Source of the DNA: Psammoneis japonica
Taxonomy: Eukaryota
Direction of reading: 5' to 3'
Length of the DNA stretch: 64,000 bases
NCBI GenBank assembly: GCA_008632985.1
Contig: QPGO01000281.1
Location: 1-64,000, forward strand
Positions 1-64,000 of the stretch are shown in pieces. Within the stretch, counting starts at the first letter, position 1. Each line of letters begins with the position of its first letter. Both the position numbers and the translations under genes were made by a program. Below the pieces are notes generated by a model. That model saw only the letters and a list, made by a program, of their open reading frames with translations, did no database searches and was not told where the DNA came from.

Positions 1-82
1 GTGCCGAGCTATGTACTGCGCCGTTGACGAAAATATCCAATGGCTTCGCCAACACTTTGGAGTTTCTTTTTGTTTTTGACAG

Positions 83-862
83 GCATCTATTGATTTTATT
101 TGTTCCTCCATTGACGGCATTTTCGGCATTCCTTGTGACCAACTCGTCATCCCCGATAGCCGAAGCTGTGCTACCGGTGCTTCAAGTAGCAATTGTATTC
201 GTTCGTTGACGTTGTCAGTCCAGGATATTTCTTGCGTTGAAAGCGAAAGCCGAAACAACCAAGTCAACGATACATGCGATGACTTTGCTGATGCGGTACT
301 CGAAGGGGAATTTTTCCTCGTCACGTGTGGTACCTCTCAGGTCGAATTTCTAAGCAGAGACGTCCGTCTTGACGAACCGTTCGAATTGGACATTGGAGCT
401 GACTGTCCAATAGAAAGGATCCAGTGTAAAGTCTACAACCCTAGTGATGAGAGTCAGATAATCCAGATGGTTAGTTTTGATACGTCAGGCGCTGAACCGT
501 TGGATCTCAAGGATGCGTTTGGAAAATTTCAGATTGAAGGTTGCGCTGATCAGATGAACAGCTTTAATCGGCAATGTCTCGCCTCTGTTAATTCCATTTA
601 TTCCCTGTCAAATATTGGTGACGAAAATGTCACATACAATGCTGAAAGTTCTGATTCGTTCGGTAGTGTTAATATTCAAGGTGGGAGTCTTGAACAGGGA
701 GAGACCTTCACTTTCAATGGCATCGGCGGCTTTCTCGATTTCTGTATTGAAGGCACTGCTTGCTATACAAGCAATTTGACTGTCAGGGCTGAATCTGATG
801 AAAATGGAGGCCTGTGTGAAGCTATGGCGATGGATGAGCTTTGTTATGAAGTGAGGATTTGA
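83..862 (+). CDS. Gene A copy 1, last exon: Cys-rich, acidic extracellular-type protein (DUF7467-like by motif resemblance); 5' part lies outside the window
   Basis: Polypyrimidine tract and acceptor ttttgacAG at 81-82. Frame is open from 83 (ASIDF...) and in frame with ORF 206..862. Motifs C..SES.NNQ...C.DF and FDTS.AEPL.LKD.FG are shared with the paralogues at 32250-53459 and 60417-61436. Normal TpA and Tyr content. Confidence 0.8.
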   Translation, partial: ASIDFICSSIDGIFGIPCDQLVIPDSRSCATGASSSNCIRSLTLSVQDISCVESESRNNQVNDTCDDFADAVLEGEFFLVTCGTSQVEFLSRDVRLDEPFELDIGADCPIERIQCKVYNPSDESQIIQMVSFDTSGAEPLDLKDAFGKFQIEGCADQMNSFNRQCLASVNSIYSLSNIGDENVTYNAESSDSFGSVNIQGGSLEQGETFTFNGIGGFLDFCIEGTACYTSNLTVRAESDENGGLCEAMAMDELCYEVRI

Positions 863-1219
863 TTGGAGGCGCCCAAAGAATCTCCCCCGTATGTTGTGTT
901 TCGAGACATACTGTGAATTTGCCGTTTTGTACTTTACTAGCACTTGTTAAAGACATGTCGTTTTGCGTTGAGATAGCTAGATACCTACTCCTACTGTACA
1001 GCGAGTCATAGACTTAGAGAGATGAGTTTGTTACATCCGAGAGGGTCAAGGGATACCGTATTCTTTAGGCTAGGCCTACCGTGCGGAGTGCGGGCATGAC
1101 TTGCCAGAGTGGGTCGGATACGTGGACTATATTCTCTACTAGCGCCGTTTTCATCATGCTTTTGAAGCGAGTCATTTAGAATTCAACCAGCAACAATTCT
1201 GTCATTGTCATGAGAAGGG

Positions 1220-1600
1220 ATCGAGGCCATAGACGGCAAAACATACAACTGGAGCAATCGAGTCTTCAGTCTTCATTATAATTCACTGATTCCGCCATTG
1301 TTCTTCTTGCGCTTCTTCATTTCATGCGCGCTTTCATCGTCATCGACGGGGCTGCCTGTGCAAGGCGATTTGGATTCCCTGCGCTTTTTTTCTTGACGCA
1401 ATTGTTGTTGCTCCCATTTGCTACAGCTGCCTTGAAATCGTTGTAGCTCTCCTGCTTTCCTTTACGTCATTGTGGCTCTGCATGTGTCCTTCATACTCAC
1501 TTTGATGCAATTGAAAAGCATTCGCTGCTTGTAACGCTGTGCTGCTTGATTCGATTCTTCAGCTAGCAATCGCCACATTTCACTGGGTCATGCCATGCGT
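1220..1600 (-). pseudogene. Degenerate Lys/Arg/Glu-rich coding-like fragment; homologue at ~53852-54400
   Basis: Homologous to ORF 53852..54166 (…QESQNDFKAAAANGS…SPCTGSPVDDDESA…), but has an internal deletion and frame breaks relative to it. Confidence 0.35.
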
Positions 1601-2219
1601 ATAGAACTGCATCAAAACAAGAATAAAATATTTGGAATACTCTGAGTCGTCTGCCCGATAAGAGTCGTGAATTTGCCTGAGACGCTTTGTTCGAAAAGAA
1701 GAAACATGATGTGAGATGCGGCCGTGTCATTGACAACAACAGACGGACTGTATCAGGGATACAACAACTGGATCCCACATCCTCTGTCTCTTGCGATTCG
1801 GCTTATCCTGATATTCTGCCGCGGCAACAGATTCAACATCCTCATTGCTACTTCGTTCGTCGGCACTGAGCTGTCAGCTCGAGCCATGACGTCAAAGCTT
1901 TCGACCCTACTTGACATTGTCGTCACGCAGTATTTAATGCTCATATACTTTCGTCGATGTGATTTGGCTCACAACGCTCCCCTACTAAGCCTCATGGTGC
2001 CTTCCTATGGCAGAAAACAAGCCTCACAAATCCAAATAGCAGAAAGCGGGTTCCACTCGAGCACCTATGAAACATTGTAACTTCTGGACCGGATGAATGG
2101 GGGCAGACGATGAAATGAATGTGTACTTGAGAGTGCGATATAAAGCTACAAACTATATGAATCTCGGATGTGCATGTACAATTGTGTCTCCCACCTTTCG
2201 CCTCCGCTATCACGCGAAG

Positions 2220-3392
2220 CTAATGGCATGCAATGAACATGTACCCAATCATAAGGATGTGTACAGCATAAACACCCAAGAAGAGCCCCCCTCGTTCAGG
2301 ATTGCCAAGCGAACTATCTTCCGGACGCAACGGCAAACTGGTAGGAGGTTCTTGTGGAGGCGAGCTTTGTCCTTGTTGGGTGCTTGGACTAACTGTTGCG
2401 GGAGACCCAGTCGTTATTTGCGTTGGGCCTATGGTGGTAGGTGGGACCGTGGATGGGTTTGTCAAAGGTGGGGTTGGAATTGCCGTTTTGGTCGTTGGCA
2501 CAGTGGGTGGGTTTGTCTGCGGTTGGGTAGGGGATGCGGTGGTCGTTGGGACCGTGGTTGGCATGGTCGGCCTTTCCGTGGCAAGAGGGGGATCCGTTGC
2601 GGCGGCACAACCTTCGGAACACCAACGATCTCGTGTGCCCTCCGGGTCTTCATTGAAGAGCCTCTGTAACACGCCCCTTGTACCGCCGTCGCAGTCGATG
2701 GATTTGGGAAAATCACACTCCGACCCCGTGATCAGACAGAAATGCAATTTTTTCCCGTGGATTAAATTCATCATCTCGTAAAAGACAAGGTCGTTACCGG
2801 GTCCACAAAAATCCTCACAGACTGTCCTGCTGCAGTAGCCAGGCTGGTTTGGGCGATTTCCGTCGCACCGGTAACTCTCGCTCTCACAAGACCGCCTAAA
2901 TGGGGTCGTCGTTGTCGGCGGCGAAGTGGGTCGAGGAGTCGATGCAGGCGGCTGTGTCGCAGGTGGCGGGCCGGTATCGGTACCACACGCGGGGCCACAG
3001 ACCGTTGAACGGACTTCTTCTGGGTGATTATTCATAGTTTCTTGGAACTGCGTCATGGTGGGACAATTGACGTCTTCATGCCATCCACAATTGAGGACGG
3101 TACACTTGTATTGGAATCCAAGAGTAATGCCGTAGAACTCTGCATTGTACTCAAGCGTTTTTCCTGGTCCACAGAAATCCGTGCAGATGTAACACTGAGT
3201 AATCCCCCAAGCCGTAGGACAGGTTGGTCCGGAACGGAATTCGCATAAGTCGCTAACCGACAACTTGCGACTCGTTGTGTCGGTGTGATTTCTCGCCCCC
3301 CGTAGCGTTTCTTGGCCGTTACTGTTGGAAGGCCACCCAAACACAACTTGCTTTAGAAAAAAGGGAAGCAGAGTTACCGAAAGTTTGAGCAT
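2220..3392 (-). CDS. Gene B copy 1: secreted/cell-surface protein with two Cys-rich repeats, a Pro/Thr-rich stalk and a hydrophobic C-terminal tail (GPI- or TM-like)
   Basis: 390-aa ORF. Signal-peptide-like N-terminus, two C..C.DFCGPG..L modules, PT-rich region, C-terminal GLFLGVYAVHILMIGYMFIA. Paralogue at 55009-56218. Confidence 0.85.
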   Translation of the reverse strand: MLKLSVTLLPFFLKQVVFGWPSNSNGQETLRGARNHTDTTSRKLSVSDLCEFRSGPTCPTAWGITQCYICTDFCGPGKTLEYNAEFYGITLGFQYKCTVLNCGWHEDVNCPTMTQFQETMNNHPEEVRSTVCGPACGTDTGPPPATQPPASTPRPTSPPTTTTPFRRSCESESYRCDGNRPNQPGYCSRTVCEDFCGPGNDLVFYEMMNLIHGKKLHFCLITGSECDFPKSIDCDGGTRGVLQRLFNEDPEGTRDRWCSEGCAAATDPPLATERPTMPTTVPTTTASPTQPQTNPPTVPTTKTAIPTPPLTNPSTVPPTTIGPTQITTGSPATVSPSTQQGQSSPPQEPPTSLPLRPEDSSLGNPERGGLFLGVYAVHILMIGYMFIACH

Positions 3393-4737
3393 GTCCCGTT
3401 CTATTCTCTTTCAATGGAGATGTAGGATTGCTTTACTACGAGTGAGGGGAAAAGGCAAACAAAAAGCATGTTAAACATGCGAACTCGTGCTACTCAACTA
3501 AACGAGGTGATGATGCGCACCTTATTCTTGCTGTTGTCAAAAGCTGCGAGGTTTAAAACCTGGATTTGGGTTGATTGAGGTTGCAATCGTCGATCGATGC
3601 ATTTTGTGAGTACTTATCAAAAACACCCACAGGAAAAACTCGCGATTTCATTCCCGGATGTGTCACGAATGTTCGGAGCTCGCTTCTCGTTTTTCGTTTT
3701 TGGTCTCGACCATCATTCGCATCATGCGCAACATGGATTCTTCTCGAGTCGTTGACGAGGAACGAAGGACAAGTAAAACGGAGAACGCCATTGTCACTTC
3801 ATGCCGCCGCTGCTTTGTGTTTTTTGTCAAAAAAAAAGCAAAATTGAAGACATAGTGTAGTCACGATTGCGTAACGTGTCTATCATAGTGTTTCTACTTA
3901 CTTTACACTTATACGTAGCAGCCCCTGTACAAAAATTTGTATGCCAAGACTCTTTGTGTTCGGTGGTGGCGGTTTTTGTCTCAATTGCTGCACTTCTGGG
4001 TCGAGACTCAAAAATTAGATGAGAACAAAACTGAGACGAAGAAATGAAGAACACATGGCCAGCACAAACCAATGGCAACCTTGATCCCAGACTCGTGTCT
4101 CTCTCACATTTTCTCACAAGGCCACACCACCAAGAGCTCTCTCTGGAGAGCTGCAGAAAAATCCAAAGCTGTGCAAGAATCATTTCTCTCCTGCCAGACC
4201 ACACGCCATGTCTCACCTGAGCAGCCTCACGCTCAAATGCAGGCGCTGCTTCTGCAAAAGCCAGGCCACAAGATGCAATGCCGGGAACATGCACACAATC
4301 ATCCACCAAAGCACACGAGGAAAAAGTCAAGCCATTTGTCCAGCGATTGCTTGGACGGGCATTTCATGCAATGCAAGCAAGAGCAGCCCGAGCGACGGAA
4401 CCTGCTGCTGAAGATGCGAACAATGTGGTCATTGCCTCAGACAGTTTGGCAGGAACAGGCTCACCTTTTTCAACATGCTGAAGGTGTGTCATTGTCTGAC
4501 TCAGCTGGCAATGCCATGGGCAGCATGTGAGAAGTGATCACATGCTGTGATTCAACAAGTCTTGTTGCTGCTGCATCTCTCCCACAAAGTCAAGGTGACA
4601 ATCTGAGTTGCTGGGCTGTTCTCCCATCAATTAAAAGTTGACAGCAAGCCCCTGGTGTGCTTGAGGAGCAGCCTTGCAAGTGGTGCTGGGCCCAGCAAGC
4701 ATCTTGACTTGCGGGGCATGATGCATGGATGCAAGCA

Positions 4738-4997
4738 GGCCTGCTCCAGTTCCAGGTGATCTGCTTTTCATCACGCGAGAGGCCGATTTTCTGCGCAGTT
4801 TAGCACAATTGACTCCTTCAATTTTGATCATTTTGAAAATCGAAAGGTGAATGTGCACCCAAGAACACATGCAAAGTGCACACTCACCCTTTGATTTGGC
4901 AAAAAACGGATTTGGAAAAAGTCAATTGTGCTGAATGCACAAATTTCCAAATGATGGGAATCGAACCCGCACGGAGCACCTGGAGCTGGAACAGGCC
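4738..4997. mobile_element. 260-bp fold-back MITE-like element
   Basis: Arms ggcctgctccagttccaggtg / cacctggagctggaacaggcc, with inner inverted pairs (agcacaattgact/agtcaattgtgct; ggtgaatgtgcac/gtgcacactcacc). Flanked by AGCA on both sides (4734-4737, 4998-5001). Confidence 0.7.
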
Positions 4998-6340
4998 AGC
5001 AGAGCAAGCAAATGTGTTGAGAGCTTGGCAGAGAACTTCATCAGAGGGTGCAACTTTTGACTCACATTGTCAAAACTGTTGACAACTTGAATTTAAAAAA
5101 TGCTGGCTGCAGCGCTCAACAAAATGCATTTGTTTTGTGCATTTCATCTGATGTCTCATCAGCTCATCTTGTTTTGTCTGTAGCTTGGTTGGGGTTGACA
5201 TCTTTTTTTTGTGATGCATGGTTTGGTTTCCTTTCAATGATCATCAATTTGAACTTGGTTTTAACTTTGTCCCCCCCCCACTCATGTGCATGCATCCCTT
5301 GCACATGTGCAGCTCACTCACCATGCACACACAACCCACCCCCATTTTTCATTTTTTTGTTCATGCTTCCCACACTTGTGCAGCCCATTGGTCTGTGGCA
5401 TTTTCAGCATGTTTTTACAAGCGCAATTTCCTTCACACTCTTCACAACAGCACTCCCTCTCCCCAAACAACAAAAAGTGAGAGTGTGCACTGTTGTGATT
5501 CACATGGATTCTGTGTGTTGTTGCAAATCTGCAAATTGACAACCTGCCATGGTGGTGAAAGACTTTGCCCCATTGGCCAATGACAACAGCTCAATGGTTG
5601 GTGAGACCTGCTGTCCTGCTGGTTGGTCAAGATGAACTTTGACAGGGGATTCTCTTGAGTTTGGTGGTTGCAAGTGTGCTCTCACAAATCTGTCAAAAAG
5701 AATCATGCCAAGCTGGGGTGCTGTGATTCTGTGTGTGTGCACATCGCAAGCTTTTCTGCAGCATTGATGCAATTGTGCTCGTCAGAGGTTTGACATCCAG
5801 AACAATCACAAGTCACCACAAGCGACACTCTTTAAACAAGGAATGTGCAAAAAGGTGACAATGCAACCATCTTCTCCCAATTTTTTGCCCAGGTCCAGCC
5901 AAAAGGACAGCAGAGGTGAAGAGTGGGGAGGCAGCCCATTGGAGGATGCCTGAGTTTCTCTTGGCTGTTTGCAGTCCATGCTTTGAGCACATCATTGATG
6001 AGCCATTCACAGCATGGGAGGTGTGAGACAAACTCAGTCATTGTGGCTTGTCATTCATGCAGCACCTTGCGCTGTGCGGCACACATGCAGTCAGGCAGTG
6101 CTTGTTCCCACAGCCACTCCGGTGAGTGCATTCTGTGGCACTTGGGATGTTTTTTTGGTTTCTCACATGCTTTTTCAATTGTGTCCATGTGTTCTTTGAG
6201 TTGCAGGGGTGGAGCTGCTGGGCACTCAATGTCATGCACTCACAACAATGTCACCAGCTCTGGAGTCAGCGGCGCTGGGTGCACCGGCAAGTCTGTCTTG
6301 CAGCTCCTGTTGGTCATGTTGCTTCATCTGTGTCATGCTC

Positions 6341-6631
6341 TCACAATGTGTTCTCTCCACCTTGTTTCCTGAATGGCTCTTGCAGGCCAGGGTTCTGTGG
6401 TGCAGCTGCAACCATGATGTTGATTGGTGCTTGGCACGTTGTGCACCCCAATGTCCATTCCCTCACATTTGCAGCCATTGCTGGCCACCAGAGCCTTGTG
6501 GCAATCTTCCAGCAGGTCTTTTCACAGCTTGAATGTCCTGCACAAGGTGAGATGTGAAGGGCAGAGAAGATGGCTTGTTTGCATCTTTTTGGCACTTCTC
6601 TTGCATGGGCAAAAAAGTGTGCATCAGTCAC
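6341..6631 (-). pseudogene. Retroelement (Ty3/Gypsy-type) integrase zinc-binding domain remnant
   Basis: LHISPCAGHSSCEKTCWKIATRLWWPAMAANVREWTLGCTTCQ matches the H-x-GH…KT…WWP.M…C..CQ (HHCC) pattern. Confidence 0.7.
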
Positions 6632-7739
6632 AGGGCATGGTTTGATGCTTCAACCTGGTGAGTGCACTCTTTCATCAGAGGCCCATGGAAAAGGCCTTCA
6701 GTCACAAGTCATTGAACCCCACCATCTCATGGCATGCACGTGCGCTCCTAGATTGGTGGATCCCACTCCAGATTGAAATTGACGTTTGCTTGTTGGAAAG
6801 ACAACATTTTTGTTCATTTTCAATTTGTGGATTAGAAAATCAGGCATTTGTTGTTCCACGACACATTTTATTTAATTTAAATTCATTGACTTGCACGCCA
6901 AAATGCCAAGTCACACGGCACTGTCATTCCCTCAACCAAGGACAATTGCATTTCGTTCCAGCTGAAAAATGTTCATTTTCATGTTGTGCAAGGCATTTTT
7001 GCCAAAATTTCTGCATTTCCGTCCTCATGATGGATGTCGATAATTCCGCAAAATTTTCCACCCTTTTCTGCTCCCCCCAAAACCCCCTCTCCTCTCCACC
7101 AAATCACAATCTTTCATTTGCACCATTCCCCCGAGCGATCCTGTTTGTGGCATTTGTCCCTTCTGCTTGTGATCTGCGGGTCCAGTCCCCTGTGGTTTTG
7201 GTGAATCAGTGCAGAACCGTGAAAGCAGCATGACAAGAAGTCCGCGGGTTTCTGCGTCCTCTGTTCATGCCGTGATCGCCCATGGCGGTTTGCCTCACCT
7301 GCCGTTGCGACCACGCCCTGTCTCAAAGTCACGCCCAAGCAAAAGCAACATCTCTCTCCCAGCTCTGAATCATTCAGGGATGCCACCGAATGTGAAACTC
7401 GCCCATCGCACCGCTTTGTCACGTCTCCAGACCACGACGGCTTGCTCAATGACATTTTTTTGACATCCAACGTGGTGGCAAACCTCTCTGATGACACCAA
7501 TCTTGGCTCTGACAACCACTCCGGTGGCAACGACTCGTCTGCTCAAGGCAATGATCACGCCAGCACACTGTCTGCATCCGGAGACCTTGACGGTCATGCC
7601 AGCGATCTTTCTTTTCCCAACGAAGACAATGTGGGCGCTGATTCTTTAGATGGAAGCAATGTTTCTGTTCTTGACGACCACGCCAAAGCATGCTCAAATG
7701 GTGTTGACGGCACCCACATGACAAAGTCCCAATTTTAAA

Positions 7740-8680
7740 AAAAACATTGAGACGCAGCACCACCGTCAGAAGTTCATCGAGACTCACAAATGGACCCCCT
7801 CCGCTGATCTCATTGCCCTGCCCTTCGTTTGTTGTAACCACCAGAATCAAGCCTCCCATTTCTTCATGGAAGTGTTGATGGTCAACGACACAGTTGCCCA
7901 TTCTCTTGGCTGTAAAGATGGCTTTCATCATGTAAAAAGTCGTGGCTGGATGTGTTTTCGTCGTAAAGATGGGAGGGATGTTCTGGCATGCCACAAGCTG
8001 GCCAAAACCTTTTCCAATCTTTCTCGATTCGGCAAACATCTCCATGCAATCATTGATGATTTATGCAAGATGACAGTGAGCGAACGAATTGGCAACGACC
8101 CTTGCTTCCTTTGCTCAACAGCTTCAAGTCCAAATTGGATTTTTTTGCACAATGCCTGGGCATTGCTGCCACCACAATGGACTGTTGCTTTCTCCCTCAC
8201 GTTGACAAAGAGTTCGGCAATTTTCGACGCTGGTTGACCATTGTTTTTTCCGGCTGCGAAAAGAGGAAACAGTTCATTCTGTTTTGCAACAATGTTTTGA
8301 CCCTGATGAACACGGAACAGAAGTTGAAGGATGGGAAGGTCACCAAGAAGATCCTCACCAATCATCTGGAATGTGTCAAGGCTTGCGTTGACACTCATGC
8401 CATGGCAAAAGGTGTGGCACAAAAATGCCAAGAGTTGGTTGAGCGTGAGCTCCATTCCACCTTCAAGTGTTCCTGCAAGGACACGAGTCATCTCAAGTTC
8501 TGCAACCCAGCAATTGTGCGATCATGTGACCACAATCTCACGCATCCACACCTTTCCTGTGAGGCCAAGGCAAAGTTTGTTTCTTCCACCAAGAGGAGGA
8601 AGAAGAGCAAGGAGTCCTCCAGTGTGTCTGCTGGTTCTCTGGCACCTCCGCCCACTTCATCCAAGAAAGACACCAACTAG
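7740..8680 (+). pseudogene. Accessory ORF a of element 1, function unknown
   Basis: HFFMEVLMVNDTVAHSLGCK is homologous to HFFVEPMAVNRIVAKELGCK at ~30785-30845 (-). Confidence 0.5.
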
Positions 8681-9602
8681 AATCCTGTTGCTCATCCAAC
8701 CGGCACCACGGCCGACACCCCACCGTCTGCCAATCGCTCCACAAGCACACTCGCCTCCCAGTTGCAACCTTTTGCTGACGACAAAGTCGAGGTGTTGTTG
8801 GATGGAGAGTCATCATCGTCGGGTGAATCATTGACTGAAGACCACCCCATCCAGAATGTCCCCAATGCCGGTGCTGTGGGTCCATCCCTGGGAGGAGTTG
8901 CTTCTTCAGCATCTCCATCAAAGCCAAGCACACAGGCCAGCACCACAACTTCCTCGTCAATCAACAATCGGTTCCCCCATGGTCATTGTTGCTGCTTTGC
9001 ATCCCTTTCTGAGGTCTCGAGGTGCACTCCTCGCATTTGTGTTTTTTATGATCTGGACGACGATGACGATGACAATGAGCAATCTGCCAATCGTGAGTTA
9101 AACCTGCATCATTCTCCAGCAGACTGTTGCTCACATGATGATCTACGACATCATCTCCACTCATTTGTGATGACGCAACCACTTCCTTCTGCTGCAAATC
9201 ATGACCAGGAGCTGGTGGTTGTCCCACCCAGAGCTCAACGCATTCAGGATGATGCTGCCATTTTGCGCTCATCCTCCCATCTTTGGCAGAAACACTTTGG
9301 ATCTCTCCAAGTTTGCGCTGCAAAAAAAACAATGATGATTGGTCCAAGCAGCCAGAGAAACAAGACTGGATCGATTTTGGCTGCTGTGGTCAGTCGCACG
9401 ATGTGCTCGAGAATGGCAAGAAAGTCCCACAACACTGCAAGTCGGTTTTGGAATTTTCGAGAAAGAAAAAAACGTCGTCATCCGCAATCAGATCAAGTCA
9501 ATGCTTGCAAATGCATGCGATTCCATGCAGAGGTGCCATGATGAGCTAGAGACAGAGCACTTTGGCAATCCTTGACCCTGCAACAACACCGCACGAACTG
9601 CA

Positions 9603-12213
9603 ATGCATGGGGCCGCGCTTTGCACTGGGCTGGGTTGCAAAGCAGCAAGGAATGAGCTTGGCACTGTCCAAGCTAAGATCATGCCTGATGGTGTGCAGAT
9701 TCATCCAGATGATCGAAATTGTGTTTTTTGTGGATGCACCAAGACTGGAGCCCTGTGTTTTTTCATCCAGGACAAGTTGGGGAATGTCGTTTCTGTCAAG
9801 TTCCTTGCCAACAGCCGGAAATGCACGGGTGAATGTTTTGACAAGCATTTGACATTGCTGCCATTGAAGACAATGATGCTGAAGCATGTCACAGCCATGA
9901 ATCACGCAGGCAAGGAGTTCTCTTTATCGTGCAAGGGCCCTCATGGTCCACCAAAAGATTTGAACCACCACCATCCCAAGAACATGATTCTCGATGATCA
10001 TTGCCCGTGCAAGGAAAAGGCACTCGACAAGGCTGGTTTGATTGTCATGGACAGGTTGGAGTTTCCCACCTTCTGCATTTGGGATTTGTGGTTGTCAATG
10101 GGGATCACCATCCTGTTCCAACTCCGAGATGTGCTTGGAATGCACAAGGTTGTCAAGATGGCAATCATGGCTTCTCATCAGACTGGATTCCACTGGTTCT
10201 TCCACGTTGGCATGGAGCACGGGGACGAGTTGACTGAACCCAGCTCTGATCCTGCACTTGTCTGCTGTCAACTGGCCATGAAGCTGTTTGGCACTGCCGC
10301 CGGAGATGCAGGAGTCACTCCACACCGTCTGAACCCCAGCGGCTGCAATTTTGTTGAGACCTGCTGCAAAGATTCCTCTGCCACTGGCCGCAAGAGGAAA
10401 TCCAATGAATCCACCTGTGCAAGAAGCAACCGGAAGCATGCCTGCAGAGTTTCTTTGTCCAACTTGGAGAAAGAAGTTCTCCCCAATGATGCTGACATTG
10501 AAGACATTCTCGGTGCTGGAGAATCCGCTGACAACAATGCTGAAACAGACATTGAGGGAGAGGGCAATCTCCGGCTCAATGGCCTTGAGATGTCGTGTGC
10601 CATGGATGAAATGGTGGTTGGTGTGATTCTTGATTTGTTGAAATGGATTGACAACCACACCGGATCTCCAGATTTCCACCATGCCATGCCATGCTGGAGA
10701 TGCATTTCCGGCTGGCAATCAAGAAATTCCCAAGAGGAACCAACATCAATGAGTTTTGTTTGATGTTGGTCATCCAAATGCCAGTCGGTGCAGGAATCAT
10801 TGTTCATCTCCACCCTCATTTGAGAAATCTTGTTTGTCCTGTGTCCAAACTCGGTGCCGCAAAGCAGCCAGAGCACTTGGACCCCAACGATTGTGTGGCG
10901 TGTGCTGACTCGCCAATGGTCAAACATGGAATGGAGCATCACGGTGGCTCGGGCAGGGATTGTGTCCTCTGTGATTGGTGTGCTCCAAATCGTGTTGAAG
11001 GCATCATTAAAGAGCATTGCTCTCGTGGTCAGCATGTTTTCATGCTCATTGGAGATGACGCTGCCCCCAGCGTGAAGCGACATGGCACTGGACATTGGGA
11101 CGCTGTTCCCATCACAATGGAGGGGCAAGTTTCAACACCGAACTGTGCTTTGCTTTGGATGTTTTCCAACTGCCATTTTTGTTCTCCTGCTTTGAAAGAA
11201 CTGGAGTGCCCGGGGAAGACCTGGGTGATTTGGAAAATCAAGACACAGCAGCAGAGGAAGAAGAATTTTCTCAACCCCCAAATGATTTTGGCTCAGATGT
11301 CAATGAGTCGGCGGCACAACAAGAATTGAGTCATCCCAAGGACAAGAGAGGCATCCCTCCCAATGGTGCCAACAAACACTGTGACTCTGTGTCACCGGAC
11401 TTTGACGACATGAGGGAATCACCTCAAGAGAGCCCGGATCTCTCAGTGCAACCGAAGAACACAAAGGTGTTGTTTTTGTGCATGACACAGACAAACGACA
11501 TTGATTCTCTGTCGTTCACAAATGTGCTTGATGACATCAATGACAACTTGTTCAGTGGAAATTCCAAACTGAGATCCAATGCGACAAGGACACTTGCCTG
11601 TCGTGATTTGGTGCTTGGTGCAACCAACTGCACCACTGATTGCGAATTTTACGCAGCTTCTCTGAGCGACGGTCACAACGCCCATCACCTCAACTGCAAT
11701 GCATGCAGTCCTGCATTTTGCAATGAGGTCATCACAAAGTTTGGAAGGGACTTTGAGGAAATCAACTTGGATTGCTTTTGGTTGCAAGAGGGTTGGTTGA
11801 GTGACAGATTCAACCCATGCTTCTTCTTTGGCTGGACATTGCCTGAACTGTCAAATGCGATGAAAGTTGGTGGTGCCATCAGTGTCCCTTTTAACATCAA
11901 GACATTTGTTGCCTGTGTCTTGCATGGGGAGTCCATTGTCAAAATGTGCCATGCCCTTTTTCTGGTGGATGTGCGCATCCCATTGCACAAACCGCACCGC
12001 TGCAGTCATTTCGATGATGAACAGTGCAAACAAAAGCTGAGTCTAGATCATGCATGTCAGGTGAACAAATGCCTGACCAGTGTTGCAAGCAGCGAAGTTA
12101 GCCAGTCAGCTCCAGAACCTTTTTGCCTTCAATCTGAAGAGGTTTGGAAGCAGTTGAGTGACAAAAATCACCACATCGATCTTTGCAAATGGACCCACCT
12201 GGTAAAAAAGTAA
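9603..12213 (+). pseudogene. Accessory ORF b of element 1 (frameshifted); C-terminal part possibly Rossmann/methyltransferase-like
   Basis: Blocks GCTKTGALC, GPH.PP, QTGF..F.H, WI....G.P.F.H, LRNLV.P..KLGAAKQ and F..I.LD..W are all shared, in order, with 26966-30476 (-). Confidence 0.6.
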
Positions 12214-12517
12214 GAAGATGTGATGATTTGGTGTCCAGCTCATCCAGGAACATTCGCGCCAATGGCGCCACTTCACCTGGCATTCGTTGGACATGGAAAT
12301 GGCAAAACACATTGAGGTGGTGATCACAGTGACAACCAATGAAGTCGGGAAGATGGTCGGACATAAAAACACGCAAGGCGACAAGCCGGTTCCTCACAAA
12401 GAGCAGCTCCCCGCCAATGATTGAGCCACATTGATGCATGTCAAGTCGAGCGATTGTCCCATTGGCATGCCTCATCAAGTTGCGGTTGCAGCTTTTTGCA
12501 GGTGGAGAACAGACATG

Positions 12518-13165
12518 TCACGGGGCATGCAAGTGCACATCTGTGTTGTCAAAGGCTGCCAATGAGACAGATGGAAGGCGAGATGGGAGATCATGCCTTT
12601 GTCCATCCAGAGTCAAATCCAATTTTGTGTTGAAGTTGTGCAACCAAAATTCCATTGCGCAATGATCATTTCGATGCTCCTCATCACAGAAGATGCAAGT
12701 GTTGGGAACCCAATCTTGAAAATGTGTTTCTCTGATGCATCTCTGAGCAGGGGCAATGTCATCGCCGCCCCGTCTCTTTGCAGGCACGAGATGATGACTG
12801 TGCATGGACAGGAAGCATTGGAGCCTTGTGTGTTCATGAAAATGTCTCCTGTTTGTGTCGATGCTCTCGCAGAACTCCTCCTCCGAGTCAGAAAAGTTTT
12901 CTTCATGATGGAAATGTTCGTCCATTGTTTCCCCAGCTTCTGTCATCTGGCGAACATTTCTTTTTGGGTTGCCATCCCAGAATCGATTGCGTCGGTGACG
13001 GGGACCATCCGCGATTCTCTGCCACCCAATGGCGGCCATGTGACAAAGCAATTGGTTGGAAATTTGTAAAGTGGCAAGAGTTTGGACATCTGTTGTTTCC
13101 AAGAAGGAGAAAATGTGTTGCCACACAGTGGCATGCCGACATCCAAGCATGCAATTGTTGTCCAT
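12518..13165 (-). pseudogene. Cargo ORF with possible N-terminal F-box-like motif
   Basis: VWQHIFSFLETTDVQTL resembles the F-box consensus. Remainder unassigned. Confidence 0.3.
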
Positions 13166-15637
13166 GCTGGCAAAAGGTTGTGGTCCTTTTGTTCATGGTG
13201 AGGATCACATCCATTGTTTGCATTTTTGTGTGCACGGTCCGTTGAGTCATCCGTTGGGTTTTGTCAAGTGTCAGTCCAATCATCGTCAGTCGGCAAAAAT
13301 GAAAAGAACACTGACACACAACCAACCCGGCAAGACAACTGACACACAAACCATCATGTGTGTGGTCAACAGACACCACCACTTCATCATGATCATTGAA
13401 GAAATTGCCGCAACCCAAATTTGAGAAGAAGACCATGTCAGAGGCACTCAACAGTCACCTTGCGCAGATGAAGGAGAAAGCAATGGTTTGCGATCACGCT
13501 GACATTCCTCACAATTCAGAGGAACAGAGAGCAAAGGATGCAAAGGCTGCAGTTGCTAGATCTGCATCAGTGATGGCAGAAAAATGTTTTCATTTGGTGC
13601 ATGCAATGGATCAAATCAAAAGAGCTGTCCCAAATCCAGACACCACGGTTCACGAAATAAAGCTGCACTGCATTCAGTCCAAGTTTTTGATCAAAGCACA
13701 TTGTTCAGAAAACAAGCACACCACTGCAGTTGAAGATTTCAGCGATGCGGAAATGTGTTTCCAACAAGCTCTTCATGGCAACGACTTTGATGCAAGAGGG
13801 GCAGGGACTCCCAATCTCCATGGAGGAATTTCGATGACCCAAGCATTTTCAGTGCATGCCATGTGGCTGTGATTCACCATTGCTTCTTAAACACATGCGA
13901 GGCACTCTCTGAAAGAGAAGAGTTGGAAACAGATGAGGGAACAGTGACTGGGGATGATCCCAACAATGCAATCGACAGGGAGCTTCCTGCCATTGATTGC
14001 TTTGTCAGGTCCATCCACACCCATGCCATGCATCAAACCATGCCAAGCAATGTCATTCGGTCCTCCCTGTCACAACCACAGCGGGACCTGAAGGAGGTGT
14101 TTTCCACTTTTTGCAAAGCCTGCATGGAATTGCAAAGGAAAAATGAAGCCTTGAAACAATGTTGGGATTCTTTGTTTGATGAGAGGCTGGGTGCGGATCA
14201 ATTTAGGAGAGGGATCTGGTCTGCGATCCATGCCATGAACGAAGAAGCAGTCACAAGAGAAACATTCCTGTGTTTGGCAATCTGAACGGAGGAATGATTG
14301 TTGCATTTCAACCAGACAGATGGCAGCCCTGAGTTTCAGCATGCGACGATGGTTGCCAGGGAACATTTCATGGAACAGGATGACTGGATGGAATGCAAAG
14401 ACAACTGCAGTCGAGGCCAGAGCATGGCATCTCAAAACCAGGACCACTCGGATGCTCTCGTGTCAGATGTTTGTTGATGGATGCATTTTAGGAATGGGCG
14501 AGACTTTTGTGTGTAACAGACTGTTTGTTTTGCAATCTGGTTTAAATCAACAGGTGAGCTGTCTAACATGTTCTTTTTTTCTGTTCCCACTGTGCCTGAC
14601 AGGACCACAAATTAGTTGTGACAGCTCGGTGGTGGCTTCATCTGGCATGTTTTGGGTGTGTCAGTCTGGCATTGAGTTGTGTCGACACATGCCTTGGTGG
14701 ATCCGACTCGTGCGTGCCTTGTCCATTGAGAACGGTGACGCATGTGAGATTGACATCAACATCAGTTCTCTCTCTAGCAGCACCCAACAGCAACCAATGT
14801 GCATCACTGGTTTTCCGTTTTTGCTTTTTCAAAATTCTGTTCTCAGCCACAGACACGTGATCACCATGTCGGACGGCGTCAATTTCCCACTGCAGTTTCC
14901 TGATCCGGTTGAGGATTGCACCCGGGAACAGCTCTTGGAGGTCAGGCATGTGTTGCATGATGATGATTGCTGCACACGTCTCATGCAGAAAAGTGCAATT
15001 TGCCATTTGAGCAACCTTGCAACAACACAAGATGAAATTGACAACATCGCACCAACCAAGGGGAACTGCATCAATTGTCATCTCGTCGGTCCAAACCAAC
15101 AAATGTGCCGGCACTGTGTCAGCCTTGCCAACCAGCTGGGGCAAAACATTTTGGGGAAAATTCCCAACATGCAAGCGGCGCCACTGATGCTTCATCAATG
15201 CCCACCTCTTTGAGAAAGCAGAAGGCTGGTGCATGGAGCTGGACATCACAGACTTGTCTTTTGGTGGAGAGGATGGACACCAGTGCCATCAAATGCATGG
15301 GCCGTTCAACATCATTGATGTAAAATCATCAGATAGAAAGCTGCAATTGTGCTCCAGATTGATGCACCAGAGAAGTGATGCTCACCCAATTTGCAAGCAC
15401 ACCCACTTCATTGTGCGCCAGTTGATGTGTGGGAACTTTAGAATGGTGTGGCAGCATCTTGAGTTGTGCAACGCACTTGATGTTGTCGATGACTTGCTGC
15501 CAATCATCCCCAAGGAATCCATGATTGCACTGCCAAGAGGTGATGTGGTTGTTGTCCCGAGGCCAACTCACACTGGCTGAACAAAACCAATGTTGGCACA
15601 CCATCTTCTGCGTTCATCCCAGTCTCCTCTCGTTGAA

Positions 15638-18600
15638 TCAAATCATTGGGTGGCAAGCCCACTGCCAATGCAAGCCCACATTGTCTGCCTGGGAATGGCG
15701 CCAAAAGCTGCATTTGTCAGCACCCTCAGAACTTTCCTCTCTCATCATCATTTCCCGCATCCATTCACAAAACATCTTGGCCCAGTCCAGGTGGGGTTTA
15801 ACCACCATCACTCTGTGCTCCCTTCTCTGGTTGCAATTGCGCACTTGGGGTGGGACCGGGCTGTTGCATTGTTTGGACATGAAACACAGGATGCCATGAC
15901 AAATTGATTGAATGCAAATGTTGCACATGGACGGATGTCTGGATGATTGGAGTTCTTGCGCGCAATGAGCAAACAATCGGGTGTCCCCAAAATCAGACTC
16001 GGTCACCCGGGCAGATGTGGACTTGCAGTCAACCAAGTGAATGATGGCCTTGGCAACCCCGTTGGAATCCTTGCAGAACCCAACAATGCGGGCGGGATGC
16101 AGCTCACTGGATGCATTGTCCATGTTGAAATGGACTTCCGCCCAGTTGAACCAGGGTCCCTCTTTGGAACAATGCTGTGGGCATGCTCTGAGGTGGTCGC
16201 CATTTGCGAGTTTTGCTTCAATCCAAATGTCAAACTCAGGTTGGTCCAGTTCAAGTTCTTGGATGGCTTTGAGGAAGGCGTGGCAAGGTGCACCAGTTTC
16301 CCGGTTGGCGGGGCTTTTGGCACCATGTCGGTCGAGTGCATGCACGTCATTGAAAGAATCACGCCAGAAGACAAAGTGTGGCATTCGTCGGGCAACCTTT
16401 GATTCCCGGTCACCATTGGCAACAGAGGATGCATCCTCTTCAGGAGCACCTGATGCAAGGTTTGCTTCCAAATTCCAGAGGACGATCTCATCCACACACC
16501 TGCCACAAAGAAGAGCTTTGCAAATTTGTTGGCAGGTCTGTTTGAGGAAAGTGGCCATGCCTCTCTTCTGTGCCGTCTTGGATGTCTTTTTTGCCTTTGT
16601 TTTCAACAATCTTTCACCGGTCGATGCGTGCAATTGCATGTCGTCACCTGGCCACAAATGATGAAAGTTCTTGTGGTTCTGGGCTTCAACCTTTTCCAAG
16701 TCGAAGTTGGCGGAGTTGTTGCACGGTGCAGGATGGTGTCCATGCACCCAACCACTCGCTTTGTCCCAAAGCAAATCATGGCATGATCCTTCTGCACAAC
16801 TGCCGGGAGTTGGTGTGAACAATGACAAAAAGCATGGTGGCAGAGAATGTGCTCCAAGAAAGAAGAGCATGTCTTCATGTTGGATGATGTTGCGCCGGTG
16901 AATCCATTTCCCTTGATTGTTGGTTTCTTCCGACAGTGCTTCATGACACAATTCTGCACAGGGTGAGAGAGCTGGCATGGATTTTGAACTGCCACGTCCT
17001 CCCCGTCACATGATTCCTCTGAGGCCAACAGATCCACCATTTTCTTTGAGACAGTTTTGCACAACCCCCATTGACAATGTGTCCCCTGACCTTGGAACGT
17101 TTTCCATCATTTCCTTGTAAAAGACCATCAATGCATTCCAGGACGATGGGACATGCAATGGAGTCCAGCACATCACGTGGAGGGCAAGAATTTTCCTCCT
17201 TGCTTTTGATGGTTTTCATAATCTTCCAAGACTCAACTTCAAAAAAGAAAATCTGTGCAGCTTCAGGTGCTTGATGACATGCTGAATCGTTTCTGGCTGG
17301 CAATCAAAAGCATCGTTTTTGCCATGGTCCCTTGATTGTTGGTTTCTTCTGACGGTGCTTCATGACACAATTCTGCACAGGGTGAGAGAGCTGGCATGGA
17401 TTTTGAACTGCCACGTCCTCCCCGTCACATGGTTCCTCTGAGGCCAACAGATCCACCGTTTTCTTTGGGACAGTTTTGCTCAACCCATTGACAATGTGTC
17501 CCCTGACCTTGGAACATTTTCCATCATTTCCTCGCAAAAGACCATCAATGCATTCCAGGTTGATGGGACATGCAATGGAGTCCAGCACATCACAAGGAGG
17601 GTGAGAATTTTCCTCCTTGCTTTTGATGGTTTTCAAAATCTTCCAAGACTCGACTTCAAAAAAGAAAATCTGTGCAGCTTCAGGTGCTTGATGACATGCT
17701 GAATCGTTTCTGGTTGGCGATCAAAAGCCTCATTTGGCCATGGTCCATGGCAAAAAACATGTCCTTCCTGCAAGGAAAAATGGTGGGTGGAAGCGGTTTC
17801 TTTTCCTTTTCTTCCTTGGTGGCGGCTTGTTGTTGAGCCGCCTCCTCAGCGGCCTTTCTTGCCTTTTCCCTTTCGCGGGTGGTGTCACAAGTTGCTCTTT
17901 GTCACTTGTTGTCATGTCCATGGGAAGTCGCAGAAGATCGGGATCTTTTGCCAACACTGGACCTGTCATTGTTGGAAGGCAGGGCATCGTCTGGCCCCTG
18001 CGGGAACATCAGAGGAGGAGGGATCGTTGCTGCCAGACTCATTGGCATTTTCGTTCACGCTGTCATTTGGTTTTTTGTGCAGAGAGGCAAGTTTTGAGGC
18101 GGAAGGAAACATTTTGCACTTCTTCTTTTGGCGTTCATGCACCGTTTCCATTGTCTCACGAGGCTTCAGGCATTGCATCACCACACACAGGTAGAACAGA
18201 GAACCCATTTTTTGGGGGTGGGTCTGGAGAGTCATTCTGCTAAAGCCAGAACTTGAGCAACCTTCAGGGTGTTGTGCCAAGGCTGTGGACCTGCAGCATC
18301 CAACGACAGCTTTGAGTTCTGTCTCAAAGTTTTCCTTCTCTTTCTTGGCAAATCCAAAGCACAAGACTTGTGCCACGTTCTCCACACCACCTGCTTCCCA
18401 GGAATGAAGGTGATTGTCAGCCGTCGCTGCAAACACACCCCATGGATTGCCTCCGAAATTGACACCGTCGAAGGTGTTTTGCAGAGGGTGCATCATGTGC
18501 GGATGCAAAAGCAGAGCCTCTGCGAGCTTCTGTTGCTGCTTGACCAATGGACTGCACTTGCCAAATGCTGCTGCAGTGGAGCCGGTCCATCCAACTGCCA

Positions 18601-19723
18601 GCTTGTCAAGACAGGAAACAATCTCCACATTGATCGGAGAACAAGGAAGACCAAGCTGGTTGGTTTGGCGGGATGTGTTTGTAACATCGTTGGTGGAACA
18701 CATGCAGAAGAAGCAATGCACTCAAACCAGCACCACCACCATTGGATGATTTCTGTCCACAGATGAAGTCTTGTGACTTCTGGTCACCAAATGTTGGCCC
18801 TTTCACAAGTCGGGTGCGCATGCGCCGGCAACACCACCCAAGTTTACCATCATGAGGGGAGGCTCCGCCTGCAATGCCCTCAAATCTTCCAAGAGAAAAG
18901 ACAACATGTCGTGGCAAGCCTGCATGTTTGATGAACTTGGGGGCTCACCTGATTGTGTGTCTTTGTTCACATTCCCGTTCTCATTGAGTGTGCCACCTGC
19001 ACCATCCTTGTCTGTGCTCGGCATGAACCCCAGGTGACGCCAGGAGCAATCACGCTCACACACATGCCTCTTGGCAAGAAGAATGCAGAACAACCAGGGT
19101 TCGAGGGGATGCCTTTGACAGGCATCAGTCCCTGTCTGATCAGCGCACAAAGCAATTGGCAATGGCAAGTCCTTCTTGCAGTCAAAGTCATTGGGGAGGG
19201 CATCGCATGTGTCGGAGCACCACTTGTTGGACATGATCTTGCCAAGATCACAAACATCAACAGGAGCACACTTGTGGAAACGTTCCTGCAGGGACTTGCT
19301 CACGTTGAGATTGTGCTCATTGTCAAACATCGAGTGGGTGAGCAAATCTCTCAACATGTCCAGCATGCAGAAGCGAGTGACTTCCCATCCACCAATGAGG
19401 CGAGTGTTGGGCTGGGGCAGGAAAACCTTCTTGCGGAGTTTCTTCACTGACAAGTCCCGCCCAAGACACTGGGAACAATCAAATTTCTGCTTCTTGCTAA
19501 ATCGGCGCAACAGGGTGAGCAACTGCCCGCAGAATTCACGAGTGGTGCCGGAATTGTCACACAGTGTAATCAGCTCCAACGAGGCTTCCTCCAAGGCATC
19601 GGAGTCAGCATTGCTGGTGGTGGGGAGGACGCTGGGGGGTGGATCCTGGGGCAAGGTGGATTCTTCACATGCATCCACCGGGGAAGAATGCAAAGAAGCA
19701 GCAGGAGAAGTGCCAGGGAACAT
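15638..19723 (-). pseudogene. Plavaka-type transposase, frameshifted and mutated
   Basis: Ordered motifs LPIALCADQTGTD..QRHPLEPW, WRHLGFMP, CHDML..LL..L...Q, GDQKSQDFICG, NTFDGVNFGGNPWGVFAAT.D..LHSWEAG, LRACPQH…GPWFNW, across ORFs 18803..19723, 17966..18721 and 15638..16978. Confidence 0.8.
16910..17728. repeat. ~420-bp tandem duplication inside the transposase
   Basis: 16910-17311 and 17329-17728 both run from cccttgattgttggtttctt to atcaaaagc. Confidence 0.9.
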
Positions 19724-21217
19724 TTTGTAAAGAGAGGAATCGTCGTCGTCACGCTCATCGTCGTCGCAATCCTCTTCCTCCTCCTCCTCCTCCTCCTCCT
19801 CCTTGGATTCTTCATCGGGGGGCTGCAGATTGTCTGCGGGTGGGAAACTGGGTGAGTCATCATCTCTCCATTGAGGTCCGTGCTGCGATTTAGTGCTTCG
19901 TCATTCTCAGATGCGGAAACGGATGACTGACGAGAAATTTGCCACTCTTGGAACACAAGAATGGCGGCTTGTGACAACTGGCACAATTGAGTTGTGGCAG
20001 ATGCACGGGGATGGGCTGCATTTTGCGAGTGGTGGCAGTGATGGTGGCAAACAGGCATGCCAAGCTAAGAGTGCGATTGGAGATGAGGAAGGCAAAGACA
20101 CAGGATGAAACAATTGGGTGCTTGTTCACAACCATTTGTTGGCATGCAGGTGTTGGATTGATTTTTGAATCAAATCACTTTGTGTGCACCCAGTTGATTT
20201 TTTTGAATGGGAGACCACTTGGCATGGTGGCAACAGCCGTTGGAGAGTTGGCCACAGGGAGGCAATTGGACATGAGGCGTGCACATGTTCGGAAATTAAA
20301 GATGACATTTTTTGAATTGGAGAGAGAGGATCCATTTAAATTTCAGTGCAAATGTCCAGCCAAATGAAGAAACATTGGCAAAAGACACTGTTCAGGGGGA
20401 AATGGAGAAGGACAACCATCACCCACATGTTGTCCGCAAGACTCAAACACATCCATCAACGTGCTTGCATGTGCATGAGCACACACCAGAAATGAACACA
20501 GCGGCAGCAGCAGAGGACAATGGTGCATGTGGAGTGGGAGTTGAGCTCAGCCGAGTGGATGGCGGACCAGGCCAAGGTGATGGAAGACATGGCAAAGGTG
20601 AGAGATCATGCAAAGAGGAAACATTGTTCCTCAGTGCAATGTTCGCATTCAACAAAAAAGGGAATGGAGGAAACGGGCATGCTCTGCTGAGATCATGAAC
20701 AGAATTGAGGCCCCAAGATGATGCATGGCCTGCTGAACAAATTGCCCGAGGCAGAGCAAAAAACACACCTGCACTGCCTGTGGCTTGTGATGAAACAAAA
20801 AAGATGTGTCAGGAGTGGCTGGCAATGGAGAGATCAAATGCATGCCAGGCGCAGCAGGGCAAGTTCCACGGTGAGTGATGATGGAGGGTGAAATGAGGAC
20901 AGCCAATGCGATTGCTGACAGTGTCGTCACTTGCTTTTCTTGCCGCAAACAAAGCTCTTTGTGCATGCTGTGAAGCAAAGAATTGCATCTTGCCATTGCT
21001 GGAAAGATTCCAAGATCACTTGGGAAACCCGACTTTGCAAATGGTGTTCCATGACTGCATGCTGCGTCCGATTGTTGGAGACACATGCTGGAAAGAGTGC
21101 ATTTCCAGGAACAAGAGGATGGGCACAGCATGTGCCAAGGTGTTTGCCCACATGCTCCTCAAGAACAACGGTGATGCGTGGCATGCCGAGCACAAGAGCT
21201 GAAACAAGGAAGGGACT

Positions 21218-21895
21218 TTGATGACAGATTGCAGCGTGCAGTTGGTTGATGATGGAGGAGGAAAGGACTTGTGTGAGACGATCATGCCAGACATTGCGAC
21301 AGCCAAAGAGAAGGACAGCCAGGGCAAGAGCAAGTTTGTGCTGCTCCAGAAAGATCCACAAGAAGAAGAGACATCAGAGGAGGAAGGTCCGCCAGTGCAA
21401 GAACTGAAGCAGAAGTTCAAGAACACAAGAGAAGAGTCCGTCATAAAACGTGATGCCATGGTCAAGAAGATCAGAGAAGAGCCAAATGCTGCACTGCAAG
21501 CAACGGCTCTGAACAAGGCTGCAGAAGTGCCAGTTGACATCCAAAACAATGCAGATGCATCCAGCAAAAAGAGAAAGGTTGTCAGGAACCTCAAGCATTT
21601 CACGGCAGCAAAGCCAAAAAACTCGGACAGAAATGCAGGACCACGGAAGCGCAAAAAACCGAGGAAGAGCAAAGGGTGGTCGCCAAAGGCCAACAAGTTC
21701 TTTGTTAACATGGTCAAGGAGATCAAGCAAGATGTTGCAAGCGGATGCCTGGGCCAGTGGGAAGAGCTCCACAGAGCTGTTGTGACTGAGCAAGATCAAT
21801 GGGCATCTGAAGAAGCACAGGATGGCTTGGATGATGAAGACGACCAACAGGTCAACTGCGCCAAAGCATGCAAACTGGAGTTGGCGGCAGTTTAG
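21218..21895 (+). pseudogene. Divergently oriented second ORF of Plavaka-like element 1 (3' part)
   Basis: KSKGWSPKANKFFVNMVKEIKQD plus an acidic tail resembles VSWGDDGITRFNDLCKEVMKDRD in 25020..25547 (-). Confidence 0.5.
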
Positions 21896-22377
21896 TCGAG
21901 AGTGACTTGGCAGCCATGGATTGCAATCGCACTTGTTTGGGGTCAATTGCAGCAGAGACATGCAACAAACAGATGGGGCCATCGAAAACACTGTGTTTTG
22001 AACACACCAGCAAACCCATTGACTTCAACCGTAAAAATTGAAAACAAATCAAAACACGGCACTCAATTGTCACCCAGTTGGCGCCAATGAGAAAAGTCAA
22101 ATCCAACAAAGCAACCAGTTCAGCATCATCAACTGATTGGGCGGCACTCCACTTGTTGGGATTGAAAACTGTTTTGGAAAGTCCGCGGACATTCATTGGT
22201 TGGTGTGGACATTTGTTCACCTTCAATCATGACTGTTTGTGGCAAACAGTCATGATTCACGTTGAATCACCTTGATTCATTGTAAATGAACACATGTGCA
22301 GGCTCTCACAAACACTGTCACACACAATGTCCATTGGTGTGACCACAAGACAATTCATGGAAACGGGCCTCTGATGC

Positions 22378-23129
22378 AGATGGCGGCCCTCTTTGTCCCC
22401 AAGATTTGGTGCTCCACATGTTTTCCTGTCAAGTTTTTTGTTGAAGCAGATCAAGTGCTGGCACTTGTTGCAGGAATCAGCTGCTCCCCATTTTCTTAGT
22501 CATTTTGTGCTTTTTTGCATGAATGGCATGTTCTTTTGCTTTCCAAAGGGCTGGCTCAAGAACCTTTCTTGCTTGCCTTGCAACTGCCCTGACAGCTGCT
22601 TTTTTTCAAGGCTTTTGACTGCTCTTGGAACAACACCGCAGTAGATTGCAGCCAGACATGGAAAAATCAGGGGCAACGTGTTCTCTGACTCTTGCAGAAT
22701 GATCTCTACAGTGTCAGCCAGATGGCTTGTGTGGAAACCATGCTGATGCCACCAAGGATCAAAACGTGGGGTGAGCAACCAAATTTCAGTTCTCCTGTGA
22801 CACACAGAACAAATGTGTGAAGGCATCAGAAGCCACACACACCAGAAAAGGCTTGGACTTCAACAACATTGGAGGACTTCTCACCTGGCAGCTCTGCAGC
22901 ATGGAGCGACTCTGCACATGTTTGTTTGTGTGGGCCATCTGGTGGAGCAGCTGTGCACTGGCTTTGGGAGAAAAGTGCCATGGCTGCAACCACCAATGCC
23001 TCCAGACAGTTGATGCCCTGGCTTCTGTGTGAGCCACCACAGCAACACTTGCCACATGACTGAAAAACATTGCAGCTGTGTGTTGCACTTGATGGCCAAC
23101 CTTCAACACACTTTTTCCTGGCAGCAAAC
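22378..23129. repeat. Spacer X segment duplicated at 59666-60415
   Basis: Colinear, highly similar match from agatggcggccct to cctggcagcaaac. Confidence 0.9.
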
Positions 23130-25019
23130 AAGTCACATGTTTGTCATGCCTTGTGTTCCAGCTGCTGCAAAGCTCTTTGTTGGCATGTCTTCTGAGCTTT
23201 CCATGTCAGAAGAAGATTTTTTCAACTCTGCAGAGCCCACAGCAGCACCACAGCCATGGTCAACCTCATCTCTGGGACCACATCACATTGCATGAAGAGT
23301 GTGCCCCCCAGGCAAAGCAAAAAGTCTCAAGCACAGACAGTGCAGCACAAAGCACAACCACATCATCTGCACTTGGATGCTCATTCCATCATTTTTTAGC
23401 AAGAGTGCTGCTGCAAAGGAGTTTTTCTCCTCTGGTGGCACACATGGTTTCTGTGTCGAGTGTGGCTTTGAGAATTGGAAAAATGAGGCCACGGCAGCAA
23501 GCGTTGCGCGACAGCATTGTTGAGTTGACACATCGATGCATTGACCAAGCAAGCACCAACCTTCAAGGAGGCATTCAGAATTTCGAAACTGCTTTGCTTC
23601 AACACCTTTTTTCAAAACAACATGACCCACTGCACGCACATTGCACTGCTGTGCTGCTGCAACATGACCATTCAAAGCACATTGCTGCGCACCCAGGATC
23701 TGTCACATCAGCTGTCATCCATCTTTACAGTTTGGACACTTTGACAACTCAGTGCAACCGTCACCAAGAAATCAACAAAAGTGACACTCAATCCATTGAA
23801 TGGGAGTGCACAGGCGATCTTGGTGCACTTCATTGATTTGAAAATTCAAAACTCTCTCTCTCTCAAAGCACTCAGAAACGAAAATCACGACATTTCACTC
23901 GCATTCACAATGCTGCAATTGCTCGTCATTCTTGTCGAGTGATGAATGCCATTGATCATTTTTTTGTTGCATTCTTAAAATGAAGGTGCAGCATCGTGTT
24001 GCATCGTCCCTGCCAGTGCTGCTCCTTTCTGCCGTCGGATGAGTCCACGGCACGCAGCCGACTCTTTCAAACAACAGAAGAGTCCGATCCGTTCTGACCG
24101 GAAGCAGCCCCACTGCTCACAGTCCAACCGTTCCTCCTGCTCCTCTGCCGCTTGCCAGGATTGATCTAGATGTTGGCTGCATGGCATTCTTGCCTGGCAC
24201 TGTTGAGTTGGACGAAACCGACTGTCAAGATGTTCCTCCCCGCTTTTGGACACTCAGCGTGCACCTGGCAACAATCCACTCAATCGGCTTTCTTCCAGGT
24301 TCAGCTGCAGGACTTGCAACATGAGTGACAACAGCCAGCCCAGATCGTGCGTTGATGCACCTGGAAATGAAGACGAGTGCAATGCCACAGAACTTTTCAA
24401 CATTGCATGTGAAGGTGATGGCGAGGTTTTGTCTGACGTCAATGGGGCACAAGGTGAGCTCTTTCCTGTTCCCAATGTTTTTCAAGGATCTCCCCTGCCT
24501 CCCACGGTCAAATGCAAAATCTCCAGCATTCAACATTTGACGCCACTGGAGCCACAGGAAACCTTGATCTGGGAGACACGTTTGGGAGTTTGGAGTTGCA
24601 GCTTTGTGATGATGTCACCGGGGATTTTAAAATGTGTGCCATCAGCATTGCACAGACATCAGAGTGCACAAAATGTTAAAAATGTGTGGATTTACATGAT
24701 GACAATTTGTCAAAACATTGCAAAACATTGTTGTCGTGTGATGACAGGCCAACCTCTGGTTGCAAGTTTGGCGCACCAATGTTGCAACAACCCACCAAGA
24801 ATTGTGCACGCTGTTTTTCACTGTGTCCACATCACCATTTCTGCCTCCACCTTGTTGCCACATGCCAATGCGTGATTGCATTGCCACACAAACCTTGGTT
24901 TGCCAATTTTCGCAAACATCATTTTAAATGAGAAAAACATTTCATCGGTTGAGTCAATTCCTTGTTGCGTCTGCAGTGCAATGACCGAGTGCCATGTCAA
25001 CTGTGTGCACATTTTCTTG

Positions 25020-26273
25020 CTACAACTCTCTTGAACCAAGCCAACAATCATCATCAGACTCGTCTTCATTGGACTCATCTTCATCGGACTCGTCTCCTCC
25101 ATCGTTCATTTTGCCTTTTGCGCCTTCCTCCTGCTCATCGTCATCACTGTTGTCATCCCTGCTGCTCTCCACCATTGGGCTGTTCATTGCCTTCACCTTC
25201 TCCACATCACCGGTCGGTGCTGTCTTCTTCTTTTTTGCTTCTCCGGACTTCTCGCACTCGCTTTTCTTGATCTCCGCATGCCACTTTTCAAACTCCTTGC
25301 CCTCCTTGGAGTCTCTGTCTTTCATCACCTCTTTGCACAAATCGTTGAACCGAGTGATTCCGTCGTCTCCCCAAGACACTCGTTGTTTCTTTGGCTTCGT
25401 GTGCCGAGGGGCAGGCCTTCTTGTTTTTTCGGGCTCCATTTCCTCACCCAATTCTTCCACCGCCTCCTCCTTGTTCCTGCATGCCCACACCTGCCAACAA
25501 TTCTCCACAGCTGATGGTGCCAAAGCTTCGTCACCCACCGTAAACAACTGTGAGACCTGTGCATTCCCAGTTTTGATGGTGCTGCTCCATGCCTGCTTTT
25601 GCTTGGTTTGAGGTAGGATGTGATCACAGAACCACTTGCGTGCCTGCTTGTTCCTTCATTTGCCGCCGGCGACAGTGTCCAGGCCAAACGGATCCCATGT
25701 CGGCACAAACGGGATGTCATTCTCTTCATTCTTGTCATGGCTTGACTTTTTCCTGCTTTGCTTTTTCCTCCTGTCTGCCACCTTGAGTTTCTTTTCTTTT
25801 TCCTTTCCCTCTTCCTTGGTGACAACGCCAGTGCAGACAAAGCATCACCGTCATCTTCTTGTGAGATGCGCGCAACTCTCGAATCACACACATTGGTCAC
25901 TTGGCTTGCGGGCCATTGCCTCTGCCCCAATGGCCGAACACACCGTGTTTCTGCGATTGTCAATTTGCCTTTTTACCGCCTTTTTTGCCCATTCCTCCCA
26001 AGTTCCTGACCAATTTGAAGTGTCCATGTTGCCACCAGCAATCTGTTTCTTGACAAACATTGAGACGCTCCCATTGCTCGCCAATTCTGATGGACTGAGA
26101 AACTTCACCTGTGGAAAGAAATCATTTCCAGCCACCTTCTCTGCTTCTGATTTCAGTGCACCATGCGCTGCCTGCGCACCTGTTCTCTTCAACACTGCCT
26201 GAAGTCTCGGGCTCATTGGCTCAACAGTCTCATTTTTCTTTCTCTTCTTTGCCTGTGGTGCTGGAGACGACAT
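25020..26273 (-). pseudogene. Second ORF of element 2, probably spliced
   Basis: ORFs 25884..26273 (…FFPQVKFL…W…AVKRQIDNRRN) and 25020..25547 (…DEALA…VENCW…W.DDGITRFNDL…DR). Confidence 0.5.
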
Positions 26274-26639
26274 CTTGATCTTTGCACGGCAACAATGAGA
26301 GCAGTGTCACTGTTCAACAGTGCAACCGTCGTCTGGGTTGTGTTGAGACAGACAGCCACTCTGTTTTTCTCTGTGACATTGCACAAATTGTTGTCAGCAA
26401 CAATGAACAGTTCAACTCACTTTTTGATGTGGCTGTCATTGTGTTTCAACGGAGACAACATCCTTTGTTTTGACAGCAAATAAAAAAGAACAATGTTCAT
26501 TGTAAATGCCAGATAAAAAATCAAAATGCAGACACATCACACCCATGAGAATCATCCAAATCTTGAAGACAATGTAATGTTTGCCATTTTCCCGCCATTT
26601 TTTACGTGTTGTTCTTCTTTTCCCTTCTCATCCACTCTG

Positions 26640-26950
26640 CAAGGACGACGAGTGTGAGTCTTGATGAAGGCCCTGTCAACATTGACCAGAGAACTGTGAG
26701 GCAACGGCATCAGCATGCAGACTTGGTCAGTCGCTGGCAGCTTGGTCACAAACAAAACAACTGGCTTTCAACGCCTGAGAAGACTCAGCACTCACCCAAG
26801 TTACGGGTTGTCCCCATTGAAGCAATTGGGGACAATGTTTTGGTTTATGAAGAATGTCCAGGAGCAGCAGAAGCGCAAGAAAAGGCCCCATTTGTTTGGG
26901 CCACACAGGACAGAAGGAAGTGTTGGTCAGATTTGTTTCTAAAATGGGGT
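26640..26950 (+). pseudogene. Possible C-terminal remnant of the element 2 transposase
   Basis: LVSRWQL…PKLRVVPIEAIGDNVLVYEE.P…WSDLFLKW parallels the C-terminus of the element 1 transposase (…WAKMFCEW) and lies in the syntenic position. Confidence 0.4.
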
Positions 26951-26965
26951 GCGTGCATCAATCTG

Positions 26966-29900
26966 TCATTCACTCACAGTGATTTCCCAACTCTTTCTTG
27001 CAAACATGATGAATTTGATCCTTTCAGAATTGGCAAAGTCATTGCGGCACACGTGAAGCAGTGTGGTGTGAGCACCTTCCATTGCTTTCGTTCTGATGTC
27101 TTCTTCGGAAACTCCAAGACAAGCTTCTTCCTGATCGGAAGGCTTTCCCAACCACTGTTCTTGTTGTTCTTGGGTCACAAGGTTGCTTGCAAAGAACATG
27201 CTCGCATGGCTCTTTGCAGCATCATTGTCCATTGTGCATGTGTCGAAAACAGCCGACAATTTCTTCCATTGTTTGACAACCTAGAAGAAGGTTGCAAGAG
27301 CAAAGGGAATCACTGTGTCCCCCCCTTCTTCGTTTTTGGAGAGCAAGGCCCGAAGATCAATTAGATTTTGGAAAAATTGAGTCATCCCAAAATGACTGTC
27401 GCGCCACTCTCCATCTGGCATCCAGCAGTGGTCCAACATGATTTGGTCGAACCCATGATCATCGAAATCAACAAGTTTCTCAAACTGCTGCTTGACTCTC
27501 TTGACGAAATCTCTTGCTTCCACATTGCAATTTAAGTGCAGATCAGGATGGCCGTCTTGGAGAGAAGCTGTTGGAACGACGTTTGTGACTGTTTTGTTGG
27601 ATTCCTCAAATGCCATTGCGCGGGCCTCGTCTCGCCTGTGTTGGGCAGACAACACTGAGGCCACCCCCTTCTCAGAGCACATTTCTTGAGAAGATAGTTG
27701 CCTTGCATTGAGCAGATGGGTCATCCCCAACCACAGCACATTGTGTGTTTCCCCGTCAGTTTCGTCACTTGCGAAACAATCTCCCAAGTCGCTGTGGTCC
27801 TCTTCACCCTCAGAGCAATGTGCAACTTGGTTGTGCTCATCGTCAATGGGCTCTTTGCTTTTGTCCTCTTCACCCATGCAAGCAGTTGGAAGTTCGCTTG
27901 TTTTCTCGTCAATTGACTCCTCCTTGCAATTGCCACTTTTGTTCATTGCGAATGACAACAAATCACTGGCAGCCTTCTTCCTCTTAGAACGAGAAATCAA
28001 TGTGATGATGTCAGCACAATCAGACAAAAAACAAATGTGATTGCCATGAAAAAGCAACCTCTCTTTGCCGCTCCAGTTTGGCTCAAACTTCATCAATCGA
28101 CACGAATGGGACTGGCTCCCATTCATGCCTTCCAAACCGCTTGATCATTGATTGCCCATCAGAGAACAAGAGCAACAGATGCTGTCCGCAACAAAAGACA
28201 TCGCAGATTCCCATCTTTTCACAAGCCACACTCAGGTCACACAGCAAAGACTCTGGGCCATTTTTTCCACAGTCTTCCAAATCAAAATCACCCTCTGTCC
28301 GTTCTAAGAGTAAATCGCGCTCCTCCACCGGGACCTTCATTTCCTCCATTTGCTTTGCCGCTCCCAACTTGGCTGCCGGATGGACAAGATTACGAAGGTC
28401 AGGGTGAGGATGGATCCCGTGCCACACAGCATCAACATCTGCACAGAGTTCATGCATCTGAGCTCTCCACAATCAGCACCTGCATGATCCCATGTTTGGA
28501 CCACGGTTTTGAACATGTCCTCGATCGCCTTGTGGTCAAACGTTGGCTTGCCAACATTGTCTTTGATCCAGTCGATGATGACAACCAGTCCGCCAACAAG
28601 CAAATCCATCAAACCGTTGAGTTTCGTCCCGCACTCTGCCACATGAACCTCCTCGAAATCGAGTCCCAGGCTCTGCATGCGTCGGTCATTGCAATCCCCC
28701 ACAATGCTGCCGAGTGGCCTCGCAGCTTCTCTGAAGTGATGAAGGGCACAATCGCCAGCCACGAAAGGACGCTTCACAGCATCTGTGTTGCACAACAAGT
28801 GGCAAAAACGGGAGAATCCGGTTTGACACCCAGCCACAACGGCGCAACAAAAGCAATCGTGTGCACCAACCTCATCAAGGTTGTCGATGATTGCCGAACA
28901 ACCGCACGAGAAATTAAAGTCCTTCACGATGGCAAACGGAAGACATTTCCTTGGCATGACAATGACGGGATGCTCAACTGTGTCGGACGGAAGATTTGGC
29001 TTGCCAATTTCCTCTTCCACCCACACAGAGTGAGGGTCAAGGAAAAAATCTTTGATGTTTCTGTGGGTCAGCTTGCCCGACGGAGGACAATGAGGGCCAC
29101 GGCATCTCATCATTTCTGCAGCATGTGACAGATCAAGTTTTGCAAAATGACCATGCACACACGATCGGAACTCGGCATGCCCATGCACCGAACTGACACA
29201 GTTTCCAGCGTTGCCTTTGGATGCAGTGACAACCTTCAACGACCAAGAGCGACCAACAGCATCTCGCAGTGACAAGCAAAGAGCACCAGTCTTGGTGCAC
29301 CCATCCATGTCACAATCCTCTTTGTCAATGTGCAGCTCGGTTTTCGAATTGACGGATTTTTTGCCGGACGACGAGATGCACTTAACTTGAATTTCCATGC
29401 CTTCCCTTCTAATGTGCTTGGCTCCAACCATCTTACAGAGCTCAGCCGTGAAAAGACTGTCACGGCGCGGGTCATGGAAGGAACGCATTTCTTTCAATGC
29501 AACAAGATTAATTTCATCCTTGCAGAGTTGCGTGGCATCCAAGATTGAGGCTGTCATCACCTGCACATCCTTTGAAGCTTCTCCCACTTGTCCCTGCCAA
29601 AGACAGCACCAGGCTTGTGAGCAGGTCCCACTTCAGCCAACTCACCGTCTGCGACTTCGCAATTCTGGCCACAACAACCAAAAGAGATCCGACAGCGCAA
29701 CTTGCATTCTGGTCCATCCCTTTTTTTGTTCGGCTTGCCATGTTCCAACACTGCACGGAGCATTGACGACACACTGAATCGCAATCCAAAAAAGCATTTC
29801 TGACACATCTTGTCCATGTGTCGCAATCAGCAATTTGTTCTGAGAAACATCAGAAGGTTCACCATCTTTGGGGTTTTTGAGACTGGGGCTTGAGGAGCAA

Positions 29901-31100
29901 AGGGAGGCGGCTGAAGAGGTGGCAAGAAGAACAGAAGAATTGGAGACAAGAAGAGGAGCACAAACAATCAATCAAACAATGTGATGGATTCATGCCATTT
30001 GGATTTTTTCGTTTCCGAGCATTTTTCGCAATGGATGGAATTGCGTTGCTGATTTCTTTCTTCTTGCACTGAGTGGCAAAGTCACGAAGCCTGGCTTTCC
30101 ACACAGCCTCAAAACGATCCCTTGCAGCCTTGCTTTTGCCGGAATCGTCAGCGGCAGAAACCACACGATCAATTTTCACACATCTTAAAAGAGTCTCACA
30201 GACATGTGTTGCGCACATTTGTTCTCGCTCAACATCGAGCATCGCCAGTCGCACAGGCTTTTCCCAAGAATTTTTGTGTTGGTGGAACAACGACTTTACG
30301 AATTCAGGGAAGGACATGGGGCACTCGTCTTTGGTCGTCTCATGGTGACCAAGAGCCAGGAAATTCTCCAAAAAGTTGATGCAAGTCAATGTCTCATCAC
30401 ATTCGCCGAACAGGGAGTGCAGCCAACAATCGCAATCACCATTCCTTTCAGGTGCGTGCGGTGGAAATCTTGTCACAAAGAATCAAAAAACCAATGTGAA
30501 GGTGTTGCGCGCAACGCAAAACCTTCCCTTCAAAACTTCTCAGCTTGATGTGCTTGACAAGTGGCTCTCCCTTTGGGTTGCACAATCTGGGATCATGGAG
30601 AAGCTTGCACAACATGGAAATCTTTGCCATCATGTTGGCTGCAATGTCTGTTGATTTTGCCTTGTCGCCGACGACTTTCACATCCTCCACTTTGGGAGCA
30701 CGGCGACACTCCAACGCATGAGGATGTTTGGCGCCTTGACTGGAGTGACTACATCCTTTTCCGGAAAGAAAGTGCAGCAAGCTCTTGCACCCAAGTTCCT
30801 TTGCAACAATGCGGTTCACAGCCATTGGTTCTACAAAAAAATGAGGTCTGCCCTTCGACTTTTGCCACACACAGGCAAGCACGATCCAATTCGGAGAGGG
30901 ATCATAAGTGAAAGTGTGGTGAAACTGAACCTTGGATTTCACCGTCTTGATTGTCGCTTTGACACGGCTCCGCTCATTGCTGTTGATCACTCCAAAACCA
31001 CTGGCAAAGAGAGATTCAAATGCGGCCTCCTCGAGGTGGGAATCATTGTTGTCTTGCGACACGGAGGTGACCGACAGGTCGCGCGGCGCCATGGTTGCTG
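26966..31100 (-). pseudogene. Accessory ORFs a and b of element 2
   Basis: Homologous to 7740-12213 through the motif blocks listed for those features. Confidence 0.6.
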
Positions 31101-32249
31101 TTCCAACAACAAAAAATCTGGTTTCTGCAGAAATGTGCCAGAGTGGTGTGTGGGAGAAGTTGCATGCGCGCCTGGTGCGATTTGGAGTTTTAAACACAAA
31201 AACCTGCCAGACGCGCATGTGACTTCTCCCAGGGAAATCCTGCGTGAGATCATGCCGGGAAAAAGCAATGCGGAGTGCAGAATTGATGGAAGAAAATGTT
31301 GTGCGGAACAGCATCAGAGAAAGGGTGCATGTGCTGGAAAACAACATGGATTTCTGCACGCGCGTCAAGGCACGTGAAAAACATGTGGGTGCCTTCAAGT
31401 GACGCATGCGAACAATCACAAAGAAACATTCAGAAATGGAGACAGCACAGAGAGAAGTCAGAAACATGGATCCAAAACAAAGTGACACAACAGAAAAAAA
31501 AAACAACAACAAGAGCTGAAGGCGACGGTGACGGGATCAATGAAAAAGAAGGATTCGGATGGAAAGACGCCAGAGACGGTGAAAACAGGTGGCGCCAAGA
31601 CGAAGAAGGAAGAGAAAAATGGGATGGGAAAAATGAAGAAAGAGAAAAAGAAGCAGACGACATGACATCAAGAGGGGAGCGGTGATGCGATTCTGCATTT
31701 CGAGGGACCTCTTCCTCTCAATGATGTTTGCCCAAATGCAAGAAATGCAGTGTGGCTTTTTTGGAACGGTGACAAGGAAACATCCAACGTGGCAGTGGCA
31801 CATTTGAAATTCTTGCAAGAGAGCGGACAAGACACATGGAATGAAGAGGACGATGCAGACAACCAGGCAAATTGGAGCACAGTTGTTGATTGAACAATTG
31901 GCGCACACTTCACATGATGAAAATTTCATTGCACGCAACTGCAATGTTTGGCTTGTCGTCAAAGATCATCAGTTGTTGTGAAAAAGGCAGAGCACAAAAA
32001 TTAAAAAACATCTGTGTTCAAACATGAAGAACAGCAGGAGATTGATGACCAACTGAATGACAAAAACTGTCATGTGCAGACAAGTGGATTTTACAATGTG
32101 GCAACACATTTTTGTCATGTGTGCAAACATTGCGATGTCGTGCACTCTGATGGAGTTGCATGATGCAAACACTGGCAACACAAATTTGACCGTCACTGCA
32201 CTTGATTGAAGCGATGTTGACTGGTGGGTTTGGCTTGATCAGATGAAAT

Positions 32250-33518
32250 TTGACATCTGCGGTCAATCCCAACTTTCTAAAACCAAAAGACATCACTTCC
32301 GTGGTTGATCTTTCCAGTGTCAACTGCTGTGCAAGGGAGTGTCACAACAACAGCGCGCTTGAACAGCATGACTTTTGCCCTCCTGAGCGAGTTCGTGATT
32401 TCACCCAGGTGCTTTTCAATCTTTTTCAGATGTGATTTCAACCCCAATCACCTTGACTCACTTTTGTGATTCCTTTGTCCGTCTTTAGGTTGATCTTGGC
32501 TGTGCCATGGCAGATGACCCTAGTCTGGGTGTTCCAATTGGAACCCCGTGCGCCAACATTCAGATGCTGGAAGATGTGCAGTGCACAGGAGAACCTGTCC
32601 CGGGTCCACTCACAGCACTCACGTTCGAGCACAAGTCGGCCCCTTGCCAACAGGATTCTCCCTCAGGCGGCGGATGCATTGGTGCTGGAGATCTAGCATG
32701 TTCACAAATTTCTGCAAGAGAAGCTCTCTGTGAGGGTGACGGTGACACGTTTTTCACAAATCTTGTTTCAAATGGTGATCAAATTCCCATTGATGATGGC
32801 ATGGCAGCGTTGCCCTCCAGCATCGCATGTAAATTCTTTCTTCCTGGGGGTGGCACGGAGTGTCAAACCGTGGCTGTTGACACAGCTGGAGAGAGTGGGA
32901 TCCTCAGTCTCCCCACTGGGTTTGGTGGCCTCACGACAAAGCAATGCACAGTGGGGACAGGAACTGTGAAGAGCTGCCCCATTGCTGTTGTGTGCACATC
33001 GGAGGTTGTGAACATTGCGGACACGAATTTGACGATCAATGAGTTTCTTTTCGAAATCAATGCGGAAGCAGAACAAGATTTGCTTCCCGGCGCCAGCACC
33101 ACAACCATTGAACCAGGTCAGAGTTCCGCAGCGGTTGGCCCGATTGTTGTGGACCATTGTGTGGACCAGTGCTGCGATGCCTCCATGACGATTGAAGTTG
33201 AAGACACATGTGGCACAGTCAAGAATGACAAGGACGACGACAATTTCTGCGTCGTTTTCGACTCCATTGAATTTTCCTTCTTTGACGGCACTCCTGCTCC
33301 TTGTGACCAACTCGTCATCCCGGACAGCCGAAGATGTGCCACTCCAAGTCCTGCCAATTGCATTGGTTTGTCAACGCTTTCAGTCCAGGATGTTTCTTGC
33401 AAAGAAAGCGAAAGCCAAAACAGCCAAGTCACCGATGCATGCGATGACTTTGCTGATGTGGGACTCGAAGGGGAAACATTCCTTGTCACGTGTGGCACCG
33501 CTCAGGCTGACACTCTAA
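32250..33518 (+). pseudogene. Gene A copy 2, 5' part (TpA-depleted); continues in 33872-33920, 52001-52029 and 53023-53459
   Basis: Phase-0 intron 32409-32488 (GT…ttttAG-type). ORF 32507 onward aligns to A3 and A1 (KNDKDDDNFCVVFD, LSVQDVSCKESESQN). Removing four insertions restores …IRDV.L.EPFEFDIGDDCPTERIQCKVYNP. Confidence 0.85.
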
Positions 33519-33868
33519 CGGCACACTGAATTAAAGTCGCGCATTGGGCGCACCCTCCAGCGAAAAGTGGGGGAGGGAGGGCAATGGTGTAAAACCATGT
33601 CAATCTGTAAAACACGTGCTTTGTCGTGCAAAACACATGAATTGGCTCGCTGCCTTGTGTCTGCACAGGATTCTACATGAGACCTGTCCGTCGTGCACCG
33701 GGCCGTGTTCGATTCCCTCGTCTGGCCGCCGGATGCACATTTTGACTGTTCATGCGCGCCAATTGCATGCGCGTTTTACAGAAACGTCCATTTTGCAGAT
33801 CTGGCCATTCGGGGGCAAAAGTGGGGTGAGGGCATGTGCCCAATGTGCGACTTTAATTCAGCGTGCCC
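33519..33868. mobile_element. 350-bp PIF/Harbinger-type MITE
   Basis: ~35-bp TIR (ggcacactgaattaaagtcgc / gcgactttaattcagcgtgcc). TSD is TAA (33516-18) on the left and CAA (33869-71) on the right. Interrupts the gene A exon. Confidence 0.85.
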
Positions 33869-35422
33869 CAATCAGAGACGTCTGTCTTTACGAACCATTT
33901 GAATTTGACATTGGAGATGACACTGCAAATGAGAGCCACTCTGAACAAGCTGTTTTTGCTCTAAACAAAAAACAAACAGAGCATTTTGCTCCGATTGCAA
34001 GTGCCAAATGATTGGTTGTGGCTTTGCTCTATTTGAGCCACAGCCAGAGCGACAGAGCAAAGTGCCGACATTTGCCCTGTTTGACCGCATTCAGAGGATG
34101 CCTTCAATTGAGTCCAATTCTTCAGGGCATTCGCTCCAAACAACTGCAGCCTCCTGCGACCTTTTACATTCTCAGAGCAAATGGTTTTTTTTCAAAGCAA
34201 ATGAACAATGAACATGTGCACACACAACAAGACGCAATGATGGACGATTCAAAGCGCCATTGGCGCACATGCACGCGTGCATTCATGGTTGCATGTCAAT
34301 GCTCGTCATCTCATTTTTGTGTGTGGCGATCTCGACGAGCATCGTTGTTGCTCCATCATTGTCGCCCATGTCGGCACATCACACACACAACACAATTTTT
34401 GCATTTCCACCTTTGTCCAAGTCATGGCCTCCACAGCCTTCTCCACATGCTGCAAACATTGCTTCTTGACTGTTCCATTGACTCAATGTGACAACTCCAA
34501 CAGCAAATTCCGACCTCGACCTGCAGCGCTGTTCAGACAGTCTGCGTTCCCTGGATCTGTTGTTTGGATTTGACCACAACCAACCTGTGGAACTTTGATC
34601 AGGTGATTCGGATCTTTGATGAATCAAGCGACCCGGCGGATCTCTTGATGGACGCACACTCCTCCTTCTTCCCTTGGGAGCGCCGGATCTGCTCCAAGCA
34701 GGAGCGTCACATGGACCTTTTCTGTGATGCATGGATGGGTGGAATTTGAGCAAGCAGATGCTGCAATGAAAAACAATGAGAGCAGCACAGCTTCACAACT
34801 CCTTTGTCACACGCAAGAGAATGTGATCGTGCGATGATGATGTCGCCTTTGTGTGGTCGTGATTGAGAGATGCATGTTGGGTGAGTCAGAACATCGGAAT
34901 CCGGAATTTTGCATGTCATCCCCTGTCGCGCGGCCAACTGGTTGTGGCCGCCTGCAGTGCCACAAACAGAACACCACAAAAATTCTGCACTCATCACAGA
35001 TTTTAACAAGAAAGTGAGTCCCCTCTTTTCCACAACATCACTGCATTTGCCGCATGTTGCAATGACACAAACAGCGGAAAAGCATGCATCCACAACACCG
35101 CTGCTGACACCGCTGTTGTCGTCAAACTTTGCTGTTCATGCAATGCCATTGTCGTTCATCCTTCCATTGCATGTTGTCATTTTTATCAACTTGTTAACAA
35201 GTGTTGACAATGTTGTGACCTTTGGCAAAGGATCATTGCAAGACACCACCAGAACAGAACCTGCAACGCTGCTGCAAGAACAATGCTGAGCTCACGGCAC
35301 AGTCTGTGCGTTGTTTCTTCACCTCGCATCTCAGATGATTTGGTGTGCATGCTGCACTTCGTTGACTCTTTACAATCATCATCAGGCACTGCAACGAAAT
35401 TGGTCACAGACAAAGTCAGCAA

Positions 35423-36928
35423 CTTCCCTGTGTCTCCGCGTCTGCTGCTGAGAATTGCACAGCAACGGACGAGTGGGACTGCCAGTCCGTCGCCCAGCGA
35501 CATTCCGCCAATCAGTTTTCATGACAAGACCTGGAGAACTGGCTGGGGCACCCTCGTTGTGTTGCACAGTTTGAAGAAAAGAGGACCGGCTGATCTGGGT
35601 TGTGTTGGCAGACGGCGCAAGCTCATTTCTCCTTGACATTGGCAAGAACACACACATTCCAGAGTCACTTGTCGGTGGATCGTCTCCGTCTTTGACATCT
35701 CTTCCCTGTGTCTCCGTGTCTGCTGCTGAGAATTGCACAGCAACGGACAAGTGGGGCTGCCAGTCCGTCGCCCAGCGATGTTCCGCTGATCGGTTTTCAA
35801 CAACAAGACCTGGAGAACTGGCTGGGGCACCCTCGTTGTGTTGTGCAGTTTGAAGAAAAGAGGACCGGCTGATCTGGGTTGTGTTGGCAGACGGCGCAAG
35901 CTCATTTCTCCTTGACATTGGCAAGAACACACACACTCCAGAGTCACTTGTTGGTGGATCGTCTCCGTCTTTGACATCTCTTCCCTGTGTCTCCGCGTCT
36001 GCTGCTGAGAATTGCACAGCAACGGATGAGTGGGACTGCCAGTCCGTCGCCCAGTGATGTTCCGCCAATCGGTTTTCAACAACAAGACCTGGAGAACTGG
36101 CTGGGGCACCCTCGTTGTGTTGCACAGTTTGAAGAAAAGAGGACCGGCTGATCTGGGTTGTGTTGGCAGACGGTGCAAGTGGATTTCTCCTTGACATCGG
36201 CAAGAACATGTGCATTCCAGAGTCACTTGTTGGTGGATCGTCTCCGTCTTTGACATCGCTTCCCTGTGTCTCCGCATCTGCTGCTGACAATTGTGCAGCA
36301 ACGGACAAGTGGGACTGCCAGTCCGTCGCCCAGCGACACTCTGCCAATGGGTTTTCAATGACAAGACCTGGAGAACTGGCTGGGGCACCCTCGTTGTGTT
36401 GCACAGTTTGAAGAAAAGAGGACCGGCTGATCTGGGTTGTGTTGGCAGACGGCACAAGCTCATTTCTCCTTGACATCATCTCCATCTGTCATGTCTCTTC
36501 CCTGCATCTCCGCGTCTGCCGCTGACAATTGTGCAGCAATGGACGAGTGGGACTGCCAGTCCGTCGCCCAGTGATGTTCCACCAATCGGTTTTCAACAAC
36601 AAGACCTGGAGAACTGGCTGGGGCACCCTCGTTGTGTTGCACAGTTTGAAGAAAAGAGGACCGGCTGATCTGGGTTGTGTTGGCAGACGGCGCAAGCTCA
36701 TTTTTCCTTGACATTGGCAAGAACACACATGTTCCAAAGCCACTTGTCGGTGGGTCGTCTCCGTCTGTTGTGTCTCTTCCCTGCATTTCCGCATCTGCTG
36801 CTGAGAATTGCACAGCAATGGACGAGTGGGACTGCCAGTCCACCGCCCAGTGATGGCCCACCAATCAGTTTTCAATGACAAGACCTGGAGAACTGGCTGG
36901 GGCACCCTCGTTGTGTGGTGCAGTTTGA
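35423..36928. repeat. 279-bp tandem repeat, about 5.4 copies
   Basis: Anchor gaagaaaagaggacc at 35573, 35852, 36131, 36410 and 36648 (one unit has a 41-bp deletion). Partial last unit. Confidence 0.95.
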
Positions 36929-37687
36929 TGCAAATGAGGCGAGGACTCACCTGCGATGTCAGGGGACAATGGAATGAAAGCTCTTGCCAAAGCGGCTGTT
37001 GTTGCATCCCAAGAAGAGAAGGAGGAAATTCCGGTTGTCACAGGAGGAGAATGACCACAATTCCCAGGAAGAAGATGTGGAAGAAGAGGAGGAGGAAATG
37101 CGGCTGTCAGAGGAGGAGAAGGAAATCTGTGAATTCCAAGGAAAAAGACAATGATGCTTCTCAGGAGAAGGAAGATGTGGACTCTTTGCCAAAATCATCA
37201 AAATCCAAGGAGGGGGACATTCAAAACATTCCTCCCAAGCTCCGGCATTTCGTGACTTCAATCAAACATGACATGTCAAAGCGTGTGCAGGACAATGTCC
37301 ACCGCACTTGTCCCTTGTTTGCCGTGGTCAACCCAAGCACAGAACCAAAATTACTGACTAAATTGGCAAATTCTGGACGCGGGCCAAATGATCGCGGGAA
37401 GAAATGCTTTTTGTTGCATCACAACCAGAAGGGGTTGTCATCTGACTTCTGCAAAGAAGGAATTAAAAAATCAAGGGCAGCTGCAAAGGATTTTCTTCTT
37501 CGTGAATTCAATCAAGAAAACGAAGGCGACATCATCGATTTGTTGAACAACAAACACACTCACATTTTGGGAATTTGTGCAGTGCCAAAAAATGAAGAAA
37601 TCGGCAAACTGGGTGCGCATCTTGTCGCTGCATTGTTGTGTCAGTGCATTGAATTGGTGCCAGCAACAATTGTTGACTGTGTTCGAG

Positions 37688-38893
37688 TCAACAGAGGAGC
37701 CAAAGTCCACAACCATGGGTTTGATCTGCAAAATGACTGAGCAATTTATGGATGCCACTCATTTCCTCGTCGGTGCACAGGTGTGCGTTTAACCAACAGC
37801 GGCATCCATCAACAATGCATTGGCTCACAAGAGGCTTTGTCCACTGATCGTGCTTTTGGACTTTCACATTGTCCAATGGGGTGGCACAAAGCAGGGGAAG
37901 GAAATGATTCTTGGTCGCAGGCATCAGATCACTTCGTTTCACAGGAGCAAACACAAGCAAGCCGCTGCCCCATGCATCTTGCTCTGTCACTTTGAGTTTC
38001 TTTAGGACAGTTTGTCGACGCTCGGCTGTGAGACAGAACTGTGAAGTTGCAGTCTTCCATGTCATGACAACTTCTTTACAATCCATGCCCGTGGAGGTGC
38101 CACAATTGGGAAGAGATGATGTCATGCTGCAAAACCGATTGCAATGATCGGGTTTTGCCAAAACTGTGCCAGCTTGCAGCCATTTGCCCATGGTGACACA
38201 GGCAACAGCATCAACAAAATGCTTGGGTTCAGCCAGGCATGACAGCATGCATCCACTGCATCCGCCCGTCACAATTTCGTCAACAGCAATCTCAAAGGAA
38301 TGGCGGTGAGCCAACCGACCGAGAGATTCTAGAAAATTGTCACTGGGTGTTGCGCCATTGTTTGCCAGCATTGGTTCTAAAAACAATGCAGTGATTGGCA
38401 CCTTCTTTGCAGCCTGCATCAAACAACGGAGATGAGTGTGGTTGAGACAATCGTTTTTGTGCTCACTGAGCTCCGCGGAGCTCAGAGTGCCTGGCACATG
38501 ATGCGGCAGCGCAATGGTGTGATTGCGTGTAAAAGAGTTAAAGACGTCGTCCGGATGCATTGCCATGCTCGGACCATGTTCTGCACTGAACATGCTGGCA
38601 GTCCAACAGTGGATCGGCCCATGATCACCGGCCACATGACTTCCACATGCAATCAAACATCCGTCGTTGTGCCCTCCCGTCACAGAATTGATTGCAAACA
38701 AATTTGCATCGGAGCCGTTTGGCATCACTTTGTGCAGGACGCATTCCAGGTCTAGGTGGGACCTCGCACCACTGAACTGTGACATCGATGGTTTTTTGAA
38801 TTGTGTCACATGTCGCGCATGCACATTTCTACGTGATTTTGGCGAAATTTTGTGTGATTTTACAGTGCAATGACCAGGCTGTCCATTGAACAA
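37688..38893 (-). pseudogene. Class-III PLP aminotransferase-like cargo gene
   Basis: Motifs NGSDANLFAI, ALFLEPML, AVDEIVTGG.SG and VTMGKW occur in the canonical order. Confidence 0.7.
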
Positions 38894-40393
38894 CTTTTAA
38901 CATTTTTTCTTCTATGCCATTCTCGAGTGTCTTAAGAATGGCGCAGGGCAGGCGCATTGTCCAAAACTTTGAGTACGGACAGGGACAGATGTGCAGCAAA
39001 CTTGGCTGTTTTTTTTTTATGTCAAAGACAAGTGCACACATTAACCAGACTACGAACTACAGAGCTCGCACGCAGAATTCTATGGGGCAAATGTCACAAA
39101 AAGTCCCACCCAGGACTGGAACCCGTCACAGCAGCAATTCACCATCAAAGTGAAGAAAAGTGGCTTCTTCCAACTGCTTGTGATGGCCGATGTCCATGGA
39201 AGAATTCATCAAATCTTTGCCATTGCGTTTTGAGCCACGCTGGCTGACGGCAACCAAACTGCACCCCCAATTTTTTGCCATGTCGTCCATGGCGTCGTTT
39301 GGGATTGTTCAACGTGCAAAAGAGCAAGATGCAAGATTCAAGAAGAGTCCCAAAAGATGATTGGATGGAAAAAAGGGGAGGGATCGCAGTTCTGTTGATG
39401 GACAAAAGGAGGCTCACGAAGCGCAGAGGATTTGTGAAAATGAGGTGGAGCAGCGCATGTGCTCTCAATCACCAAAAGCGCAAAACACGTGCATTCTGCT
39501 GCACTGTGCATTTGCAGACAAGCCCTGCACGCAGGGCCCCATGCATGTTCCACACGCTGAAAGAGTGGCACGCATGCGCGCATGTCCTCCCACCCAATCG
39601 TGTGATTGCACAATGCATTTCATTCAACAACGTAGATGAAGCGAGCACTTTAAAAAAGAGCACACATGAAAACTCAAACTTCAATTGTGGAAAATCATGC
39701 ATTCAAAAGTGAGCCAATGAGAACCCAATTTTTGTTTGAGGAAAATTTTGTTTCAAATGGGAGGAAAGAACAATCTTCTTAACACAACAGGTCGACATGG
39801 TTGTCAATGTTCATTTTAGAACATTGGTGCTTGATTGAAACAATGAAAAATGCAGAAAAGAGTGAAACTGAATGTGGTTCAAAAACCGTGCAATGAGAAC
39901 ATGCAACCGTGACTTTGCAATTGCACCAAACAGATTCGGCTCGTCCCGGACCATCCACAAGTGTAAAAAGTGATCAGAAGTCGAAAACACAATGACGAAT
40001 TCATTTCATCAGACACAGGTGTCGGTCGTCAGCCTTGATCTTACAAACACATCGAGGGCAGACACTTCAACAGAGGGAAACACAACCATGTCAAGGACAG
40101 ATGTTGCAACAGTGGGAAACACAGGTGGGTGTGTTTGAAATCGCAGCATGCGTTTGGAAGCTAACATTGTGATCTGACATGCAGTGGGAAGCTTCTGTGA
40201 CAAATCCAGGGGAAAAAATGACAGCACCCAATCGTCCACTGGATTGTCCAAGAGACTTTTTCCATCCGACAACAGGGGCTGACCCCGCAAGACCAGAGGA
40301 TGCTGCTCTTTTGTGGTCATGCGGAAAGGCACGTCCACAACTTGGTGAGGTGGAGACGGTGCCGCCCAATGGCAAGAAGATGCTTCAAGAGGT

Positions 40394-40778
40394 GGATGCA
40401 TTCCAGGTCCAGGTGGGACCTCGCACTGCTGAACTGTGACATCGACAGTTTTTTGAATCACGTCGCATGTCGCGCACGCAGATTTCTACGTGATTTTTTC
40501 GACATTTTGTGTCATTTTACGGTGCGCTCATTGAGCGATCCGTCCAACAACTTTTGACATTTTTTGTTGCAGCGCGATTCTACAATGTCTTAAGAATTGC
40601 GCAGGGCAGGCGCATTTGCAAAAACGTCAAGTGGTGACAGGCACAATTGCACCACAAACTTGGCCACTTATTTGATGTTGAAGACAAATGTGTCCATTGA
40701 TTAAATTCTCGCACTGCGGAGCTCGCACGTAGAATTCTGCGGGCCCAATGTCACACGGAGTCCCACCTGGGGCTGGAA
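40394..40778. repeat. Diverged duplicate of 38737-39121 (5' end of the aminotransferase-like gene)
   Basis: gcattccaggtc[t/c]aggtgggacctcgcac … agtcccacc is colinear in both copies. Confidence 0.85.
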
Positions 40779-42019
40779 TGCGTTGGTGGCACAAATCCGG
40801 TCATCCCTTTGAGGACACATCATGACTCAACACCTGGAGGGCTGTCGGAAAAATGCAATGGACAAGGGAGTGGCAATGCCATCAACAAACACCAATCCCG
40901 TCACAACAGAAGACTTCAAGAACATTCTGGCAAGCATGGACAGCACAACCAAGAATCAGCAGCTCGTGCATCAAGTTTTCCACGCCTTTCATCGCAACAG
41001 AGGATGGCTGGCTGCTGCCATTGACAAATGGTTTGCCGAAAACAACGTGAAGCTCATGCCGCACACCACGGACGCTTCCAGCAAACCTCGCAAAATGCAT
41101 CGCGATGACAGAGGCGGGTTTGCTGTGGTGGCACGCCAAGCCAAATGTCAAATGATTAAAATGTTCACGGAGTTTGTGCTGCGAAAAACAGGCTGGTGTG
41201 TGGCAACTGCAATGCACAGGAGCAACAAGGTTGTGTCGATGAAACCAGTGGCAGTGAGTTAGTCGCACATTGTTTGTTTGTCCTTTTGTTGACAAACTTG
41301 TTTGGTTTGTGACTTTGTTCCCATTTCTGGTCCTTGACAGCAGGACCAGAACACTGAAGCATCAAAACAAGTTGCTCAGGGAGCATCCAGCAAAGACATT
41401 GACATTGCATCCCTTGTGGACCTTGCGAAAACAGCAAGCATGTTGTCAGAACAAATGGGAGTTCCGCTGTCCAAGGAAGATTTGCTCCAGTCGATTCATG
41501 GCAGCATGACAGTCACCAGTTCATCCCAAATGGTCAATGAAGAGATTGTGCTTGATCCGCAACATGAGTCCAAAACTCAGGTGTCAACACTGACCATGGA
41601 CACCACGCTAAATTGCCCATCTGAACCTGCAGCAAAGTGGAAGTTAACCGAGAAGGAGAAGGAGGCAGAGCCAATTGCTTGTCGGGAACGCAATGATGAA
41701 CTAGAACCCCTCACCATGGATTTGGATGTCATCGATGGTTGGAATTCCAATGATGAAGAGTTGGCAGAAATGGTGTCACAGGTGACTGTGTGATTTGGTG
41801 GTCCAATTGCTGTGGTGTTGGATGGCTCTAACCAACTTCCGCTTTGATGCCTTGTTTGGCTTGTCAGACACAGTTGTCTGGGTCCCCTTGTTGCAGGATG
41901 GAACAAGAGCCCGGGAGCGCTGCAGCGGCAAGAAAAATGCATTGTGTCATGCGGCTGAATTGCACGTCACTCACGCTGCCATTCTTCATGCAAAAGGTTG
42001 ATGAGATGGATGAGCCAAC

Positions 42020-42570
42020 TGGTGCAAAAGAAAAGGTGAGAGCATTGTCGGTGCTCCAGCTGTCGATTTGGACTGTTGCTCTAACAGCTCTTTGGCATCA
42101 TTGGGTTGCTGGATGCCACACCAAACCATCCCAGACAGTTGAAACACTGGAGGGAGTGCAAAAAAAACAAGTGAGTGAACAGAGTTCTGAGGCTGAGCGC
42201 AACACATGGCGGATTGGATTGACCAATCACACTGCTCCTGCTGTTCTTCATGACCAGGCAAATGAGGTGGTTGACATTGGCAACAATGAAAAGGTGAGAG
42301 CATTGTCGGTGCTCCAGTTGCAAATGAAGCCATTGCTCTGACCACTTTGGGGCGTCATTGCTGGATGCCAGACTCAACCATCCCCAGTTGCTGAAATGCC
42401 AGAGAGAGCACCACAGAAGATGGTGAGACCACATTGTCTTGCAGCCAATTGTGCAATTCATCGGACATGTCTCACACAGCCATTGTTGTTTGCAATGAGA
42501 AAGGTCGAAGAGACAATGGCAAATGGTGCAAATGAAAAGGTGAGAGCATTGTTGGTGCTCCGGATTGCCA
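42020..42570. repeat. Three imperfect ~250-bp repeats
   Basis: gaaaaggtgagagcattgt.ggtgctcc at 42030, 42288 and 42534. Confidence 0.7.
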
Positions 42571-44571
42571 TTGAGAAGTTGATCTGATGGCATTCAATGT
42601 GTGTCATGACGGCATTTCTTTTGCAGACTCAACCAGCCAACCACTCTAAACCATTGTCAAATCCATTGCAAAATGGGACGGTGAGAATGCATGATGAAGT
42701 CGTGTGGATTGTGCTCAGTGTCTTGGAAACACCTCTCACTTTGTTGTTTGTTTGCAACAAAGACAAAGACAGCAAATGACAAACGCACACACAAAACTGC
42801 AACACTCGTTGTGGCTCAAGCGGATCAAACAACTGCTTGCAATTCGCAGGCACAGAGCAAACATCATTGTTGATTTGGCGTGCCTGTTGTTGTGTTGTCT
42901 TGTTCACGCACGCATGCCAATTGTGTTTGTTTGTTTGTGTTTGCAGCGCAAGTGCGAGGAGGCTCACTTGTTCCATGCCTTGGTCCATCAAGATGATGGA
43001 AAATGTTTTGCTCAAGCGCACTTCAAAACCAACCCACTGTTCCCTGCAAAGTGCTGTGGCAAAAAGTGTGATGTTGCTTTTGGATCAAGCAGTCACAAGG
43101 TTGGACAAAGAAAGGCAGTTTGGGTTTGCATGAATGCATTGAATGGTTCTTGCAATTGCAGGTTTGCATTGTGTGTGCAGTGTTGTCAAAAGACCATGTC
43201 AGCTGCATCTAACAAACGGCGCCGAAGGACGACCCGAAACAACAACAACAAACAACAAGGCAACGCAATCGCGCACGACACAACAATGTGATTGCTTGGG
43301 ATTGATTTCACCGGCACAGTCAGGGTTCGGTGGATGTGTTTGTCAACAGAGTCAATCGAAGCACAGCTTCGCAAATGACAGTTGTTCAGAGCATCAACAA
43401 ATTTGTTCAGAGTTGTGATCTGTTTAAATGGAGAGGCTGTCGTTGTCCGTTGTTCATTCAGAGCTTTGCTCCAATTAAATGGAGATTCCACGCACGGGCA
43501 TCCAAACATTGTTCAGAGTCATGCTCTGATTGAATGGACACAATCACAGCAGCACTCTGAATGTCAGCACAATGCTCTAATTTACAAATTAATGCTCTGA
43601 AAATGCAATGCTCCAAACAAAATTCCATGGCTCCGAATGACCAAATTTACTCTGATTGTGCTCTGCATGGGCGTTGTCGCCTCAACTGACTCTTGTTTGC
43701 TCTGAATGTCCCACATTGTGTCGGGACAATTTAAATGAAGCATTGCTCAGAATGAAACATTCGGAGCACAAATGAAGAGAATCTCATTTGCAGTGGACTG
43801 TCGAGAATTGCCAACTCCTCACCACGGAGATGCTCGCCAAATGCTCACCACATCTGTTTGCATCAGTCGCGCGAATGCTTCCCGCCCCACCTGACCCCCT
43901 TCACACCCTTCCTCATCAACGCCCAAATTTCGCTAAGTCGAAAATTCCACTGCGCTGCAGCGCACTGTAGAGCAACGGTGATCGATTTGAGACGTCACGT
44001 GCTGAGCCGCATGTAGAAATCTACTGAGATGACTTGATGTGTTTTTCGTGTAAGTCGCCATGGCGTCTGCGGCCGTTTCTCACAACTTCTTCCAGATTTA
44101 AAACAATGGAAGCAGCACCGTGTGACAATGTCAAGTCCACATGATCATGTCAGGTGAAGAAAATGGCAAAATGGTGTGGACTTGTGGCTAAAATGGACTT
44201 GTTGCATTCACAGGATTGTTCGTGCACCATGCAAACTCAATGCGTGAGGCAGCTAAACTAGATCCACATGATGCACCAACAAGCTTAAAGACCAACTTAA
44301 ATCTGGAGGATTTAATCGGCTCATCATTGTGCAGTTTGATCTTAGACTGAGGGGTCGAAATGGCCCGAGAAAAGGATCTAAAACTTGACAATTGACAGCT
44401 TCTGAAAAAACTCCACAAGTCTGCGATTGCAGCACTGGACAAAAGAGAAATGAACTTCACAGACCAATTGGCACACGACGGTTCGATTGCTCTTCTTTTT
44501 GTTGTCATGCGGTTGAAATTTGACGCCGTTGCGGGCCATCATTTTCATGCTCTGTGTGCCACCATGTTGTC

Positions 44572-45157
44572 TGTCATGTGGCACAAGGCCCATTGTGGGT
44601 GATTGTGGTAAATTTAAGAGTCGTTCATGAAAAGTGAGACCACAAAAGTGTAAAATTATGAAGTGAATTTCTGGAGCGGTGATCTCGCGGAATGTTCTTC
44701 TGATTCTTTCTTTTCCAGAGAAATTCTGTTCTCGTCATGTAGGAACATTCCTGGGTTCTTCTTTAAGTGTGTGTCGTCCAAGGGAACGTCTTGGGACTTC
44801 CGAGGAGGTCACGTATGGTGTCCGAAGGTGTCACGGGAAAAATCGAGAGATCCGATTCACTCTTCATCGTTTCGACCGTTTTCTTGTGAGAATCGGATTG
44901 GCTGAAAAGGAACTTGAAGTTCGGCTGAGAAATGTCTTCTCGATTTACTTGGGAAGTGATGCACGTGTCCAGTTGTTTGCCATCGCTTTCCGCACATGTC
45001 TGGTTGTTTGCTCAGGAGGAAGATGTTGGACAATTGTTCATGCAGTGTGCATGTGTCTCTTGATGTGTGCTCACACAGATGTGTGTTGGTTCTGTCCGCA
45101 GTTCTCTGTTGTTCTTTGTGACGTCACGAAGTGTCGGGTCATGAGCACGACGTGACA
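44572..45157 (-). repeat. 3' LTR
   Basis: Direct repeat of 51209-51798. Confidence 0.95.
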
Positions 45158-45180
45158 CACGCCTCCTCCAATGAATTGCA

Positions 45181-45852
45181 TCAGGGAGAGAAAGGAACGA
45201 GACGCCGTGCATTGACAGTCTCAAGGCAATTTCCTTTTTGGATGATGACAGTGCCATTGGACTTTACTTCATGTGTCTCGGCGAGTTTGGATCGACGAGG
45301 GTTGTCGTTTCGGAGAGAAACAAGGTCTCCTGCTTTGAAGTCATGGTCGTGTCGCCGAGAGTTCTCACGCACGTTGTCTGCTTGCGCTTGTTGTCGGCGG
45401 CGAGCACAAATGGTCGGCCAGTGGACGTTGCATTGCAAGGGCAGGATCACATCGCGTCCAAAAGCAAGTTGGCTGGCAGAGGCTTGCATGACGGTGTGTG
45501 CCGTCGAGTTTGTTGCCCAAGTTGCTGAGGCCATTGTCACATTCCACGGATTCGGTTGATTAAATGCGTCGGGATCATCAACTTGTTGAGCTCGTGTGCA
45601 GCTCCATGAAACATCGTGGGTCCGTTCAAGTGATAAACTCACCTGTGGACTCCGCACTGTTGTGGGTTTAGACTCAATTCCATGAGAAATTGGCAGTTCT
45701 TGAAATTCAACACCTGTAAATTCTGTGCTGTTGTCGTGTGTGCAACAGACCGGGCGCGGGAATTTACACAACCATGCTTGGTTGAATGCTCTGGCTGTTT
45801 CCAGAGCTGAGACTGTGGAGATCTGCTCCATGCCAAAATGATGAGTGGCCAG
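45181..45852 (-). pseudogene. Gypsy integrase core and GPY/F region
   Basis: WLCKFPRP…HDNSTEFTG.EFQE…GIESKPTT…PQ…ERTH; …QLAFGRD; FKAGDLV; ETVNARRLVPF. Confidence 0.85.
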
Positions 45853-47034
45853 GGACACACGGCATTTTGTCGCATTTGGTGACATTTTCTTAAATGAATT
45901 GATGATTTGTCGCGAAAAGACGCGAATTGCAACAAAATGTCCGGGTTGGCAATAAACGGGACAGAAACATTGTTCAACTGAGTCACAAAATGATCAATGT
46001 CATTGATGACCAACCTGCACTTTGGCGATGTCGTTTCAACAAGTGGGGCAATTAACAGAATTTGGTGATCGATGTCATCGACGAAATTTCATCTGACAAA
46101 ATTTGTCGGATGCGACAAAATTTGTCGTGTGAGACAAATTTTGTCGGACGTCCGACAACGCATCCGACAAGACACGACAAGACACGACACGACACGACAC
46201 GTCACGACACGTCACGACACGTCACGACACGTCACGACACGTCACGACACGTCACAACACGTCACAACACGACGACTCACGAACGAAACACCCACACCCC
46301 CCGCCGCACACGCCAACTGCTGACGTCTCCGTTGACACTGTGTCTCTTTTGCACAATGATGCAAAGCGACGATCATGCCGCTCTCGGCGGTCTCCAATTT
46401 TTTTATTTCGAAATTTTGCACTGTCACTCCATGTCCCCGAATGTCGTGCTCTCGTCAATGCCGGGACAACATCGTACGCTTCTACACAGTGGAACGGAAT
46501 GTGCCGGCATGTGTTGCTGTGCTGCACCTTTCATCAGTGGGTGGCTGGGGCCCAGCTCTCTGCTGGTCTAGCGAGCGGCAGGCAAATCTCGTGGAGACAG
46601 TGTCGCAAACATCCGTCTGTCGGCGTTTGTCGGCTCTTGTTGGCTCTTGTTGGCGTTTGTCGTACGTTGTCGGGGTTTGTCGGGGTTTGTCGGATGCGAC
46701 AAAATTTGTCGTACGTCCGACAAAATTTGTCGCACGTCCGACAAAATTTGTCGCACCCGACAAAATTTGTTGCATCCGACAAAATTTGTCGCACGTACGA
46801 CAAAATCGCCAAAACATCAATTGATGAGTGCAGTCTTCGCCGAAAGCCAAATTCATCACAAAGCACCGCAGTTGACACAACGTTTGTGTTTGGGACACGC
46901 CATCGCCAATTAAATGATGATTTTGTCTCATTTATCGCCAACGATGTAAATTTGTCTCAAAGGGCGTTTTTCACGACAAATCGTCCAATTCATCCATGGG
47001 AATGTCGCAATTGGCGACAAAATGCCGTGTGTCC
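45853..47034. mobile_element. 1.18-kb non-autonomous TIR element (Harbinger-like) inserted in the integrase
   Basis: TIR ggacacacggcattttgtcgc / gcgacaaaatgccgtgtgtcc, TSD CAG on both sides. Internal 10-bp (gacacgtcac) and ~21-bp (cgacaaaatttgtcg…) arrays. Confidence 0.85.
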
Positions 47035-49549
47035 CAGATCTGCCATCGCCGGCACCAGCAGTGAAGGCAATCGGTCTGACGGTGTCAACTGCCACCTGCA
47101 ACCAGGGGTCGATCTCAAGGGCTTGCATGTCCTTGAGAGGTGTTTTTCCATGCACTCTGCGGTTCTCTTTGGACCTTGCACAGGCCTGGCATTGGTCTGT
47201 CTTGGTCTTGACGTCTTGGGTCAGACCTTGCCAATGGCAGCACTGTCTGAGGGTCTTTTCCATCCATTGGACACCTGGACAGCGCAAATTGACATGACAC
47301 CAATTCAACAGAGGTGCTTGTAGAGTGGCGGGGATGACAATCTTGTCCTTAAAAAGGGCCAGGCGCAGGTGTCCATCCTGCACCATGCAACTGCAGTCAG
47401 ATGATTCTTTCTGACTCGGGTCGGTGCGAGCAAGTTGCAGCGCTTTTTTGCACACAGCATCATCTTGCTGTGCTTCAATGATCGTGTCAAACGAGACAGG
47501 ACAGCGAGTGTTGTCGTCATGTTCAAAGGCGAAACACTCTTCCAGCATTGGATCTGCAGCTGGTGTCTCTGGGTCACCAGTCGTGGTCGCGGCACGGGAT
47601 GAGAAATCCGCGAGCACATTTTTTGCTCCCGGCAGGTGAAGAATCGTGGGACCAAACTCCTCAACAATCAGCCGCCAACGACACACACGGTCTGATTTGA
47701 AATTTGCAAAGGTCAGATTCTTGTGGTCCGCACAAATCGTGATCCTGTGACCCAACAGGATGTCACGACACTCTCGTAGCGTCACAACTGTCGACAGCAG
47801 TTCTTGTTCGATGACGGGATGTCTTTTTTGCGTGTCAGAGAGTTTGCGGGAGTGGAACATCATTGGGCGCTTGTCTTGAATGACAACGCTGCCCAGCTGG
47901 TGTTTTGAAGCATCGGTGTAGATGTGGAACATCTCATTGAAATCAGGGCAGGCAAGTGGCGTCTCAGCAGAGATTCGTCTCTTAATTTCTTGAAACGCTT
48001 GCTCGTGTTCGGGTTTCCACTCGAACTTGACTGCTTTCGAGGTCATGCTCGAAAGAGGTGCCAATGGATGGGCACGAAGGCACAACATTTCGAGACAGAA
48101 GTTCATCATTCCGATGAAACCTCTGAGTTCTTTCTTTGTTTTGGGCGAAACCAAATTCACAATCGCGTTGACCTTCTTCGGTTGCGGTTTGATTCCGTCT
48201 CTGGCAACAATGAACCCCAGGCACTCCGTTTCTAGAGCGCAAAAGAAAGTTTTTCGCAAATTTACTCTAAAGCCTGAATCACTCAAAAGCACAAATGCTC
48301 CACGCAATTGGGCGAGGTGATCATCAAAGGATCCCTTGCCAATGATCAACAAGTCGTCAACAAAAATCAGTGCAAATTCCAAGTGTCCTAACAGGTCAGT
48401 CATGACCTCTTGGAACACATCTGGGGCTGGTGCAAGTCCCATTGGTGATCTGCAGCAAGCACATTTGCCAAACGGCAGCGCAGCAGTCAGATGTTGCTGA
48501 CACTTCTGGCTGATCCGCATTGAAAAAAATCCCATGTTCAAATCGATCGCGGTGACACAAGCACAGCCGTGCAGCTTTCGTAGCATGGTTGGCATTGAAG
48601 GCAGAGGCCACGGGCGTCGTTGCATGCATCGATTTAAAAGCCAAAAGCAGGTGACGAATCGGCAATCACCACCTTTCTTCGGCATGAACAATGAAGGAAA
48701 TCCCCAAGCTGAGTCTGAGATCCTTCTCAGAACTCCCACTCGGCACAATCTCTCTGCTTCTTCTTTTGCCATGTTGCAGTTGATCTGGGGCATGCTGCAA
48801 GGTTGACACATGATGGGCTTGGTGCTGGGCTCAAGCTCAACATTGACCGGTGGTCGCTTGACGCATTGTCCGAGCTCTCCTTGCGTGAGACTGGAGAAGT
48901 CTTCCAGCAAGGCAATGAGAGCTTCACCTTGCTCTCTTGACAAGTGGTCAGGCACACACTCCCTCAAGTCCTCCACAGGACCACAGTCATTCGGGCGAAC
49001 AGCTTTGGCCTTGGGAGCCGCCACAAGCTCTTCTCGCGTCGTCGGTTGGTGCCAAAAATCCTCGGGATGTCTCATCGGAAAGGACAAGTCATCCCAAGCA
49101 ATGACTTTTTCTTGGAAATCAAGCTTCATCCCAAGCTTGAACAGGACATCTCGTCCTGCTGCAGCATCATAGATTCCTTGCAAGGGTGAAATGTAGAAGC
49201 ACAAATCGAATTGTCGGTGCAAGGACATGTCAAGGAATCGACAACGAGTGAGTGCGACATGAGTTGTCTGATGGGTCTGCGCAAACAAGGTCTCCCATCT
49301 TGTTGGTGCTGGGGTGGCCTCATCCAGTGTTCCTTTTGAGAGCACATCTCTTTTCATTGTTGTTCGACTGCTGCCGCTGTCGAGCAAGGCAAGCAGAACA
49401 TTGTTGCTTTTGTCTCGAGTCCCATCAACTGGATCGAGCAGTTGAAGTTGCACGACACATCCGGGGTTGACCTGGAACACATGAGCCCCTTCTCGTAGGA
49501 TGTGTCCCTCCATGAGGGAACACTGCGCAGTCGCAATCGTCCATTCCAT
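47035..49549 (-). pseudogene. pol: Gypsy pol: protease, reverse transcriptase, RNase H, integrase zinc finger
   Basis: LLDSGSS; AIDLNMGF, PMGL, FVDDLL, LGF; TDASK.QLG, EQELL, DHKNL, ADFSSR; H…PG…C..C. Confidence 0.92.
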
Positions 49550-49899
49550 CTGGACACAATGCCTCCATCAACTCCTGGGCGTCTGTGCTGTTGTCATGTT
49601 CAAAAATTGATGACGTCAGAGACGCGCGCTCGTCTGCGCTGTCTACAGGATCACGCTCGTCATCGGCATCTTCTCCAAAAGATGACAGCTCGTCCACAGA
49701 CGACATGCACAAGGTTGTCGACGATGCTGCTGACATGCTGCTGTCGGCACTCCACAAATCATTGCTGTCTGTCGATGTTGATCCACCATGTGGCACAAGT
49801 TCCGGCAGGCTGGATTCGTCAGTTGTTTCCACTGTGGATCCCTGTCTTTGTTGCAGCTCAAAGTTTTCTGGCAACAGAGAACGCAGCAATTCTCTTCCA

Positions 49900-50953
49900 C
49901 GCAAGCATCACATTCTCCATCTGATTCTTCATGAGAATGGCTCGCATCGTCTTCCTGCATCTCAAGTCCATCTTCTTGTTCGCAAGGTTCAGGTTCAGCA
50001 TCATCTCTTGTGCTGAGTTGTTCCAGTTGTTCAGCTGGGGTTGTGTCTGTGCTGCTGTCCAGGTTCTGGACTGGTGGAGCTTCTTCTGGCTCGTTCACGG
50101 CACGCATTTCTTGCTGGTTCGTTCGGGCATGTCCTCTCTGTTGACCACAACCTTGAGGATGGTTCCTGTCACGCTGTAAGTTGGCTTGGCATCGAGCAGG
50201 ATGTCGATGTGTTTGGTCAGGAGGAGCTCCGGCGTTGTTGTTGTCATTGTTGCTCGGTCGCATCGCTCGGTCGCCTCCATGTCCGCACGCGGTTCGGCAG
50301 CCGTGAGTGTGGGCACGTCTCTGGAATTGCCATTGGTTGCTTGACAACCTTCTCTCTTGTTGGGCCTTCTTCTTCTGCAGGAAGGATTCAATGGTGGAAC
50401 AGCATGTCTCCAAGTCTGCCGTGCCATGCTCGCCTCTGTGTCCGACGGACAGCTGGAATCTCTCGCGCCAATCATCCGGCACAGCGTGCTCTGCTGCATG
50501 AGTCAACTCTTGGTCGGTGAGAGGGGCTCTCTCTTCTGCAGAGCCTCTCATGCAGGGCACTGGCTCATTGATTTCCGAAACTCTGGAGGTGAAATCAATG
50601 AAGGCAGACTCTCTTGGCTTGCGCACGGAGCGCAAGTGCTGTTTCTGTGCCACCGCTGAGTTTTGCGGAAGCAATCCAGCAGTGACGGTCTCCAATGCTG
50701 CACTAAATTGTTCTGGGGTAAGATCTTGTGGGTCTTCAACTAGAGCTCTGACAGCTCTTTGATGTCGGTCCTTTGTGCAGCCTTTGGTTGGGCACAGCAT
50801 CTGGCAATGGAGGGCTGGTCCAGCGGTCCAGTGCTTGAGCTTTCTTGGCTCATGAAAGTTCTTTAAGAACACTGGGTGCTTCTCCTTGTTGGAGGCATCA
50901 CACTGATGGATGTAGAATGCCACAGTGTCTTCCGGGTCTCCCAGGTCAGGCAC
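49900..50953 (-). pseudogene. gag: Gypsy gag-like ORF
   Basis: Lies between the 5' LTR and pol. QKQHLRSVRKP…F..RV.EINE…AVPDDW…F pattern. Confidence 0.7.
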
Positions 50954-51208
50954 AACCTTGCACTTGATTGGGTTCGCAACGTCGTCCGCTGCATTTGGGG
51001 TGCGACTTGTGTGACTTCACAATCGCTTGACTGGTCATGTTCTCCTGTGCTGTGTGAGCATCATCTTGAGGCAATGCTCTAAAGTGCCATTCTTCAGTTC
51101 CGTCGAACTGGGGGCTGCATGCGTGGGCTTTCTTCGCCTTGAGCAGAATGCTCAGTGCTTTGCTGAGAGGCGGCATCATCACAATGACACGCCACTGTTT
51201 GATCAAAG

Positions 51209-51798
51209 TGTCATAGTGGCACAAGGCCCATTGTGGGTGATTGTGGTAAATTTAAGAGTCATTCATGAAAAGTGAGACCACAAAAGTGCAAAATTATGAA
51301 GTGAATTTCTGGAGCGGCGATCTCGCGGAATGTTCTTCTGACTCTTTCTTTTCCAGAGAAATTCTGTTCTCGTCATGTAGGAACGTTCCTGGGTTCTTCT
51401 TTAAGTGTGTGTCGTCTAAGGGAACATCTTGGGACTTCCGAGGAGGTCACGCATGGTGTCCGAAGGTGTCACGGGAAAAATCGAGAGATCCGATTCGCTC
51501 TTCATCGTTTCGACCGTTTTCTTGTGAGAATCGGATTGGCTGAAAAGGAACTTGAAGTTCGGCTAAGAAATGTCTTCTCGATTTGCTTGGGAAGTGATGC
51601 ACGTGTCCCGTTGTTTGCCATCGCTTTCCGCACATGTCCGGTTGTTTGCTTGGGAGGAAGATGTTGGACAATTGTTCATGATGTAGCATGCATGTGTCTC
51701 TTGATGCATGTTCACGTAGATGCACGTTGGTTCTGTCCGCAGTTCTCTGTTGTTCTTTATGACATCACGAAGTGTCGGGTCATGAGCACGACGTGACA
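51209..51798 (-). repeat. 5' LTR
   Basis: Direct repeat of 44572-45157. Confidence 0.95.
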
Positions 51799-52029
51799 TG
51801 TCGATGCTTGTTGTTTTCTGTTTTCTGGGCGTTGCCGTCAGTTTTGGTCGGTTTTGATGGGGGGGGGGGATTGTGTTTGGTTTGAAAGAGTGATGTGGCA
51901 GTTCGCATATGACGGAGAGACTGACGTAATATATTTTTAACGAAAAAGTCGTGGTGAGCATTTGGTGAGCATCTCCGTGGTGAGGAATTAGCAATTCTCG
52001 GACTGTCCAACAGAAAGGATCCAGTGTAA

Positions 52030-53019
52030 GGCCAACCCTAACCGAGCGAAAAAAGAAAATGAAAAAGACGAAATAGCTCGAAAAGCTCGAACTTACCCGG
52101 ATTTTCACCCTCGACTCTTTTTCAACTCGGCCGAAACGAAAAAAGAGTCCGACTCTTTTTTCACAAACCCGGAAGCGTGAAAAAAGAGAAAAGAGTGATG
52201 TGGGCCGGATGCTGTCATACGTTTCGTACATGCGTCTTGCTTTACGTAGGACACCAGTAAAGTAAACCAAAGTTTCAAGTTCGCCTCACGCACCCCACAT
52301 CATCAAGTCGCCATGGCGGTCTGTGATTGTTTTTGACGACTTCTTTCAACGTCACGACTATATAAGTAACACCAATCGATAATGTGAAGTAGACATGATA
52401 TGTATCTTGAAGGAACTGGTGAAGTGTACTGCAGTTCTTCTACAATAGACCTGTACTGCAGTTCTTCTACAACAGACCTTTTGTCTTCAAATGATTTTGC
52501 CTGTCTTGATGTGCATCATAGAAAGTCGACACATAAGGTCACTAAAGTAGATCTGTATGACACATAAACAACCTTACTGACTAATTCATATACGACTTAT
52601 TCGACGGTGCTATTCTTATGTTGTTTGCTTTTAGATTAGGGGCTCGAAACGGCACGAGAAGTGTACAAAAACTTTCCACTTGACAACCACTTAAGTCACC
52701 CATAAGCCTGTTGTATTTTCACTGAACAAAAAAGGAAATAGCACCCACAGACTAAGAAAAATATGGCGGTTCTAATGGTGTTATTCTTATTGTCATATTG
52801 TAGAACTTCGATGCCGTTATGGGCCGTCATCTTCATTGTCGTGTGAGGCCTGAGGCCTCTCGCTTTTCTTATCAGATCAGCAATGCCCAAGACACCCGGA
52901 TATTTAGGGGCCCTAACTTTTTAATTTTCACGCCGGTTAGGTCACCAAAACGACAAAACGAAAAAAGAGATGAGGTTGGCTCTTTTTCATTTTCTTTTTT
53001 CGCTCGGCTAGGGTTGGCC
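52030..53019. mobile_element. 990-bp PIF/Harbinger-type non-autonomous element with normal TpA content
   Basis: ~39-bp TIR ggccaaccctaaccgagcgaaaaaagaaaatgaaaaaga and its reverse complement ending at 53019. TSD TAA (52027-29, 53020-22). Confidence 0.9.
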
Positions 53020-53022
53020 TAA

Positions 53023-53459
53023 AGTCTACAACCCTAATGAATGATGAGAGTCAGATAATCCAGATGGTTAGTTTTGATACGTCTGGCGCGGAACCGTTGG
53101 ATCTCAAGGATGCGTTTGGAAAATTTCAGATTGAAGGTTGTGCTGATCAGATGAACAGCTTTAACCGGCTATGTCTCGCCCCTGTTAATTCCATTTATTC
53201 CGTGTCAAATATTGGTGACGAAAATGTCACATTCACTGCTGAAGGTTCTGATTCGTTCGGTCGAGTTACTCTTGAAGGCGTAAGTCTTGAACAGGGTGAG
53301 ACCGTCGGTTTTTTTGGCTTTGGCGGCTTTCTCGATCTTTGTATTGAAGGCATTGCTTGCTATACAAGCAATTTGACTGCCAGGGCTGAATCTGATGAAA
53401 ATGGAGGCCTGTGTGAAGATATGGCGATGGATGAGCTTTGTTATGATGTGAGGATTTGA
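53023..53459 (+). pseudogene. Gene A copy 2, 3' part (TpA retained)
   Basis: Closely matches 430-862. Tyr codons are intact. Confidence 0.88.
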
Positions 53460-55008
53460 TTGGCGGCGCCCAAAGAATCTCCCCCGTATGTTGTGTTTCG
53501 AGACATACTGTAAATTTGTCGTTTTGTACTTACTACAGTAGGGCTTCTTCAAGACTTGTCGTTTTGCTTTGCGATAGCTACAGTAGATACCTACAACGAG
53601 TCATAGCCATCGAGAGATGAGTTTGTTATATCCGAGAGGGTCGAGGGATATTCTTTAGGCTACTTTGCGGAGTGCGGGCATGACTTGCCAGAGTGGGTCG
53701 GATACGTGGACTATTTTCTAGCGCCGTTTTCATCATGCTAGCTGATGAAGCGAGTCATTTAGAGTTCAACCAGCGACAATTCTGTCATTGTCATGCGAGA
53801 AGGGAGGCAATGGCCGGCACAACATGGACAACTGGAGCAATCGAGTCTTCATTATAATTCGCTGATTCCGCCATTGTTCGTCTTGCGCTTCTTCATTTCA
53901 GGCGCGCTTTCGTCGTCATCGACGGGGCTGCCTGTGCAAGGCGATTTGGATTCCCTGCGCTTGTCCTTGATGCGTTCGTCGTTGCTCCCATTTGCCGCAG
54001 CTGCCTTGAAATCGTTTTGGCTCTCCTGCTTTCCTTGACGTCGTTGTAGCTCTGCATGTGTTTCTTCATCCTGCCTTTTCCTTCCTTTCGTAGCTCTTTT
54101 GGTTCTTGTTCGCCTTGTCCTCGCCTTCTTGAACTCGTCACGGTTTGCGCCTGCCTTCCAGACCAAGTCGTATGCTCCTCCCTGTTGTCTTTTTGGGACA
54201 GTTGATATAATGAGAACATTCGTCTCTAGTTTCGATACACGGTATAGTACGGGCCCCAGATTTGAGATTGATGAACTCGTACGTAATCACTTTTCATGCT
54301 ATTAAAGCATTCGCTGCTTGTAACGCTGTGCTGCTTAATTCGATTCTTCATTCTTCAGCTACCAATCGCCACATTTCACTGGGTCATGCCATGCGTATAA
54401 CTGCATCAAAACAAGAATGAAATATTTGGAATACTCTTAGTCTTCTCCAAGAGTCGTGAATTTGCCTGAGACGCTTTGTTCGAAAAGAAGAAACATGATG
54501 TGAGATGCGGCCGTGTCATTGACAACAACAGACGGATTGTATCAGGGATACAACAACTGGATCCCACATCCTCTGTCTCTTGCGATTCGGCTTATCCTGA
54601 CATTCTGCCGCGGCAACAGATTCAACATCCTCATTGCTACTTCGTTCGTCGGCACTGAGCTGTCAGCTCGAGCCATGACGTCAAAGCTTTCGACCCTAGT
54701 TGCCATTGTCGTCACGCGGTATTTAATGGTCATATACTTTCGTCGATGTGATTTGGCTCACCACGCCCCCCTACTAAGCCTCATGGTGCCTTCCTATGGC
54801 AGAAAACACGCCTCACAAATCCAAATAACAGAAAGCGGGTTCCACTCGAGCACCTATGAAACATTGTAACTTCTGGACCGGATGAATGGGGGCAGACGAT
54901 GAAATGAATGTGTACTTGAGAGTGCGATATAAAGCTACAAACTATATGAATCTCGGATGTGCATGTACAATTGTGTCTCCCACCTTTCGCCTCCGCTACC
55001 ACGCGAAG

Positions 55009-56218
55009 CTAATGGCATGCAATGAACATGTACCCAATCATAAGGATGTGTACAGCATAAACACCCAAGAAGAGCCCCCCTCGTTCAGGATTGCCAAGCG
55101 AATTATCTTCCGGACGCAACGGCAAACTGGTAGGAGGTTCTTGTGGAGGCGAGCTTTGTCCTTGTTGGGTGCTTGGACTAACTGTTGCGGGAGACCCAGT
55201 TATTTGCGTTGGGCCCATGGTTGTCGGTGGGACCGTGGATGGGTTTGTCAAAGGTGGGGTTGGAATTGCCGTTGGTCGTTGGCACAGTGGGTGAGTTTGT
55301 CGTTGGTTCGGTAGGAGATGTGGTTGTCGGTGGGACCGTGGTTGGATTGATCGGCTTTTCCGTGGTAAGAGGGGGGTCCGTTGCGGCGGCACAACCTTCG
55401 GAACACCAACGATCTCTTGTGCCCTCCGGGTCTTCATTGAAGAGCCTCTGAAACACACCACTTGTACCGCCGTTGCACTCGATGGAACTGGGAAAATCAC
55501 AACCCGACCCCGTGATCGCACATATTTGCCTTTTCCCGTTCATTGAATTCATCTCGTCAAAGACAAGGTCATTATAGGGTCCACAAAAATCCTCGCAGAC
55601 TATTTTGCTGCAGCGGCCTGGCAGATCTGGGCGATTTGCGTCGCACCGGTAACTCTCGCTCTCACAAGACCGCCTAAATGGGGTCGTCGTTATCGGCGTC
55701 AGAGTGGGTCGAGGAGTCAATGCAGGCGGCCGTGTCGACGTCGGAGTGGGTCGAGGAGTCGATTCAGGCGGTCGTGTCACCGGTGGCAGGCCGGTACCGG
55801 CACCACACGCAACACAGACCGTTGAACGGACTTCTTCTGGGTGATTATTCATAGTTTCTTGGAACTGCGTCATGGTGGGACAATTGACGTCTTCATGCCA
55901 TCCACAATTTCGGATGGCGCACTTGTATACGAATCCTAAATACATGCCGTAGAACTGTGCAGTGTACTCGAGCGTTTTTCCTTGTCCACAGAAATCTGTG
56001 CAGATGTAGCACTCGGACATTGCAAAAGCCTTAGGACAGTCCAATCCGGAACGAAATTCGCAATAGTCGCTAACCGACAATTTGCGACTCGTTGTGGTGT
56101 TGGTGCGATTTCTCGCCCCGCGTACGAGTAGTGTTTCTTGGCCATTGGTGTTGGAAGGCCATCCAAACACAACTTGCTTTAGGATAAAGGGAAGCAGAGT
56201 TACCGAAAGCTTGAGCAT
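55009..56218 (-). CDS. Gene B copy 2, with an apparent 2-bp frameshift at ~55272
   Basis: ORF 55178..56218 plus the C-terminus in 55009..55521 reconstitute a paralogue of 2220..3392. ccgttttggtc in B1 reads ccgttggtc here. Confidence 0.8.
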
Positions 56219-56689
56219 GTGCGCACCTTATTCTTGCTGCCGCGAAAAACTGCGAGGTTCACTTTTTATGACCAGTGCTTTTAAGCCTGGATGTGGGCTC
56301 ACTGGGGTGTTGCATTCGTCGATCGGTGCATTTTGTGAGTCCTTCAAAAACACACACGAAAAAAACTCGCGATTTCATTCCTGGATGTGTCACGAATTCG
56401 AATGTCGATTCTCGTTTTTGTTTTTGGTCTCAACCATCGTTTGCGCCATGCGTATCGTGGATTCTTCTCAAATCTTTGACAAGGAACGAAGGATGAACTA
56501 AGCAAAACGGAGAACGCCATTGTCACTTCATGCAGCCGCTGCTTTGTGTTTCTTTTTTCTTTTTTGTCAAAAAAGTGCAAGACGAAAGACGAGTCACGAT
56601 TGCATGACGTCCCCAACGATGACGAGTTTCTACTTACAATTGCTCCTACGTAACAGCTCCATACAAAACATTGTATCCAAGACTCTAAG

Positions 56690-59600
56690 TGTTCTTTGGT
56701 GGCGGTTTCTGTCTCAATCACTGTGTGCACTTTTGGGTCCTTTCTCTCCACTGGAGCAGCAGCAGAGAGAGAGAGCAGAGAGAGCAGCAGCCTCCAGAGC
56801 TGCTGCTCTGGAGCCACCGCAGGCAGCATGGAAGCACAAGAAGAAAGCGTTCATCATGGGCTCTTGTTGAGTCTTTGACAAGCAACAAAGGACAAGCAAA
56901 ACAGAGAACACCGTTGTCACTTCATGCCACCACTGCTTTGTGTTTTTTTGTAAAAAAATGCAAGTGAAGCAACAAAGATGAGCCCTCAATTGTGCCACGT
57001 GCGCCTGACATGCTGAGTTTCTGCTGCTTGCACTCCTGCTCCTGCGTGCTGACAGCTCCGTGCAAAAATTTGGTGCCAAGACTCCAAGCGAACATTGGCG
57101 GCATTTTCTGCCTCAACTGCTGTGCATTGCAAACATCTTGGTCTGAGATTGTGCAATCAAAGGAGAAGAAAATGGAGAGGGGGTGGCCACCACAGGGGCA
57201 TGATGGAGTCACAAACTGAGATGAAGAAAATGAAGAAGAGCACATGGCCAGCACAAGTCAATGGCAGCAGCCTTGGCCCCAAGCCCCCACACATGTGCCT
57301 TGTCCTTGCAATGGCGCCATGAGCACTCAAGAGTTGCAGAACACTCTCCAGCCAGGCAGCTGCCTCCCAGACCCTCCACCCAGCAGTGTCAGCTGATTGC
57401 AAAGTTTTCTCTGCAGCAATCAGACCACAGTCAGCCGATTGCATCCCTGCAGAGCAGCAATTGGTTGGCTGCATTTGTGCAGCAATTGTGTGGTCTGATG
57501 AACTGACTGCTGCCATTTCACTGATTTCAGCTGGAAAAAGAGCTTGAATTTTGATTGCGGTCGATTGCAACAGTCGATTGTGAATGTGACCTCCTGGGCT
57601 CTTTCCCAACAATCAGGTCATTGCAGTCAAGTTTGCAGCAGTGATTGCAGTCAAAGTGAGGCTGAATGCAATTGATCCTGGCAACTGGTTGACACTGCCC
57701 TCCAGGCCATGTCAACTTTTGTCTGAACAACCTTGCGGAACAGCGCAACAAGCAAAATGGGCAAGCAACCCATGGGGGCTCATTGCAGCCAGAAGCAACA
57801 CACTCTTCATTTTCAGATTTAACATTTGTGCCTTTGAAATCAATCCAGAGCAGATGAAGCAAGCTGGAAGCTCAATTTGTCAAATTTTGTCATCCTGCAG
57901 GATGGTGGCAACAATGTGATTTTGTCAACAACATTGTTTGGCTGCATTTTTTGTCATGCACCAAGAATTTTGCAGACAAACTTTGTTCTGCACTTTCACT
58001 CCAACAATCCAACTCTCTCCAAATTGACAATGTGAAAGTGGAGCCATTGCAATCACTTCAAAAATGTCCTCTCAAAAGATCCCTTGGATCCAAGTCATTG
58101 CTCTGTGCAGCAAAATCCAGGACTCATGTTCTTTGCTTTGTTGAAGACTGCTGAAACAGCAGCTCCCTCTCCATCTTGCTCTCAGTCAACATGAAACCAA
58201 CCTCCTGCACCAGCAATGTCTCACACCACCACAAATCGAGACAACTGATCTTCACACCACCACACCAGCTTTGGCTCAGTGGGTGCCAAAAATCTGGCAA
58301 ATGGTGGGATGATGCATCATCTGCATGCAACATGGCATCACAAATGGGTGCAACGGCATGCTTGCACAAAACTCATCTGGATTCTGTTCTCTGATGGTCT
58401 GTTTGTGAACCCAAAAAAAAGTGTGACAAACCTGCTGCAGCAATGGGGCTGGACAAAACAATGATTGTTTGGATGCCTCATCTGCAGCGTCAATGTCATC
58501 ATTGGCTCCAGTGGGCTTTTGACAAGTTCTCCATGTTGTCACCACCATGATGGTCTGTGCACTCAGTTGGAGCATGCCTGCCATGCCATTTCGAAGTTGC
58601 TTGAGGCCTGGGTCTCACAGCTGCATCAACCTCAGAGTCAACACACCTTGCACTTTGTTTTCCTCCTCTTTGGAGCACACTGAGCAAAATCCTCTTGCAG
58701 GAGGCCCTGTTGTCTGTGCTCAGGAGCTGCACATGCATCCCCTCAAATCGTCCTCAAGCAAGAACATGGAGGAAGTGCCAGCACACTGTGTTGTGCCATT
58801 TGGCATCATCAGCAGACCCACCAGGCCCACACATGACAGCTCAGCACACAACAAAAGTGACAGTGCCGCCATTGTTGTGTCAGCTGCAACTTTGGATTTT
58901 TCAAGAGCTGCTGCAAAGCCAGCCTTGAAAGTGCTGAGGCCACTCTTCACATTTTGTCCATCAAAACAGCACATTGTGGAAACTGACCAGCTGCCTTTTT
59001 CCCAAGTCAGAGGAGCTCATTGGCTGCAACACAACAAAGAAAGCTGACAATCTCTCCTCCACTTTCATGCTGCCTCCTGCTCCAATGTTGGAAAACAGCT
59101 GAAAACCACTCACAGTGTGTTTGGGTTCAATGAGCTTGGGAATTTTTGTTGGCCATGGCACATGCTGTGTGTTTTGCAGACAGAGCAAAGCATCTGTGAG
59201 AACTTGTCAAAAGTTGCAATTTTGACAGCAAGACAAAACAACCAAGGTGGGTCAAGGCAGCAGCTGTCTTGTTCAAGCTGCTGCGGTGCTGTGTGGCAGC
59301 AGTCTAAATGACATGCTCTGCCTTCAAAACACATTTCTCACTTCTCCAGCTGCCTCAGAGGCAACAAAGCTGAAAGCATCTCTCAAAGAGAAAAACATGA
59401 GCTCTTTGTTGTGTCACCCATGTGCCAAAATCTGGCAGAAATGGACAACCACAGGTGGCCTCCACACTTCAACTTTTTAGCTCATTTTGGCTCAGTCAAT
59501 GGTTTCACAGTCTGCTGCTGCACACCATCATCATGACTCAACATCTGTCATCTGAGCAGCACAATCTGTGCTCCAATTGCTTGTGCTGCTTTCTTGGCAC

Positions 59601-60416
59601 ATCAGCGAAGACACAAAAAACCTTTTTCTTGTTTTCTCCTTTTCATTTTTGCTGCACTCACTTTTAGATGGCAGCCCTTTTTGTCCCCAAGATTTGGTGC
59701 TCCACATGTTTTCCTGTCACATTTTTTGTTGAAGCAGATCAAGTGCTGGCACTTGTTGCAGGAATCAGCTGCTCCCCATTTTCTCAGTCATTTTGTGCTT
59801 TTTTGCATGAGTGGCATGTTCTTTTGCTTTCCAAAGGGCTGGCCCAAGAACCTTTCTTGCTTGCCTTGTAACTGCCCTGACAGCAGCTCTTTTTCAAGGC
59901 TTTTGACTGCTCTTGGAACAACACCGCAGCAGATTGCAGCCAGACATGGAAAAATCAGGGGCAACGTGTTCTCTGATTCTCACAGAACAATCTCTACAGT
60001 GTCAGCCAGATGGCTTGTGTGGAAACCATGCTGATGCCACCAAGGATCAAAATGTGGGGTGAGCAACAAATCTCAGTTCTCCTGTGACACACAGAACAAG
60101 TGCGTGAAGGCATCAGAAGCCACACACACACCAGAAAAGGCTTGGACTTCAACAACATTGGAACACTTCTCACCTGGCAGCTCTGCAGCATGGAGGGACT
60201 CTGCACATGTCTGTTTGTGAGGGCCATCTGGTGGAGCAGCTGTGCACTGGCTTTGGGAGAAAAGCACCATGGCTGCAACCACCAATGCCTCCAGACAGTT
60301 GATGCCCTGGCTTCTGCATGAGCCACAGCAACACTTGCCACATGACTGAAAAACATTGCAGCTTTGTGTTGCACTTGATGGCCAACCTTGAACACACTTT
60401 TTCCTGGCAGCAAACT
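56690..60416. other. TpA- and CpG-depleted domain 2 (spacer X2)
   Basis: Very few TA or CG. Homologous to X1 segments ~3950-4150 and 22378-23129. Confidence 0.9.
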
Positions 60417-61436
60417 TGTGGACCGTTGTGTAGACCAGTGCTACGATGCCTCTACGACGATTGAAGTTCAAGACACACGTGGCGTAGTCAAGAATGACAA
60501 GGACGACGACAATTTCTGCGTCGTGTTCGACCCATATATAGCATTACGGTAAGTGCCGAGATATTTACTCTGCAGTTTTCGTCGATATCCAACGTCAGGC
60601 GTGGCCAACACGGTGGGTTTCATTCTTTCTTCTTGTTTTTGACAGGCATCCATTGAATTCGGTTGTTTCACTGCTTCTGACGGCATTCATACACCGTACC
60701 GTGCGACCAACTCGTCCCCCCGGATAGCGGAAGCTGTGCTACTTCAAGTCCTAACTGCATTAGCTCGTTGACGCTTTCAGTCCAGGAAATTTCTTGCGAA
60801 GAAAGCGAAAGCCAAAACAACCAAGTCAACGAAACATGCAATGACTTCGCTGACGTGGAACTCGAGGGTAAACTTATCCAGGTCACATGTGGTGATTCGC
60901 AGGCCGAACTTGAAAGAAGAACGGTCTATCGTAACCAGCCGTTCAAAGTTGGAACTGGAGATGACTGTCTACCAGACGACATCCAGTGTAAAATCTACGA
61001 CTATAATGATCAGAGCCAGATAGTCCAGATGGTCACTTTTGATACGTCATGCGCGGAACCGTTGAATGTCAAGAACACTTTTGGAATGTTGCAGATTGAG
61101 GGTTGTGCTGATCAGTGGGAAAACTTCAATCGGCAATGTCGCCCCTTTGTTGATACCACTTATTCAGTGTCAAACGTTGGTGATGAGGTTTTCACTCTCA
61201 CTGAAGCTTATGATTCGATTTATGACTTTGATTTTCTACATGGGGAACCACAAACTGTGCCACCGAGTGAGCCCAAACCTTTAGTATTAGCTGTCCACCA
61301 GGACGCTTTCGATTTGTGTGTTCAGGGCATTGCTTGCTACAACAGCACTTCGACTGTCAAGGCTGAATCTAATGAAAATGGAGCCCCGTGTGAAGCTATG
61401 GCGATGGAAAGTTTTTGTTATCCAGGGATTTTTTGA
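60417..61436 (+). pseudogene. Gene A copy 3, 5'-truncated, intron 60549-60645, frame disruptions near 60535 and 60695
   Basis: GTAAGT…gacAG intron matching the partial intron at 1-82. ORF 60768..61436 is paralogous to A1. Starts abruptly mid-exon at the junction with X2. Confidence 0.8.
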
Positions 61437-61957
61437 TTGGCGGCGACCAAAGAATCTTCCCCTGTGTGTTGTGTTTCGAGATGCGCTGTAACTTTACCGT
61501 TTTGTACCGTGGCACTTCTCCAAGACTTCTCGTTTTGCGTTGAGATAGGCATATACCGTAGCTCTTGTTTGTCACTTTGCATCGAGAAAGATAGGAATAC
61601 ATGCCGTGGCTCTTGTCTTACTGTACCGTACTCGTATCATAGGGCCCGGAAGCTAGCTCTAGCTACGGCCGTGATCGTTTATGAGAGTCGCACCACCGCT
61701 AGAGTAGAGGGCCGTACTGCTCTAGTAGAGACACGTCTCTACTCGAACTCTATGCACTTCACAACCAACAAACTTTCGGTGCCAATGACAAAAATACAAA
61801 ATAAAGGCTGCTCGAAGAACTTAATTCATGTTATTAAAGTTTCGACAAACGCTTAAGATAATTTCGCTTCACAATCACAAATGGCACACAAAAAACAAAC
61901 TCCATACTACCAGGGAGCTGCACCACACTACACACACAAAGAACCAAATGATTAGCC

Positions 61958-64000
61958 TCAAACACTCTTGTCGCCAGTGCTTGCTGCTTCATCGTCGGCT
62001 GGTTTCTTTACGGAATCTCCCTTGAGTTCCCCACCCGCTTCGGCATGTCGCAGAGCGGACAAACTTCTCGCAATCGCCCAATCGGCAGCATCACTCGCGC
62101 CAGCTTCCTCGGTTGATCCTTCTGCCTTGCTCTGTTCTGCAATCTGCATCCAAACTTCCGCTTGAGCCAGTGCATCCTGTTCCTCCTTTAATGCCTTGGC
62201 CTTTTTGGCCTTGGACGATCCAGAACTGGCATCGTCGCTCTTGCCGGCTGAAGTATCCGATTTCTTCCTTCCAAACCAGCTTCTTCGTTTGCTTCCGCCA
62301 CTACCGCTGCCACTACCAGTACCCGTGCTCTTGCCATCATCCCGGCTCGTATCGGGACTACTGCTAGACATGCTCTTGCCTTCTCTGTCTGTCTTGGAAA
62401 AGTTACCCGCCGCAGCCATGACTCCCGTCCAGTCACCCTTGTCAATCAACGCGTCAAGCTCTGCCGCACGCTCGGCATTGACACCGGTCCTTTTCTTTCG
62501 GCTGCTCGCGTCGGTATCCAACGAGGCTGAAAAGGACCGCGACGACGCTGTCGTGACACTCGCGTCACTCATCATGGCAGCTGCTTCTCCGACAGCCTCC
62601 CAGTCACCAGCATCAATTGCCTCCTCGAGCGCTGTTCTCCTGCGCTTTCGCTCCGTCTCGGACGTGTCGCCTTCGTCCTCTGACTTGAGAGCCGGTGCAG
62701 CCTTTGCTTTATCGTCCTTATCATCCTTTTTGCTCTTGGCCGCTACAGCGGCTCCGGCCGCACCAAGCGCTGCTCCACCAACTGCCGCACCAGCAGCAAT
62801 ACCAGCCACGGCTCCTCCCGACAATCCTCCGTCACCACCGCCTCCAGCCGCCGCTGCAGCGGCGGCAGCATCACCCTGCCTCGCTTTACGAACCTCATCG
62901 CGAGCCTGAATCTTGGCACTCTTGCGGTCCGCCGCCCTTGCACGCTGGGCAATGCTGCGTTCCTGCATGGTCCTCAAGGTCTCCACCAATTCCTCTTCGC
63001 GTCCACGGAATTGCAACATCATTTCATCCACATTGTCAATCTCGTCCGGCACGACACGACGCACCAGGGCCTCGACTTCGTTACGAATCTCGGCACGCTT
63101 TGCCTGCTTGCTCGGACTGTCACTGAGACTGGTCGTTTCGCCCTGCGAGTATCCCGAGGACGTACCATAACTGCCACTTCCCGTACCCGTATACGAACCC
63201 GTATAATACTCGGACGATCCCGCCGTTCCACTGCGCGTCGCCGATCCCGACTGCGACCCGGAATTCTTACTTCCGGTTTCCGATTTGGACGTGGACGACT
63301 CTCCTTCCGACTTTTCAAACCTCGCTGCCGCCAAAACGACACCCTCCCAATCTCCGGCATCCACCAAATGATCCAATTCGGCCGCACGCGCCGCGTCAAT
63401 GGACGAGACGGAGGATCCACCCTGGAAGCGGACGTGCCCGATTTGCGGCTCTTGGAGGAATGGGATTGCGAATCCGACGCGGCCGCCAAGAGGCCGCCGT
63501 GGCACCCACCGCGGCCCAATCACCGGAATCAATGGCACTGTCCAAATCGGCACGCGTCACCGTGGGAAGGTCCGGCACATCGCCGCTTTCAATCTTATTG
63601 GCGGATCGTGCACTCGCCACTCCCATGGCGGCCAAACTCGCTCCACGCTGTGCCTCGTCCTGTTCGGAATTGAGACTGGAGACACCGGCCGACGAGGACC
63701 ATCCACTCGAACCAGCATTCGAGGAGGAATCGTCTGATTTCTTTGCTGCCGACGCGACCGCCAATTCGGTATCAGTATCACGTTTGTTTCCCTTGCCATA
63801 CGTCGCCGTTCCGGCACCCAACACCGCCGCCTTGTCTTCTGTCGAGGGCATGTACGGACGATTATCGTCCTTGTCTTGAGCACGTTTACGACGAAACACA
63901 AAGTACCCCACACCGGCAATGGTAACCACCGAGGCAGCAATGACGATTCCGGCAATGCCTCCACCGGAAATGCCACTGTCGGGTGCTGGTGCCGGAGTCG
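61958..64000 (-). CDS. Single-pass membrane protein with repeated L..(A/L)(I/V)D.GDW..V…AA motifs; 5' end outside the window; two 1-bp frameshifts
   Basis: TM segment GIAGIVIAASVVTIAGVGYFVF followed by RRKR, four GDW repeats, and EVEALVRRVVPDEIDNVDEMMLQFRGREEELVETLRTMQER. Pieces lie in ORFs 63396..63929, 63019..63519 and 61958..63553. Confidence 0.85.

Follow-up and report, generated by a model that had tools for sequence, protein, structure and literature searches.

What has removed the dinucleotide TA from two transposon-rich stretches of this DNA, and does the loss reflect mutation, editing, origin or misreading? Across the 64,000-nucleotide stretch of Psammoneis japonica DNA analysed here (the window), TA is almost absent over 48 kb and again at 56690-60416 between normal flanks, as the original prediction held, with a strand-symmetrised observed/expected ratio (o/e) of 0.08 in both domains vs 0.59 in the flanks (Table 1). 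We confirmed that nearly all TA in these stretches has become TG or CA. The best explanation, to which we assign a probability of about 0.78, is a local, DNA-level A:T-to-G:C hypermutation specific to TA and acting in place, presumably as a deaminase-driven defence.

Table 1 Features of the window, with positions as given in the analysis.
Feature	Position	Strand	Basis or remark
Left flank, normal TA	1..3940	.	TA o/e 0.55-0.64
DUF7467 gene in left flank	80-859	+	Pfam DUF7467
Orphan gene in left flank (ORF)	2220-3392	-	No homologs found
Domain 1: TA-depleted, CpG-poor, TG/CA-rich repeat and transposon DNA	3945..51800	.	TA o/e, TA positions
Second retroelement integrase, remnant	6344..6649	-	Pfam Integrase_H2C2, E 1.7e-14
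Tandem duplication, 2 x 417 bp, 94% identical	16909..17746	.	
Repeat, 95% identical to 59666-60415; both copies TA-depleted	22378..23129	.	
Host DUF7467-family gene fragment and upstream region, hypermutated	33147..33510	+	Paralog matches outside
Tandem array, about 5.4 copies of a 279-bp unit, zero TA left	35423..36939	.	
Ty3/Gypsy LTR retrotransposon, right end of domain 1	44572..51798	-	LTR pair and tblastn
LTR at window-left end (3' LTR of element), 8 TA left	44572..45157	-	
pol ORF, open, 873 aa (RT, RNase H, integrase zinc domain)	46928..49549	-	Pfam
LTR at window-right end (5' LTR of element), 11 TA left	51209..51798	-	
Gene island between domains 1 and 2, normal TA; duplicate of 427-4002	51905..56686	.	
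Domain 2: TA-depleted	56690..60416	.	TA o/e and CpG o/e per bin, TA positions
Right flank, normal TA, with GC-rich stretch	60420..64000	.	
DUF7467 gene in right flank	60681-61433	+	

Two sharply bounded domains have lost TA

We first consider the extent of the depletion. TA o/e lies at 0.00-0.27 in all 48 of the 48 one-kb bins of domain 1 (4001 to 51001) and at 0.00-0.07 in bins 57001-59001 of domain 2, where CpG o/e is 0.08-0.20; ordinary flank bins (1-3001, 52001-55001 and 61001) show a TA o/e of 0.52-0.69. Between 4010 and 51800 we counted 260 TA vs 3136 predicted by base composition. The change is dinucleotide-specific: base composition is the same inside and outside (A/T 0.256, C/G 0.244), and in strand-symmetrised comparisons TG/CA o/e is 1.64 in the domains vs 1.14 outside, CG o/e 0.55 vs 1.06, and the remaining 12 dinucleotides differ by no more than 0.11. 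Losses of TA (-1720) and CG (-1569), 3289 in sum, are matched by gains of TG and CA (+1612 each, with the sum given as 3225). In every 2-kb bin both TG o/e and CA o/e are about 1.4-1.9, and hence both strands were mutated.

Both domains end abruptly, within tens of bases, and the loss is confined to repeat DNA. At the left of domain 1 the last dense TA lies at 3940 and the junction falls between 3941 and about 4010, the point to which homology with the duplicated flank runs. At the right, TA is dense again from 51908, just past the LTR end at 51798, so that the predicted span of 3945..52015 reaches about 100-200 bp too far out on the right. Domain 2 follows the last dense TA at 56686 and ends with the repeat at 59666-60415 (a 95% match to 22378-23129), TA density being back at 60431.

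DNA outside the domains behaves differently. The gene island (TA o/e 0.52-0.67 in bins 52001-55001) shares 87-89% identity with 427-3394, and these duplicated genes show 56 (TA,TA) columns vs 10 (TA,x) columns, 45 differences at 895 other sites and a transition/transversion ratio near 1.

CpG depletion in the same domains had no place in the original prediction. CpG o/e is 0.55 in the domains and falls to 0.08-0.24 in their oldest parts, with the integrase remnant sitting in bins at 0.10-0.24, and the loss is roughly independent of context.

TA was lost in place and after insertion

The direction of change can be read from a host-gene fragment trapped in domain 1, which matches DNA outside at 60416-60535 (91%), 60699-60892 (82%) and 103-341 (81%). 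Over these three alignments TA outside faces TG or CA inside 14:0; two of them use one inside segment, and the independent count from two alignments is 11:0, that is, the fragment carries TG or CA at 11 of the 11 sites where its outside paralogs have TA. The pairing foreseen in the original prediction is thus borne out. For CG outside facing TG or CA inside, these two alignments give 9:0. By three-way parsimony, 5 of 19 changes in the inside lineage fell at TA, vs 1 of 12 and 1 of 24 in the two outside lineages; since 11 of the 19 lay away from both TA and CpG, ordinary decay contributes to the fragment too.

The Gypsy element, matched on the minus strand by six Gypsy polyproteins in tblastn (45190-45858, 47048-49486 and 50456-50719), dates the change relative to insertion. 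Its LTRs are 95.2% identical and differ by 27 transitions and 1 transversion, and only 2 of the transitions lie away from TA and CG sites. Their pyrimidine-purine dinucleotide columns comprise 5 (TA,TA), 8 (TA,TG or CA), 4 (CA,TG), 25 (CG,CG) and 9 (CG,TG or CA), and 2 of 313 other sites differ, corresponding to a loss per LTR lineage of about 0.44 per TA and about 0.15 per CpG, far above the value of about 0.003 per other site. Because LTRs are identical at insertion and nearly all later divergence between these two fell at TA and CG, mutation occurred in place after insertion. The ancestral LTR, we infer, was itself poor in TA (about 16 in about 590 bp), and part of the depletion in this Gypsy family may be older than this insertion.

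Protein composition bears the same imprint. The pol ORF (Pfam matches RVT_1, RT_RNaseH, RT_RNaseH_2 and Integrase_H2C2) contains 0.5% Tyr and 4.6% Cys, vs 2.9-4.6% and 0.8-1.8% in all 120 homologs. At 22 conserved-Tyr columns it has Y at 2, C at 7, H at 4, F at 5 and other residues at 4; Cys or His thus occupies 11 of the 22, vs 0-1 in each of 9 control homologs.

In the tandem array, the variable pyrimidine-purine dinucleotide columns among copies are {CA,TG} at 9, {CA,CG,TG} at 5, {CG,TG} at 4 and {CA,CG} at 1. Away from these dinucleotides, the older pairs of repeats (22378/59666 and the 417-bp tandem) differ by 2.2-2.3%; they also carry several transversions and are a poor guide to TA.

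These data bear on A-to-I editing of transposon RNA by an ADAR-like or ADAT-like enzyme followed by reverse transcription, under which the DNA itself would not have been attacked. The sole recognisable element is an LTR retrotransposon; there is a mild strand asymmetry in its favour (sense-strand TG 260 vs CA 225 in the pol ORF, plus-strand CA o/e 1.62 vs TG 1.35 in 46-50 kb, and Cys 7 vs His 4 at conserved Tyr columns), and the possibly older depletion of the family would fit as well. The LTR divergence nonetheless contradicts RNA editing as the main cause, as do the paralogs, against which a host-gene fragment and the non-coding DNA upstream of it were mutated 11:0. The array copies also diverge in place, with TG vs CA at 9 columns, both strands are affected across 48 kb, and the preference for a 3' pyrimidine runs opposite to the 5'UAG that a review table gives for ADARs (PMC10661471). 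We consider this reading quite improbable.

For most of the 48 kb no homolog can be recognised, and a Pfam scan of 250 ORFs gave credible matches in three regions only (Gypsy pol, Integrase_H2C2 and DUF7467), as might be expected if the domain were foreign DNA of natively TA-poor composition, or under selection against TA, and had never been mutated here. Such an origin is scarcely tenable: it is contradicted by the host gene-family fragment that lost TA relative to its paralogs, by LTR divergence at TA after insertion, by the pol homologs, 0 of 120 of which share the Tyr-poor, Cys-rich composition, and by the close balance of TG/CA gained and TA plus CG lost (3225 vs 3289).

Read contigs reproduce the TA-free sequence

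Native DNA modified at TpA could in principle be misread while the true sequence is TA, an alternative already raised with the original prediction. The 48 kb of repeats contain no N, which suggests a long-read assembly. Contigs from a public run (X1) nevertheless carry the TA-free sequence across the left edge, with 0 other letters over 3063-4081 and over 4149-4780 and 2 over 5556-6717, at the same word depth as the flanks (54-64 vs 61-75); the run is possibly the sample behind the window's assembly and does not count as independent biological support. Strand-specific misreading would yield two half-depth versions, TG and CA, and the evolutionary structure is consistent throughout, with outcomes differing by copy and Tyr giving way to Cys or His in an open frame. 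As the contigs reproduce the sequence at single-copy depth, we regard a base-calling artefact as very improbable.

Conversion of TpA to TpG/CpA on both strands of transposon-rich DNA, as originally predicted, is therefore supported by paralog polarity, post-insertion LTR divergence, mass balance and read-contig agreement. That prediction needs amending as to the source of the TG and CA: part of the excess comes from a parallel decay of CpG, 1569 of the 3289 lost dinucleotides being CG.

Sequence context and proposed mechanism

TA survival inside relative to outside depends strongly on neighbouring bases. It rises from ATAT (0) through ATAC/GTAT (0.003), GTAC (0.03), ATAG/CTAT (0.03), ATAA/TTAT (0.09), CTAC/GTAG (0.11), CTAG (0.25), GTAA/TTAC (0.26) and CTAA/TTAG (0.29) to TTAA (0.73), most of which is kept. 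A per-strand multiplicative model fits these values, with survival of 0.075 for TAT, 0.24 for TAC, 0.42 for TAG and 0.87 for TAA. Among 28 polarised events, the mutated A had a 3' pyrimidine in 14 of the 17 that were informative (P = 0.013), which tentatively suggests that the mutated A prefers a 3' pyrimidine; 4-mer product analysis gave mixed answers on the importance of the +1 vs the -2 base. The review table gives 5'ACG for TadA/ADAT2 and 5'UAG for ADARs (PMC10661471); the context most strongly eliminated here is TAT, unlike the ACG of TadA.

The data above demonstrate that the change is specific and directional, that it followed insertion, that it is sharply restricted to repeat DNA (the trapped host-gene fragment included) and that its rate is far above background. 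We propose that both domains are silent repeat and transposon DNA in which A:T has been converted to G:C at 5'-TA-3' steps, yielding TG or CA according to the strand hit, much more strongly with a pyrimidine 3' of the A and weakly in TAA. The lesion would be a deaminated adenine, the resulting hypoxanthine pairing with C when the DNA is next copied, and the enzyme may be a TadA/ADAT2-like deaminase that chromatin marks or small RNA direct to DNA that is silenced or foreign. A slower decay of CpG to TpG/CpA runs alongside, most simply from 5-methylcytosine deamination in methylated repeats, so that all pyrimidine-purine steps drift to TG/CA with overall G+C unaltered. The effect would probably be genome defence, with transposon proteins crippled through Tyr to Cys or His and no stop codons made.

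A to G on one strand is T to C on the other, and the target base is thus ambiguous between A and T. The same TA-specific process acting on DNA might instead begin at thymine, with T in 5'-RTA-3' modified (to 5-hydroxymethyluracil or a base-J-like form) and miscopied or misrepaired to C, or in error-prone repair, with patches at methyl-CpG T:G mismatches refilled by a polymerase-eta-like enzyme making A-to-G errors at TA. Some protists carry 5-hydroxymethyluracil in place of T, and polymerase eta favours WA motifs in antibody hypermutation. The equal rise of TG and CA and the complementarity of the two changes suit these versions, and repair coupling would tie the TA changes to the CpG decay in the same domain. 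Yet AA, which a WA-motif polymerase should hit, is not depleted (o/e 1.24 inside vs 1.18 outside), and the changes are nearly pure transitions (27:1 in the LTRs), unlike the errors of polymerase eta, among which transversions are common. TA loss is also much further advanced than CpG loss in bins 45001-49001 of the young Gypsy element, where TA o/e is 0.07-0.17 and CpG o/e 0.69-1.48, and so no nearby prior CpG deamination is needed. We judge an origin at thymine or in repair unlikely, and favour deamination of adenine.

Comparison with known systems

Fungal RIP resembles the process in the window in being DNA-level, dinucleotide-specific, transition-only, repeat-crippling and sharp-edged, but is opposite in direction and target, converting CpA to TpA and enriching TA and A+T. 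RIP is also triggered by duplication, whereas 1.9-kb duplicates (89% identity) outside the domain are untouched here, and unlike RIP the process makes no stop codons. Decay of 5-methylcytosine in methylated transposons likewise turns CpG into TpG/CpA, matching the CpG loss in the window's domains; such putative decay would cover about half of the TG/CA gain and no more, and TA is beyond its reach.

ADAR hyper-editing of repeat or viral RNA and APOBEC3 editing of retroelements, like the proposed process, direct deaminase-driven clustered transitions against selfish elements, and the U that ADARs favour before the edited A parallels the T of TpA. Their targets are RNA or single-stranded cDNA that has yet to integrate, and one strand is marked, whereas in the window both strands, non-retroelement DNA and integrated LTRs are affected. 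TadA and ADAT2 offer A-to-I chemistry on an A that follows U/T (U33-A34 of tRNA), with C following in the TadA substrate; engineered TadA in adenine base editors acts on single-stranded DNA, and early adenine base editors had a YAC preference. Natural TadA/ADAT2 act on tRNA, and the most strongly eliminated context in the window is TAT. The 3' preference for a pyrimidine also departs from the G of ADARs (PMC10661471).

The closest known system is in the alga Bigelowiella natans, where Mettrop et al. report de novo TpA-to-TpG/CpA hypermutation of integrated viral DNA (bioRxiv 10.64898/2026.01.13.699255); the original suggestion of an undescribed system no longer holds. According to the passages of this preprint available to us, 231 of 302 de novo mutations fell in two viral insertions, at a rate about 1000 times background; almost all there were A to G or T to C, with every GC-biased one on TpA, and 124 clusters of TpA-depleted windows were enriched in transposon domains. 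The authors propose an ADAT2-like deaminase. When their thresholds are applied here, 40 of the 64 one-kb windows pass both and 50 of the 50 domain windows pass the TpA threshold. We take the process to be of the same kind as the TpA hypermutation observed directly in B. natans mutation-accumulation lines, and that 2026 preprint is so far the only report of such a process. The de novo mutations in B. natans lie in insertions of giant-virus and virophage DNA in which TA persists (Rho 0.45 in the giant-virus insertion), whereas the window presents the end state, 48 kb of transposon and repeat DNA with TA o/e down to 0.08. A search of those passages found nothing on 3'-neighbour context, on CpG loss or on flanking edges. 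The window is a strong further case, and adds LTR retrotransposons, an order of sequence contexts and co-occurring CpG loss.

Sharply bounded domains of TA depletion

Per-kilobase dinucleotide counts gave TA observed/expected ratios (o/e) of 0.00-0.27 for each of the 48 bins spanning 4001 to 51001, within the TA-depleted repeat and transposon DNA of domain 1 (3945-51800), and of 0.00-0.07 in bins 57001-59001 of a second depleted stretch, domain 2 (56690-60416), whereas ordinary bins of the flanks (1-3940, 51905-56686 and 60420-64000) gave 0.52-0.69. After strand symmetrization, TA o/e was 0.08 inside the domains versus 0.59 outside, a 7-fold depletion; CG o/e was 0.55 versus 1.06 and TG/CA o/e was 1.64 versus 1.14, and the remaining twelve dinucleotides differed by at most 0.11, with no depletion of AA or GA. 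These values bear out the original prediction that TA nearly vanishes where TG and CA are abundant, and that the flanking genes keep normal TA. Between 4010 and 51800, 260 TA steps were counted versus 3136 predicted from base composition. Every 2-kb bin shows a rise in TG and a rise in CA of about the same size, and both strands were therefore hit. Slightly more TA is retained in bins 38001-40001 (o/e 0.13-0.20).

With flank densities as the reference, the domains are short of 1720 TA and 1569 CG and carry surpluses of 1612 TG and 1612 CA, so that 3289 TA and CG lost stand against 3225 TG and CA gained. Base composition is the same inside and outside, and G+C is unchanged because the gain from TA→TG/CA is offset by an about equal decrease from CG→TG/CA. 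Dense TA ends at 3940 and returns at 51908 for domain 1, 110 bp past the long terminal repeat (LTR) that ends at 51798; for domain 2 it ends at 56686 and returns at 60431 (edge 60416-60431).

The comparison with reads proposed in the original prediction reproduced the TA-free sequence across the left edge. X1, one public sequencing run whose library is off record and which possibly derives from the assembly's own sample, contains 77% of sampled words of 1-10000. Its contigs at the word depth of the flanks (54-64) cover 3063-4081, spanning the left edge, and 4149-4780 with no other letters, and a contig over 5556-6717 has two. No pair of half-depth versions was seen in X1, as strand-by-strand misreading of a modified base would give. 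Other X1 contigs show several hundred differences from the window in 4003-20000; 13 of the 19 listed, which are the best supported, interconvert TG/CA with TA or CG. One single-copy-depth X1 contig (depth 53.8, 599 bp) carries CG at 5633 and TA at 5663 where the window has TG; these two differences could reflect another allele or strain, a paralog of very similar sequence, or mutation still in progress.

Content of the domains and flanks

Features of the TA-depleted DNA of domain 1
Feature	Position	Strand	Remarks
Ty3/Gypsy LTR retrotransposon	44572-51798	-	Right end of domain 1; 590-bp LTRs 95.2% identical
Gypsy pol ORF, open, 873 aa	within 44572-51798	-	Pfam and Gypsy polyprotein matches
Integrase zinc-domain remnant	6344-6649		Pfam Integrase_H2C2
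Tandem array, 279-bp unit	35423-36939		Inside domain 1
Tandem array	16909-17746		Inside domain 1
Trapped DUF7467 gene fragment and upstream DNA	33147-33510		Inside domain 1

The domain is repeated DNA, as seen from its tandem arrays and from the X1 contigs, whose word depths run from hundreds up to 11,000 inside versus 60-116 in the flank. A Pfam search of 250 domain ORFs returned only Gypsy pol, one Integrase_H2C2, the DUF7467 fragment, a sub-threshold Aminotran_3 and three low-complexity matches; the bulk of the remaining domain DNA is without recognizable protein in this search, and none of the 250 ORFs showed Pfam hallmarks of giant viruses or virophages. The sub-threshold match, to aminotransferase class III, is partial (E 3.9e-6, 26.3 bits, cut-off 30.5) and lies in an ORF at 37691-38896 on the minus strand of domain 1 that may be another host-gene fragment, trapped or captured.

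The closest relatives of the Gypsy pol are 39% identical metagenome proteins, along with two diatom (Cyclotella cryptica) entries at 34-36%, and a metagenome scan with pol returned one locus (41% identity across 54 residues). About 1.2 kb of the element (45858-47048), separating its main pol ORF from the match to the integrase C-terminus, shows no protein similarity; this stretch contains small inverted matches and short tandem repeats, with a 10-bp unit at 46165-46271 and a 21-bp unit at 46697-46806. The Gypsy element is flanked by an inverted match of 66 bp (88%; 43794-43859 and 51943-52009), one arm lying about 700 bp ahead of the first LTR and the other about 150 bp beyond the second, which may derive from the sequence at the insertion site.

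The flanks are composed of gene units, each with a DUF7467-family gene and an orphan gene. One unit is segmentally duplicated (427-4002 and 53020-56739; 87-89% identity, 75% at the end). Each copy passes into a TA-depleted domain, at 3940 and 56686, which are homologous positions; the sequences stay homologous for about another 65 bp and diverge from about 4010 and 56745 onward. The orphan gene at about 557-3825 (minus strand) appears to be spliced and expressed. A contig from X2, a second public run, omits 85 bases in 3435-3521 whose ends, CT..AC, are those of a GT..AG intron of a minus-strand gene, and X2 is therefore RNA-like, though not recorded as RNA; its coverage comprises bins within 1-4002 plus traces (0.67-0.71) in two bins of 4003-20000, and a third run, X3, gave no coverage.

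Neither the ORF at 2220-3392 nor the DUF7467 protein at 60681-61433 found a match in a word-indexed protein search. An exhaustive protein search with the DUF7467 protein gave 133 matches, the best at 36% identity, and among the ten looked up one is a bacterial 'hypothetical protein'; an Atlas look-up gave weak bacterial DUF7507 leads (score 0.87, under the 0.9 line), and a literature search found no publications on DUF7467. Such a lack of close protein matches tends to speak against a source species with its proteome in the searched collection. Positions 62001-64000 are G+C-rich (0.587) and hold a 531-aa minus-strand ORF (61958-63553) as well as long ORFs that overlap one another on the two strands, none of them with a Pfam match. 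The window gave no Rfam matches and no tRNAs.

Direction and timing of the changes

We compared the DUF7467 gene fragment trapped inside domain 1 with its outside paralogs in three alignments. TA outside faced TG or CA inside at 7:0, 3:0 and 4:0 sites (14:0 in total), of which 11:0 are independent, as the first two alignments share the inside segment; the predicted pairing of outside TA with inside TG or CA thus holds at every such site. CG outside faced TG or CA inside at 9:0 in independent pairs and at 5:2 in the third alignment. In a three-way comparison with two outside paralogs over the 217 sites of the well-aligned part, the inside lineage took 19 changes (5 at TA, 3 at CpG, 6 other transitions and 5 transversions), and the outside lineages took 12 (1 at TA) and 24 (1 at TA, 2 at CpG). 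Since 11 of the 19 inside changes lie beyond TA and CpG, the fragment is also a pseudogene under ordinary decay, to which the TA and CpG changes were added.

The two LTRs of one element are identical at insertion. Those of the Gypsy element differ at 28 positions, 27 by transition and one by transversion, and all except two of the transitions sit in TA, CG, TG or CA dinucleotides. TA is shared in 5 columns and faces TG or CA in 8; CA faces TG in 4; CG is shared in 25 columns and faces TG or CA in 9; beyond pyrimidine-purine steps, 2 of 313 sites differ. The ratio of one-sided to conserved columns implies that each LTR lost about 44% of its TA and about 15% of its CpG, with about 0.3% of other sites changed, giving per-site rates roughly 90 times (TA) and 25 times (CpG) the background; given the small counts, these are order-of-magnitude values, and they estimate the raised mutation rate indirectly and per lineage. 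The gene duplicates outside the domains (1494-3394 and 54284-56220, 89% over 1.9 kb; 427-1503 and 53020-54078) keep TA and CG at a transition/transversion ratio near 1, with TA shared at 56 sites versus one-sided at 10, even though their divergence at other sites (45 of 895) is far greater than that of the LTRs.

Among copies of the 279-bp tandem unit, the variable columns hold TG versus CA in 9 cases, CA, CG and TG in 5, CG and TG in 4, and CA and CG in 1, as expected if an ancestral TA or CG was resolved separately in every copy. The LTRs, the trapped fragment and the tandem array therefore rule out both inherited composition and editing of RNA before integration as the main cause. We conclude, at a probability of about 0.78, that a DNA-level, locally targeted A:T→G:C mutation of TA steps in silent repeat DNA produced the pattern.

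Sequence context of surviving and mutated TA

Density of TA-centered 4-mers inside the domains relative to outside
4-mer	Inside/outside density ratio
ATAT	0 (inside 0, outside 68)
ATAC/GTAT	0.003
GTAC	0.03
ATAG/CTAT	0.03
ATAA/TTAT	0.09
CTAC/GTAG	0.11
CTAG	0.25
GTAA/TTAC	0.26
CTAA/TTAG	0.29
TTAA	0.73

Surviving TA steps are non-random by context. A model in which each A survives independently per strand according to its 3' neighbor fits the 16 classes with survival of 0.075 for TAT, 0.24 for TAC, 0.42 for TAG and 0.87 for TAA, values that alone are compatible with an effect of either the +1 or the -2 neighbor; a 4-mer product analysis of the two effects did not give consistent answers, owing to a small flank baseline that consists mostly of coding sequence. 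Repeat pairs provided 28 polarized TA→TG/CA events, 16 of them with C at +1 of the mutated A. An event is informative when one A of the step is followed by a pyrimidine and the other by a purine; in 14 of 17 such events it was the A followed by the pyrimidine that had mutated (p = 0.013), and the target is best written 5'-T-A-pyrimidine. The Gypsy sense strand has a modest TG excess only. The order TAT, TAC > TAG > TAA is the pattern that any candidate enzyme must reproduce.

A review table lists the motifs 5'UAG for ADAR1/2 and 5'ACG for TadA/ADAT2 (PMC10661471). Judged from context, T-A-pyrimidine would fit a TadA/ADAT-like enzyme better than ADAR. Given the process, adenine would most likely be deaminated to hypoxanthine by a TadA/ADAT-derived enzyme, at roughly even odds; a thymine-directed or repair-polymerase route in place of adenine deamination seems to us improbable.

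Consequences for the Gypsy polyprotein

The Gypsy pol ORF contains 4 Tyr (0.5%) and 40 Cys (4.6%), versus 2.9-4.6% Tyr and 0.8-1.8% Cys in all 120 of its homologs. At 22 columns with conserved Tyr (Tyr in at least 7 of 9 homologs), it has Y at 2, C at 7, H at 4, F at 5 and other residues at 4, and each of the nine control homologs has Y at 17-23 of 23-25 such columns, C at none and H at 0-1. Cys results from TAY→TGY and His from TAY→CAY. Since the process makes no stop codon out of a sense codon, the pol frame remains open: the transposon proteins are stripped of tyrosines with their reading frames intact. Adaptive Tyr→Phe replacement was considered for the 5 of 22 Phe columns, which include FVDD for YxDD; the controls have F at 1-6 of 23-25 columns, and as the pol count falls inside this range, we make no such claim.

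Parallel decay of CpG

The expected feature of methyl-CpG decay, loss of CpG to TpG/CpA in repeats, is present here in the CpG o/e, the 9:0 polarity and the 9 one-sided versus 25 shared LTR columns. In the young Gypsy element, TA o/e is already 0.07-0.17 while CpG o/e is still 0.69-1.48. The simplest account of the CpG loss is that methylation drives it, independently of TA loss, and the parallel decay suggests that the targeted DNA is also methylated. Across both domains, CpG loss is roughly even across contexts (0.41-0.58 of flank density), with the exception of GCGC, which is nearly fully kept (119 versus 125 expected).

Biological meaning

The window presents an outcome on an evolutionary time scale, with TA almost fully erased over 52 kb of repeat DNA and edges sharp within tens of bases. 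From the targets hit and the destruction of pol, we infer that TA hypermutation may have a genome-defence role. To our knowledge, targeted A:T→G:C hypermutation of DNA in cells is described in a single 2026 preprint, and we know of no natural defence DNA adenine deaminase. If the organism is other than B. natans, the subject of that preprint, we tentatively suggest, at somewhat less than even odds, that TpA-directed A:T→G:C hypermutation of silent selfish DNA is a wider eukaryotic defence pathway, acting on LTR retrotransposons and anything trapped among them. The T-A-pyrimidine target would suggest a DNA adenine deaminase derived from TadA/ADAT, the equivalent in nature of engineered adenine base editors, and alongside CpG methylation, repeats would be driven to TG/CA without a change in G+C or stop codons. 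Identification of the enzyme would provide a natural adenine base editor. Such repeats keep normal G+C and are therefore missed in annotation by RIP indices and A+T-richness scans.

Comparison with known systems

Fungal RIP changes C to T at CpA and other CpN and enriches TpA and A+T; the window is the opposite, with TA depleted, CA/TG enriched and G+C unchanged. RIP is also triggered by duplication, whereas the 1.9-kb, 89% identical duplicates outside the domain keep TA and CG. Mutation of the trapped fragment, with the duplicated genes spared, speaks against a RIP-like recognition of duplication. It favors position or chromatin state, rather than transposon sequence, as the mark of the target. 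ADAR-type editing followed by retrotransposition would act before integration and on the sense strand of retroelements only, whereas here TA diverged between LTRs after insertion and a host-gene fragment and a tandem array were hit; ADAR further prefers a 3' G (5'UAG in the review table, PMC10661471), in contrast to the 3' pyrimidine in 14 of 17 informative events. A TadA/ADAT2-like DNA adenine deaminase as the agent would be encoded by a gene with HxE and PCxxC motifs and would be active on DNA; of the observations here, it is the T-A-pyrimidine context alone that fits it.

Our literature search on TpA-specific hypermutation or depletion of repeats found one relevant report, a preprint on integrated viral DNA in B. 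natans (Mettrop et al., bioRxiv 10.64898/2026.01.13.699255). According to its accessible text, 231 of 302 new mutations in 15 mutation-accumulation lines fell in integrated giant-virus and virophage regions, at a rate of about 6e-7 versus 3.5e-10; A→G and T→C changes made up nearly all of them, and the GC-biased ones were all on TpA. The same text describes 124 clusters of TpA-depleted, CpA- and TpG-enriched 1-kb windows, an enrichment of transposon domains among TpA-poor genes, and an ADAT2-like adenine deaminase proposed by the authors. With the preprint's thresholds as given there, 40 of 64 1-kb windows here pass both, and among the 50 domain windows all pass that for TpA and 40 pass both, and we therefore regard this DNA as another very clear case of such a process. 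The original prediction of a TpA→TpG/CpA process on transposon-rich DNA thus stands on the 11:0 polarity, the LTR divergence, the balance between dinucleotides lost and gained and the match of X1 contigs to the window, but its claim to an undescribed system gives way to the B. natans precedent.

With the process described in B. natans, the window shares changes almost only of the A→G/T→C type on TpA (11:0; 27:1 in the LTRs) and confinement to transposon DNA beside normal neighboring genes, with one trapped host-gene fragment also hit. Beyond the accessible text of the preprint, it adds the order of 3' neighbors, the co-occurring CpG decay with its resulting G+C neutrality, edges at element ends, LTR-based rates after insertion, and a trapped host-gene fragment that was mutated while nearby duplicated genes were spared.

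Follow-up and report, generated by a model that had tools for sequence, protein, structure and literature searches.

Context-dependent loss of TpA in transposon nests of Psammoneis japonica, consistent with hypermutation by a TadA/ADAT2-like DNA adenine deaminase

In a 64,000-nucleotide stretch of Psammoneis japonica DNA (contig QPGO01000281.1 of assembly GCA_008632985.1, forward strand; hereafter the window), the dinucleotide TpA has nearly vanished from long blocks. The locus raises the question of what removed TpA, and whether the few surviving sites bear the mark of that process. So far a single preprint, on a single species, describes TpA-directed hypermutation of invading DNA: Mettrop et al. 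(bioRxiv 10.64898/2026.01.13.699255, 2026) reported it for integrated viral DNA of Bigelowiella natans. Two viral insertions there gained 231 de novo mutations, 230 of them A>G or T>C at TpA, and some lines mutated at rates of about 1e-7 to 1e-6 per site and generation. The same preprint described 124 TpA-depleted, CpA/TpG-enriched clusters, an enrichment of reverse-transcriptase and DDE-transposase domains among TpA-depleted genes, and an ADAT2-like candidate enzyme (10.64898/2026.01.13.699255).

Depleted domains and the direction of change

Two deep TpA- and CpG-depleted domains were delimited, domain 1 at 4003..43500 (TA O/E about 0.07) and domain 2 at 56751..60300 (7 TAs in 3.5 kb; CpG O/E 0.08-0.2), and a partly depleted segment at 43501..52000 (TA O/E 0.16, CpG O/E 0.85). 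We compared the deep domains, 43,050 bp combined, with a flank reference of 12,450 bp containing 471 TAs. The results showed that TpA O/E was 0.07 and CpG O/E 0.49 over the two deep domains together (CpG outside, 1.04), while TG and CA rose to 1.65 and 1.69; the remaining 12 dinucleotides agreed between domains and flanks within 0.13 O/E units. Among the four NA steps TA alone was depleted, AA, CA and GA being spared, and among the TN steps, too, the depletion was limited to TA, with a matching gain of TG and CA. The two gains were equal (4348 TG and 4627 CA in the domains), and the GC content was unchanged (48.6% in domains vs 48.9% in flanks). The left border of domain 1 was abrupt, falling from 14 TAs per 250 bp at 3751-4000 to 1 at 4001-4250, and about 39 successive 1-kb intervals from 4001 to 43000 had a TA O/E of 0.00-0.20, as read from a 1-kb table.

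Both domains are nests of transposable elements, comprising a Plavaka-like DNA transposon, a Ty3/gypsy retrotransposon, and tandem and high-copy repeats. The hypermutated Plavaka-like transposase gene (15641..19900, minus strand) consists of three open frames (15641-17005, 17969-18721 and 18806-19900), collinear with P0134. An exhaustive HMMER search with its C-terminal frame found 122 relatives; of eight relatives scanned, three matched Plavaka in Pfam (PF18759), and one of these matches exceeded the curated cut-off. The Ty3/gypsy element (44572..51798, minus strand) has LTRs at 44572-45157 and 51209-51798, TG..CA ends, a 4-bp TGTC target duplication, and Pfam matches to RVT_1, RT_RNaseH and Integrase_H2C2; the best relative of its RT polyprotein is 39% identical, and its empty site was found as a contig joining 44567 to 51799. 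Its LTR pair is 94.6% identical, rising to 99.3% in purine/pyrimidine coding, and the divergence since insertion consists almost only of transitions. A 279-bp tandem array (35423..37054) shows the same: nearly all differences among its copies are transitions, the identity being about 85-89% by blastn and 97-99% in purine/pyrimidine coding. One segment of domain 2 (59665-60415) is 95% identical to 22377-23129 in domain 1.

The direction of the change was read from copies of a repeat unit, unit A. Its undepleted copy 1 (1..4002; TA O/E 0.55-0.64), which lies outside the domains and served as reference, is 87-89% identical to 53020-56220 and includes a DUF7467 open frame; a word-index search of proteins of 138-440 residues found no relatives of this frame. 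Repeat comparison placed a second undepleted copy at 52600..56739 and a partial undepleted third, abutting domain 2, at 60416..61557; the homology among the copies stops at about 4003-4010, at the domain 1 border. A hypermutated copy of the unit's start lies inside domain 1 (33147..33510, plus strand; aligned with 103-345 and 60416-60907), and in every TA-versus-TG/CA difference the flank copy had TA. The polarity was 17:0, a tally in which some events are shared, one domain copy being compared with two flank copies; for CpG it was 23:6. The 40 best-supported differences from paralogous contigs comprised 9 with TG/CA in the window and TA in the paralogue and 1 the other way round, and 17 with TG/CA in the window and CG in the paralogue and 3 the other way round. 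Because flank copies keep TA where domain copies have TG or CA, the depletion is mutational and directional. The loss of CpG with gain of TpG/CpA in the domain repeats would fit CpG methylation-linked decay.

The proteins encoded in the window record the same change. In the transposase, none of 17 conserved Tyr columns kept Tyr (Cys 7, His 4, Phe 3, other 3). In the RT polyprotein, conserved Tyr was kept in 2 of 21 columns (at least 70% conserved), against 29-100% for other residue types, and the 23 columns with at least 60% Tyr now hold Cys 7, Phe 6, His 4, Tyr 2, Ile 2, Ser 1 and Glu 1. The long open frames contain 0-0.8% Tyr, 1.6-6.6% Cys and 0.9-7.0% His, and 6 of the 36 frames of at least 200 aa end in TAG or TAA. 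Since in-frame TGA can come only from TAA, the hypermutation makes no new stop codons. As a consequence of the genetic code, the process erases TAA/TAG and Tyr codons, and the elements are disabled by missense while their frames stay open.

Sequence context of surviving and mutated TpA sites

An earlier note on 4600..10000, an interval within domain 1, had claimed that the residual TAs are mostly TTA, TAA, CTA or TAG, and that GTAC, ATAT, GTAT and ATAC are absent. Both observations held: the 11 sites it listed were all present (4632, 5094, 5262, 5833, 6749, 6873, 6878, 7913, 7933, 8678 and 9547), and of the 27 TAs in the interval, 15 were YTAR (TTAA 8, TTAG 3, CTAG 3, CTAA 1), 12 were mixed (TTAT 4, GTAA 4, GTAG 1, TTAC 1, ATAA 1, CTAC 1) and none was RTAY, each of the four tetramers being counted zero times. 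The bias extended to the deep domains as a whole, where 188 TAs comprised 100 YTAR, 45 YTAY, 42 RTAR and 1 RTAY, compared with 80, 135, 113 and 143 among the 471 flank TAs. Base composition predicts 47 RTAY and a first-order Markov model 39, against the single one observed (binomial P of at most 1, 5e-18); of nine blocks, namely domain 2 and eight pieces of 4.5-5 kb, none contained more than one. The count of NTAN tetramers inside and outside the domains, which the earlier note had suggested, showed that the depletion is not uniform (chi-square 162.6 over 10 strand-symmetric classes, p = 2e-30), with the ancestral spectrum taken from the 12.45 kb of flank only, itself partly repeated. In the younger segment at 43501-52000, the 10 classes ranked as in the deep domain (Spearman 0.94, p = 5e-5). 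Survivors also had T at -3, equivalent to A at +2, in about 60% of cases, against 24-33% of control sites, and 57% of them lay at T-run/A-run junctions (run of at least 3) compared with 13% in the flanks. These results confirm that the context bias among surviving TAs is real and far beyond chance.

The earlier note had gone on to propose RTAY as the preferred target. RTAY is the class most completely removed (1/188 vs 143/471), and the comparison of mutated with spared TAs, run on paralogue pairs, agreed with this, giving 11:0 for RTAY, 14:8 for YTAR and 28:6 for the mixed class. The target is nonetheless better written as 5'-T-A-Y per strand, RTAY being the class that holds two such targets. 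Survivor counts cannot decide between a purine at -2 and a pyrimidine at +1, since either one, read on the opposite strand, is the other; a product-tetramer test was compromised by CpG decay. Paralogue comparison yielded 53 unique events with a depleted copy; of their mutated As, 22 lay in YTAY and 6 in RTAR (binomial p = 0.004), whereas a flank-versus-flank control gave 8:13 (Fisher p = 0.007 against 22:6). The fates of Tyr codons added an orientation tally of 8:2; the 40 best-supported paralogous-contig differences, with contexts read by eye, gave 3:3. From the 22:6 orientation and its control, we conclude that the rule is TAY per strand, with A at +1 or +2 protective.

The base at +1 in the 53 events was C in 22, G in 12, T in 11 and A in 8. 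A two-strand additive hazard model with the +1 base alone was superior to a uniform one (likelihood-ratio chi-square 228, 3 df), with fitted hazards of 0.20 for A, 0.98 for G, 1.59 for C and 2.6 for T. Adding the +2 base improved the fit again (chi-square 51, 3 df): A at +2 cut the rate about 2.5-fold, and C, G and T were alike there. The +1-only model misfitted GTAA/TTAC (47 survivors vs 35 predicted), GTAC (1 vs 6.0) and ATAC/GTAT (0 vs 3.9), so position -2 or palindrome recognition may matter too. The hypermutation appears to need T 5' of the A, and its rate is set by the 3' side: pyrimidines are preferred at +1, G ranks between them and the strongly disfavoured A, and an A at +2 protects the site. 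Since the decay of a TA is the sum of two strand-specific rates, RTAY vanishes because it has two good targets, YTAY and RTAR have one, and YTAR, such as TTTAAA at T-run/A-run junctions, persists because it has none.

Candidate agent and alternative explanations

We consider that the transposon nests were probably driven near saturation by region-directed DNA hypermutation of TpA to TpG/CpA, with a DNA adenine deaminase of the TadA/ADAT2 kind as the agent. Such an enzyme would convert A on one or other strand to inosine, read as G, giving TpG or CpA. As has been put forward for B. natans, it may be drawn to silenced repeat chromatin that is probably CpG-methylated. The same domains also show CpG decay. 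No deaminase domain was found in the window.

The chemistry could instead be centred on thymine, a reading that we regard as unlikely. A TET/JBP-type oxidase acting on T in 5'-R-T-A-3' would produce 5-hydroxymethyl- or 5-formyl-uracil, and the mispairing of these bases with G would yield T to C. Deamination of A at T-A-Y and a T-centred change at R-T-A are the same event on opposite strands and alike in sequence, a pyrimidine 3' of the mutated A being a purine 5' of the mutated T, and all our sequence results are strand-symmetric in this way. In some protists thymine is replaced by hydroxymethyluracil, reportedly enriched at TpA, which also speaks for this reading, but hydroxymethyluracil opposite A is weakly mutagenic, and no such enzyme or modified base was seen in the window. 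The sole study of the phenomenon proposes adenine deamination with an ADAT2-like candidate (10.64898/2026.01.13.699255), and the required 5' T matches the UA preference reported for TadA enzymes (PMC12296453).

Regeneration or retention of TA could also bias the survivors, if new TAs arose at T-run/A-run junctions or if selection kept TAA/TAG stops and AT-rich signals. The excess of survivors at such junctions and the six frames ending in TAG or TAA are in its favour, but we consider it very unlikely. The deep domains contain 2207 RTGY and RCAY sites, each one common transition from RTAY, against a single RTAY, and any regenerated RTAY must therefore have been removed again, which is itself a context-dependent hazard. 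Moreover, a few dozen frames have too few stops to account for the 142 TAR survivors, and in paralogues the RTAY sites were mutated without exception while 8 YTAR were spared beside 14 mutated.

It is highly improbable that modified bases were miscalled by a long-read basecaller (A as G, C as T), even though TA and CG are both classic base-modification sites and the window, spanning high-copy repeats, probably comes from a long-read assembly. A sequencing run (X1) contained 70% of the sampled 31-letter words of 4001-14000 and yielded two contigs, one of 2155 bp that covers 55880-58034 with 3 differences and one of 1188 letters with 1 difference in its placed part, 58865-60000; X1 may be the window's own sample, and the agreement is no independent proof. 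Copies at differing stages of mutation also coexist. Least credible of all is that the domains are foreign, for example viral, DNA that was TA-poor from the outset through donor codon usage or restriction avoidance: the compositional borders are sharp and the hypermutated regions of B. natans are viral insertions (10.64898/2026.01.13.699255), but the recognisable genes here belong to the Ty3/gypsy element and the Plavaka-like transposase, none being viral, a host-side unit A copy is depleted when inside a domain, the LTR changes after insertion are almost all transitions, conserved Tyr was lost, and the polarity of the paralogue differences, with TA or CG retained in paralogous contigs where the window has TG/CA, already contradicts it.

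Relation to known systems and meaning of the target rule

The window resembles B. natans, as the preprint describes it, in that TpA changes to TpG/CpA on both strands and within blocks of non-host DNA. The A>G/T>C change at TpA was found here as TA-only depletion, 17:0 polarity and Tyr to Cys/His replacement, and the long TpA-poor, TG/CA-rich blocks were found with transposons as their contents. In contrast to the viral genes of B. natans, the targets are transposons and repeats brought near saturation, TA making up 0.44% of the dinucleotides in depleted DNA of the window against 3.3% reported for the B. natans giant-virus region. CpG is halved in the window domains, whereas the preprint's main text reports no CpG decay, and neither the NTAN/+2 context hierarchy nor the per-strand TAY rule appears in that main text (10.64898/2026.01.13.699255).

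The earlier note had also suggested a resemblance to TadA, and this was borne out in part. Wild-type TadA depends on a UACG motif, and TadA-8e favours UA (PMC12296453). With TadA, ADAT2-ADAT3 and TadA-derived base editors the window would share the A to I change, and it shares the 5' U/T requirement, T at -1 being apparently necessary; a C at +1 also appears to be favoured, in line with UACG. The strict UACG of bacterial TadA is not matched, in that T seems no worse than C at +1, and G at +2 seems no better than C or T. Unlike the tRNA deaminases, the process acts on chromosomal DNA across tens of kilobases.

Ascomycete RIP changes C to T, mainly CpA to TpA, raising TpA and AT content and creating stop codons. 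It is similar to the process seen here as a transition hypermutation of repeated and mobile DNA with a dinucleotide preference and sharp-edged skewed blocks, but the window process is its opposite in chemistry and direction, destroying TpA, leaving GC unchanged and making no stops; fungal RIP does not fit the TpA O/E of 0.07, the CpA O/E of 1.69 and the unchanged GC. ADAR acts on RNA and prefers G on the 3' side. It favours U 5' of the edited A (quoted in 10.64898/2026.01.13.699255), and its editing of repeat-derived dsRNA likewise gives clustered A to G in repeats, whereas in the window +1 pyrimidines are best and G is intermediate. ADAR editing fixed via retrotransposition was rejected on this +1 preference, on the equal TG and CA gains with both strands hit, on the involvement of a DNA transposase and tandem repeats, and on LTR divergence that postdates insertion.

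The window shows the end state of TpA-directed hypermutation in transposon-rich DNA and supplies a quantitative target rule, in which T is required at -1, a pyrimidine is favoured at +1, and A at +1 or +2 is protective. In such genomes, a long frame that lacks Tyr and abounds in Cys and His is a transposon gene altered by mutation, for which ordinary homology searches largely fail. We tentatively suggest that a dedicated T-A-pyrimidine DNA adenine deaminase may act here as a RIP-like defence, run to saturation on silenced, CpG-methylated repeats, perhaps in a second lineage beside B. natans. It would put transposons out of action through the loss of Tyr codons and further codons that contain TA, with the frames kept open. 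Comparable target-context fingerprints led to the enzymes behind the APOBEC and RIP signatures. If the suggestion is true, the hierarchy of TAT and TAC above TAG and far above TAA, with A at +2 protective, would be the fingerprint of the enzyme among candidate deaminases.

Dinucleotide states and comparison of repeat copies

The G+C content is about 48% throughout the window, and the dinucleotides occur in two sharply distinct states. All comparisons of NTAN counts and of mutated and spared sites were made within the 64-kb window. The inside set consists of the two depleted domains (4003-43500 and 56751-60300, 43,050 bp) and the outside set of 1-4000, 52001-56750 and 60301-64000 (12,450 bp). 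The results showed that the observed/expected (O/E) ratios of TpA, CpG, TpG, and CpA were 0.07 (188 sites), 0.49, 1.65, and 1.69 inside, versus 0.58, 1.04, 1.17, and 1.14 outside, with a difference of at most 0.13 O/E units for the remaining twelve dinucleotides. The segment 43501-52000 is in an intermediate state (TpA 0.16, CpG 0.85). The borders are abrupt, as TA sites drop from 14 in 3751-4000 to 1 in 4001-4250 at domain 1, and from 7 in 56501-56750 to 1 in 56751-57000 at domain 2. Both strands are affected, with totals of 4348 TG and 4627 CA inside, and the two are symmetric over the domains as wholes despite local skews in TG:CA of 153:234 (28001-30000, z -4.1), 219:151 (44001-46000, z +3.5), and 227:130 (50001-52000, z +5.1). 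Such local strand asymmetry might reflect the direction of transcription or replication.

Unit A, a low-copy repeat with a DUF7467-domain open frame, is present in non-depleted copies at 1-4002 and about 52600-56739, in a partial one at 60416-61557, and as a depleted fragment inside domain 1 (33147-33510). In four alignments of outside with inside copies, the outside copy carried the TA at all TA-versus-TG/CA differences (17:0, a tally with shared events, because one inside copy was compared with two outside copies), and CpG differences ran in the same direction (23:6). The TpA depletion is thus mutational. That unit A is depleted inside domain 1 and intact outside argues for targeting by region rather than by sequence. 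Identity among its outside copies is 73-89%, other transitions being no more common than transversions, and these copies lack TpA depletion although they directly adjoin the depleted domains.

We also compared 40001-60000 with contigs of sequencing run X1 matched at 80% likeness. The comparison gave 1554 differing positions, with transitions predominant (255 A>G, 271 T>C, 324 C>T, and 317 G>A, versus 31-50 of each transversion); 40001-52000 is multi-copy, with a summed contig depth of 540 to 89,000 versus about 70 in single-copy stretches. Among the 40 best-supported of these 1554 differences, the window had TG/CA where the paralogue had CG 17 times (the reverse 3 times), and TG/CA where the paralogue had TA 9 times (the reverse once). 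The two 590-bp LTRs of a Ty3/gypsy LTR retrotransposon (44572-51798, minus strand; TG..CA ends, TGTC target duplication) are 94.6% identical as nucleotides and 99.3% in purine/pyrimidine coding, and the about 6 copies of a 279-bp tandem array (35423-37054) show about 85-89% and 97-99%, respectively, indicating that the divergence is nearly all transitions. At several dinucleotides some array copies have TG and others CA, which indicates that each copy mutated independently after the array had formed; as a source of independent events the array offers only 5 informative copies.

Transposon genes and other sequences of the window

As one run X1 contig connects 44567 with 51799, the repeat around the LTR element also exists in paralogous copies that lack the insertion. 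The retrotransposon encodes an 873-aa polyprotein (46928-49549, minus strand) with the Pfam domains RVT_1, RT_RNaseH, and Integrase_H2C2. Tyrosine is retained in 2 of its 21 Tyr columns (conserved at least 70%), versus 29-100% for other residue types; where Tyr reaches 60% or more among 45 relatives (23 columns), the polyprotein has Cys 7, Phe 6, His 4, Tyr 2, Ile 2, Ser 1, and Glu 1. The element also contains a 10-bp microsatellite of about 13 units (46155-46284), with the arms of a 64-nt inverted repeat on either side (46095-46158 and 46727-46790), and the CpG O/E is 1.48 in 46001-47000.

A Plavaka-like transposase of about 1,100-1,370 aa lies in three long open frames at 15641-19900 (minus strand). 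An exhaustive search found 122 relatives of the frame 15641-17005 (minus strand); three of the eight relatives scanned match the Pfam Plavaka transposase, one of them above the curated cut-off, and the frames 17969-18721 and 18806-19900 align in collinear order with one and the same relative. Pfam did not recognize the window's own transposase frames; only the unmutated relatives match. Plavaka elements belong to the CACTA superfamily. The three frames contain no tyrosine at all, and the 17 conserved Tyr columns are occupied by Cys (7), His (4), Phe (3), and others (3). Domain 1 as a whole has eight frames of at least 350 aa, compared with 0.06 expected by chance, with 0-0.3% Tyr, 1.6-6.6% Cys, and 0.9-7.0% His.

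A Pfam scan of 132 frames of at least 120 aa (3800-52300) found no viral hallmark and, besides the RT polyprotein, only sub-threshold or repeat-driven matches, namely DUF7467 (E = 6e-5), an Aminotran_3 fragment, and, in the tandem array, EF-hand_15, DUF4512, and HGAL. The domains are thus mutated transposons and repeats. A 402-aa open frame at 37691-38896 (minus strand) gave a sub-threshold match to class-III aminotransferases (Aminotran_3 fragment; E = 4e-6, 26.3 bits versus a cut-off of 30.5), and is possibly a captured host gene fragment. The summed contig depth of the repeat at 40001-41334 (55,000-89,000 versus about 70 for single-copy sequence) suggests a genomic copy number of the order of one thousand.

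The DUF7467 frame of unit A had no relatives in a word-index search of 138-440-residue proteins and only sub-threshold bacterial Ig-like clusters in the protein atlas; a literature search on DUF7467 found nothing. The right end (62001-64000), with G+C up to 59%, CpG O/E of 1.0-1.3, and an open frame of 532 aa that belongs to no recognized family, is probably ordinary host DNA lying past the repeat cluster; 61958-63553 gave no usable protein-atlas match, and Rfam no match in the window.

Context of surviving and mutated TpA sites

From the bases alone, an earlier note on 4600-10000 had listed surviving TA sites and proposed that RTAY is the preferred target. All 11 listed sites are present, and GTAC, ATAT, GTAT, and ATAC are each absent from that interval, whose 27 TAs comprise 15 YTAR, 12 mixed (YTAY or RTAR, mirror images of each other by strand), and no RTAY. 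Inside, the 188 TAs comprise 100 YTAR, 45 YTAY, 42 RTAR, and 1 RTAY (at 38973), versus 80, 135, 113, and 143 of the 471 outside. The depletion of NTAN is thus not uniform (chi-square 162.6, p = 2e-30, ten strand-symmetric classes), nor does it become so on correction for base composition: the inside composition predicts 47 RTAY, and a first-order Markov model predicts 39 (binomial P = 5e-18 for the deficit). The deficit is thus independent of the outside reference, and none of the nine blocks contains more than one RTAY.

Survival relative to the outside was highest for TTAA (0.67), CTAA/TTAG (0.27), GTAA/TTAC (0.25), and CTAG (0.24), low for ATAA/TTAT (0.07), CTAC/GTAG (0.07), and ATAG/CTAT (0.03), and almost nil for GTAC (0.007), ATAT (0), and ATAC/GTAT (0); the ranking is the same in 43501-52000 (Spearman 0.94). 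The context is wider than the tetramer, with T over-represented from -2 to -4 among survivors and A from +1 to +3. About 60% of survivors have T at -3 whatever the base at -2, versus 24-33% outside and at TTG, CTG, and GTG sites used as controls, and 57% adjoin a run of at least three T or three A, compared with 13% outside. Retention of TAA/TAG as stop codons was rejected as the cause, since TAR survivors number 142 and only 6 long frames end in TAA/TAG.

A purine at -2 is the mirror of a pyrimidine at +1 on the opposite strand, which survivor counts cannot separate, so we assigned each event to the strand that carried the A-to-G change. Twelve paralogue pairs, each including a copy that is depleted or partly so, yielded 53 unique events, in which the mixed-class sites that inform on orientation were 22 YTAY and 6 RTAR (binomial p = 0.004), versus 8 and 13 in five outside-versus-outside control pairs (Fisher p = 0.007 between sets). 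Tyr codons (TAY to TGY giving Cys, TAY to CAY giving His) gave 4:2 in the RT polyprotein, read by hand, and 4:0 in the transposase; His replacements follow a purine, as the 3'-pyrimidine rule predicts, in 4 of 4 transposase and 2 of 4 RT polyprotein cases. The 40 best-supported of the 1554 contig differences, their contexts read by hand, gave 3:3. Pooled, the orientation was 33:11 (p = 0.001). The mutated:spared ratios in the same pairs were 11:0 for RTAY, 14:8 for YTAR, and 28:6 for mixed sites. RTAY is the class most fully lost, in line with the earlier note, but the orientation favors a per-strand TAY rule with a 3' pyrimidine.

We modeled TA decay as the sum of two strand-specific hazards set by the base 3' of the A. 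This +1-only model improved on a uniform one by a likelihood-ratio chi-square of 228 (3 df), with cumulative hazards of 0.20 (A), 0.98 (G), 1.59 (C), and 2.6 (T), and adding +2 gave a further 51 (3 df), the hazard being about 2.5-fold lower with A at +2. The +1 model misfits GTAA/TTAC (47 observed, 35 predicted), GTAC (1, 6.0), and ATAC/GTAT (0, 3.9), and the -2 base or the whole palindrome may also contribute. The excess of product tetramers (NTGN versus NCAN; 915 for +1-rule products versus 488) has the same direction as the +1 rule, but is confounded by CpG decay and a small reference and was not counted as evidence.

Outside TA and CG sites, the two LTRs differ by 10 transitions over 590 bp, or about 0.85% per lineage. 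With 2207 RTGY and RCAY sites inside, about 19 RTAY should have been regenerated since the LTR element inserted, and one exists. From this small sample, we infer that the hypermutation stayed active, which fits with the heavy mutation of the young LTR element itself.

Mechanism, CpG decay, and precedent

These results show that A:T pairs at TpA have been changed to G:C on both strands in a region-directed way, in which T is needed at -1, a 3' pyrimidine is preferred, and A-tracts are protective. The agent would be a TadA/ADAT2-like enzyme that deaminates adenine in DNA, as is proposed for B. natans in a preprint (10.64898/2026.01.13.699255). PMC12296453 gives dependence on UACG for wild-type TadA and on UA for TadA-8e. 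The TadA resemblance seen in the earlier note holds in part: T is required at -1, whereas at +1 T does as well as C, and at +2 G is not favored. A thymine-centered chemistry at R-T-A is formally equivalent in sequence; a literature search on hydroxymethyluracil at TpA in dinoflagellates found nothing.

One enzyme for both TA and CG loss is unlikely: the two rates are decoupled in the young LTR element (TA O/E 0.16 versus CpG 0.85), and 230 of the 231 B. natans hypermutations reported in the preprint are AT>GC (10.64898/2026.01.13.699255). CpG decay inside shows little context dependence except that GCGC is spared (100 sites, survival 0.96, versus 0.34-0.52 for the other nine CpG classes). We read the CpG loss as ordinary methylation-linked decay, which would mark the same silenced chromatin.

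Our literature search on TpA-type hypermutation found only the B. natans preprint (10.64898/2026.01.13.699255), from which the kind of process is already known, as of 2026; wider sequence context and CpG are absent from its main text. The window adds new detail in the TAY rule that applies per strand, the protection by A-tract context, and the saturated end state, all directly checkable against existing mutation-accumulation data.

Follow-up and report, generated by a model that had tools for sequence, protein, structure and literature searches.

Within a window of 64,000 nucleotides of Psammoneis japonica DNA (contig QPGO01000281.1), a host gene lies in two pieces across the edge of a compartment depleted of TpA dinucleotides. 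This gene, A2, is a single gene in two pieces. We consider it probable that A2 is one paralogue whose 5' fragment is enclosed in a compartment subject to a DNA-level process that converts TpA to TpG or CpA. In this explanation, A2 is the sister of another copy, A1, and the duplication behind the pair spanned at least 3.6 kb, taking in block B as well. Comparisons within the window suggest that where a sequence lies on the chromosome, rather than its similarity to other sequences, decides whether the mutation process acts on it. The features discussed below are listed in Table 1.

Table 1. Features of the window, with coordinates, strand and the basis of each assignment
Feature	Position	Strand	Basis or remark
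A1, DUF7467-family gene, 3' part	1..862	+	Pfam; 5' exon off window
Segmental duplicate 1 (A1 3' part and block B1), pairs with 53020-56739	427..4002	.	self-BLAST, 87-89% identity
TpA/CpG-depleted compartment 1	4017..51900	.	composition and step-like edges
A2 5' fragment, within compartment 1, saturated TA to TG/CA	32489..33518	+	alignments, composition, Pfam 24.2 bits
Composite inserted block, ~18.4 kb, splitting A2	33519..51966	.	break points complementary relative to A1
Tandem array, period ~279 bp	35423..36939	.	self-BLAST offsets
MITE, 394 bp, terminal inverted repeats, very high copy number	38734..39127	.	contig joints, termini
MITE, second copy	40391..40784		7 TA
Z, diverged relative of the 52030-53019 element, inside compartment 1	44052..44548	+	65-68% nucleotide identity
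Ty3/gypsy LTR retrotransposon	44572..51798	-	LTRs, target duplication, Pfam domains
A2 middle piece, gene resumes outside compartment	51967..52029	+	local alignment to A1 383-436
Non-autonomous TIR element, 990 bp, inserted in A2	52030..53019	.	TIRs and TAA target duplication
A2 3' fragment, TAs intact	53020..53459	+	alignment, composition
Edge unit copy 2a, outside compartment, 9 TA	56448..56728	.	purine/pyrimidine-space BLAST
Edge unit copy 2b, inside compartment, 1 TA	56847..57127	.	purine/pyrimidine-space BLAST
TpA/CpG-depleted compartment 2	56850..60415	.	composition
Repeat	59666..60415	.	95% identical to 22378-23129; ends exactly at A3 homology start
A3, DUF7467 copy, 5'-truncated, frameshifted	60417..61436	+	Pfam 45.8-46.6 bits, reading frames

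A paralogue in two pieces

A1 (33.4-34 bits) and A3 both scored above the 27-bit Pfam gathering cutoff of DUF7467 (PF24269), while the A2 fragments scored 24.2 and 22.5 bits, under the cutoff as expected for pieces of a gene. Among 1.84 billion representatives, 51 protein relatives of these copies were detected at E values up to 1e-3; they are distant and multi-domain, none exceeds 39% identity over the matched stretches, and the best-scoring one is 29% identical. The composition of A1 is normal (TpA o/e 0.52, CpG o/e 1.01), as is that of A3 from 16 bp past the compartment edge, with its first TA at 60431.

The original prediction that one host gene is split at the domain edge, its 5' half mutated and its 3' half intact, was borne out. 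The A2 5' fragment retains 4 TA in 1030 nt (o/e 0.07), with a GC content of 0.518 compared to 0.43-0.46 in the other copies, and the 3' fragment has 18 TA in 440 nt (o/e 0.52). A Fisher test of 33148-33518 (1 TA in 371 nt) against 53020-53650 (34 TA in 631 nt) gave p = 2.5e-6. Alignment of A1, A2 and A3 confined the loss to the enclosed half, with the two halves clearly unequal. In the 5' aligned stretches, A2 has 1 TA in 267 nt and 0 in 112 nt, A1 has 11 in 284 nt, and A3 has 8 in 283 nt and 4 in 112 nt; in the 3' stretches the counts are 33 in 630 nt, 35 in 633 nt and 29 in 641 nt for A2, A1 and A3, respectively. Both sites with TA in A1 as well as A3 read CA in A2, and all four TAs of A3 exon 1 are TG or CA there. 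The strings quoted in the prediction are present at 33161 (A2) and 60430 (A3), where the three TAs of A3 are TG, TG and CA in A2. A further example, ccaACAgaa at 52007, is also present but is not polarised; A3 likewise has CA there, so the difference could be a TA gain in A1.

The two pieces of A2 have complementary break points relative to A1. The 5' piece stops at 33518, equivalent to A1 353, and the gene resumes near 51967-51985, equivalent to A1 ~357-383; the local alignment to A1 383-436 starts at 51985, with resumption plausible from ~51967. The predicted resumption at 53023 was therefore displaced to ~51967-52029, the interval 52030-53019 being a separate TIR element. Transversion distance to A1 is alike in both halves (5', 16/242, 6.6%; 3', 38/622, 6.1%; p = 0.76), whereas the transition distance of the enclosed half is three times that of the 3' half (28/242, 11.6%, versus 23/622, 3.7%; p = 3.5e-5). 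For approximately 4-30 bp of A1 (354 to 357-382), A2 offers no clear equivalent, which means that one clean insertion does not account for the split. The ~18.4-kb block showed neither a target-site duplication nor, at 33519 or near 51966, a recognisable element terminus. The A2 5' piece also lacks a 118-nt stretch with a putative intron, which is present in A3 and shared by A1 as far as the window reaches; its absence requires a secondary deletion. This gap does not match exact intron removal: taking GTAAGT as the donor, 17 nt upstream and 3 nt downstream are missing along with the putative intron. Changes specific to A1 are denser in the 5' region (17/264) than in the 3' region (18/613).

Depleted compartments and mutation in place

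Compartment 1 contains 259 TA in 47,884 nt (o/e TpA 0.08, CpG 0.58, CpA 1.66, TpG 1.59), and compartment 2 contains 7 TA in 3566 nt (o/e TpA 0.03, CpG 0.12); CpA and TpG o/e are 1.6-1.9 in both. The remainder of the window has an ordinary composition (TpA o/e ~0.6, CpG o/e ~1.0). In 2-kb windows, TpA o/e was 0.02-0.2 over 4-52 kb and 58-60 kb, and 0.55-0.65 in the normal windows up to 62 kb. The edges are step-like: the outer 200 bp at the four edges hold 14, 10, 7 and 12 TA, compared to 0, 2, 1 and 0 TA in the inner 200 bp, and the one-sided flanks are unaffected by 16-100 bp past the edges. The right edge of compartment 1 falls between 51758 and 51908, ~60-200 bp left of where A2 resumes. 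CpG o/e falls at the same edges as TpA and ranges from 0.04 to 0.7 within the blocks. Given this CpG decay in the same compartment, it is probably cytosine-methylated heterochromatin, as judged from composition.

The original prediction of a transposon-dense domain stood in part. The domain contains one gypsy element together with MITEs, repeats and a tandem array, and contig depth is high across 34-52 kb; however, Pfam searches over 4-44 kb recognised no transposon or viral protein, returning only the weak DUF7467 match of A2 and three sub-threshold matches (Aminotran_3, Cwf_Cwc_15 and SKI). No relatives turned up in two scans of viral contigs. The tandem array copies are 98-99% identical in purine/pyrimidine space and lack TA, with a profile of 0 TA across 35601-37200. 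The MITEs are only partially depleted (12 TA in the first copy and 7 in the second); contig joints omit exactly 394 bp at both places, where summed depth is ~1e4 to 6e4. The retrotransposon has direct LTRs (44572-45157 and 51209-51798, 95% identical) with TG..CA ends, a 4-bp target duplication (TGTC at both flanks), and an ORF at 46928-49549 on the minus strand with Pfam domains in the Ty3/gypsy order of RVT_1, RNase H and Integrase_H2C2; Pfam did not detect an integrase core or gag/protease. A contig joint from 44567 to 51799 represents the empty site.

The LTR pair shows that the process works in place after insertion, as the TA content of the gypsy element was about normal on arrival and fell where it sits. 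The LTRs differ at 28 positions, 27 of which are transitions. Paired sites read TA/TA (5), TA/CA (5), TA/TG (3) and CA/TG (4), with TA/CG at 0, while CG sites read CG/CG (25), CG/CA (6) and CG/TG (3); all but 3 of the 28 differences fall at TA or CG sites. The 9 differences of CG versus TG or CA represent CpG decay as a second process, with a computed per-site loss of ~0.15 compared to ~0.44 for TA. The rate at TA sites is roughly 100-1000 times background, an interval that is wide because just 3 background differences occur in 586 nt. In two duplicate pairs outside the compartments, transversions account for 55/99 and 64/132 differences and transitions for 44/99 and 68/132, with 0 and 1 CA/TG sites. 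Polarised changes from TpA to TpG or CpA were seen in A2, edge unit 2b, Z and the LTRs.

The surviving TAs show a target preference for R-T-A-Y, equivalent to an adenine in T-A-Y on either strand. Inside versus outside the compartments, TA per kb was 0.12 versus 11.75 for RTAY, 2.45 versus 20.04 for mixed and 2.61 versus 6.60 for YTAR contexts (chi-square p = 1.6e-29). Polarised events, with some sites counted against two outgroups, gave lost/kept ratios of 13/0, 28/9 and 8/7 for RTAY, mixed and YTAR, respectively. At mixed sites, the changed adenine was on the TAY strand in 18 cases and on the TAR strand in 8, a difference that is not significant (p = 0.076) and includes some double counting. 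The gain of 4-mer classes was 20.4 per kb for a TAY-strand change and 10.3 per kb for a TAR-strand change.

Position, homology and alternative explanations

Three within-window comparisons back the reading that position, rather than homology, determines which sequence is mutated. As the original prediction stated, the A2 3' half and the duplicated B blocks keep their TAs: B1 and B2, 89% identical over 1.9 kb, have 71 TA each with 55 sites in common, and A1 and the A2 3' half, 87% identical over 1.1 kb, share 33 TA sites. Since the LTR pair shows activity, these duplicates kept their TAs while the process was active. In a three-way alignment of the edge units (3732-3993, 56448-56728 and 56847-57127), the 9 TA sites of copy 2a, outside, read CA (4), TG (4) and GT (1) in copy 2b, inside, which has a single TA. 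The TIR element outside has 41 TA in 532 nt, compared to 9 in 497 nt for its relative Z inside, to which it is 84% identical in purine/pyrimidine space. This element has inverted arms of 40 nt that are 98% complementary, a normal TA content (TpA o/e 0.69) and no transposase ORF, so its candidate assignment to the PIF/Harbinger-type superfamily, which has 3-bp TAA/TTA target duplications and a DDE transposase in autonomous copies, is drawn from the TAA duplication alone. The prediction of position over homology thus held insofar as only the enclosed half of A2 loses TA and outside duplicates are spared. It is weakened by inherited depletion, an overstated contrast with repeat-induced point mutation (RIP) and the one unpolarised example. 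Depletion in the repeat 22378-23129/59666-60415 is mostly common to both copies, with only 4 CA/TG sites, and mostly predates the copying, which means that edges coinciding sharply with repeat ends may be a product of history, not targeting. Because the flanks are spared and the enclosed 1-kb A2 piece is saturated, a compartment fits better than simple leakage.

In the preferred explanation, A2 would have been broken by DNA that is now ~18.4 kb long (33519 to ~51966) and includes MITEs, the tandem array and the gypsy retrotransposon, leaving the 5' fragment between a 28-kb spacer and an 18-kb insert, both in the compartment; the 990-bp TIR element would have inserted in A2 separately. There, TpA would be converted to TpG or CpA at the DNA level, in place after integration, at a TA-site rate of order 100 to 1000 times background and with a preference for 5'-R-T-A-Y-3'. 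A single change would destroy the palindromic site, so TA would never become CG. Everything enclosed would mutate, including a single-copy host fragment, and sequence just outside would be spared, whether duplicate or transposon. The putative enzyme would be a polynucleotide adenine deaminase with DNA as its substrate.

An unlikely alternative is that elements are recognised singly, for example by small RNAs, or arrive already depleted, with edges that are insertion junctions and an A2 5' fragment mutated via read-through or antisense transcripts from its neighbours. The edge at 60415/60416 coincides with a repeat end to within 16 bp, the edge at 4017 lies at most ~60 bp from the end of homology, and the depletion common to the repeat copies indicates that the depleted state travels with the sequence; the younger insertions (MITEs and gypsy) are also less depleted than their surroundings. 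However, the single-copy A2 fragment equals the oldest neighbouring sequence in saturation, unique DNA is more depleted than the high-copy MITEs, and the gypsy element was depleted in place. The TIR element also has high summed contig depth and was spared 130 bp outside the edge, while its relative inside was depleted. We regard it as very doubtful that the A2 5' fragment was instead captured in a mobile element, or is a processed retrocopy of an edited transcript, and mutated there. The missing 118-nt stretch, the dense A1-specific changes in the 5' region and the failure to find a clean target-site duplication would suit such an origin, but the complementary break points, the equal transversion distance and the imprecise gap do not, and contig depth on the fragment (~62) is at the single-copy level of other unique pieces.

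Also very doubtful is a chimeric assembly with the depleted block wrongly joined into A2. The region is repeat-rich, the public contigs are short, and none of those listed bridges the right-hand junctions. A 361-nt contig from a public run nevertheless spans the left junction (33300-33580) with 0 differences, and two gene halves that complement each other exactly, lie 18 kb apart and share one orientation are not what a chimera would produce. ADAR-type A-to-I editing of transcripts from elements, with reverse transcription then fixing the changes in DNA, is comparably far-fetched, even though A-to-G change with a 5' U/T preference resembles ADAR editing, a resemblance discussed in a preprint (10.64898/2026.01.13.699255). 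The LTR and host-fragment data already contradict it: the LTR pair of a single insertion is divergent at TA sites, and MITEs, the tandem array and the host fragment are affected in place. The changes are also symmetric across strands, as the CpA and TpG values of compartment 1 indicate, and AA is not depleted (o/e 1.23).

Comparison with known hypermutation systems

RIP of filamentous fungi changes C to T at CpA, enriching TpA, and is triggered by duplication. Like RIP, the process described here ruins mobile DNA in place through DNA-level, dinucleotide-specific transitions, producing compositionally distinct blocks. Unlike RIP, it runs in the opposite direction, depleting TA, and it spared duplicates of 87-89% identity over 1-1.9 kb while mutating a single-copy fragment. 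RIP itself was rejected as the process, as TA is lost rather than enriched and the B1/B2 and A1/A2 3' duplicates keep their TAs. The predicted contrast with RIP was overstated, since RIP is also known to leak into neighbouring single-copy DNA. Deamination of 5-methylcytosine, as in methylated transposons, resembles the CpG differences between the LTRs; it explains the CpG part only and runs beside the faster TpA process.

The closest match is the region-targeted TpA-to-TpG/CpA hypermutation described in Bigelowiella natans mutation-accumulation lines (Mettrop et al., bioRxiv 10.64898/2026.01.13.699255). According to the main text of that preprint, of the 231 mutations recorded in two hypermutable regions, 230 changed A to G or T to C, in every case at TpA, and the rate was ~6e-7 versus 3.5e-10; the main region is single copy, and 124 TpA-depleted clusters were found. 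New mutations arose in real time, in only some lines. The measured targets were an integrated giant virus and virophage, retaining 3.3% and 9.2% TpA, with reverse-transcriptase and DDE-transposase sequences also among the targets. Both systems, as far as the main text describes that of B. natans, show near-exclusive A-to-G/T-to-C transitions at TpA (here 27/28 in the LTRs), discrete regions with rates orders of magnitude over background, independence of copy number (here a mutated single-copy A2 fragment and spared outside duplicates) and long-term TpA depletion with a gain of CpA and TpG. They differ in that the ~48-kb block in our window, at 0.5% TpA, is almost saturated, and within it lie a retrotransposon, MITEs and a host-gene fragment. 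Candidate enzymes named in the preprint are the tRNA adenosine-34 deaminases (TadA or ADAT2-ADAT3), including DNA editing by ADAT2 (10.64898/2026.01.13.699255). Like the substrate of these enzymes, the adenine changed here follows U/T. In the bacterial TadA site, U-A-C-G, the adenine is followed by a pyrimidine, as in the T-A-Y preference here, a resemblance that we treat as a lead only.

The original prediction took the process as unknown. Because it matches the hypermutation of B. natans in the main text of the 2026 preprint, it is not new in kind; relative to that text, our window adds co-extensive CpG decay, the R-T-A-Y preference, step-like edges and an enclosed host fragment.

A gene copy in two pieces

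Self-comparison and alignment identified a DUF7467-domain gene present in three copies, designated A1, A2 and A3. A1 and the adjoining block B1 (427-4002) are duplicated at 53020-56739 with 87-89% identity, as the 3' part of A2 and block B2. The 5' piece of A2 aligned to positions 93-353 of A1 and ended at 33518. Homology to A1 picked up again at 51985 (A1 position 383; ~51967 by eye) and continued to 52029, where it was broken by a 990-bp element with terminal inverted repeats (TIRs), then ran onward from 53020. The original prediction had placed this resumption at 53023; homology instead restarts near 51967. Because the first part stops at A1 353 and the second restarts at ~357-383, the two are complementary to within ~4-30 bp.

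Coordinates and characteristics of the features discussed (o/e, observed/expected)
Feature	Position	Characteristics
A1	1-862	Pfam DUF7467, 33-34 bits (cutoff 27)
A3	60417-61436	Pfam DUF7467, 46-47 bits (cutoff 27)
990-bp TIR element in A2	52030-53019	Inverted ends of 40 nt, 98% complementary; TAA duplication
Gypsy retrotransposon	44572-51798	pol ORF with RT, RNase H and integrase zinc finger; TG..CA ends; TGTC duplication
Depleted block 1	~4017 to ~51900	259 TA in 47,884 nt; o/e TpA 0.08, CpG 0.58, CpA 1.66, TpG 1.59
Depleted block 2	~56850 to 60415	7 TA in 3,566 nt; o/e TpA 0.03, CpG 0.12
Normal DNA	1-4016, ~51905-56730, 60416-64000	o/e TpA ~0.6, CpG ~1.0
Repeat pair	22378-23129 and 59666-60415	Only 4 CA/TG sites between copies
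MITE pair	38734-39127 and 40391-40784	Each 394 bp, inverted ends; mutually only 76% identical

Transversions, which are unaffected by TA change, were used as a measure of distance independent of the process. By this measure the two halves of A2 did not differ in their distance to A1 (16/242 in the 5' half and 38/622 in the 3' half; p = 0.76), while transitions were threefold higher in the 5' half (28/242 vs 23/622; p = 3.5e-5). From the complementary breaks and the equal transversion distance, we conclude that A2 is a single copy divided by ~18.4 kb, and the prediction of one split gene was borne out. Composition changes between 51758 and 51908, ~60-200 bp left of the point where A2 restarts. 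Among the contig pieces listed, which are short, none bridged 51.9-52.03 kb or the junction at 53019/53020.

TA content differed sharply between the halves. Aligned stretches of the A2 5' piece held 1 TA in 267 nt and 0 in 112 nt, compared to 11/284 in A1 and 8/283 plus 4/112 in A3; the 3' part held 33 TA in 630 nt, with 35 in A1 and 29 in A3 over the aligned 3' stretches (Fisher p = 2.5e-6 for A2 5' vs 3'). Both sites with TA in A1 and A3 alike were CA in A2 (2/2), and the exon 1 TAs of A3 were TG or CA in A2 at 4/4. The GC content of the 5' piece was 0.518, compared to 0.43-0.46 for the other copies. TA loss was thus unequal and, as predicted, limited to the half within the block. The strings originally quoted were all found in the window; the example at 52007 is indeed CA in A2, but A3 also has CA, leaving that change unpolarised.

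An exhaustive search of 1.84 billion protein representatives returned 51 distant homologues of the A family, with 26-39% identity over the matched stretches (29% for the best-scoring), and the ten of these 51 that were checked are metagenome proteins. Neither the A2 5' ORF nor A1 had a match in word-index protein searches. The proteins encoded in the window would thus be missing from these collections, which speaks weakly against its coming from an annotated reference strain. In a protein atlas, A3 scored at best 0.87, against bacterial DUF7507 clusters, giving no usable lead. The A2 5' piece (33250-33270, compared with A3 60531-60648 and A1 1-85) lacks a 118-nt stretch that is present in A3 and, as far as A1 extends into the window, in A1. 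This stretch contains a putative intron (GTAAGT..CAG). Its absence does not correspond to exact intron excision, the reading frame nevertheless being open through, and the intron looks to have been lost from A2 via a genomic deletion. A3 is entirely normal in composition, but it is probably a pseudogene, since its 5' end is truncated by the repeat ending at 60415 and a frame change is needed between SIEF.. and PCDQLV... The terminal stretch, 62001-64000, is 58.7% GC and carries several overlapping long frames on both strands, including 61958-63553 on the minus strand (531 aa), with no Pfam matches among them.

Composition and contents of the depleted blocks

By composition, the 64-kb window comprises two kinds of DNA, with two blocks depleted in TpA and CpG. 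All four block edges are step-like: the 200 bp outside them contain 14, 10, 7 and 12 TAs, and the 200 bp inside 0, 2, 1 and 0. The drop in CpG is located at the TpA edges, and CpG depletion is very uneven within the blocks. CpG o/e was 0.04-0.2 at 4401-6800, 22401-23200 and 57201-60400 and 0.6-1.7 in the gypsy element, with TpA low throughout. CpG decay seems to trail TpA loss and may allow pieces of the blocks to be dated.

The original prediction described the domain as transposon-dense, which was only partly shown. Between 4 and 44 kb, none of the 142 stop-to-stop ORFs with 110 aa or more matched a transposon or viral family in Pfam; the matches there were a weak DUF7467 match of the A2 gene itself and three below threshold (Aminotran_3, 26.3 bits; Cwf_Cwc_15, 17 bits; SKI, 16.6 bits). 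Two scans for relatives of this DNA among viral contigs found none, and Rfam and tRNA scans of the window had no matches. The gypsy insertion is supported by an empty site, a contig joint from 44567 to 51799. The atlas clusters nearest to its pol, with few members each, are found most often in Oomycota, Arthropoda, fungi and Bacillariophyta, a weak hint of lineage. The 394-bp MITE family is very abundant, as public contigs elsewhere skip exactly 394 bp and its summed depth is ~1e4 to 6e4, compared to ~62 for unique sequence.

Several other features were observed inside block 1. A tandem array with a ~279 bp period at 35423-36939 has no TA; its copies match at 85-89% of nucleotides but at 98-99% in purine/pyrimidine space, and the differences between them are therefore almost all transitions. 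At 16909-17746, the copies of a ~420-bp tandem duplication are 94% identical, and their 22 differences include 10 of CG vs TG or CA and 6 transversions. A long open frame on the minus strand (37691-38896) has a weak class-III aminotransferase match (26.3 bits vs a Pfam cutoff of 30.5) and a best PDB match of E = 0.0026; this frame may represent another relic of a host gene trapped in the block.

Stop codon frequencies also differ between the two kinds of DNA. Per kb and strand, TAA and TAG number 2.6 and 1.2 in the blocks vs 8.3 and 8.1 outside, and TGA 23.4 vs 18.1. Frames open for 110 aa or more, overlapping on both strands, number 3.1 per kb in the blocks and 2.4 outside. With few TAA and TAG and somewhat more long frames, gene predictors may over-call genes in depleted blocks.

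Location, homology and action in place

Further comparisons across the edges resemble that of A2. Copies of a ~280-bp unit have 14 TA at 3732-3993 and 9 at 56448-56728, outside the blocks, and 1 at 56847-57127, inside. Where 56448-56728 has its 9 TAs, the copy inside reads CA 4 times, TG 4 times and GT once. The TIR element, outside, has 41 TA in 532 nt, compared to 9 in 497 nt for a diverged relative inside the block (44052-44548), which at the outside copy's TA sites has TG 9, CA 8 and TA 5 times. The very high-copy MITEs inside the block retain 12 and 7 TA and are less depleted than the single-copy A2 fragment.

Restoration of TAs in the A2 3' part and B2 by gene conversion was ruled out, as these differ from A1 and B1 by 7-9.5%, with about half of the differences transversions. 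Ordinary pseudogene decay of A2 was likewise ruled out: the halves are equally broken, but TA depletion is found in one only. Flanks bordered on one side show no spreading: A3 has its first TA 16 bp past the edge. The 1-kb A2 piece, with block DNA to its left and right, is nevertheless saturated. This pattern is fitted better by a compartment spanning short enclosed stretches and halting at its outer borders than by leakage limited by distance.

The claim that loss follows position rather than homology has these four observations in its favour. Against it, depletion can be inherited: since so few CA/TG sites separate the copies of the repeat pair, most of its depletion is older than the copying, and the depleted state is passed on with copying. 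Where an edge falls at a repeat end, its sharpness may therefore be a matter of history. In a local alignment of 4080-8000 with 57150-60420 in purine/pyrimidine space, homology past the edges was not seen (score 262, vs 288-298 for shuffles). The proposed contrast with RIP was also overstated, since RIP leaks into unique DNA as well. Overall, the predicted observation was confirmed, and its interpretation supported in part.

The two gypsy LTRs, identical at insertion, now have 28 differences, 27 of them transitions and only 3 outside TA or CG sites. Paired dinucleotides were TA/TA 5, TA/CA 5, TA/TG 3, CA/TG 4, CG/CA 6, CG/TG 3, CG/CG 25 and TA/CG 0; this last absence fits a single hit abolishing a palindromic target. 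Comparing sites lost in one LTR with sites lost in neither gives a loss per copy of ~0.44 per TA and ~0.15 per CG, and each LTR is computed to have had ~16-20 TAs at insertion, near normal density. Background change is ~0.26% per site per copy, resting on 3 events, so that the excess of ~200-fold for TA and ~60-fold for CG has a wide interval. Between duplicates outside the blocks, transversions make up about half of the differences (55/99 and 64/132), with 0 and 1 CA/TG sites. These comparisons argue that the process works on DNA, in place and post-integration.

Target sequence and relation to a known process

The TAs left inside the blocks are a non-random sample. TTAA makes up 24% of surviving TAs inside vs 4.4% outside, while among 266 TAs inside and 477 outside, ATAT numbers 0 vs 34, ATAC 0 vs 39 and GTAT 1 vs 33. 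Per kb, R-TA-Y occurs at 0.12 inside vs 11.75 outside, mixed contexts at 2.45 vs 20.04 and Y-TA-R at 2.61 vs 6.60 (chi-square p = 1.6e-29). Polarised events, with some sites counted against two outgroups, gave lost/kept counts of 13/0 for RTAY, 28/9 for mixed and 8/7 for YTAR. A preference for the adenine in T-A-Y, equivalent to the thymine in R-T-A on the opposite strand, fits the three residuals. At mixed sites, the adenine changed on the TAY strand 18 times and on the TAR strand 8 times (p = 0.076), and the 4-mer class produced by TAY-strand change was gained at 20.4 per kb vs 10.3 for TAR, which is suggestive of the TAY-strand adenine being favoured.

In a full-text literature search, the sole relevant description of this TpA signature was a preprint on Bigelowiella natans. 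Of 302 nuclear mutations seen in mutation-accumulation lines, 231 lay in integrated giant-virus and virophage regions, and 230 of these 231 were A-to-G or T-to-C, all on TpA (Mettrop et al., bioRxiv 10.64898/2026.01.13.699255). The rate was ~6e-7 vs 3.5e-10, the main region occurs as a single copy, and 124 clusters show depletion of TpA with enrichment of CpA+TpG; the authors proposed that an ADAT2-like enzyme deaminates adenine in DNA (Mettrop et al.). By term search, its main text makes no mention of CpG, context, trinucleotide, flank, neighbour, boundary or host gene; the supplements may hold data on flanking bases or on host genes within clusters. A second preprint on B. natans describes one H3K9me3/H3K27me3 heterochromatin state across transposons and repressed genes, which would agree with a compartment model were the window from that species.

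The window carries the same signature as B. natans, here at a long-term end state. The process is thus not new in kind, and the window is a fresh, unusually informative instance of one described once. It offers three internal controls across an edge (the A2 halves, the tandem-copy pair and the two transposon relatives) and an LTR pair that serves as a clock. Together, these argue for targeting that depends on location rather than homology or copy number, and for a coincidence with CpG decay and an R-T-A-Y preference. Beyond the main text of the preprint, they add location-based targeting, in-place action, co-extensive CpG decay and the R-T-A-Y preference.

We tentatively put forward, at a likelihood somewhat short of even, that this is a second eukaryote with B. 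natans-type TpA hypermutation, tied to a chromatin compartment and not to sequence identity. The compartment would be co-extensive with CpG-methylated heterochromatin, step with base-pair sharpness at neighbouring genes and bridge short enclosed unique DNA, so that host genes between insertions would be destroyed as bystanders. The enzyme would read 5'-T-A-Y-3' on either strand, making an adenine deaminase of the TadA/ADAT type, brought to heterochromatin, the candidate. The findings bear on target choice and the enzyme's recognition sequence, both left open in the main text of the preprint, and the statements on location, in-place action, CpG and R-T-A-Y would narrow the search for the enzyme.

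What the first reader, a model, noticed from the sequence alone, without database searches (positions are those of the whole stretch)
44572..51798. LTR pair records post-insertion mutation concentrated at YR dinucleotides
LTRs are identical at insertion. Differences seen (3' vs 5' LTR): gTAaa/gCAaa, tcCAag/tcTAag, cgTAtg/cgCAtg, gcTGag/gcTAag, ttTAct/ttTGct, ttTGtg/ttTAtg, double differences ctCAgg/ctTGgg and tgTGtg/tgCAtg, plus several CG/CA and CG/TG pairs. Few other changes. CA-versus-TG pairs imply one ancestral TA (or CG) resolved on opposite strands in each LTR. Mutation therefore happened in the genome after integration, not as RNA editing during retrotransposition, and standard LTR dating would be inflated.
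Basis: partly seen in the sequence, partly recalled or inferred. Interest (0 to 1): 0.75.

Follow-up and report, generated by a model that had tools for sequence, protein, structure and literature searches.

The report
TA-erasing mutation in diatom retrotransposons
After this diatom retrotransposon inserted, most of its TA steps were rewritten to TG or CA in the chromosome. This mutation process has been reported once before, in an unrelated alga; here it makes standard age estimates unreliable and spares a different fixed part of each element family.

Summary
Confirmed. The two LTRs of this Ty3/Gypsy element differ by 28 substitutions in 586 aligned bases; 25 are transitions inside pyrimidine-purine steps. 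Twelve sister LTRs show TA as the commonest state at all 12 TA-type sites, so the direction is TpA to TpG/CpA, with slower CpG decay beside it.

The change hits both strands and came after insertion. Five sisters under 1% apart at neutral sites lost 59-84% of pol TAs, with opposite outcomes at 456 of 1067 shared hits (roughly 200-fold background). In 35 other LTR pairs, 484 of 599 substitutions are of this type. The host is a diatom.

The closest known case is TpA hypermutation of integrated viruses in Bigelowiella natans (2026 preprint). I found no diatom report. This scan has noted the process elsewhere in this genome.

Added here: each family keeps a reproducible spared zone (gag plus 5' LTR in this one), and two elements have near-identical LTRs around an erased interior. 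LTR dating is therefore inflated 2.5-7-fold here, and unevenly elsewhere. An adenine deaminase acting on silenced DNA is the likeliest cause; no enzyme is shown.

The parts
44572..45157 (-). 3' LTR (586 bp); 8 TA left against 33 in untouched sister LTRs
51209..51798 (-). 5' LTR (590 bp); 11 TA left
44568..44571 (.). 4-bp target site duplication TGTC, left copy
   Evidence: empty-site joint 44567 to 51799 skipping 7231 bases in short-read contigs
51799..51802 (.). 4-bp target site duplication, right copy
45162..45169 (-). short purine tract next to the 3' LTR (likely polypurine tract; inferred from position)
   Evidence: sequence
49643..51016 (-). gag-position frame (457 aa stop to stop, no Pfam hit; named from position); 8 of 108 TA sites kept here, 97-102 in four sisters
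47038..49567 (-). pol remnant: RT, RNase H, integrase zinc finger in Ty3/Gypsy order; Tyr 0.2% of residues against 3.9% in homologues
45181..45849 (-). rest of integrase, separated from pol by the insert
45853..47034 (.). 1182-bp insert with terminal inverted repeats and a 3-bp target duplication, absent from sisters; itself TA-depleted (o/e 0.17)
49467..49468 (.). site of a 512-bp deletion relative to sisters; it removes the stretch where the sisters switch from erased to spared
43802..52000 (.). host element with 58-nt inverted ends (43802-43859, 51943-52000) into which the retrotransposon inserted
4001..51900 (.). 48-kb TA-erased domain (TA o/e 0.08, CG o/e 0.58) with sharp edges; outside TA o/e about 0.6, CG about 1.0

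Best explanation
A host mutator converts TpA to TpG or CpA in chromosomal DNA, on both strands, inside bounded domains of silenced mobile DNA, cumulatively after insertion. One hit removes the target on both strands, so sites end as TG or CA and almost never CG. A slower CpG decay, probably from methyl-cytosine, follows in older domains. SHOWN (about 0.9): direction, TpA specificity, both strands, post-insertion timing, independence between copies, domain structure, family-specific spared zones. INFERRED: the chemistry is adenine deamination (A to I, read as G) by a TadA/ADAT-type enzyme, and targeting follows a chromatin state that spreads from flanks and from sequence-set zones within each family rather than direct pairing of repeats. 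The confidence below is for the whole statement including the deaminase.
For: Polarity; where the majority state is reliable (gag+5' LTR of five sisters) TA>G is 43 of 1345 opportunities, AA>G 0 of 1380, GA>G 2 of 1760, CA changes 4 of 1440, CG>A 2 of 1145. Both strands: TG against CA outcomes not different in any of 7 copies (p 0.055-0.93). One hit per site: CG at 4 of 342 TA-type sites in this copy. Independent and fast: sisters differ at 3-13 of about 1598 non-YR pol sites yet show opposite outcomes at 456 of 1067 doubly hit site pairs; rough ratio 200. General: 484 of 599 substitutions in 35 other LTR pairs. Domain effect: LTR TA o/e follows the adjacent flank (Spearman 0.71, n=70). Not simple homology: C59 and L086 LTR pairs untouched; an 87-89% identical duplicate in TA-normal DNA of this window has an ordinary spectrum. 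Same signature was measured directly in B. natans mutation-accumulation lines (10.64898/2026.01.13.699255). TadA/ADAT-like genes exist in this genome.
Against: No enzyme is shown; TadA/ADAT-like genes are housekeeping tRNA editors expected in any eukaryote, and all scored below the TadA cut-off. TpA is palindromic, so sequence cannot tell a modified A from a modified T on the other strand. No chromatin, methylation or RNA data. Spared zones also show 2-4 times lower non-YR divergence, so homogenisation by gene conversion or assembly polishing may deepen the contrast. Concordant outcomes exceed half (611 of 1067), so some hits may be inherited from a partly mutated progenitor or reflect site bias. 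Non-YR divergence rises weakly with TA/CG divergence across pairs (rho 0.37, p=0.03), so age contributes.
Confidence: 0.58

Rival explanations
1. Same process and targeting, but the altered base is the T of TpA: a thymine modification (5-hydroxymethyluracil or an oxidised derivative) marks transposons and miscodes as C.
For: Palindromic symmetry makes T>C equivalent to the observed change. In dinoflagellates 5hmU is enriched in transposons and was reported to replace T preferentially in TA and TC (PMC11572971, passages).
Against: No Tet_JBP match in this genome, but that search rang in no control genome and is uninformative. A TC preference would show as GA>G, which is 2 of 1760.
Confidence: 0.2
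2. An error-prone polymerase or repair synthesis in silenced DNA misinserts G opposite T at TpA, with no base modification.
For: Non-YR divergence is higher in erased zones, as collateral repair errors would give. Polymerase eta makes A:T to G:C changes at WA motifs (recalled, no call).
Against: AA>G is 0 of 1380 against TA>G 43 of 1345; a WA mutator would hit both. Transversions are rare (22 of 599).
Confidence: 0.12
3. Assembly or base-calling artefact at modified TA sites, or polishing that mixes copies.
For: Run X1 holds only 0.46 of the sampled words; many laid contigs differ from the window (975 of 4822 pieces at 99% or more).
Against: Contigs of 249-666 bp laid on the flank (40785-41898) restore TA at 1 of their 25 listed differences; over all 40 listed differences 3 are TG>TA, and opposite outcomes (CA/TG) occur in the contigs themselves. 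Strand-specific miscalls would yield CG often; it is 4 of 342. Only 40 of 599 differences were shown, and the run may be the assembly's own sample or another strain.
Confidence: 0.04
4. Editing of the RNA or cDNA during retrotransposition (ADAR- or APOBEC-like).
For: U-A context fits ADAR preference (as discussed in the B. natans preprint).
Against: No strand bias; the two LTRs differ; a tandem repeat, inverted-repeat inserts and a DUF7467 copy in the domain are hit too; LTR loss follows the flank.
Confidence: 0.03
5. Fungal-type RIP or plain CpG decay, with TA derived from CA/TG or TG/CA derived from CG.
For: Diatoms carry RID-related DNMT4 and methylate transposon CG (PMC9998398, passages); 9 of 28 differences are CG-type.
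Against: TA is the ancestral state and is lost, the reverse of RIP; linked LTR pairs can stay untouched. CpG decay explains only the CG-type minority (65 of 599).
Confidence: 0.02

Closest known systems
TpA hypermutation of integrated NCLDV and virophage DNA in Bigelowiella natans (bioRxiv 10.64898/2026.01.13.699255; read abstract, introduction, results, discussion, conclusion; methods and supplements not seen)
   Same: TpA to TpG/CpA on both strands, in chromosomal DNA, confined to regions of foreign origin, hundreds to 1000-fold above background; transposon domains enriched among its TA-poor coding sequences.
   Different: Other supergroup branch (Rhizaria against a diatom). There: two viral regions, TA o/e 0.45, 124 small clusters. 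Here: a 48-kb domain at o/e 0.08, many retrotransposon families, added CpG decay, a TA[C/T] preference and family-specific spared zones. Its main text has no occurrence of 'diatom', 'LTR' or 'CpG'.
Repeat-induced point mutation (RIP) of ascomycete fungi
   Same: Dinucleotide-specific transitions on both strands of repeats after insertion; distorts LTR dating.
   Different: RIP makes TA from CA/TG (C to T) and needs paired repeats; here TA is destroyed and linked LTR pairs can be spared.
CpG decay from DNMT5 methylation of diatom transposons (PMC9998398, passages)
   Same: Probably explains the CG-type differences, which also end as TG/CA.
   Different: Slower and a minority; cannot remove TA.
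Ty3/Gypsy LTR retrotransposons
   Same: LTRs with TG...CA ends, 4-bp target duplication, RT-RNase H-integrase order.
   Different: An ordinary, dead member; only the mutation record is unusual.

Membership tests
Ty3/Gypsy LTR retrotransposon | Direct terminal repeats with TG...CA ends and a target site duplication | tested here: met
   four of five full sisters also have exact 4-bp duplications
Ty3/Gypsy LTR retrotransposon | Domain order RT, RNase H, integrase | tested here: met
   Pfam RVT_1 296-454, RT_RNaseH 517-638, Integrase_H2C2 745-801
Ty3/Gypsy LTR retrotransposon | tRNA primer-binding site | not tested
   no tRNA comparison made
B. natans-type TpA hypermutation | A:T to G:C transitions restricted to TpA | tested here: met
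   TA>G 43 of 1345; AA 0 of 1380; GA 2 of 1760; CA 4 of 1440
B. natans-type TpA hypermutation | Both strands, in genomic DNA | tested here: met
B. natans-type TpA hypermutation | Confined to regions of foreign or mobile DNA | tested here: met
   bounded domains; gypsy elements of several families. Gene sparing was not tested gene by gene here
B. natans-type TpA hypermutation | Rate about 1000-fold above background, measured per generation | tested here: inconclusive
   comparative estimate about 200-fold, rough; no per-generation data
B. natans-type TpA hypermutation | Same enzyme (proposed ADAT2/3) | not testable with these tools
   enzyme unknown in both organisms; candidates present
Fungal RIP | C to T transitions that raise TpA | tested here: not met
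   TA ancestral and lost
Fungal RIP | Closely linked duplications are hit preferentially | tested here: not met
   C59 and L086 LTR pairs untouched around erased interiors
Fungal RIP | Premeiotic timing and RID dependence | not testable with these tools
   no data
ADAR/APOBEC editing during retrotransposition | Strand-biased changes limited to the retroelement | tested here: not met

The most novel reading that the evidence does not exclude
Diatoms run a natural DNA adenine-editing genome defence, shared with or convergent on that of chlorarachniophytes, that is steered by sequence: each retrotransposon family has its own erased and protected zones, reproduced at independent insertion sites (gag plus 5' LTR here, RNase H to early integrase in family A, late integrase plus 3' LTR in family B). 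That would imply an RNA guide or an internal protective signal, and a native enzyme that deaminates adenine in chromosomal DNA at TA[C/T].
Probability: 0.35. Interest if true: 0.9.

Novelty: new variant of a known kind. Interest (0 to 1): 0.72.

Why it matters
It extends a TpA mutator, so far measured in one rhizarian alga on viral inserts, to retrotransposons of a diatom, where it runs close to completion. It gives testable handles on targeting: sharp, family-specific boundaries and a context preference. It would point to a natural DNA adenine deaminase. Practically, LTR divergence is not a clock in this genome: median distance over 35 pairs is 0.054 from all substitutions but 0.003 from those outside TA and CG steps, and near-identical LTRs can enclose a heavily mutated interior.

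Tried and rejected
General rule that the 3' LTR is hit and the 5' LTR spared: true in four sisters (14:0, 8:0, 18:0, 15:0), rejected genome-wide (15 elements against 19, 3 ties, of 37 with a pair). Of 40 other gypsy loci, 3 gave no LTR pair and 2 were dropped before pooling (L060, 67% match; L089, a 1.2-kb duplication running off the locus), leaving 35; the 40 were picked by long open frame from 150 scored of 476 candidates, so they lean young. The first singleton spectrum was confounded by multiply hit sites and was redone on the spared zone. Context as cause of spared zones: rejected, susceptible RTAY sites are kept 203 of 240 inside against 23 of 220 outside. CpG density as cause: no difference between zones. 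Expression test: no RNA holder listed. Tet_JBP search: no match, uninformative. Atlas search of the frame at 61958-63556: no usable hit. A citation for the TadA context preference was sought and not found in the passages read, so that likeness is recalled only. Literature searches for a diatom report (listings only) and for LTR-dating bias (listing) found none that fits; the library lacks most subscription journals, and the preprint's supplements were closed and may hold transposon-level data.

Full report
Observation. The element spans 44572-51798, reads on the minus strand and has a 4-bp target duplication; short-read contigs contain the empty site, a joint that skips 7231 bases, either from the other chromosome or from another copy of the host repeat. 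The LTRs differ by 28 substitutions in 586 columns: 8 TA versus CA/TG, 4 double TG/CA sites, 9 CG versus CA/TG, 2 other transitions, 1 transversion. Enrichment is strong: 26 of 299 YR columns against 2 of 287 others, and 18 of 79 TA columns against 10 of 507.

What the element is. Pfam finds RT, RNase H and the integrase zinc finger in Ty3/Gypsy order. The copy is dead: a 1182-bp inverted-repeat insert splits the integrase and 512 bp are missing upstream of pol. The genome has 24 silicon-transporter matches and a named pol relative comes from Chaetoceros, so the host is a diatom. The element lies at the right edge of a 48-kb domain with TA o/e 0.08 and CG o/e 0.58; flanking DNA has about 0.6 and 1.0.

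Direction. A search with the LTR gave 25 matches; six other copies with both LTRs were aligned. In their 12 LTRs TA is the commonest state at all 12 TA-type sites, including the four double sites; CG is commonest at 7 of 9 CG-type sites. Against 60 outgroup pol proteins (the best 60 of 120 listed), 2 of 20 conserved Tyr columns are kept, 7 read Cys, 4 His, 6 Phe, 1 Ile; Tyr is 0.2% of the region against 3.9%. Where sisters are mostly unmutated, TA>G is 43 of 1345 opportunities, AA>G 0 of 1380, CG>A 2 of 1145. So the fast process is TpA-specific and CpG decay is separate: sisters lost 1-5% of CG sites, this copy 81 of 317.

Timing and strand. TG and CA outcomes are balanced in all seven copies. 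Five sisters differ at only 3-13 of about 1598 non-YR pol sites but kept only 28-70 of 171 TA sites, with opposite outcomes at 456 of 1067 doubly hit pairs; the rough rate ratio is 200. The excess of concordant outcomes may be site bias or inheritance from a partly mutated progenitor. A-to-G events are more frequent before a pyrimidine (0.45-0.48) than before a purine (0.25-0.28). Non-retroelement DNA is hit too: a 279-bp tandem repeat has no TA left and many CA/TG doubles, and a DUF7467 copy inside the domain has 0 TA where outside copies have 6-8; a duplicated stretch in TA-normal DNA has an ordinary spectrum.

Generality and dating. In 35 other gypsy LTR pairs, 484 of 599 substitutions are TA/TG/CA type, 65 CG type, 50 other. 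K2P for this pair is 0.050, 0.020 without TA columns, 0.007 at non-YR sites; four sisters give 0.016-0.040 against 0-0.004. But C59 (one transversion, 33 TA in each LTR) and L086 (identical LTRs) have depleted interiors, so the bias is uneven.

Targeting. LTR TA content follows the adjacent flank (rho 0.71, n=70) and LTR asymmetry follows flank asymmetry (rho 0.54, n=35); the direction of spread is not known. Beyond that, families have reproducible spared zones: in this family gag plus 5' LTR (109-115 of 118 sites kept in four sisters, 72 in the fifth, against 31-72 of 164 on the pol side), in family A RNase H to early integrase (8 of 10 copies), in family B late integrase plus 3' LTR (7 of 10). 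Profiles agree among copies beyond circular-shift nulls in four families (r 0.22-0.88, p at most 0.005) and the contrast holds within context classes; zones were chosen after seeing the data, and related copies are not fully independent. Run X2 gave long contigs over gag and none over pol, with C>T and G>A dominant against the window (99 of 139 places), a weak independent hint that gag is uniform and TA-rich among copies. Against over-reading: spared zones have 2-4 times lower non-YR divergence, so conversion or polishing may sharpen them. This window's copy is erased throughout; it lies in a large domain and lacks the boundary stretch, and I cannot separate the two.

Artefact check. Contigs laid on the flank keep the TA-poor state: 1 of 25 listed differences at 40785-41898 restores TA, 3 of all 40 listed; 559 further differences were not shown and the run's relation to the assembly is unknown. 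CG at TA-type sites is 4 of 342, which strand-specific miscalls would not give.

Mechanism. Most likely an adenine deaminase of the TadA/ADAT type acting on silenced chromosomal DNA (0.58); the U-A context of tRNA position 33-34 and a TA[C/T] preference of TadA-derived editors fit, both recalled and not confirmed by a call. Candidates exist but are expected housekeeping genes. A thymine modification is the main rival (PMC11572971, passages); an error-prone polymerase is less likely because AA is not hit.

Known work. The signature matches that measured in Bigelowiella natans (10.64898/2026.01.13.699255; parts 1-3 of 5 read; word search; supplements closed). It is the reverse of fungal RIP. Diatom transposon CG methylation and DNMT4 are described in PMC9998398 (passages). 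Six searches (listings) showed no diatom report. Earlier notes of this scan describe the same process on other pieces of this genome; they are not independent support. Two mention a spared LTR or spared edges; none shown describes family-specific zones.

Verdict. Observation confirmed, interpretation supported and sharpened. New variant of a process known from one preprint. Interest 0.72.

Noticed in passing
window 45853-47034: Inverted-repeat insert with a 3-bp target duplication (PIF/Harbinger-like, recalled); both duplicates read CAG where sisters read TAG or TGG, so the site was probably mutated before the insert arrived.
   Followed up: partly
window 44572-51798: The copy looks mosaic: LTRs close to five sisters (3 of 292 non-YR differences) but interior closer to the C525 copy (gag 14 of 846 against about 51 of 846), suggesting recombination.
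   Followed up: no
window 51215: An extra A near the outer end of the 5' LTR, absent from the other LTRs examined; real insertion or assembly slip.
   Followed up: no
window 35400-37050: 279-bp tandem repeat (about 6 copies) with no TA left and many CA/TG double differences between units.
   Followed up: partly
window 427-4002 and 53020-56739: Duplicated TA-normal stretch with a DUF7467 frame, 75-89% identical, ordinary substitution spectrum; further DUF7467 copies at 32489-33529 (erased) and 60681-61436.
   Followed up: partly
window 56400-60400: Second, smaller domain with TA o/e 0.06 and CG o/e 0.20; shares a 750-bp repeat with 22378-23129.
   Followed up: partly
window 37688-38896: Aminotransferase class III remnant (below Pfam cut-off) inside the erased domain: a gene-derived piece that was hit.
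   Followed up: no
window 52029-53020: About 1-kb element with 40-nt inverted ends, TA-normal, just outside the domain edge.
   Followed up: no
G000:C38:226311-230342: Three silicon-transporter units in one 1511-aa open frame.
   Followed up: no
L031:146-1294: Gag-like frame of another element, Tyr-rich, replacing the outer end of the C525 copy's 3' LTR.
   Followed up: no

Follow-up and report, generated by a model that had tools for sequence, protein, structure and literature searches.

The window analysed here, a 64,000-nucleotide stretch of DNA, contains a structurally complete Ty3/Gypsy LTR retrotransposon on the minus strand (44572–51798). Its 3′ LTR (44572–45157, minus strand), which starts with TG and ends with CA, is 94.6% identical to the 5′ LTR (51209–51798, minus strand; assigned by comparison of the pair). 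The element is flanked by the target-site duplication TGTC (left copy at 44568–44571, right copy at 51799–51802; unstranded), and a contig of sequencing run X1 represents the empty site, with 44567 joined to 51799 through four shared letters and the skipped part ending in TG..CA. A purine-rich tract, GGAGGAGGCG, directly precedes the LTR start on the minus strand (45158–45169) and is polypurine-tract-like by position only. The 879-codon pol frame (46931–49567, minus strand) was assigned by Pfam and alignments, and comprises a protease DSG motif (LLDSG, residues 61–65), reverse transcriptase (RVT_1, 296–454), RNase H (RT_RNaseH, 542–638; also RT_RNaseH_2) and the integrase zinc domain (Integrase_H2C2, 745–801). 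Downstream lies a remnant of the integrase core in a 270-codon frame (45184–45993, minus strand), which has no Pfam match but is recognized by tblastn with the proteins of relatives, covering 45145–45957 with up to 59 overlapping matches. The gag-like frame (49646–51016, minus strand; 457 codons) matches no Pfam family and was assigned by tblastn, with a depth of at most 4 overlapping matches across 50111–50938. The order protease, reverse transcriptase, RNase H, integrase, together with two LTRs ending in TG...CA and the short target-site duplication, places the element among Ty3/Gypsy (Metaviridae-type) retrotransposons. It is dead: tyrosine is replaced at 20 of 22 conserved columns, the zinc-motif histidine at pol residue 763 has become cysteine, and the integrase region is split by an 858-bp block (45921–46778, unstranded) that contains 10-bp and 21-bp tandem repeats and is skipped by one run X1 contig.

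Tyrosine is nearly absent from pol. The first-pass annotation had proposed that conserved tyrosines of Gypsy pol were systematically replaced by cysteine or histidine, and all 11 strings that it quoted (KCACCRSPMGL, ECLGF, NFC, ACPDF, KHQLG, FHSRKL, QKRHP, ECRDILLG, ICADHKNL, WCH and CCHW) are found in the translation of 46931–49567 on the minus strand, within the single 879-codon frame. That frame contains 4 tyrosines in 879 residues (0.46%, against 2.9–4.2% in 20 relatives) and 4.7% cysteine (against 0.7–1.6%). The integrase core frame has 1 tyrosine in 270 residues, and the gag-like frame 1 in 457, with 5.9% cysteine and 5.5% histidine. We defined 22 conserved columns as those with tyrosine in at least 60% of the 20 relatives (alignment A1); there the element has cysteine at 7, histidine at 4, phenylalanine at 6, tyrosine at 2, isoleucine at 2 and glutamate at 1. 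Only 2 of the 22 columns thus keep tyrosine, whereas the other consensus residues are conserved at 232 of 371 (62.5%; Fisher p = 6e-7). Cysteine or histidine accounts for only 11 of the 22 columns; the phenylalanine (6), isoleucine (2) and glutamate (1) cannot be produced by TA→TG or TA→CA and are probably native to the lineage, and two of these columns likewise vary in the relatives P0053 and P0041. The closest relative, P0128 (52% identical over 256 residues), covers 8 of the quoted sites and has tyrosine at every one. At ECRDILLG most relatives have phenylalanine and P0128 alone has tyrosine, and at KHQLG and FHSRKL tyrosine falls below 60% in alignment A1 but is present in the closest relative. 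Native cysteine or histidine in relatives, which would have spoken against replacement, was sought in 20 + 19 aligned relatives and found only as minority histidine at columns 612 (4 of 20), 644 (3 of 20) and 778; the cysteine pattern is shared by 0 of 39.

The codon changes point the same way. When substitutions were tabulated by codon, 25 of 95 single-step differences from the consensus were reachable only via TA→TG or TA→CA, and a further 6 were Ile→Met (ATA→ATG). Together with the 7 cysteines, the 4 histidines and the tyrosines of P0128 (8 of 8), these routes support the first-pass reading that the ancestor had TA and that both TAY→TGY and TAY→CAY occurred, both strands being hit. The Tyr columns and codon routes also give the direction of change, A:T→G:C. 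By the genetic code, no sense codon in any frame can become a stop through TA→TG or TA→CA, as had been argued for tyrosine codons, and this would explain why the long frame survived. In 200 first-order Markov simulations (7,227 nt, depleted composition) the mean length of the longest frame was 211 codons and none was longer than 379; even for TA-poor DNA, the 879-codon frame exceeds what chance would give.

The loss of TpA extends far beyond the element, which lies inside a large TpA-depleted, CpA/TpG-enriched domain (4017–51907, unstranded). In 1-kb bins, TA observed/expected is 0.00–0.27 in this domain, and CA and TG reach 1.3–2.3. Its left edge is sharp, with TA at 3940 and 4016 and the next only at 4632, whereas the right edge is graded from 51799 to 52250; the effect reaches 100–500 bp into the flanks. 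A second domain (56687–60430, unstranded), defined by TA and CG observed/expected, has values of 0.00–0.07 for TA and 0.08–0.20 for CG at 57–60 kb. A 2,155-nt run X1 contig (31-mer depth 68) spans its edge (55880–58034) with 3 differences; run X1 possibly comes from the assembly's own sample, and so does not independently prove the sequence free of errors. The genes between the two domains have normal TpA (about 0.6 observed/expected). Regional TpA loss totals about 52 kb of the window, of which the main domain makes up 48 kb.

The baseline is 12 kb of TpA-normal DNA from the window, on the assumption that the domain originally had a similar composition. Against it, TA drops from 38.0 to 5.2 per kb and CG from 62.9 to 32.5, and CA rises from 65.7 to 104.2 and TG from 76.8 to 100.7. 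The combined loss of TA and CG (63.2 per kb) is thus set against a combined gain of CA and TG of 62.4 per kb. AA and AT are not depleted in TpA-poor DNA, so there is no general AT-to-GC drive. TpA makes up 0.5% of dinucleotides in the 48-kb domain, which is near saturation; about 95% of the expected TpA is gone, which is the end state of the process. CpG decay is also at work in the domain, with CG observed/expected as low as 0.08. The young Gypsy element, however, still has CG at 0.7–0.9 while its TA is at 0.1, indicating that the TpA process is faster than CpG decay. Within the element, CA is at 1.61 and TG at 1.35 on the plus strand. TGA is the main stop in depleted DNA (23.2 per kb, against 2.7 for TAA and 1.3 for TAG).

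The remaining TpA follows the flanking bases. In depleted DNA, retention is 0.75 for TTAA (40 against 128 counts), 0.03 for GTAC and 0 for ATAT (62 against 0). Fitted susceptibility by the +1 base is 3.07 for T, 1.73 for C, 0.68 for G and 0.02 for A. The adenine in TAT and TAC is most affected, and TAA/TTAA is largely spared.

A Pfam search took in 242 frames with a minimum length of 90 codons: 142 from the whole window had 130 codons or more, and 100 from the depleted domains had 90–129. Besides pol, it matched only another integrase zinc domain, weak relics of DUF7467 and of an aminotransferase, and a few stretches of low complexity. The second Gypsy-type zinc domain (6344–6649, minus strand; Integrase_H2C2, E = 1.7e-14) lies in the depleted domain and has no tyrosine in 102 residues. 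The relic of the DUF7467 gene family (32489–33526, plus strand; E = 6.2e-5, below Pfam's cut-off) is likewise TpA-depleted and has no tyrosine in 346 residues; copies elsewhere in the window are TpA-normal, and over about 230 bases aligned with one of these the relic keeps TA at 0 of 13 TA sites. The aminotransferase-like frame matched solved structures weakly (E = 0.003) and was too degenerate for a column-wise tyrosine count. Three paralogous gene copies in the window, 76–92% identical, are untouched. The evidence points to regional targeting that seems not to be set off by repeats.

The protein footprint, no tyrosine with excess cysteine and histidine, can be used to screen public protein sets, and P0127 was found in this way. 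This Gypsy pol of another family has no tyrosine in 699 amino acids, and at the 17 tyrosine columns defined by 8 relatives (50–67% identity) it has histidine at 10 and cysteine at 7. Judged by its alignment, P0127 is an independent replicate of the footprint. The nearest named relatives of both P0127 and the element described here are in diatoms. Atlas searches returned nothing for P0038 and, for P0039, no more than bacterial look-alikes below threshold; a word-index search with P0039 was likewise negative.

The two LTRs date the changes. Over 586 columns they differ by 27 transitions and 1 transversion, with just 3 substitutions outside the TA, CG, CA and TG classes, and background LTR divergence is about 0.5%. 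Site classes are TA/TA 5, TA/CA 5, TA/TG 3 and CA/TG 4–5; differences fall on 8 of 13 TA-bearing pairs and on 9 of 34 CG-bearing pairs. TA and CG sites account for almost all of these differences, TG-versus-CA pairs among them, from which it follows that most changes occurred after insertion, on DNA and on both strands. TG-versus-CA pairs could also come from CpG decay on both copies; given the higher rate of change at TA than at CG, we ascribe most of them to TA. In a control pair of TpA-normal gene paralogs (92% identity, 2,914 columns), there are 120 transitions and 117 transversions, with TA/TA at 87 and CA/TG at 2. A 279-bp tandem repeat inside the domain has units that differ by 4–5 CA/TG pairs per 279 columns. 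From the LTR comparison, an estimated 44–70% of TA sites changed per LTR copy, against about 0.3% background per copy. The LTR pair thus offers a built-in clock, placing the changes after insertion at a per-site TpA rate estimated at roughly 100 times background and several times that of CpG decay.

We consider it likely that the locus is a dead Ty3/Gypsy element that underwent post-insertion, DNA-level TpA hypermutation across a 48-kb domain, as in Bigelowiella natans (Mettrop et al., bioRxiv 10.64898/2026.01.13.699255). After the element had inserted, a process acting on DNA would have turned TpA into TpG or CpA (A:T to G:C) on both strands, throughout the element and the surrounding domain. 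Both tyrosine codons contain TA, and would become cysteine (TGY) or histidine (CAY); other TA codons would change alike (ATA to ATG or ACA, GTA to GCA, CTA to CCA, TTA to TCA). Susceptibility would be set by the base 3′ of the adenine, in the order T > C > G, with A almost immune. Spectrum, timing, regional extent and context rule are observed at this locus; the chemistry would be conversion of adenine to hypoxanthine, read as G, and the enzyme an ADAT/TadA-like deaminase that targets silenced or foreign DNA. The first-pass annotation was confined to pol: the TpA loss is regional rather than pol-specific, it occurred after insertion, and the process has been in print since 2026.

Several other readings were weighed against this one. 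Because TpA is self-complementary, A→G cannot be told in sequence from T→C on the other strand, and all sequence results would fit equally well if thymine were modified instead, for example if T at TpA were oxidized to a base that mispairs with G; the context rule would then apply to the other strand. A single step, however, leads from A to G when adenine is deaminated to hypoxanthine, and there is no evidence for a thymine-modifying enzyme. The main text of the B. natans preprint names an ADAT2-like candidate, and we regard thymine chemistry as unlikely. A-to-I editing of the transcript before integration, copied into DNA by reverse transcription, would accord with the 5′ U/T preference that the preprint's discussion describes as typical of adenosine deaminases acting on RNA. 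It is extremely improbable: the LTRs, identical at integration, differ at 8 TA-versus-TG/CA and 4–5 TG-versus-CA sites, the sense strand shows both A→G and T→C (7 cysteines, 4 histidines), and DNA that is not a retroelement (tandem repeats, the DUF7467 relic) is affected too.

The composition could instead be native, through long-term TA avoidance or GC-biased conversion in the element or domain, with cysteine and histidine ancestral. Phenylalanine at six conserved tyrosine columns could indeed be a lineage-specific change, and a minority of relatives have native histidine at columns 612, 644 and 778. Against this, catalytic and zinc-binding motifs are damaged, the absence of the cysteine pattern holds across all 39 aligned relatives, the LTRs diverge almost solely at TA and CG sites on a background of about 0.5%, and AA and AT are undepleted, making native composition very unlikely. 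An equally slim chance attaches to a sequencing or assembly artefact, with G or C called wrongly where silenced DNA carries a modified base at TpA. The runs that contain the window sequence do come from one sample, possibly the source of the assembly, and no RNA run is among those listed. However, contigs with a 31-mer depth of about 68 repeat the depleted sequence across the domain edge (3 differences in 2,155 nt), strand-wise misreading predicts mixed TG and CA calls at each site rather than one fixed choice, and the LTRs and tandem units carry different fixed outcomes; the preprint's main text, moreover, reports mutations called from Illumina reads of separate lines. Polymerase-eta-type WA mutagenesis is ruled out because AA is undepleted, and GC-biased conversion because TA alone is lost.

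We know of no natural DNA adenine deaminase that has been characterized as a genome-defence enzyme; laboratory adenine base editors were evolved from a tRNA deaminase. If hypermutation by adenine deamination is the correct reading, the 5′-T-A-[T>C>G>>A] preference would fingerprint a natural DNA adenine deaminase, and the order TAT > TAC > TAG >> TAA provides a rule for testing candidates. We hold it possible rather than probable that the locus comes from a marine protist lineage other than that of B. natans, and that TpA-directed adenine DNA editing would then be a widespread protist defence that acts on chromatin-like domains with this fixed preference. Domains rather than repeats as such would be the target, since duplicated genes are spared, host-gene relics within the domain are wrecked and the flanks are affected over 100–500 bp.

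Among known systems, fungal RIP converts C to T mostly at CpA, creates TpA and is triggered by duplication. The locus resembles it in a transposon-killing burst of transitions that struck a single dinucleotide in the DNA after insertion, with sharp or slightly leaky edges. RIP is nevertheless ruled out: TpA is destroyed here rather than created, and the three duplicated gene copies are spared. APOBEC3 and ADAR edits arise during reverse transcription or on RNA, are strand-specific and are common to both LTRs. They share with the locus deaminase-type transition clusters, fixed in endogenous retroelements of animals, and are ruled out because both strands are affected here and the LTRs differ at TA sites. 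Decay of CpG in methylated DNA likewise loses a self-complementary pyrimidine–purine step to TpG/CpA, but affects CG, not TA. Diatom DNMT4, described in PMC9998398 as related to the RIP enzyme RID and of unknown function, concerns cytosine as presented there, and explains no TA loss.

The closest match is the TpA-only A:T-to-G:C hypermutation of integrated viral DNA in B. natans mutation-accumulation lines (10.64898/2026.01.13.699255), the only report that a literature search on TpA-directed A→G change in protists or transposons returned. According to its main text, two viral inserts (NCLDV and virophage) took 231 of the 302 new mutations, of which nearly all were A→G or T→C and these all on TpA; new mutations arise at about 1,000 times background in living lines, and TpA-poor coding sequences are enriched for reverse transcriptase domains. 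As in that account, change here is restricted to TpA, gives TpG or CpA on either strand (cysteine 7, histidine 4; LTR TA/CA 5, TA/TG 3), consists almost only of A:T→G:C transitions (27 against 1 transversion between the LTRs, with CpG-type C→T also present), and is confined to bounded foreign or silent DNA. It likewise leaves a lasting footprint of clustered 1-kb windows in which TpA is scarce and CpA+TpG abundant: 40 of 64 pass both of the preprint's cut-offs, in runs of up to 11, under a combined-Rho formula that is our own reading of the preprint. Normal parts of the window (TpA 3.8%, CpA+TpG 14.3%) resemble the reported B. natans coding-sequence means (4.1% and 13.7%), a likeness that is not diagnostic. 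The differences lie in target and stage. In B. natans the process was seen live, and TpA is reported still to make up 3.3% and 9.2% of dinucleotides in the NCLDV and virophage inserts; what was affected here is an LTR retrotransposon plus a 48-kb domain near saturation (0.5%). A word search of the preprint's main text for trinucleotide, context, LTR, retrotransposon and tyrosine returned none of these; relative to that text, the present locus adds dating by LTR divergence, the flanking-base rule and the Tyr→Cys/His protein footprint, together with an end state and evidence for regional targeting. The match to the B. natans process is one of signature only, and the locus is a new instance of a B. 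natans-type process, with added detail, rather than a new process.

The pol open frame (46931-49567, minus strand, 879 codons), which contains the interval singled out in the first-pass annotation (47035-49549), is part of a complete Ty3/Gypsy LTR element at 44572-51798. Its LTRs (44572-45157 and 51209-51798) are 94.6% identical, start with TG and end with CA, and a 4-bp target-site duplication, TGTC, lies on both sides of the element. Pfam domains follow one another in the frame in the order RVT_1 (E = 3e-14), two RNase H families (E = 1e-21 and 5e-24), Integrase_H2C2 (E = 7e-7). A purine-rich tract adjoins the 3' LTR. The element also has a gag-like frame (49646-51016; tblastn coverage by proteins of relatives, 50111-50938) and an integrase-core remnant (45184-45993; coverage, 45145-45957). 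In a single contig from sequencing run X1, position 44567 is followed immediately by 51799, so the same data also contain an empty site elsewhere, and the 31-mer depth in X1 over the element region (400-3800) indicates a multi-copy family. One X1 contig skips 45921-46778, revealing another element copy without this segment. The block 45921-46930, within the integrase region, may be a small nested insertion; it carries 10.7 copies of a 10-bp repeat (46165-46271) and 5.4 copies of a 21-bp repeat that contains a palindrome (46697-46806).

All 11 peptide strings quoted for the proposal that conserved pol tyrosines had become cysteine or histidine are found in the translated frame. Tyrosine accounts for 4 of 879 residues, versus 2.9–4.2% in 20 relatives (31–36% identity), and cysteine for 4.7%, versus 0.7–1.6%. 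At the 22 alignment columns with tyrosine in at least 60% of these relatives, the element has Cys (7), Phe (6), His (4), Tyr (2), Ile (2) and Glu (1); tyrosine is thus kept at 9% of its columns, the remaining consensus residues together at 62.5% (P = 6e-7). An exhaustive profile-free search gave closer relatives, the closest being P0128 (52% identity over 256 residues), which has tyrosine at all eight quoted sites that it covers (ECLGF, NFC, ACPDF, KHQLG, FHSRKL, QKRHP, ECRDILLG and ICADHKNL). The replacement is therefore real and the ancestral residue was tyrosine, but the proposal describes only half of the tyrosine columns, the others being neither Cys nor His. A few of the histidines (columns 612, 644 and 778) may be native. 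At pol residue 763, Cys has replaced the second His of the HHCC zinc motif of the integrase. This takes two steps (CAY to TAY to TGY), as though a TA had first arisen there and then been converted.

A second protein, P0127 (699 residues, encoded on a public contig of 2273 bp), represents a different Gypsy family and shares 31% identity with the element. It has no tyrosine, 2.9% cysteine and 5.3% histidine, the one such case among the 150 representatives listed. Compared with eight relatives (50–67% identity), it has His at 10 and Cys at 7 of 17 tyrosine columns, with neither Tyr nor Phe at any; conservation of Phe, Trp, Asp, His and Gln is 100%, and the other changes are Leu to Pro (6), Thr to Ala (4), Lys to Glu (2) and Ile to Val (2). 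P0127 thus shows the element's footprint in cleaner form. Among the relatives of P0127 are proteins named from two diatoms, Nitzschia inconspicua and Mayamaea pseudoterrestris, and the nearest named relatives of both retroelements are from diatoms; one relative is labelled CCRYP, presumably Cyclotella cryptica. In the element, Phe occupies six conserved tyrosine columns (pol residues 347, 348, 402, 452, 490 and 638), three of which are 100% or 95% Tyr in the 20 relatives, and it lies outside the reach of TA to TG or CA. The lack of Phe at the tyrosine columns of P0127 suggests that these residues are native to the element's lineage; more speculatively, they would be replacements eliminating the only unavoidable TA-bearing codon.

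The direction of change is visible beyond tyrosine. The element differs from the 60% consensus at 159 columns, 95 of them one base change away; 25 of these 95 can be reached only by TA to TG or TA to CA, and six more are Ile to Met. The non-tyrosine routes comprise Val to Ala (GCA), Leu to Ser (TCA), Leu to Pro (CCA) and Ile to Thr (ACA) and, following a codon with a final T, Lys to Glu, Thr to Ala and Ile to Val. Because LTRs are identical at integration, they serve as a clock. Over 586 columns they differ by 27 transitions and 1 transversion, with only 3 substitutions outside the TA, CG, CA and TG classes; paired dinucleotides are TA/TA (5), TA/CA (5), TA/TG (3) and CA/TG (4–5), together with CG/CG (25), CG/CA (6) and CG/TG (3). 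A control pair of TpA-normal gene paralogs (92% identity, 2914 columns) has 120 transitions, 117 transversions, 87 TA/TA and 2 CA/TG pairs. From the LTR counts we estimate that 44–70% of TA sites per copy and ~15% of CG sites would have been hit, with a background of ~0.3% per site; each LTR would have held ~16–20 TA at insertion, where normal DNA predicts ~22. The mutation therefore took place after insertion, on DNA and on both strands, which excludes RNA editing before integration; the earlier reading of a TA ancestor hit on both strands is supported. Within the same depleted domain, the ~5 units of a 279-bp tandem repeat (35423-36939) lack TA and differ mainly by TG-versus-CA pairs (4–5 per 279 columns), so this array was mutated after it had formed. 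Two 417-bp units (16909-17746) differ mainly at CG sites, with one CA/TG pair.

As the first-pass annotation had argued for tyrosine codons, such changes cannot create stops: under the genetic code, neither turns a sense codon into a stop in any frame. TGA is the main stop left in depleted DNA (23.2 per kb of strand; TAA 2.7, TAG 1.3). In simulated TA-poor sequences of element length the longest frame never exceeded 379 codons, so the 879-codon frame is genuinely what remains of a gene, otherwise little damaged.

TpA loss is not specific to the pol gene. Observed/expected TpA is 0.18 over the whole window and, in 1-kb bins, ~0.6 at 1-4000, 0.00–0.27 at 4001-52000, ~0.6 at 52001-56000, 0.00–0.07 at 57001-60000 and 0.69 at 61001-62000, followed by two GC-rich bins at 0.40–0.47. 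A GC-rich (59%) frame of 532 codons there (61961-63556, minus strand) encodes a protein of low complexity, rich in Ala, Ser, Gly and Lys and repeating the motif (D/K)-(A/K)-G-D-W-x-(G/A)-V, which matched neither a Pfam family nor the Atlas. CpA and TpG reach 1.3–2.3 in the depleted blocks. Between normal and depleted DNA, counts per kb drop for TA (38.0 to 5.2) and CG (62.9 to 32.5) and climb for CA (65.7 to 104.2) and TG (76.8 to 100.7), so that the loss of TA+CG (63.2) balances the gain of CA+TG (62.4). The left domain edge is sharp (TA at 4016, next at 4632) and the right edge is graded over ~450 bp past the LTR end. Every long frame in depleted DNA is tyrosine-poor: gag 1/457, integrase core 1/270, a DUF7467 relic 0/346 and an aminotransferase-like relic 0/402. 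The first-pass reading thus stands in substance and was too narrow in scope, the change being regional rather than pol-specific. X1 contigs (31-mer depth ~65–90 on single-copy parts) match the window, including 55880-58034 over a domain edge (3 differences in 2155 nt). As X1 may be the assembly's own sample, this agreement shows consistency and is no independent proof. Differences among X1 contigs aligned to the window comprise 798 transitions versus 183 transversions, several being adjacent TG/CA swaps.

Retention of TpA depends strongly on its neighbours. Measured in depleted DNA against normal DNA (in brackets, raw two-strand counts, normal then depleted), it is 0.75 for TTAA (40, 128), 0.29 for CTAA/TTAG (86, 106), 0.27 for GTAA/TTAC (106, 122), 0.25 for CTAG (32, 34), 0.12 for CTAC/GTAG (136, 68), 0.085 for ATAA/TTAT (132, 48), 0.03 for both GTAC (80, 10) and ATAG/CTAT (106, 14), 0.003 for ATAC/GTAT (140, 2) and 0 for ATAT (62, 0). 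A four-parameter fit with the base 3' of each strand's adenine as sole predictor matches the ten classes reasonably well, with susceptibilities of 3.07 (T), 1.73 (C), 0.68 (G) and 0.02 (A).

Repetition alone is not the trigger, because three paralogous DUF7467 gene copies (80-859, 52974-53456 and 60681-61433; 76–92% identity), in paralogous units at 1-4002, ~53020-56739 and ~60553-61557, retain normal TpA. A fourth, relic copy inside the domain (32489-33526) has lost all tyrosine codons, the host-like relics within the domain are TpA-depleted, and depleted DNA is partly single-copy by depth (56.7–57.2 and 59.1–60.4 kb). The domain edges at 4.0 and 56.7 kb fall where two gene copies cease to be homologous. 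The Gypsy element is flanked by TpA-free stretches of 188 bp on its left and 109 bp on its right, and on the right TpA recovers over a few hundred bases; targeting would thus be regional, with some leakage into flanks. A 402-codon frame (37691-38896, minus strand; 0 Tyr, 7% His) bears a weak resemblance to class-III aminotransferases (Pfam E = 4e-6, below cut-off; PDB E = 0.003); it is probably the relic of a host gene caught up in the hypermutation of the domain. Another Gypsy-type integrase zinc-binding domain (6344-6649, minus strand, E = 1.7e-14, no Tyr) was hit by the same process longer ago, and the DNA around it has lost nearly all its CpG as well. Observed/expected CpG is 0.08–0.5 in older parts (0.08–0.24 at 5001-7000 and 57001-60000) versus 0.7–0.9 in the young Gypsy element, so CpG decay, which may date the parts of these domains, looks like a second process running there more slowly.

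The change at this locus is a post-insertion, DNA-level, two-strand, TpA-restricted A:T to G:C mutation that extends over a region and depends on the 3' base. Adenine would be enzymatically deaminated to hypoxanthine, perhaps by an enzyme of ADAT/TadA type recruited to foreign DNA that is silenced. Thymine-directed chemistry may act instead: the sequence accommodates both alike, and as TpA is self-complementary the context rule can equally be stated for thymine. By contrast, RIP is set off by duplication and mutates in the reverse direction, and APOBEC and ADAR footprints are strand-specific and pre-integration. Our literature search found a TpA-directed process only in a preprint on Bigelowiella natans (bioRxiv 10.64898/2026.01.13.699255). 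According to its main text, 231 of 302 new single-base mutations in mutation-accumulation lines fell within integrated giant-virus and virophage regions, where almost all were A to G or T to C, all of those on TpA, at ~6e-7 per site per generation versus 3.5e-10 elsewhere, and in some lines only. It further describes 124 clusters of TpA-poor, CpA+TpG-rich windows, an enrichment of reverse transcriptase and DDE endonuclease domains among TpA-poor coding sequences, and an ADAT2-like protein as the proposed deaminase. By its cut-offs, with the combined-Rho formula as we read it, 40 of 64 1-kb windows here qualify. Normal-TpA parts of our window lie near its B. natans CDS means for TpA and CpA+TpG frequencies, which is not diagnostic of the host, but the retroelements have their nearest named relatives in diatoms. 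The matching signature and these 40 windows identify the process as one already known, from this one preprint, in whose main text a word search for context, trinucleotide, LTR, retrotransposon and tyrosine gave zero occurrences. The locus is thus a new, unusually clean instance of this recently described hypermutation, to which it adds timing, saturation, a context rule and a protein-level screen.
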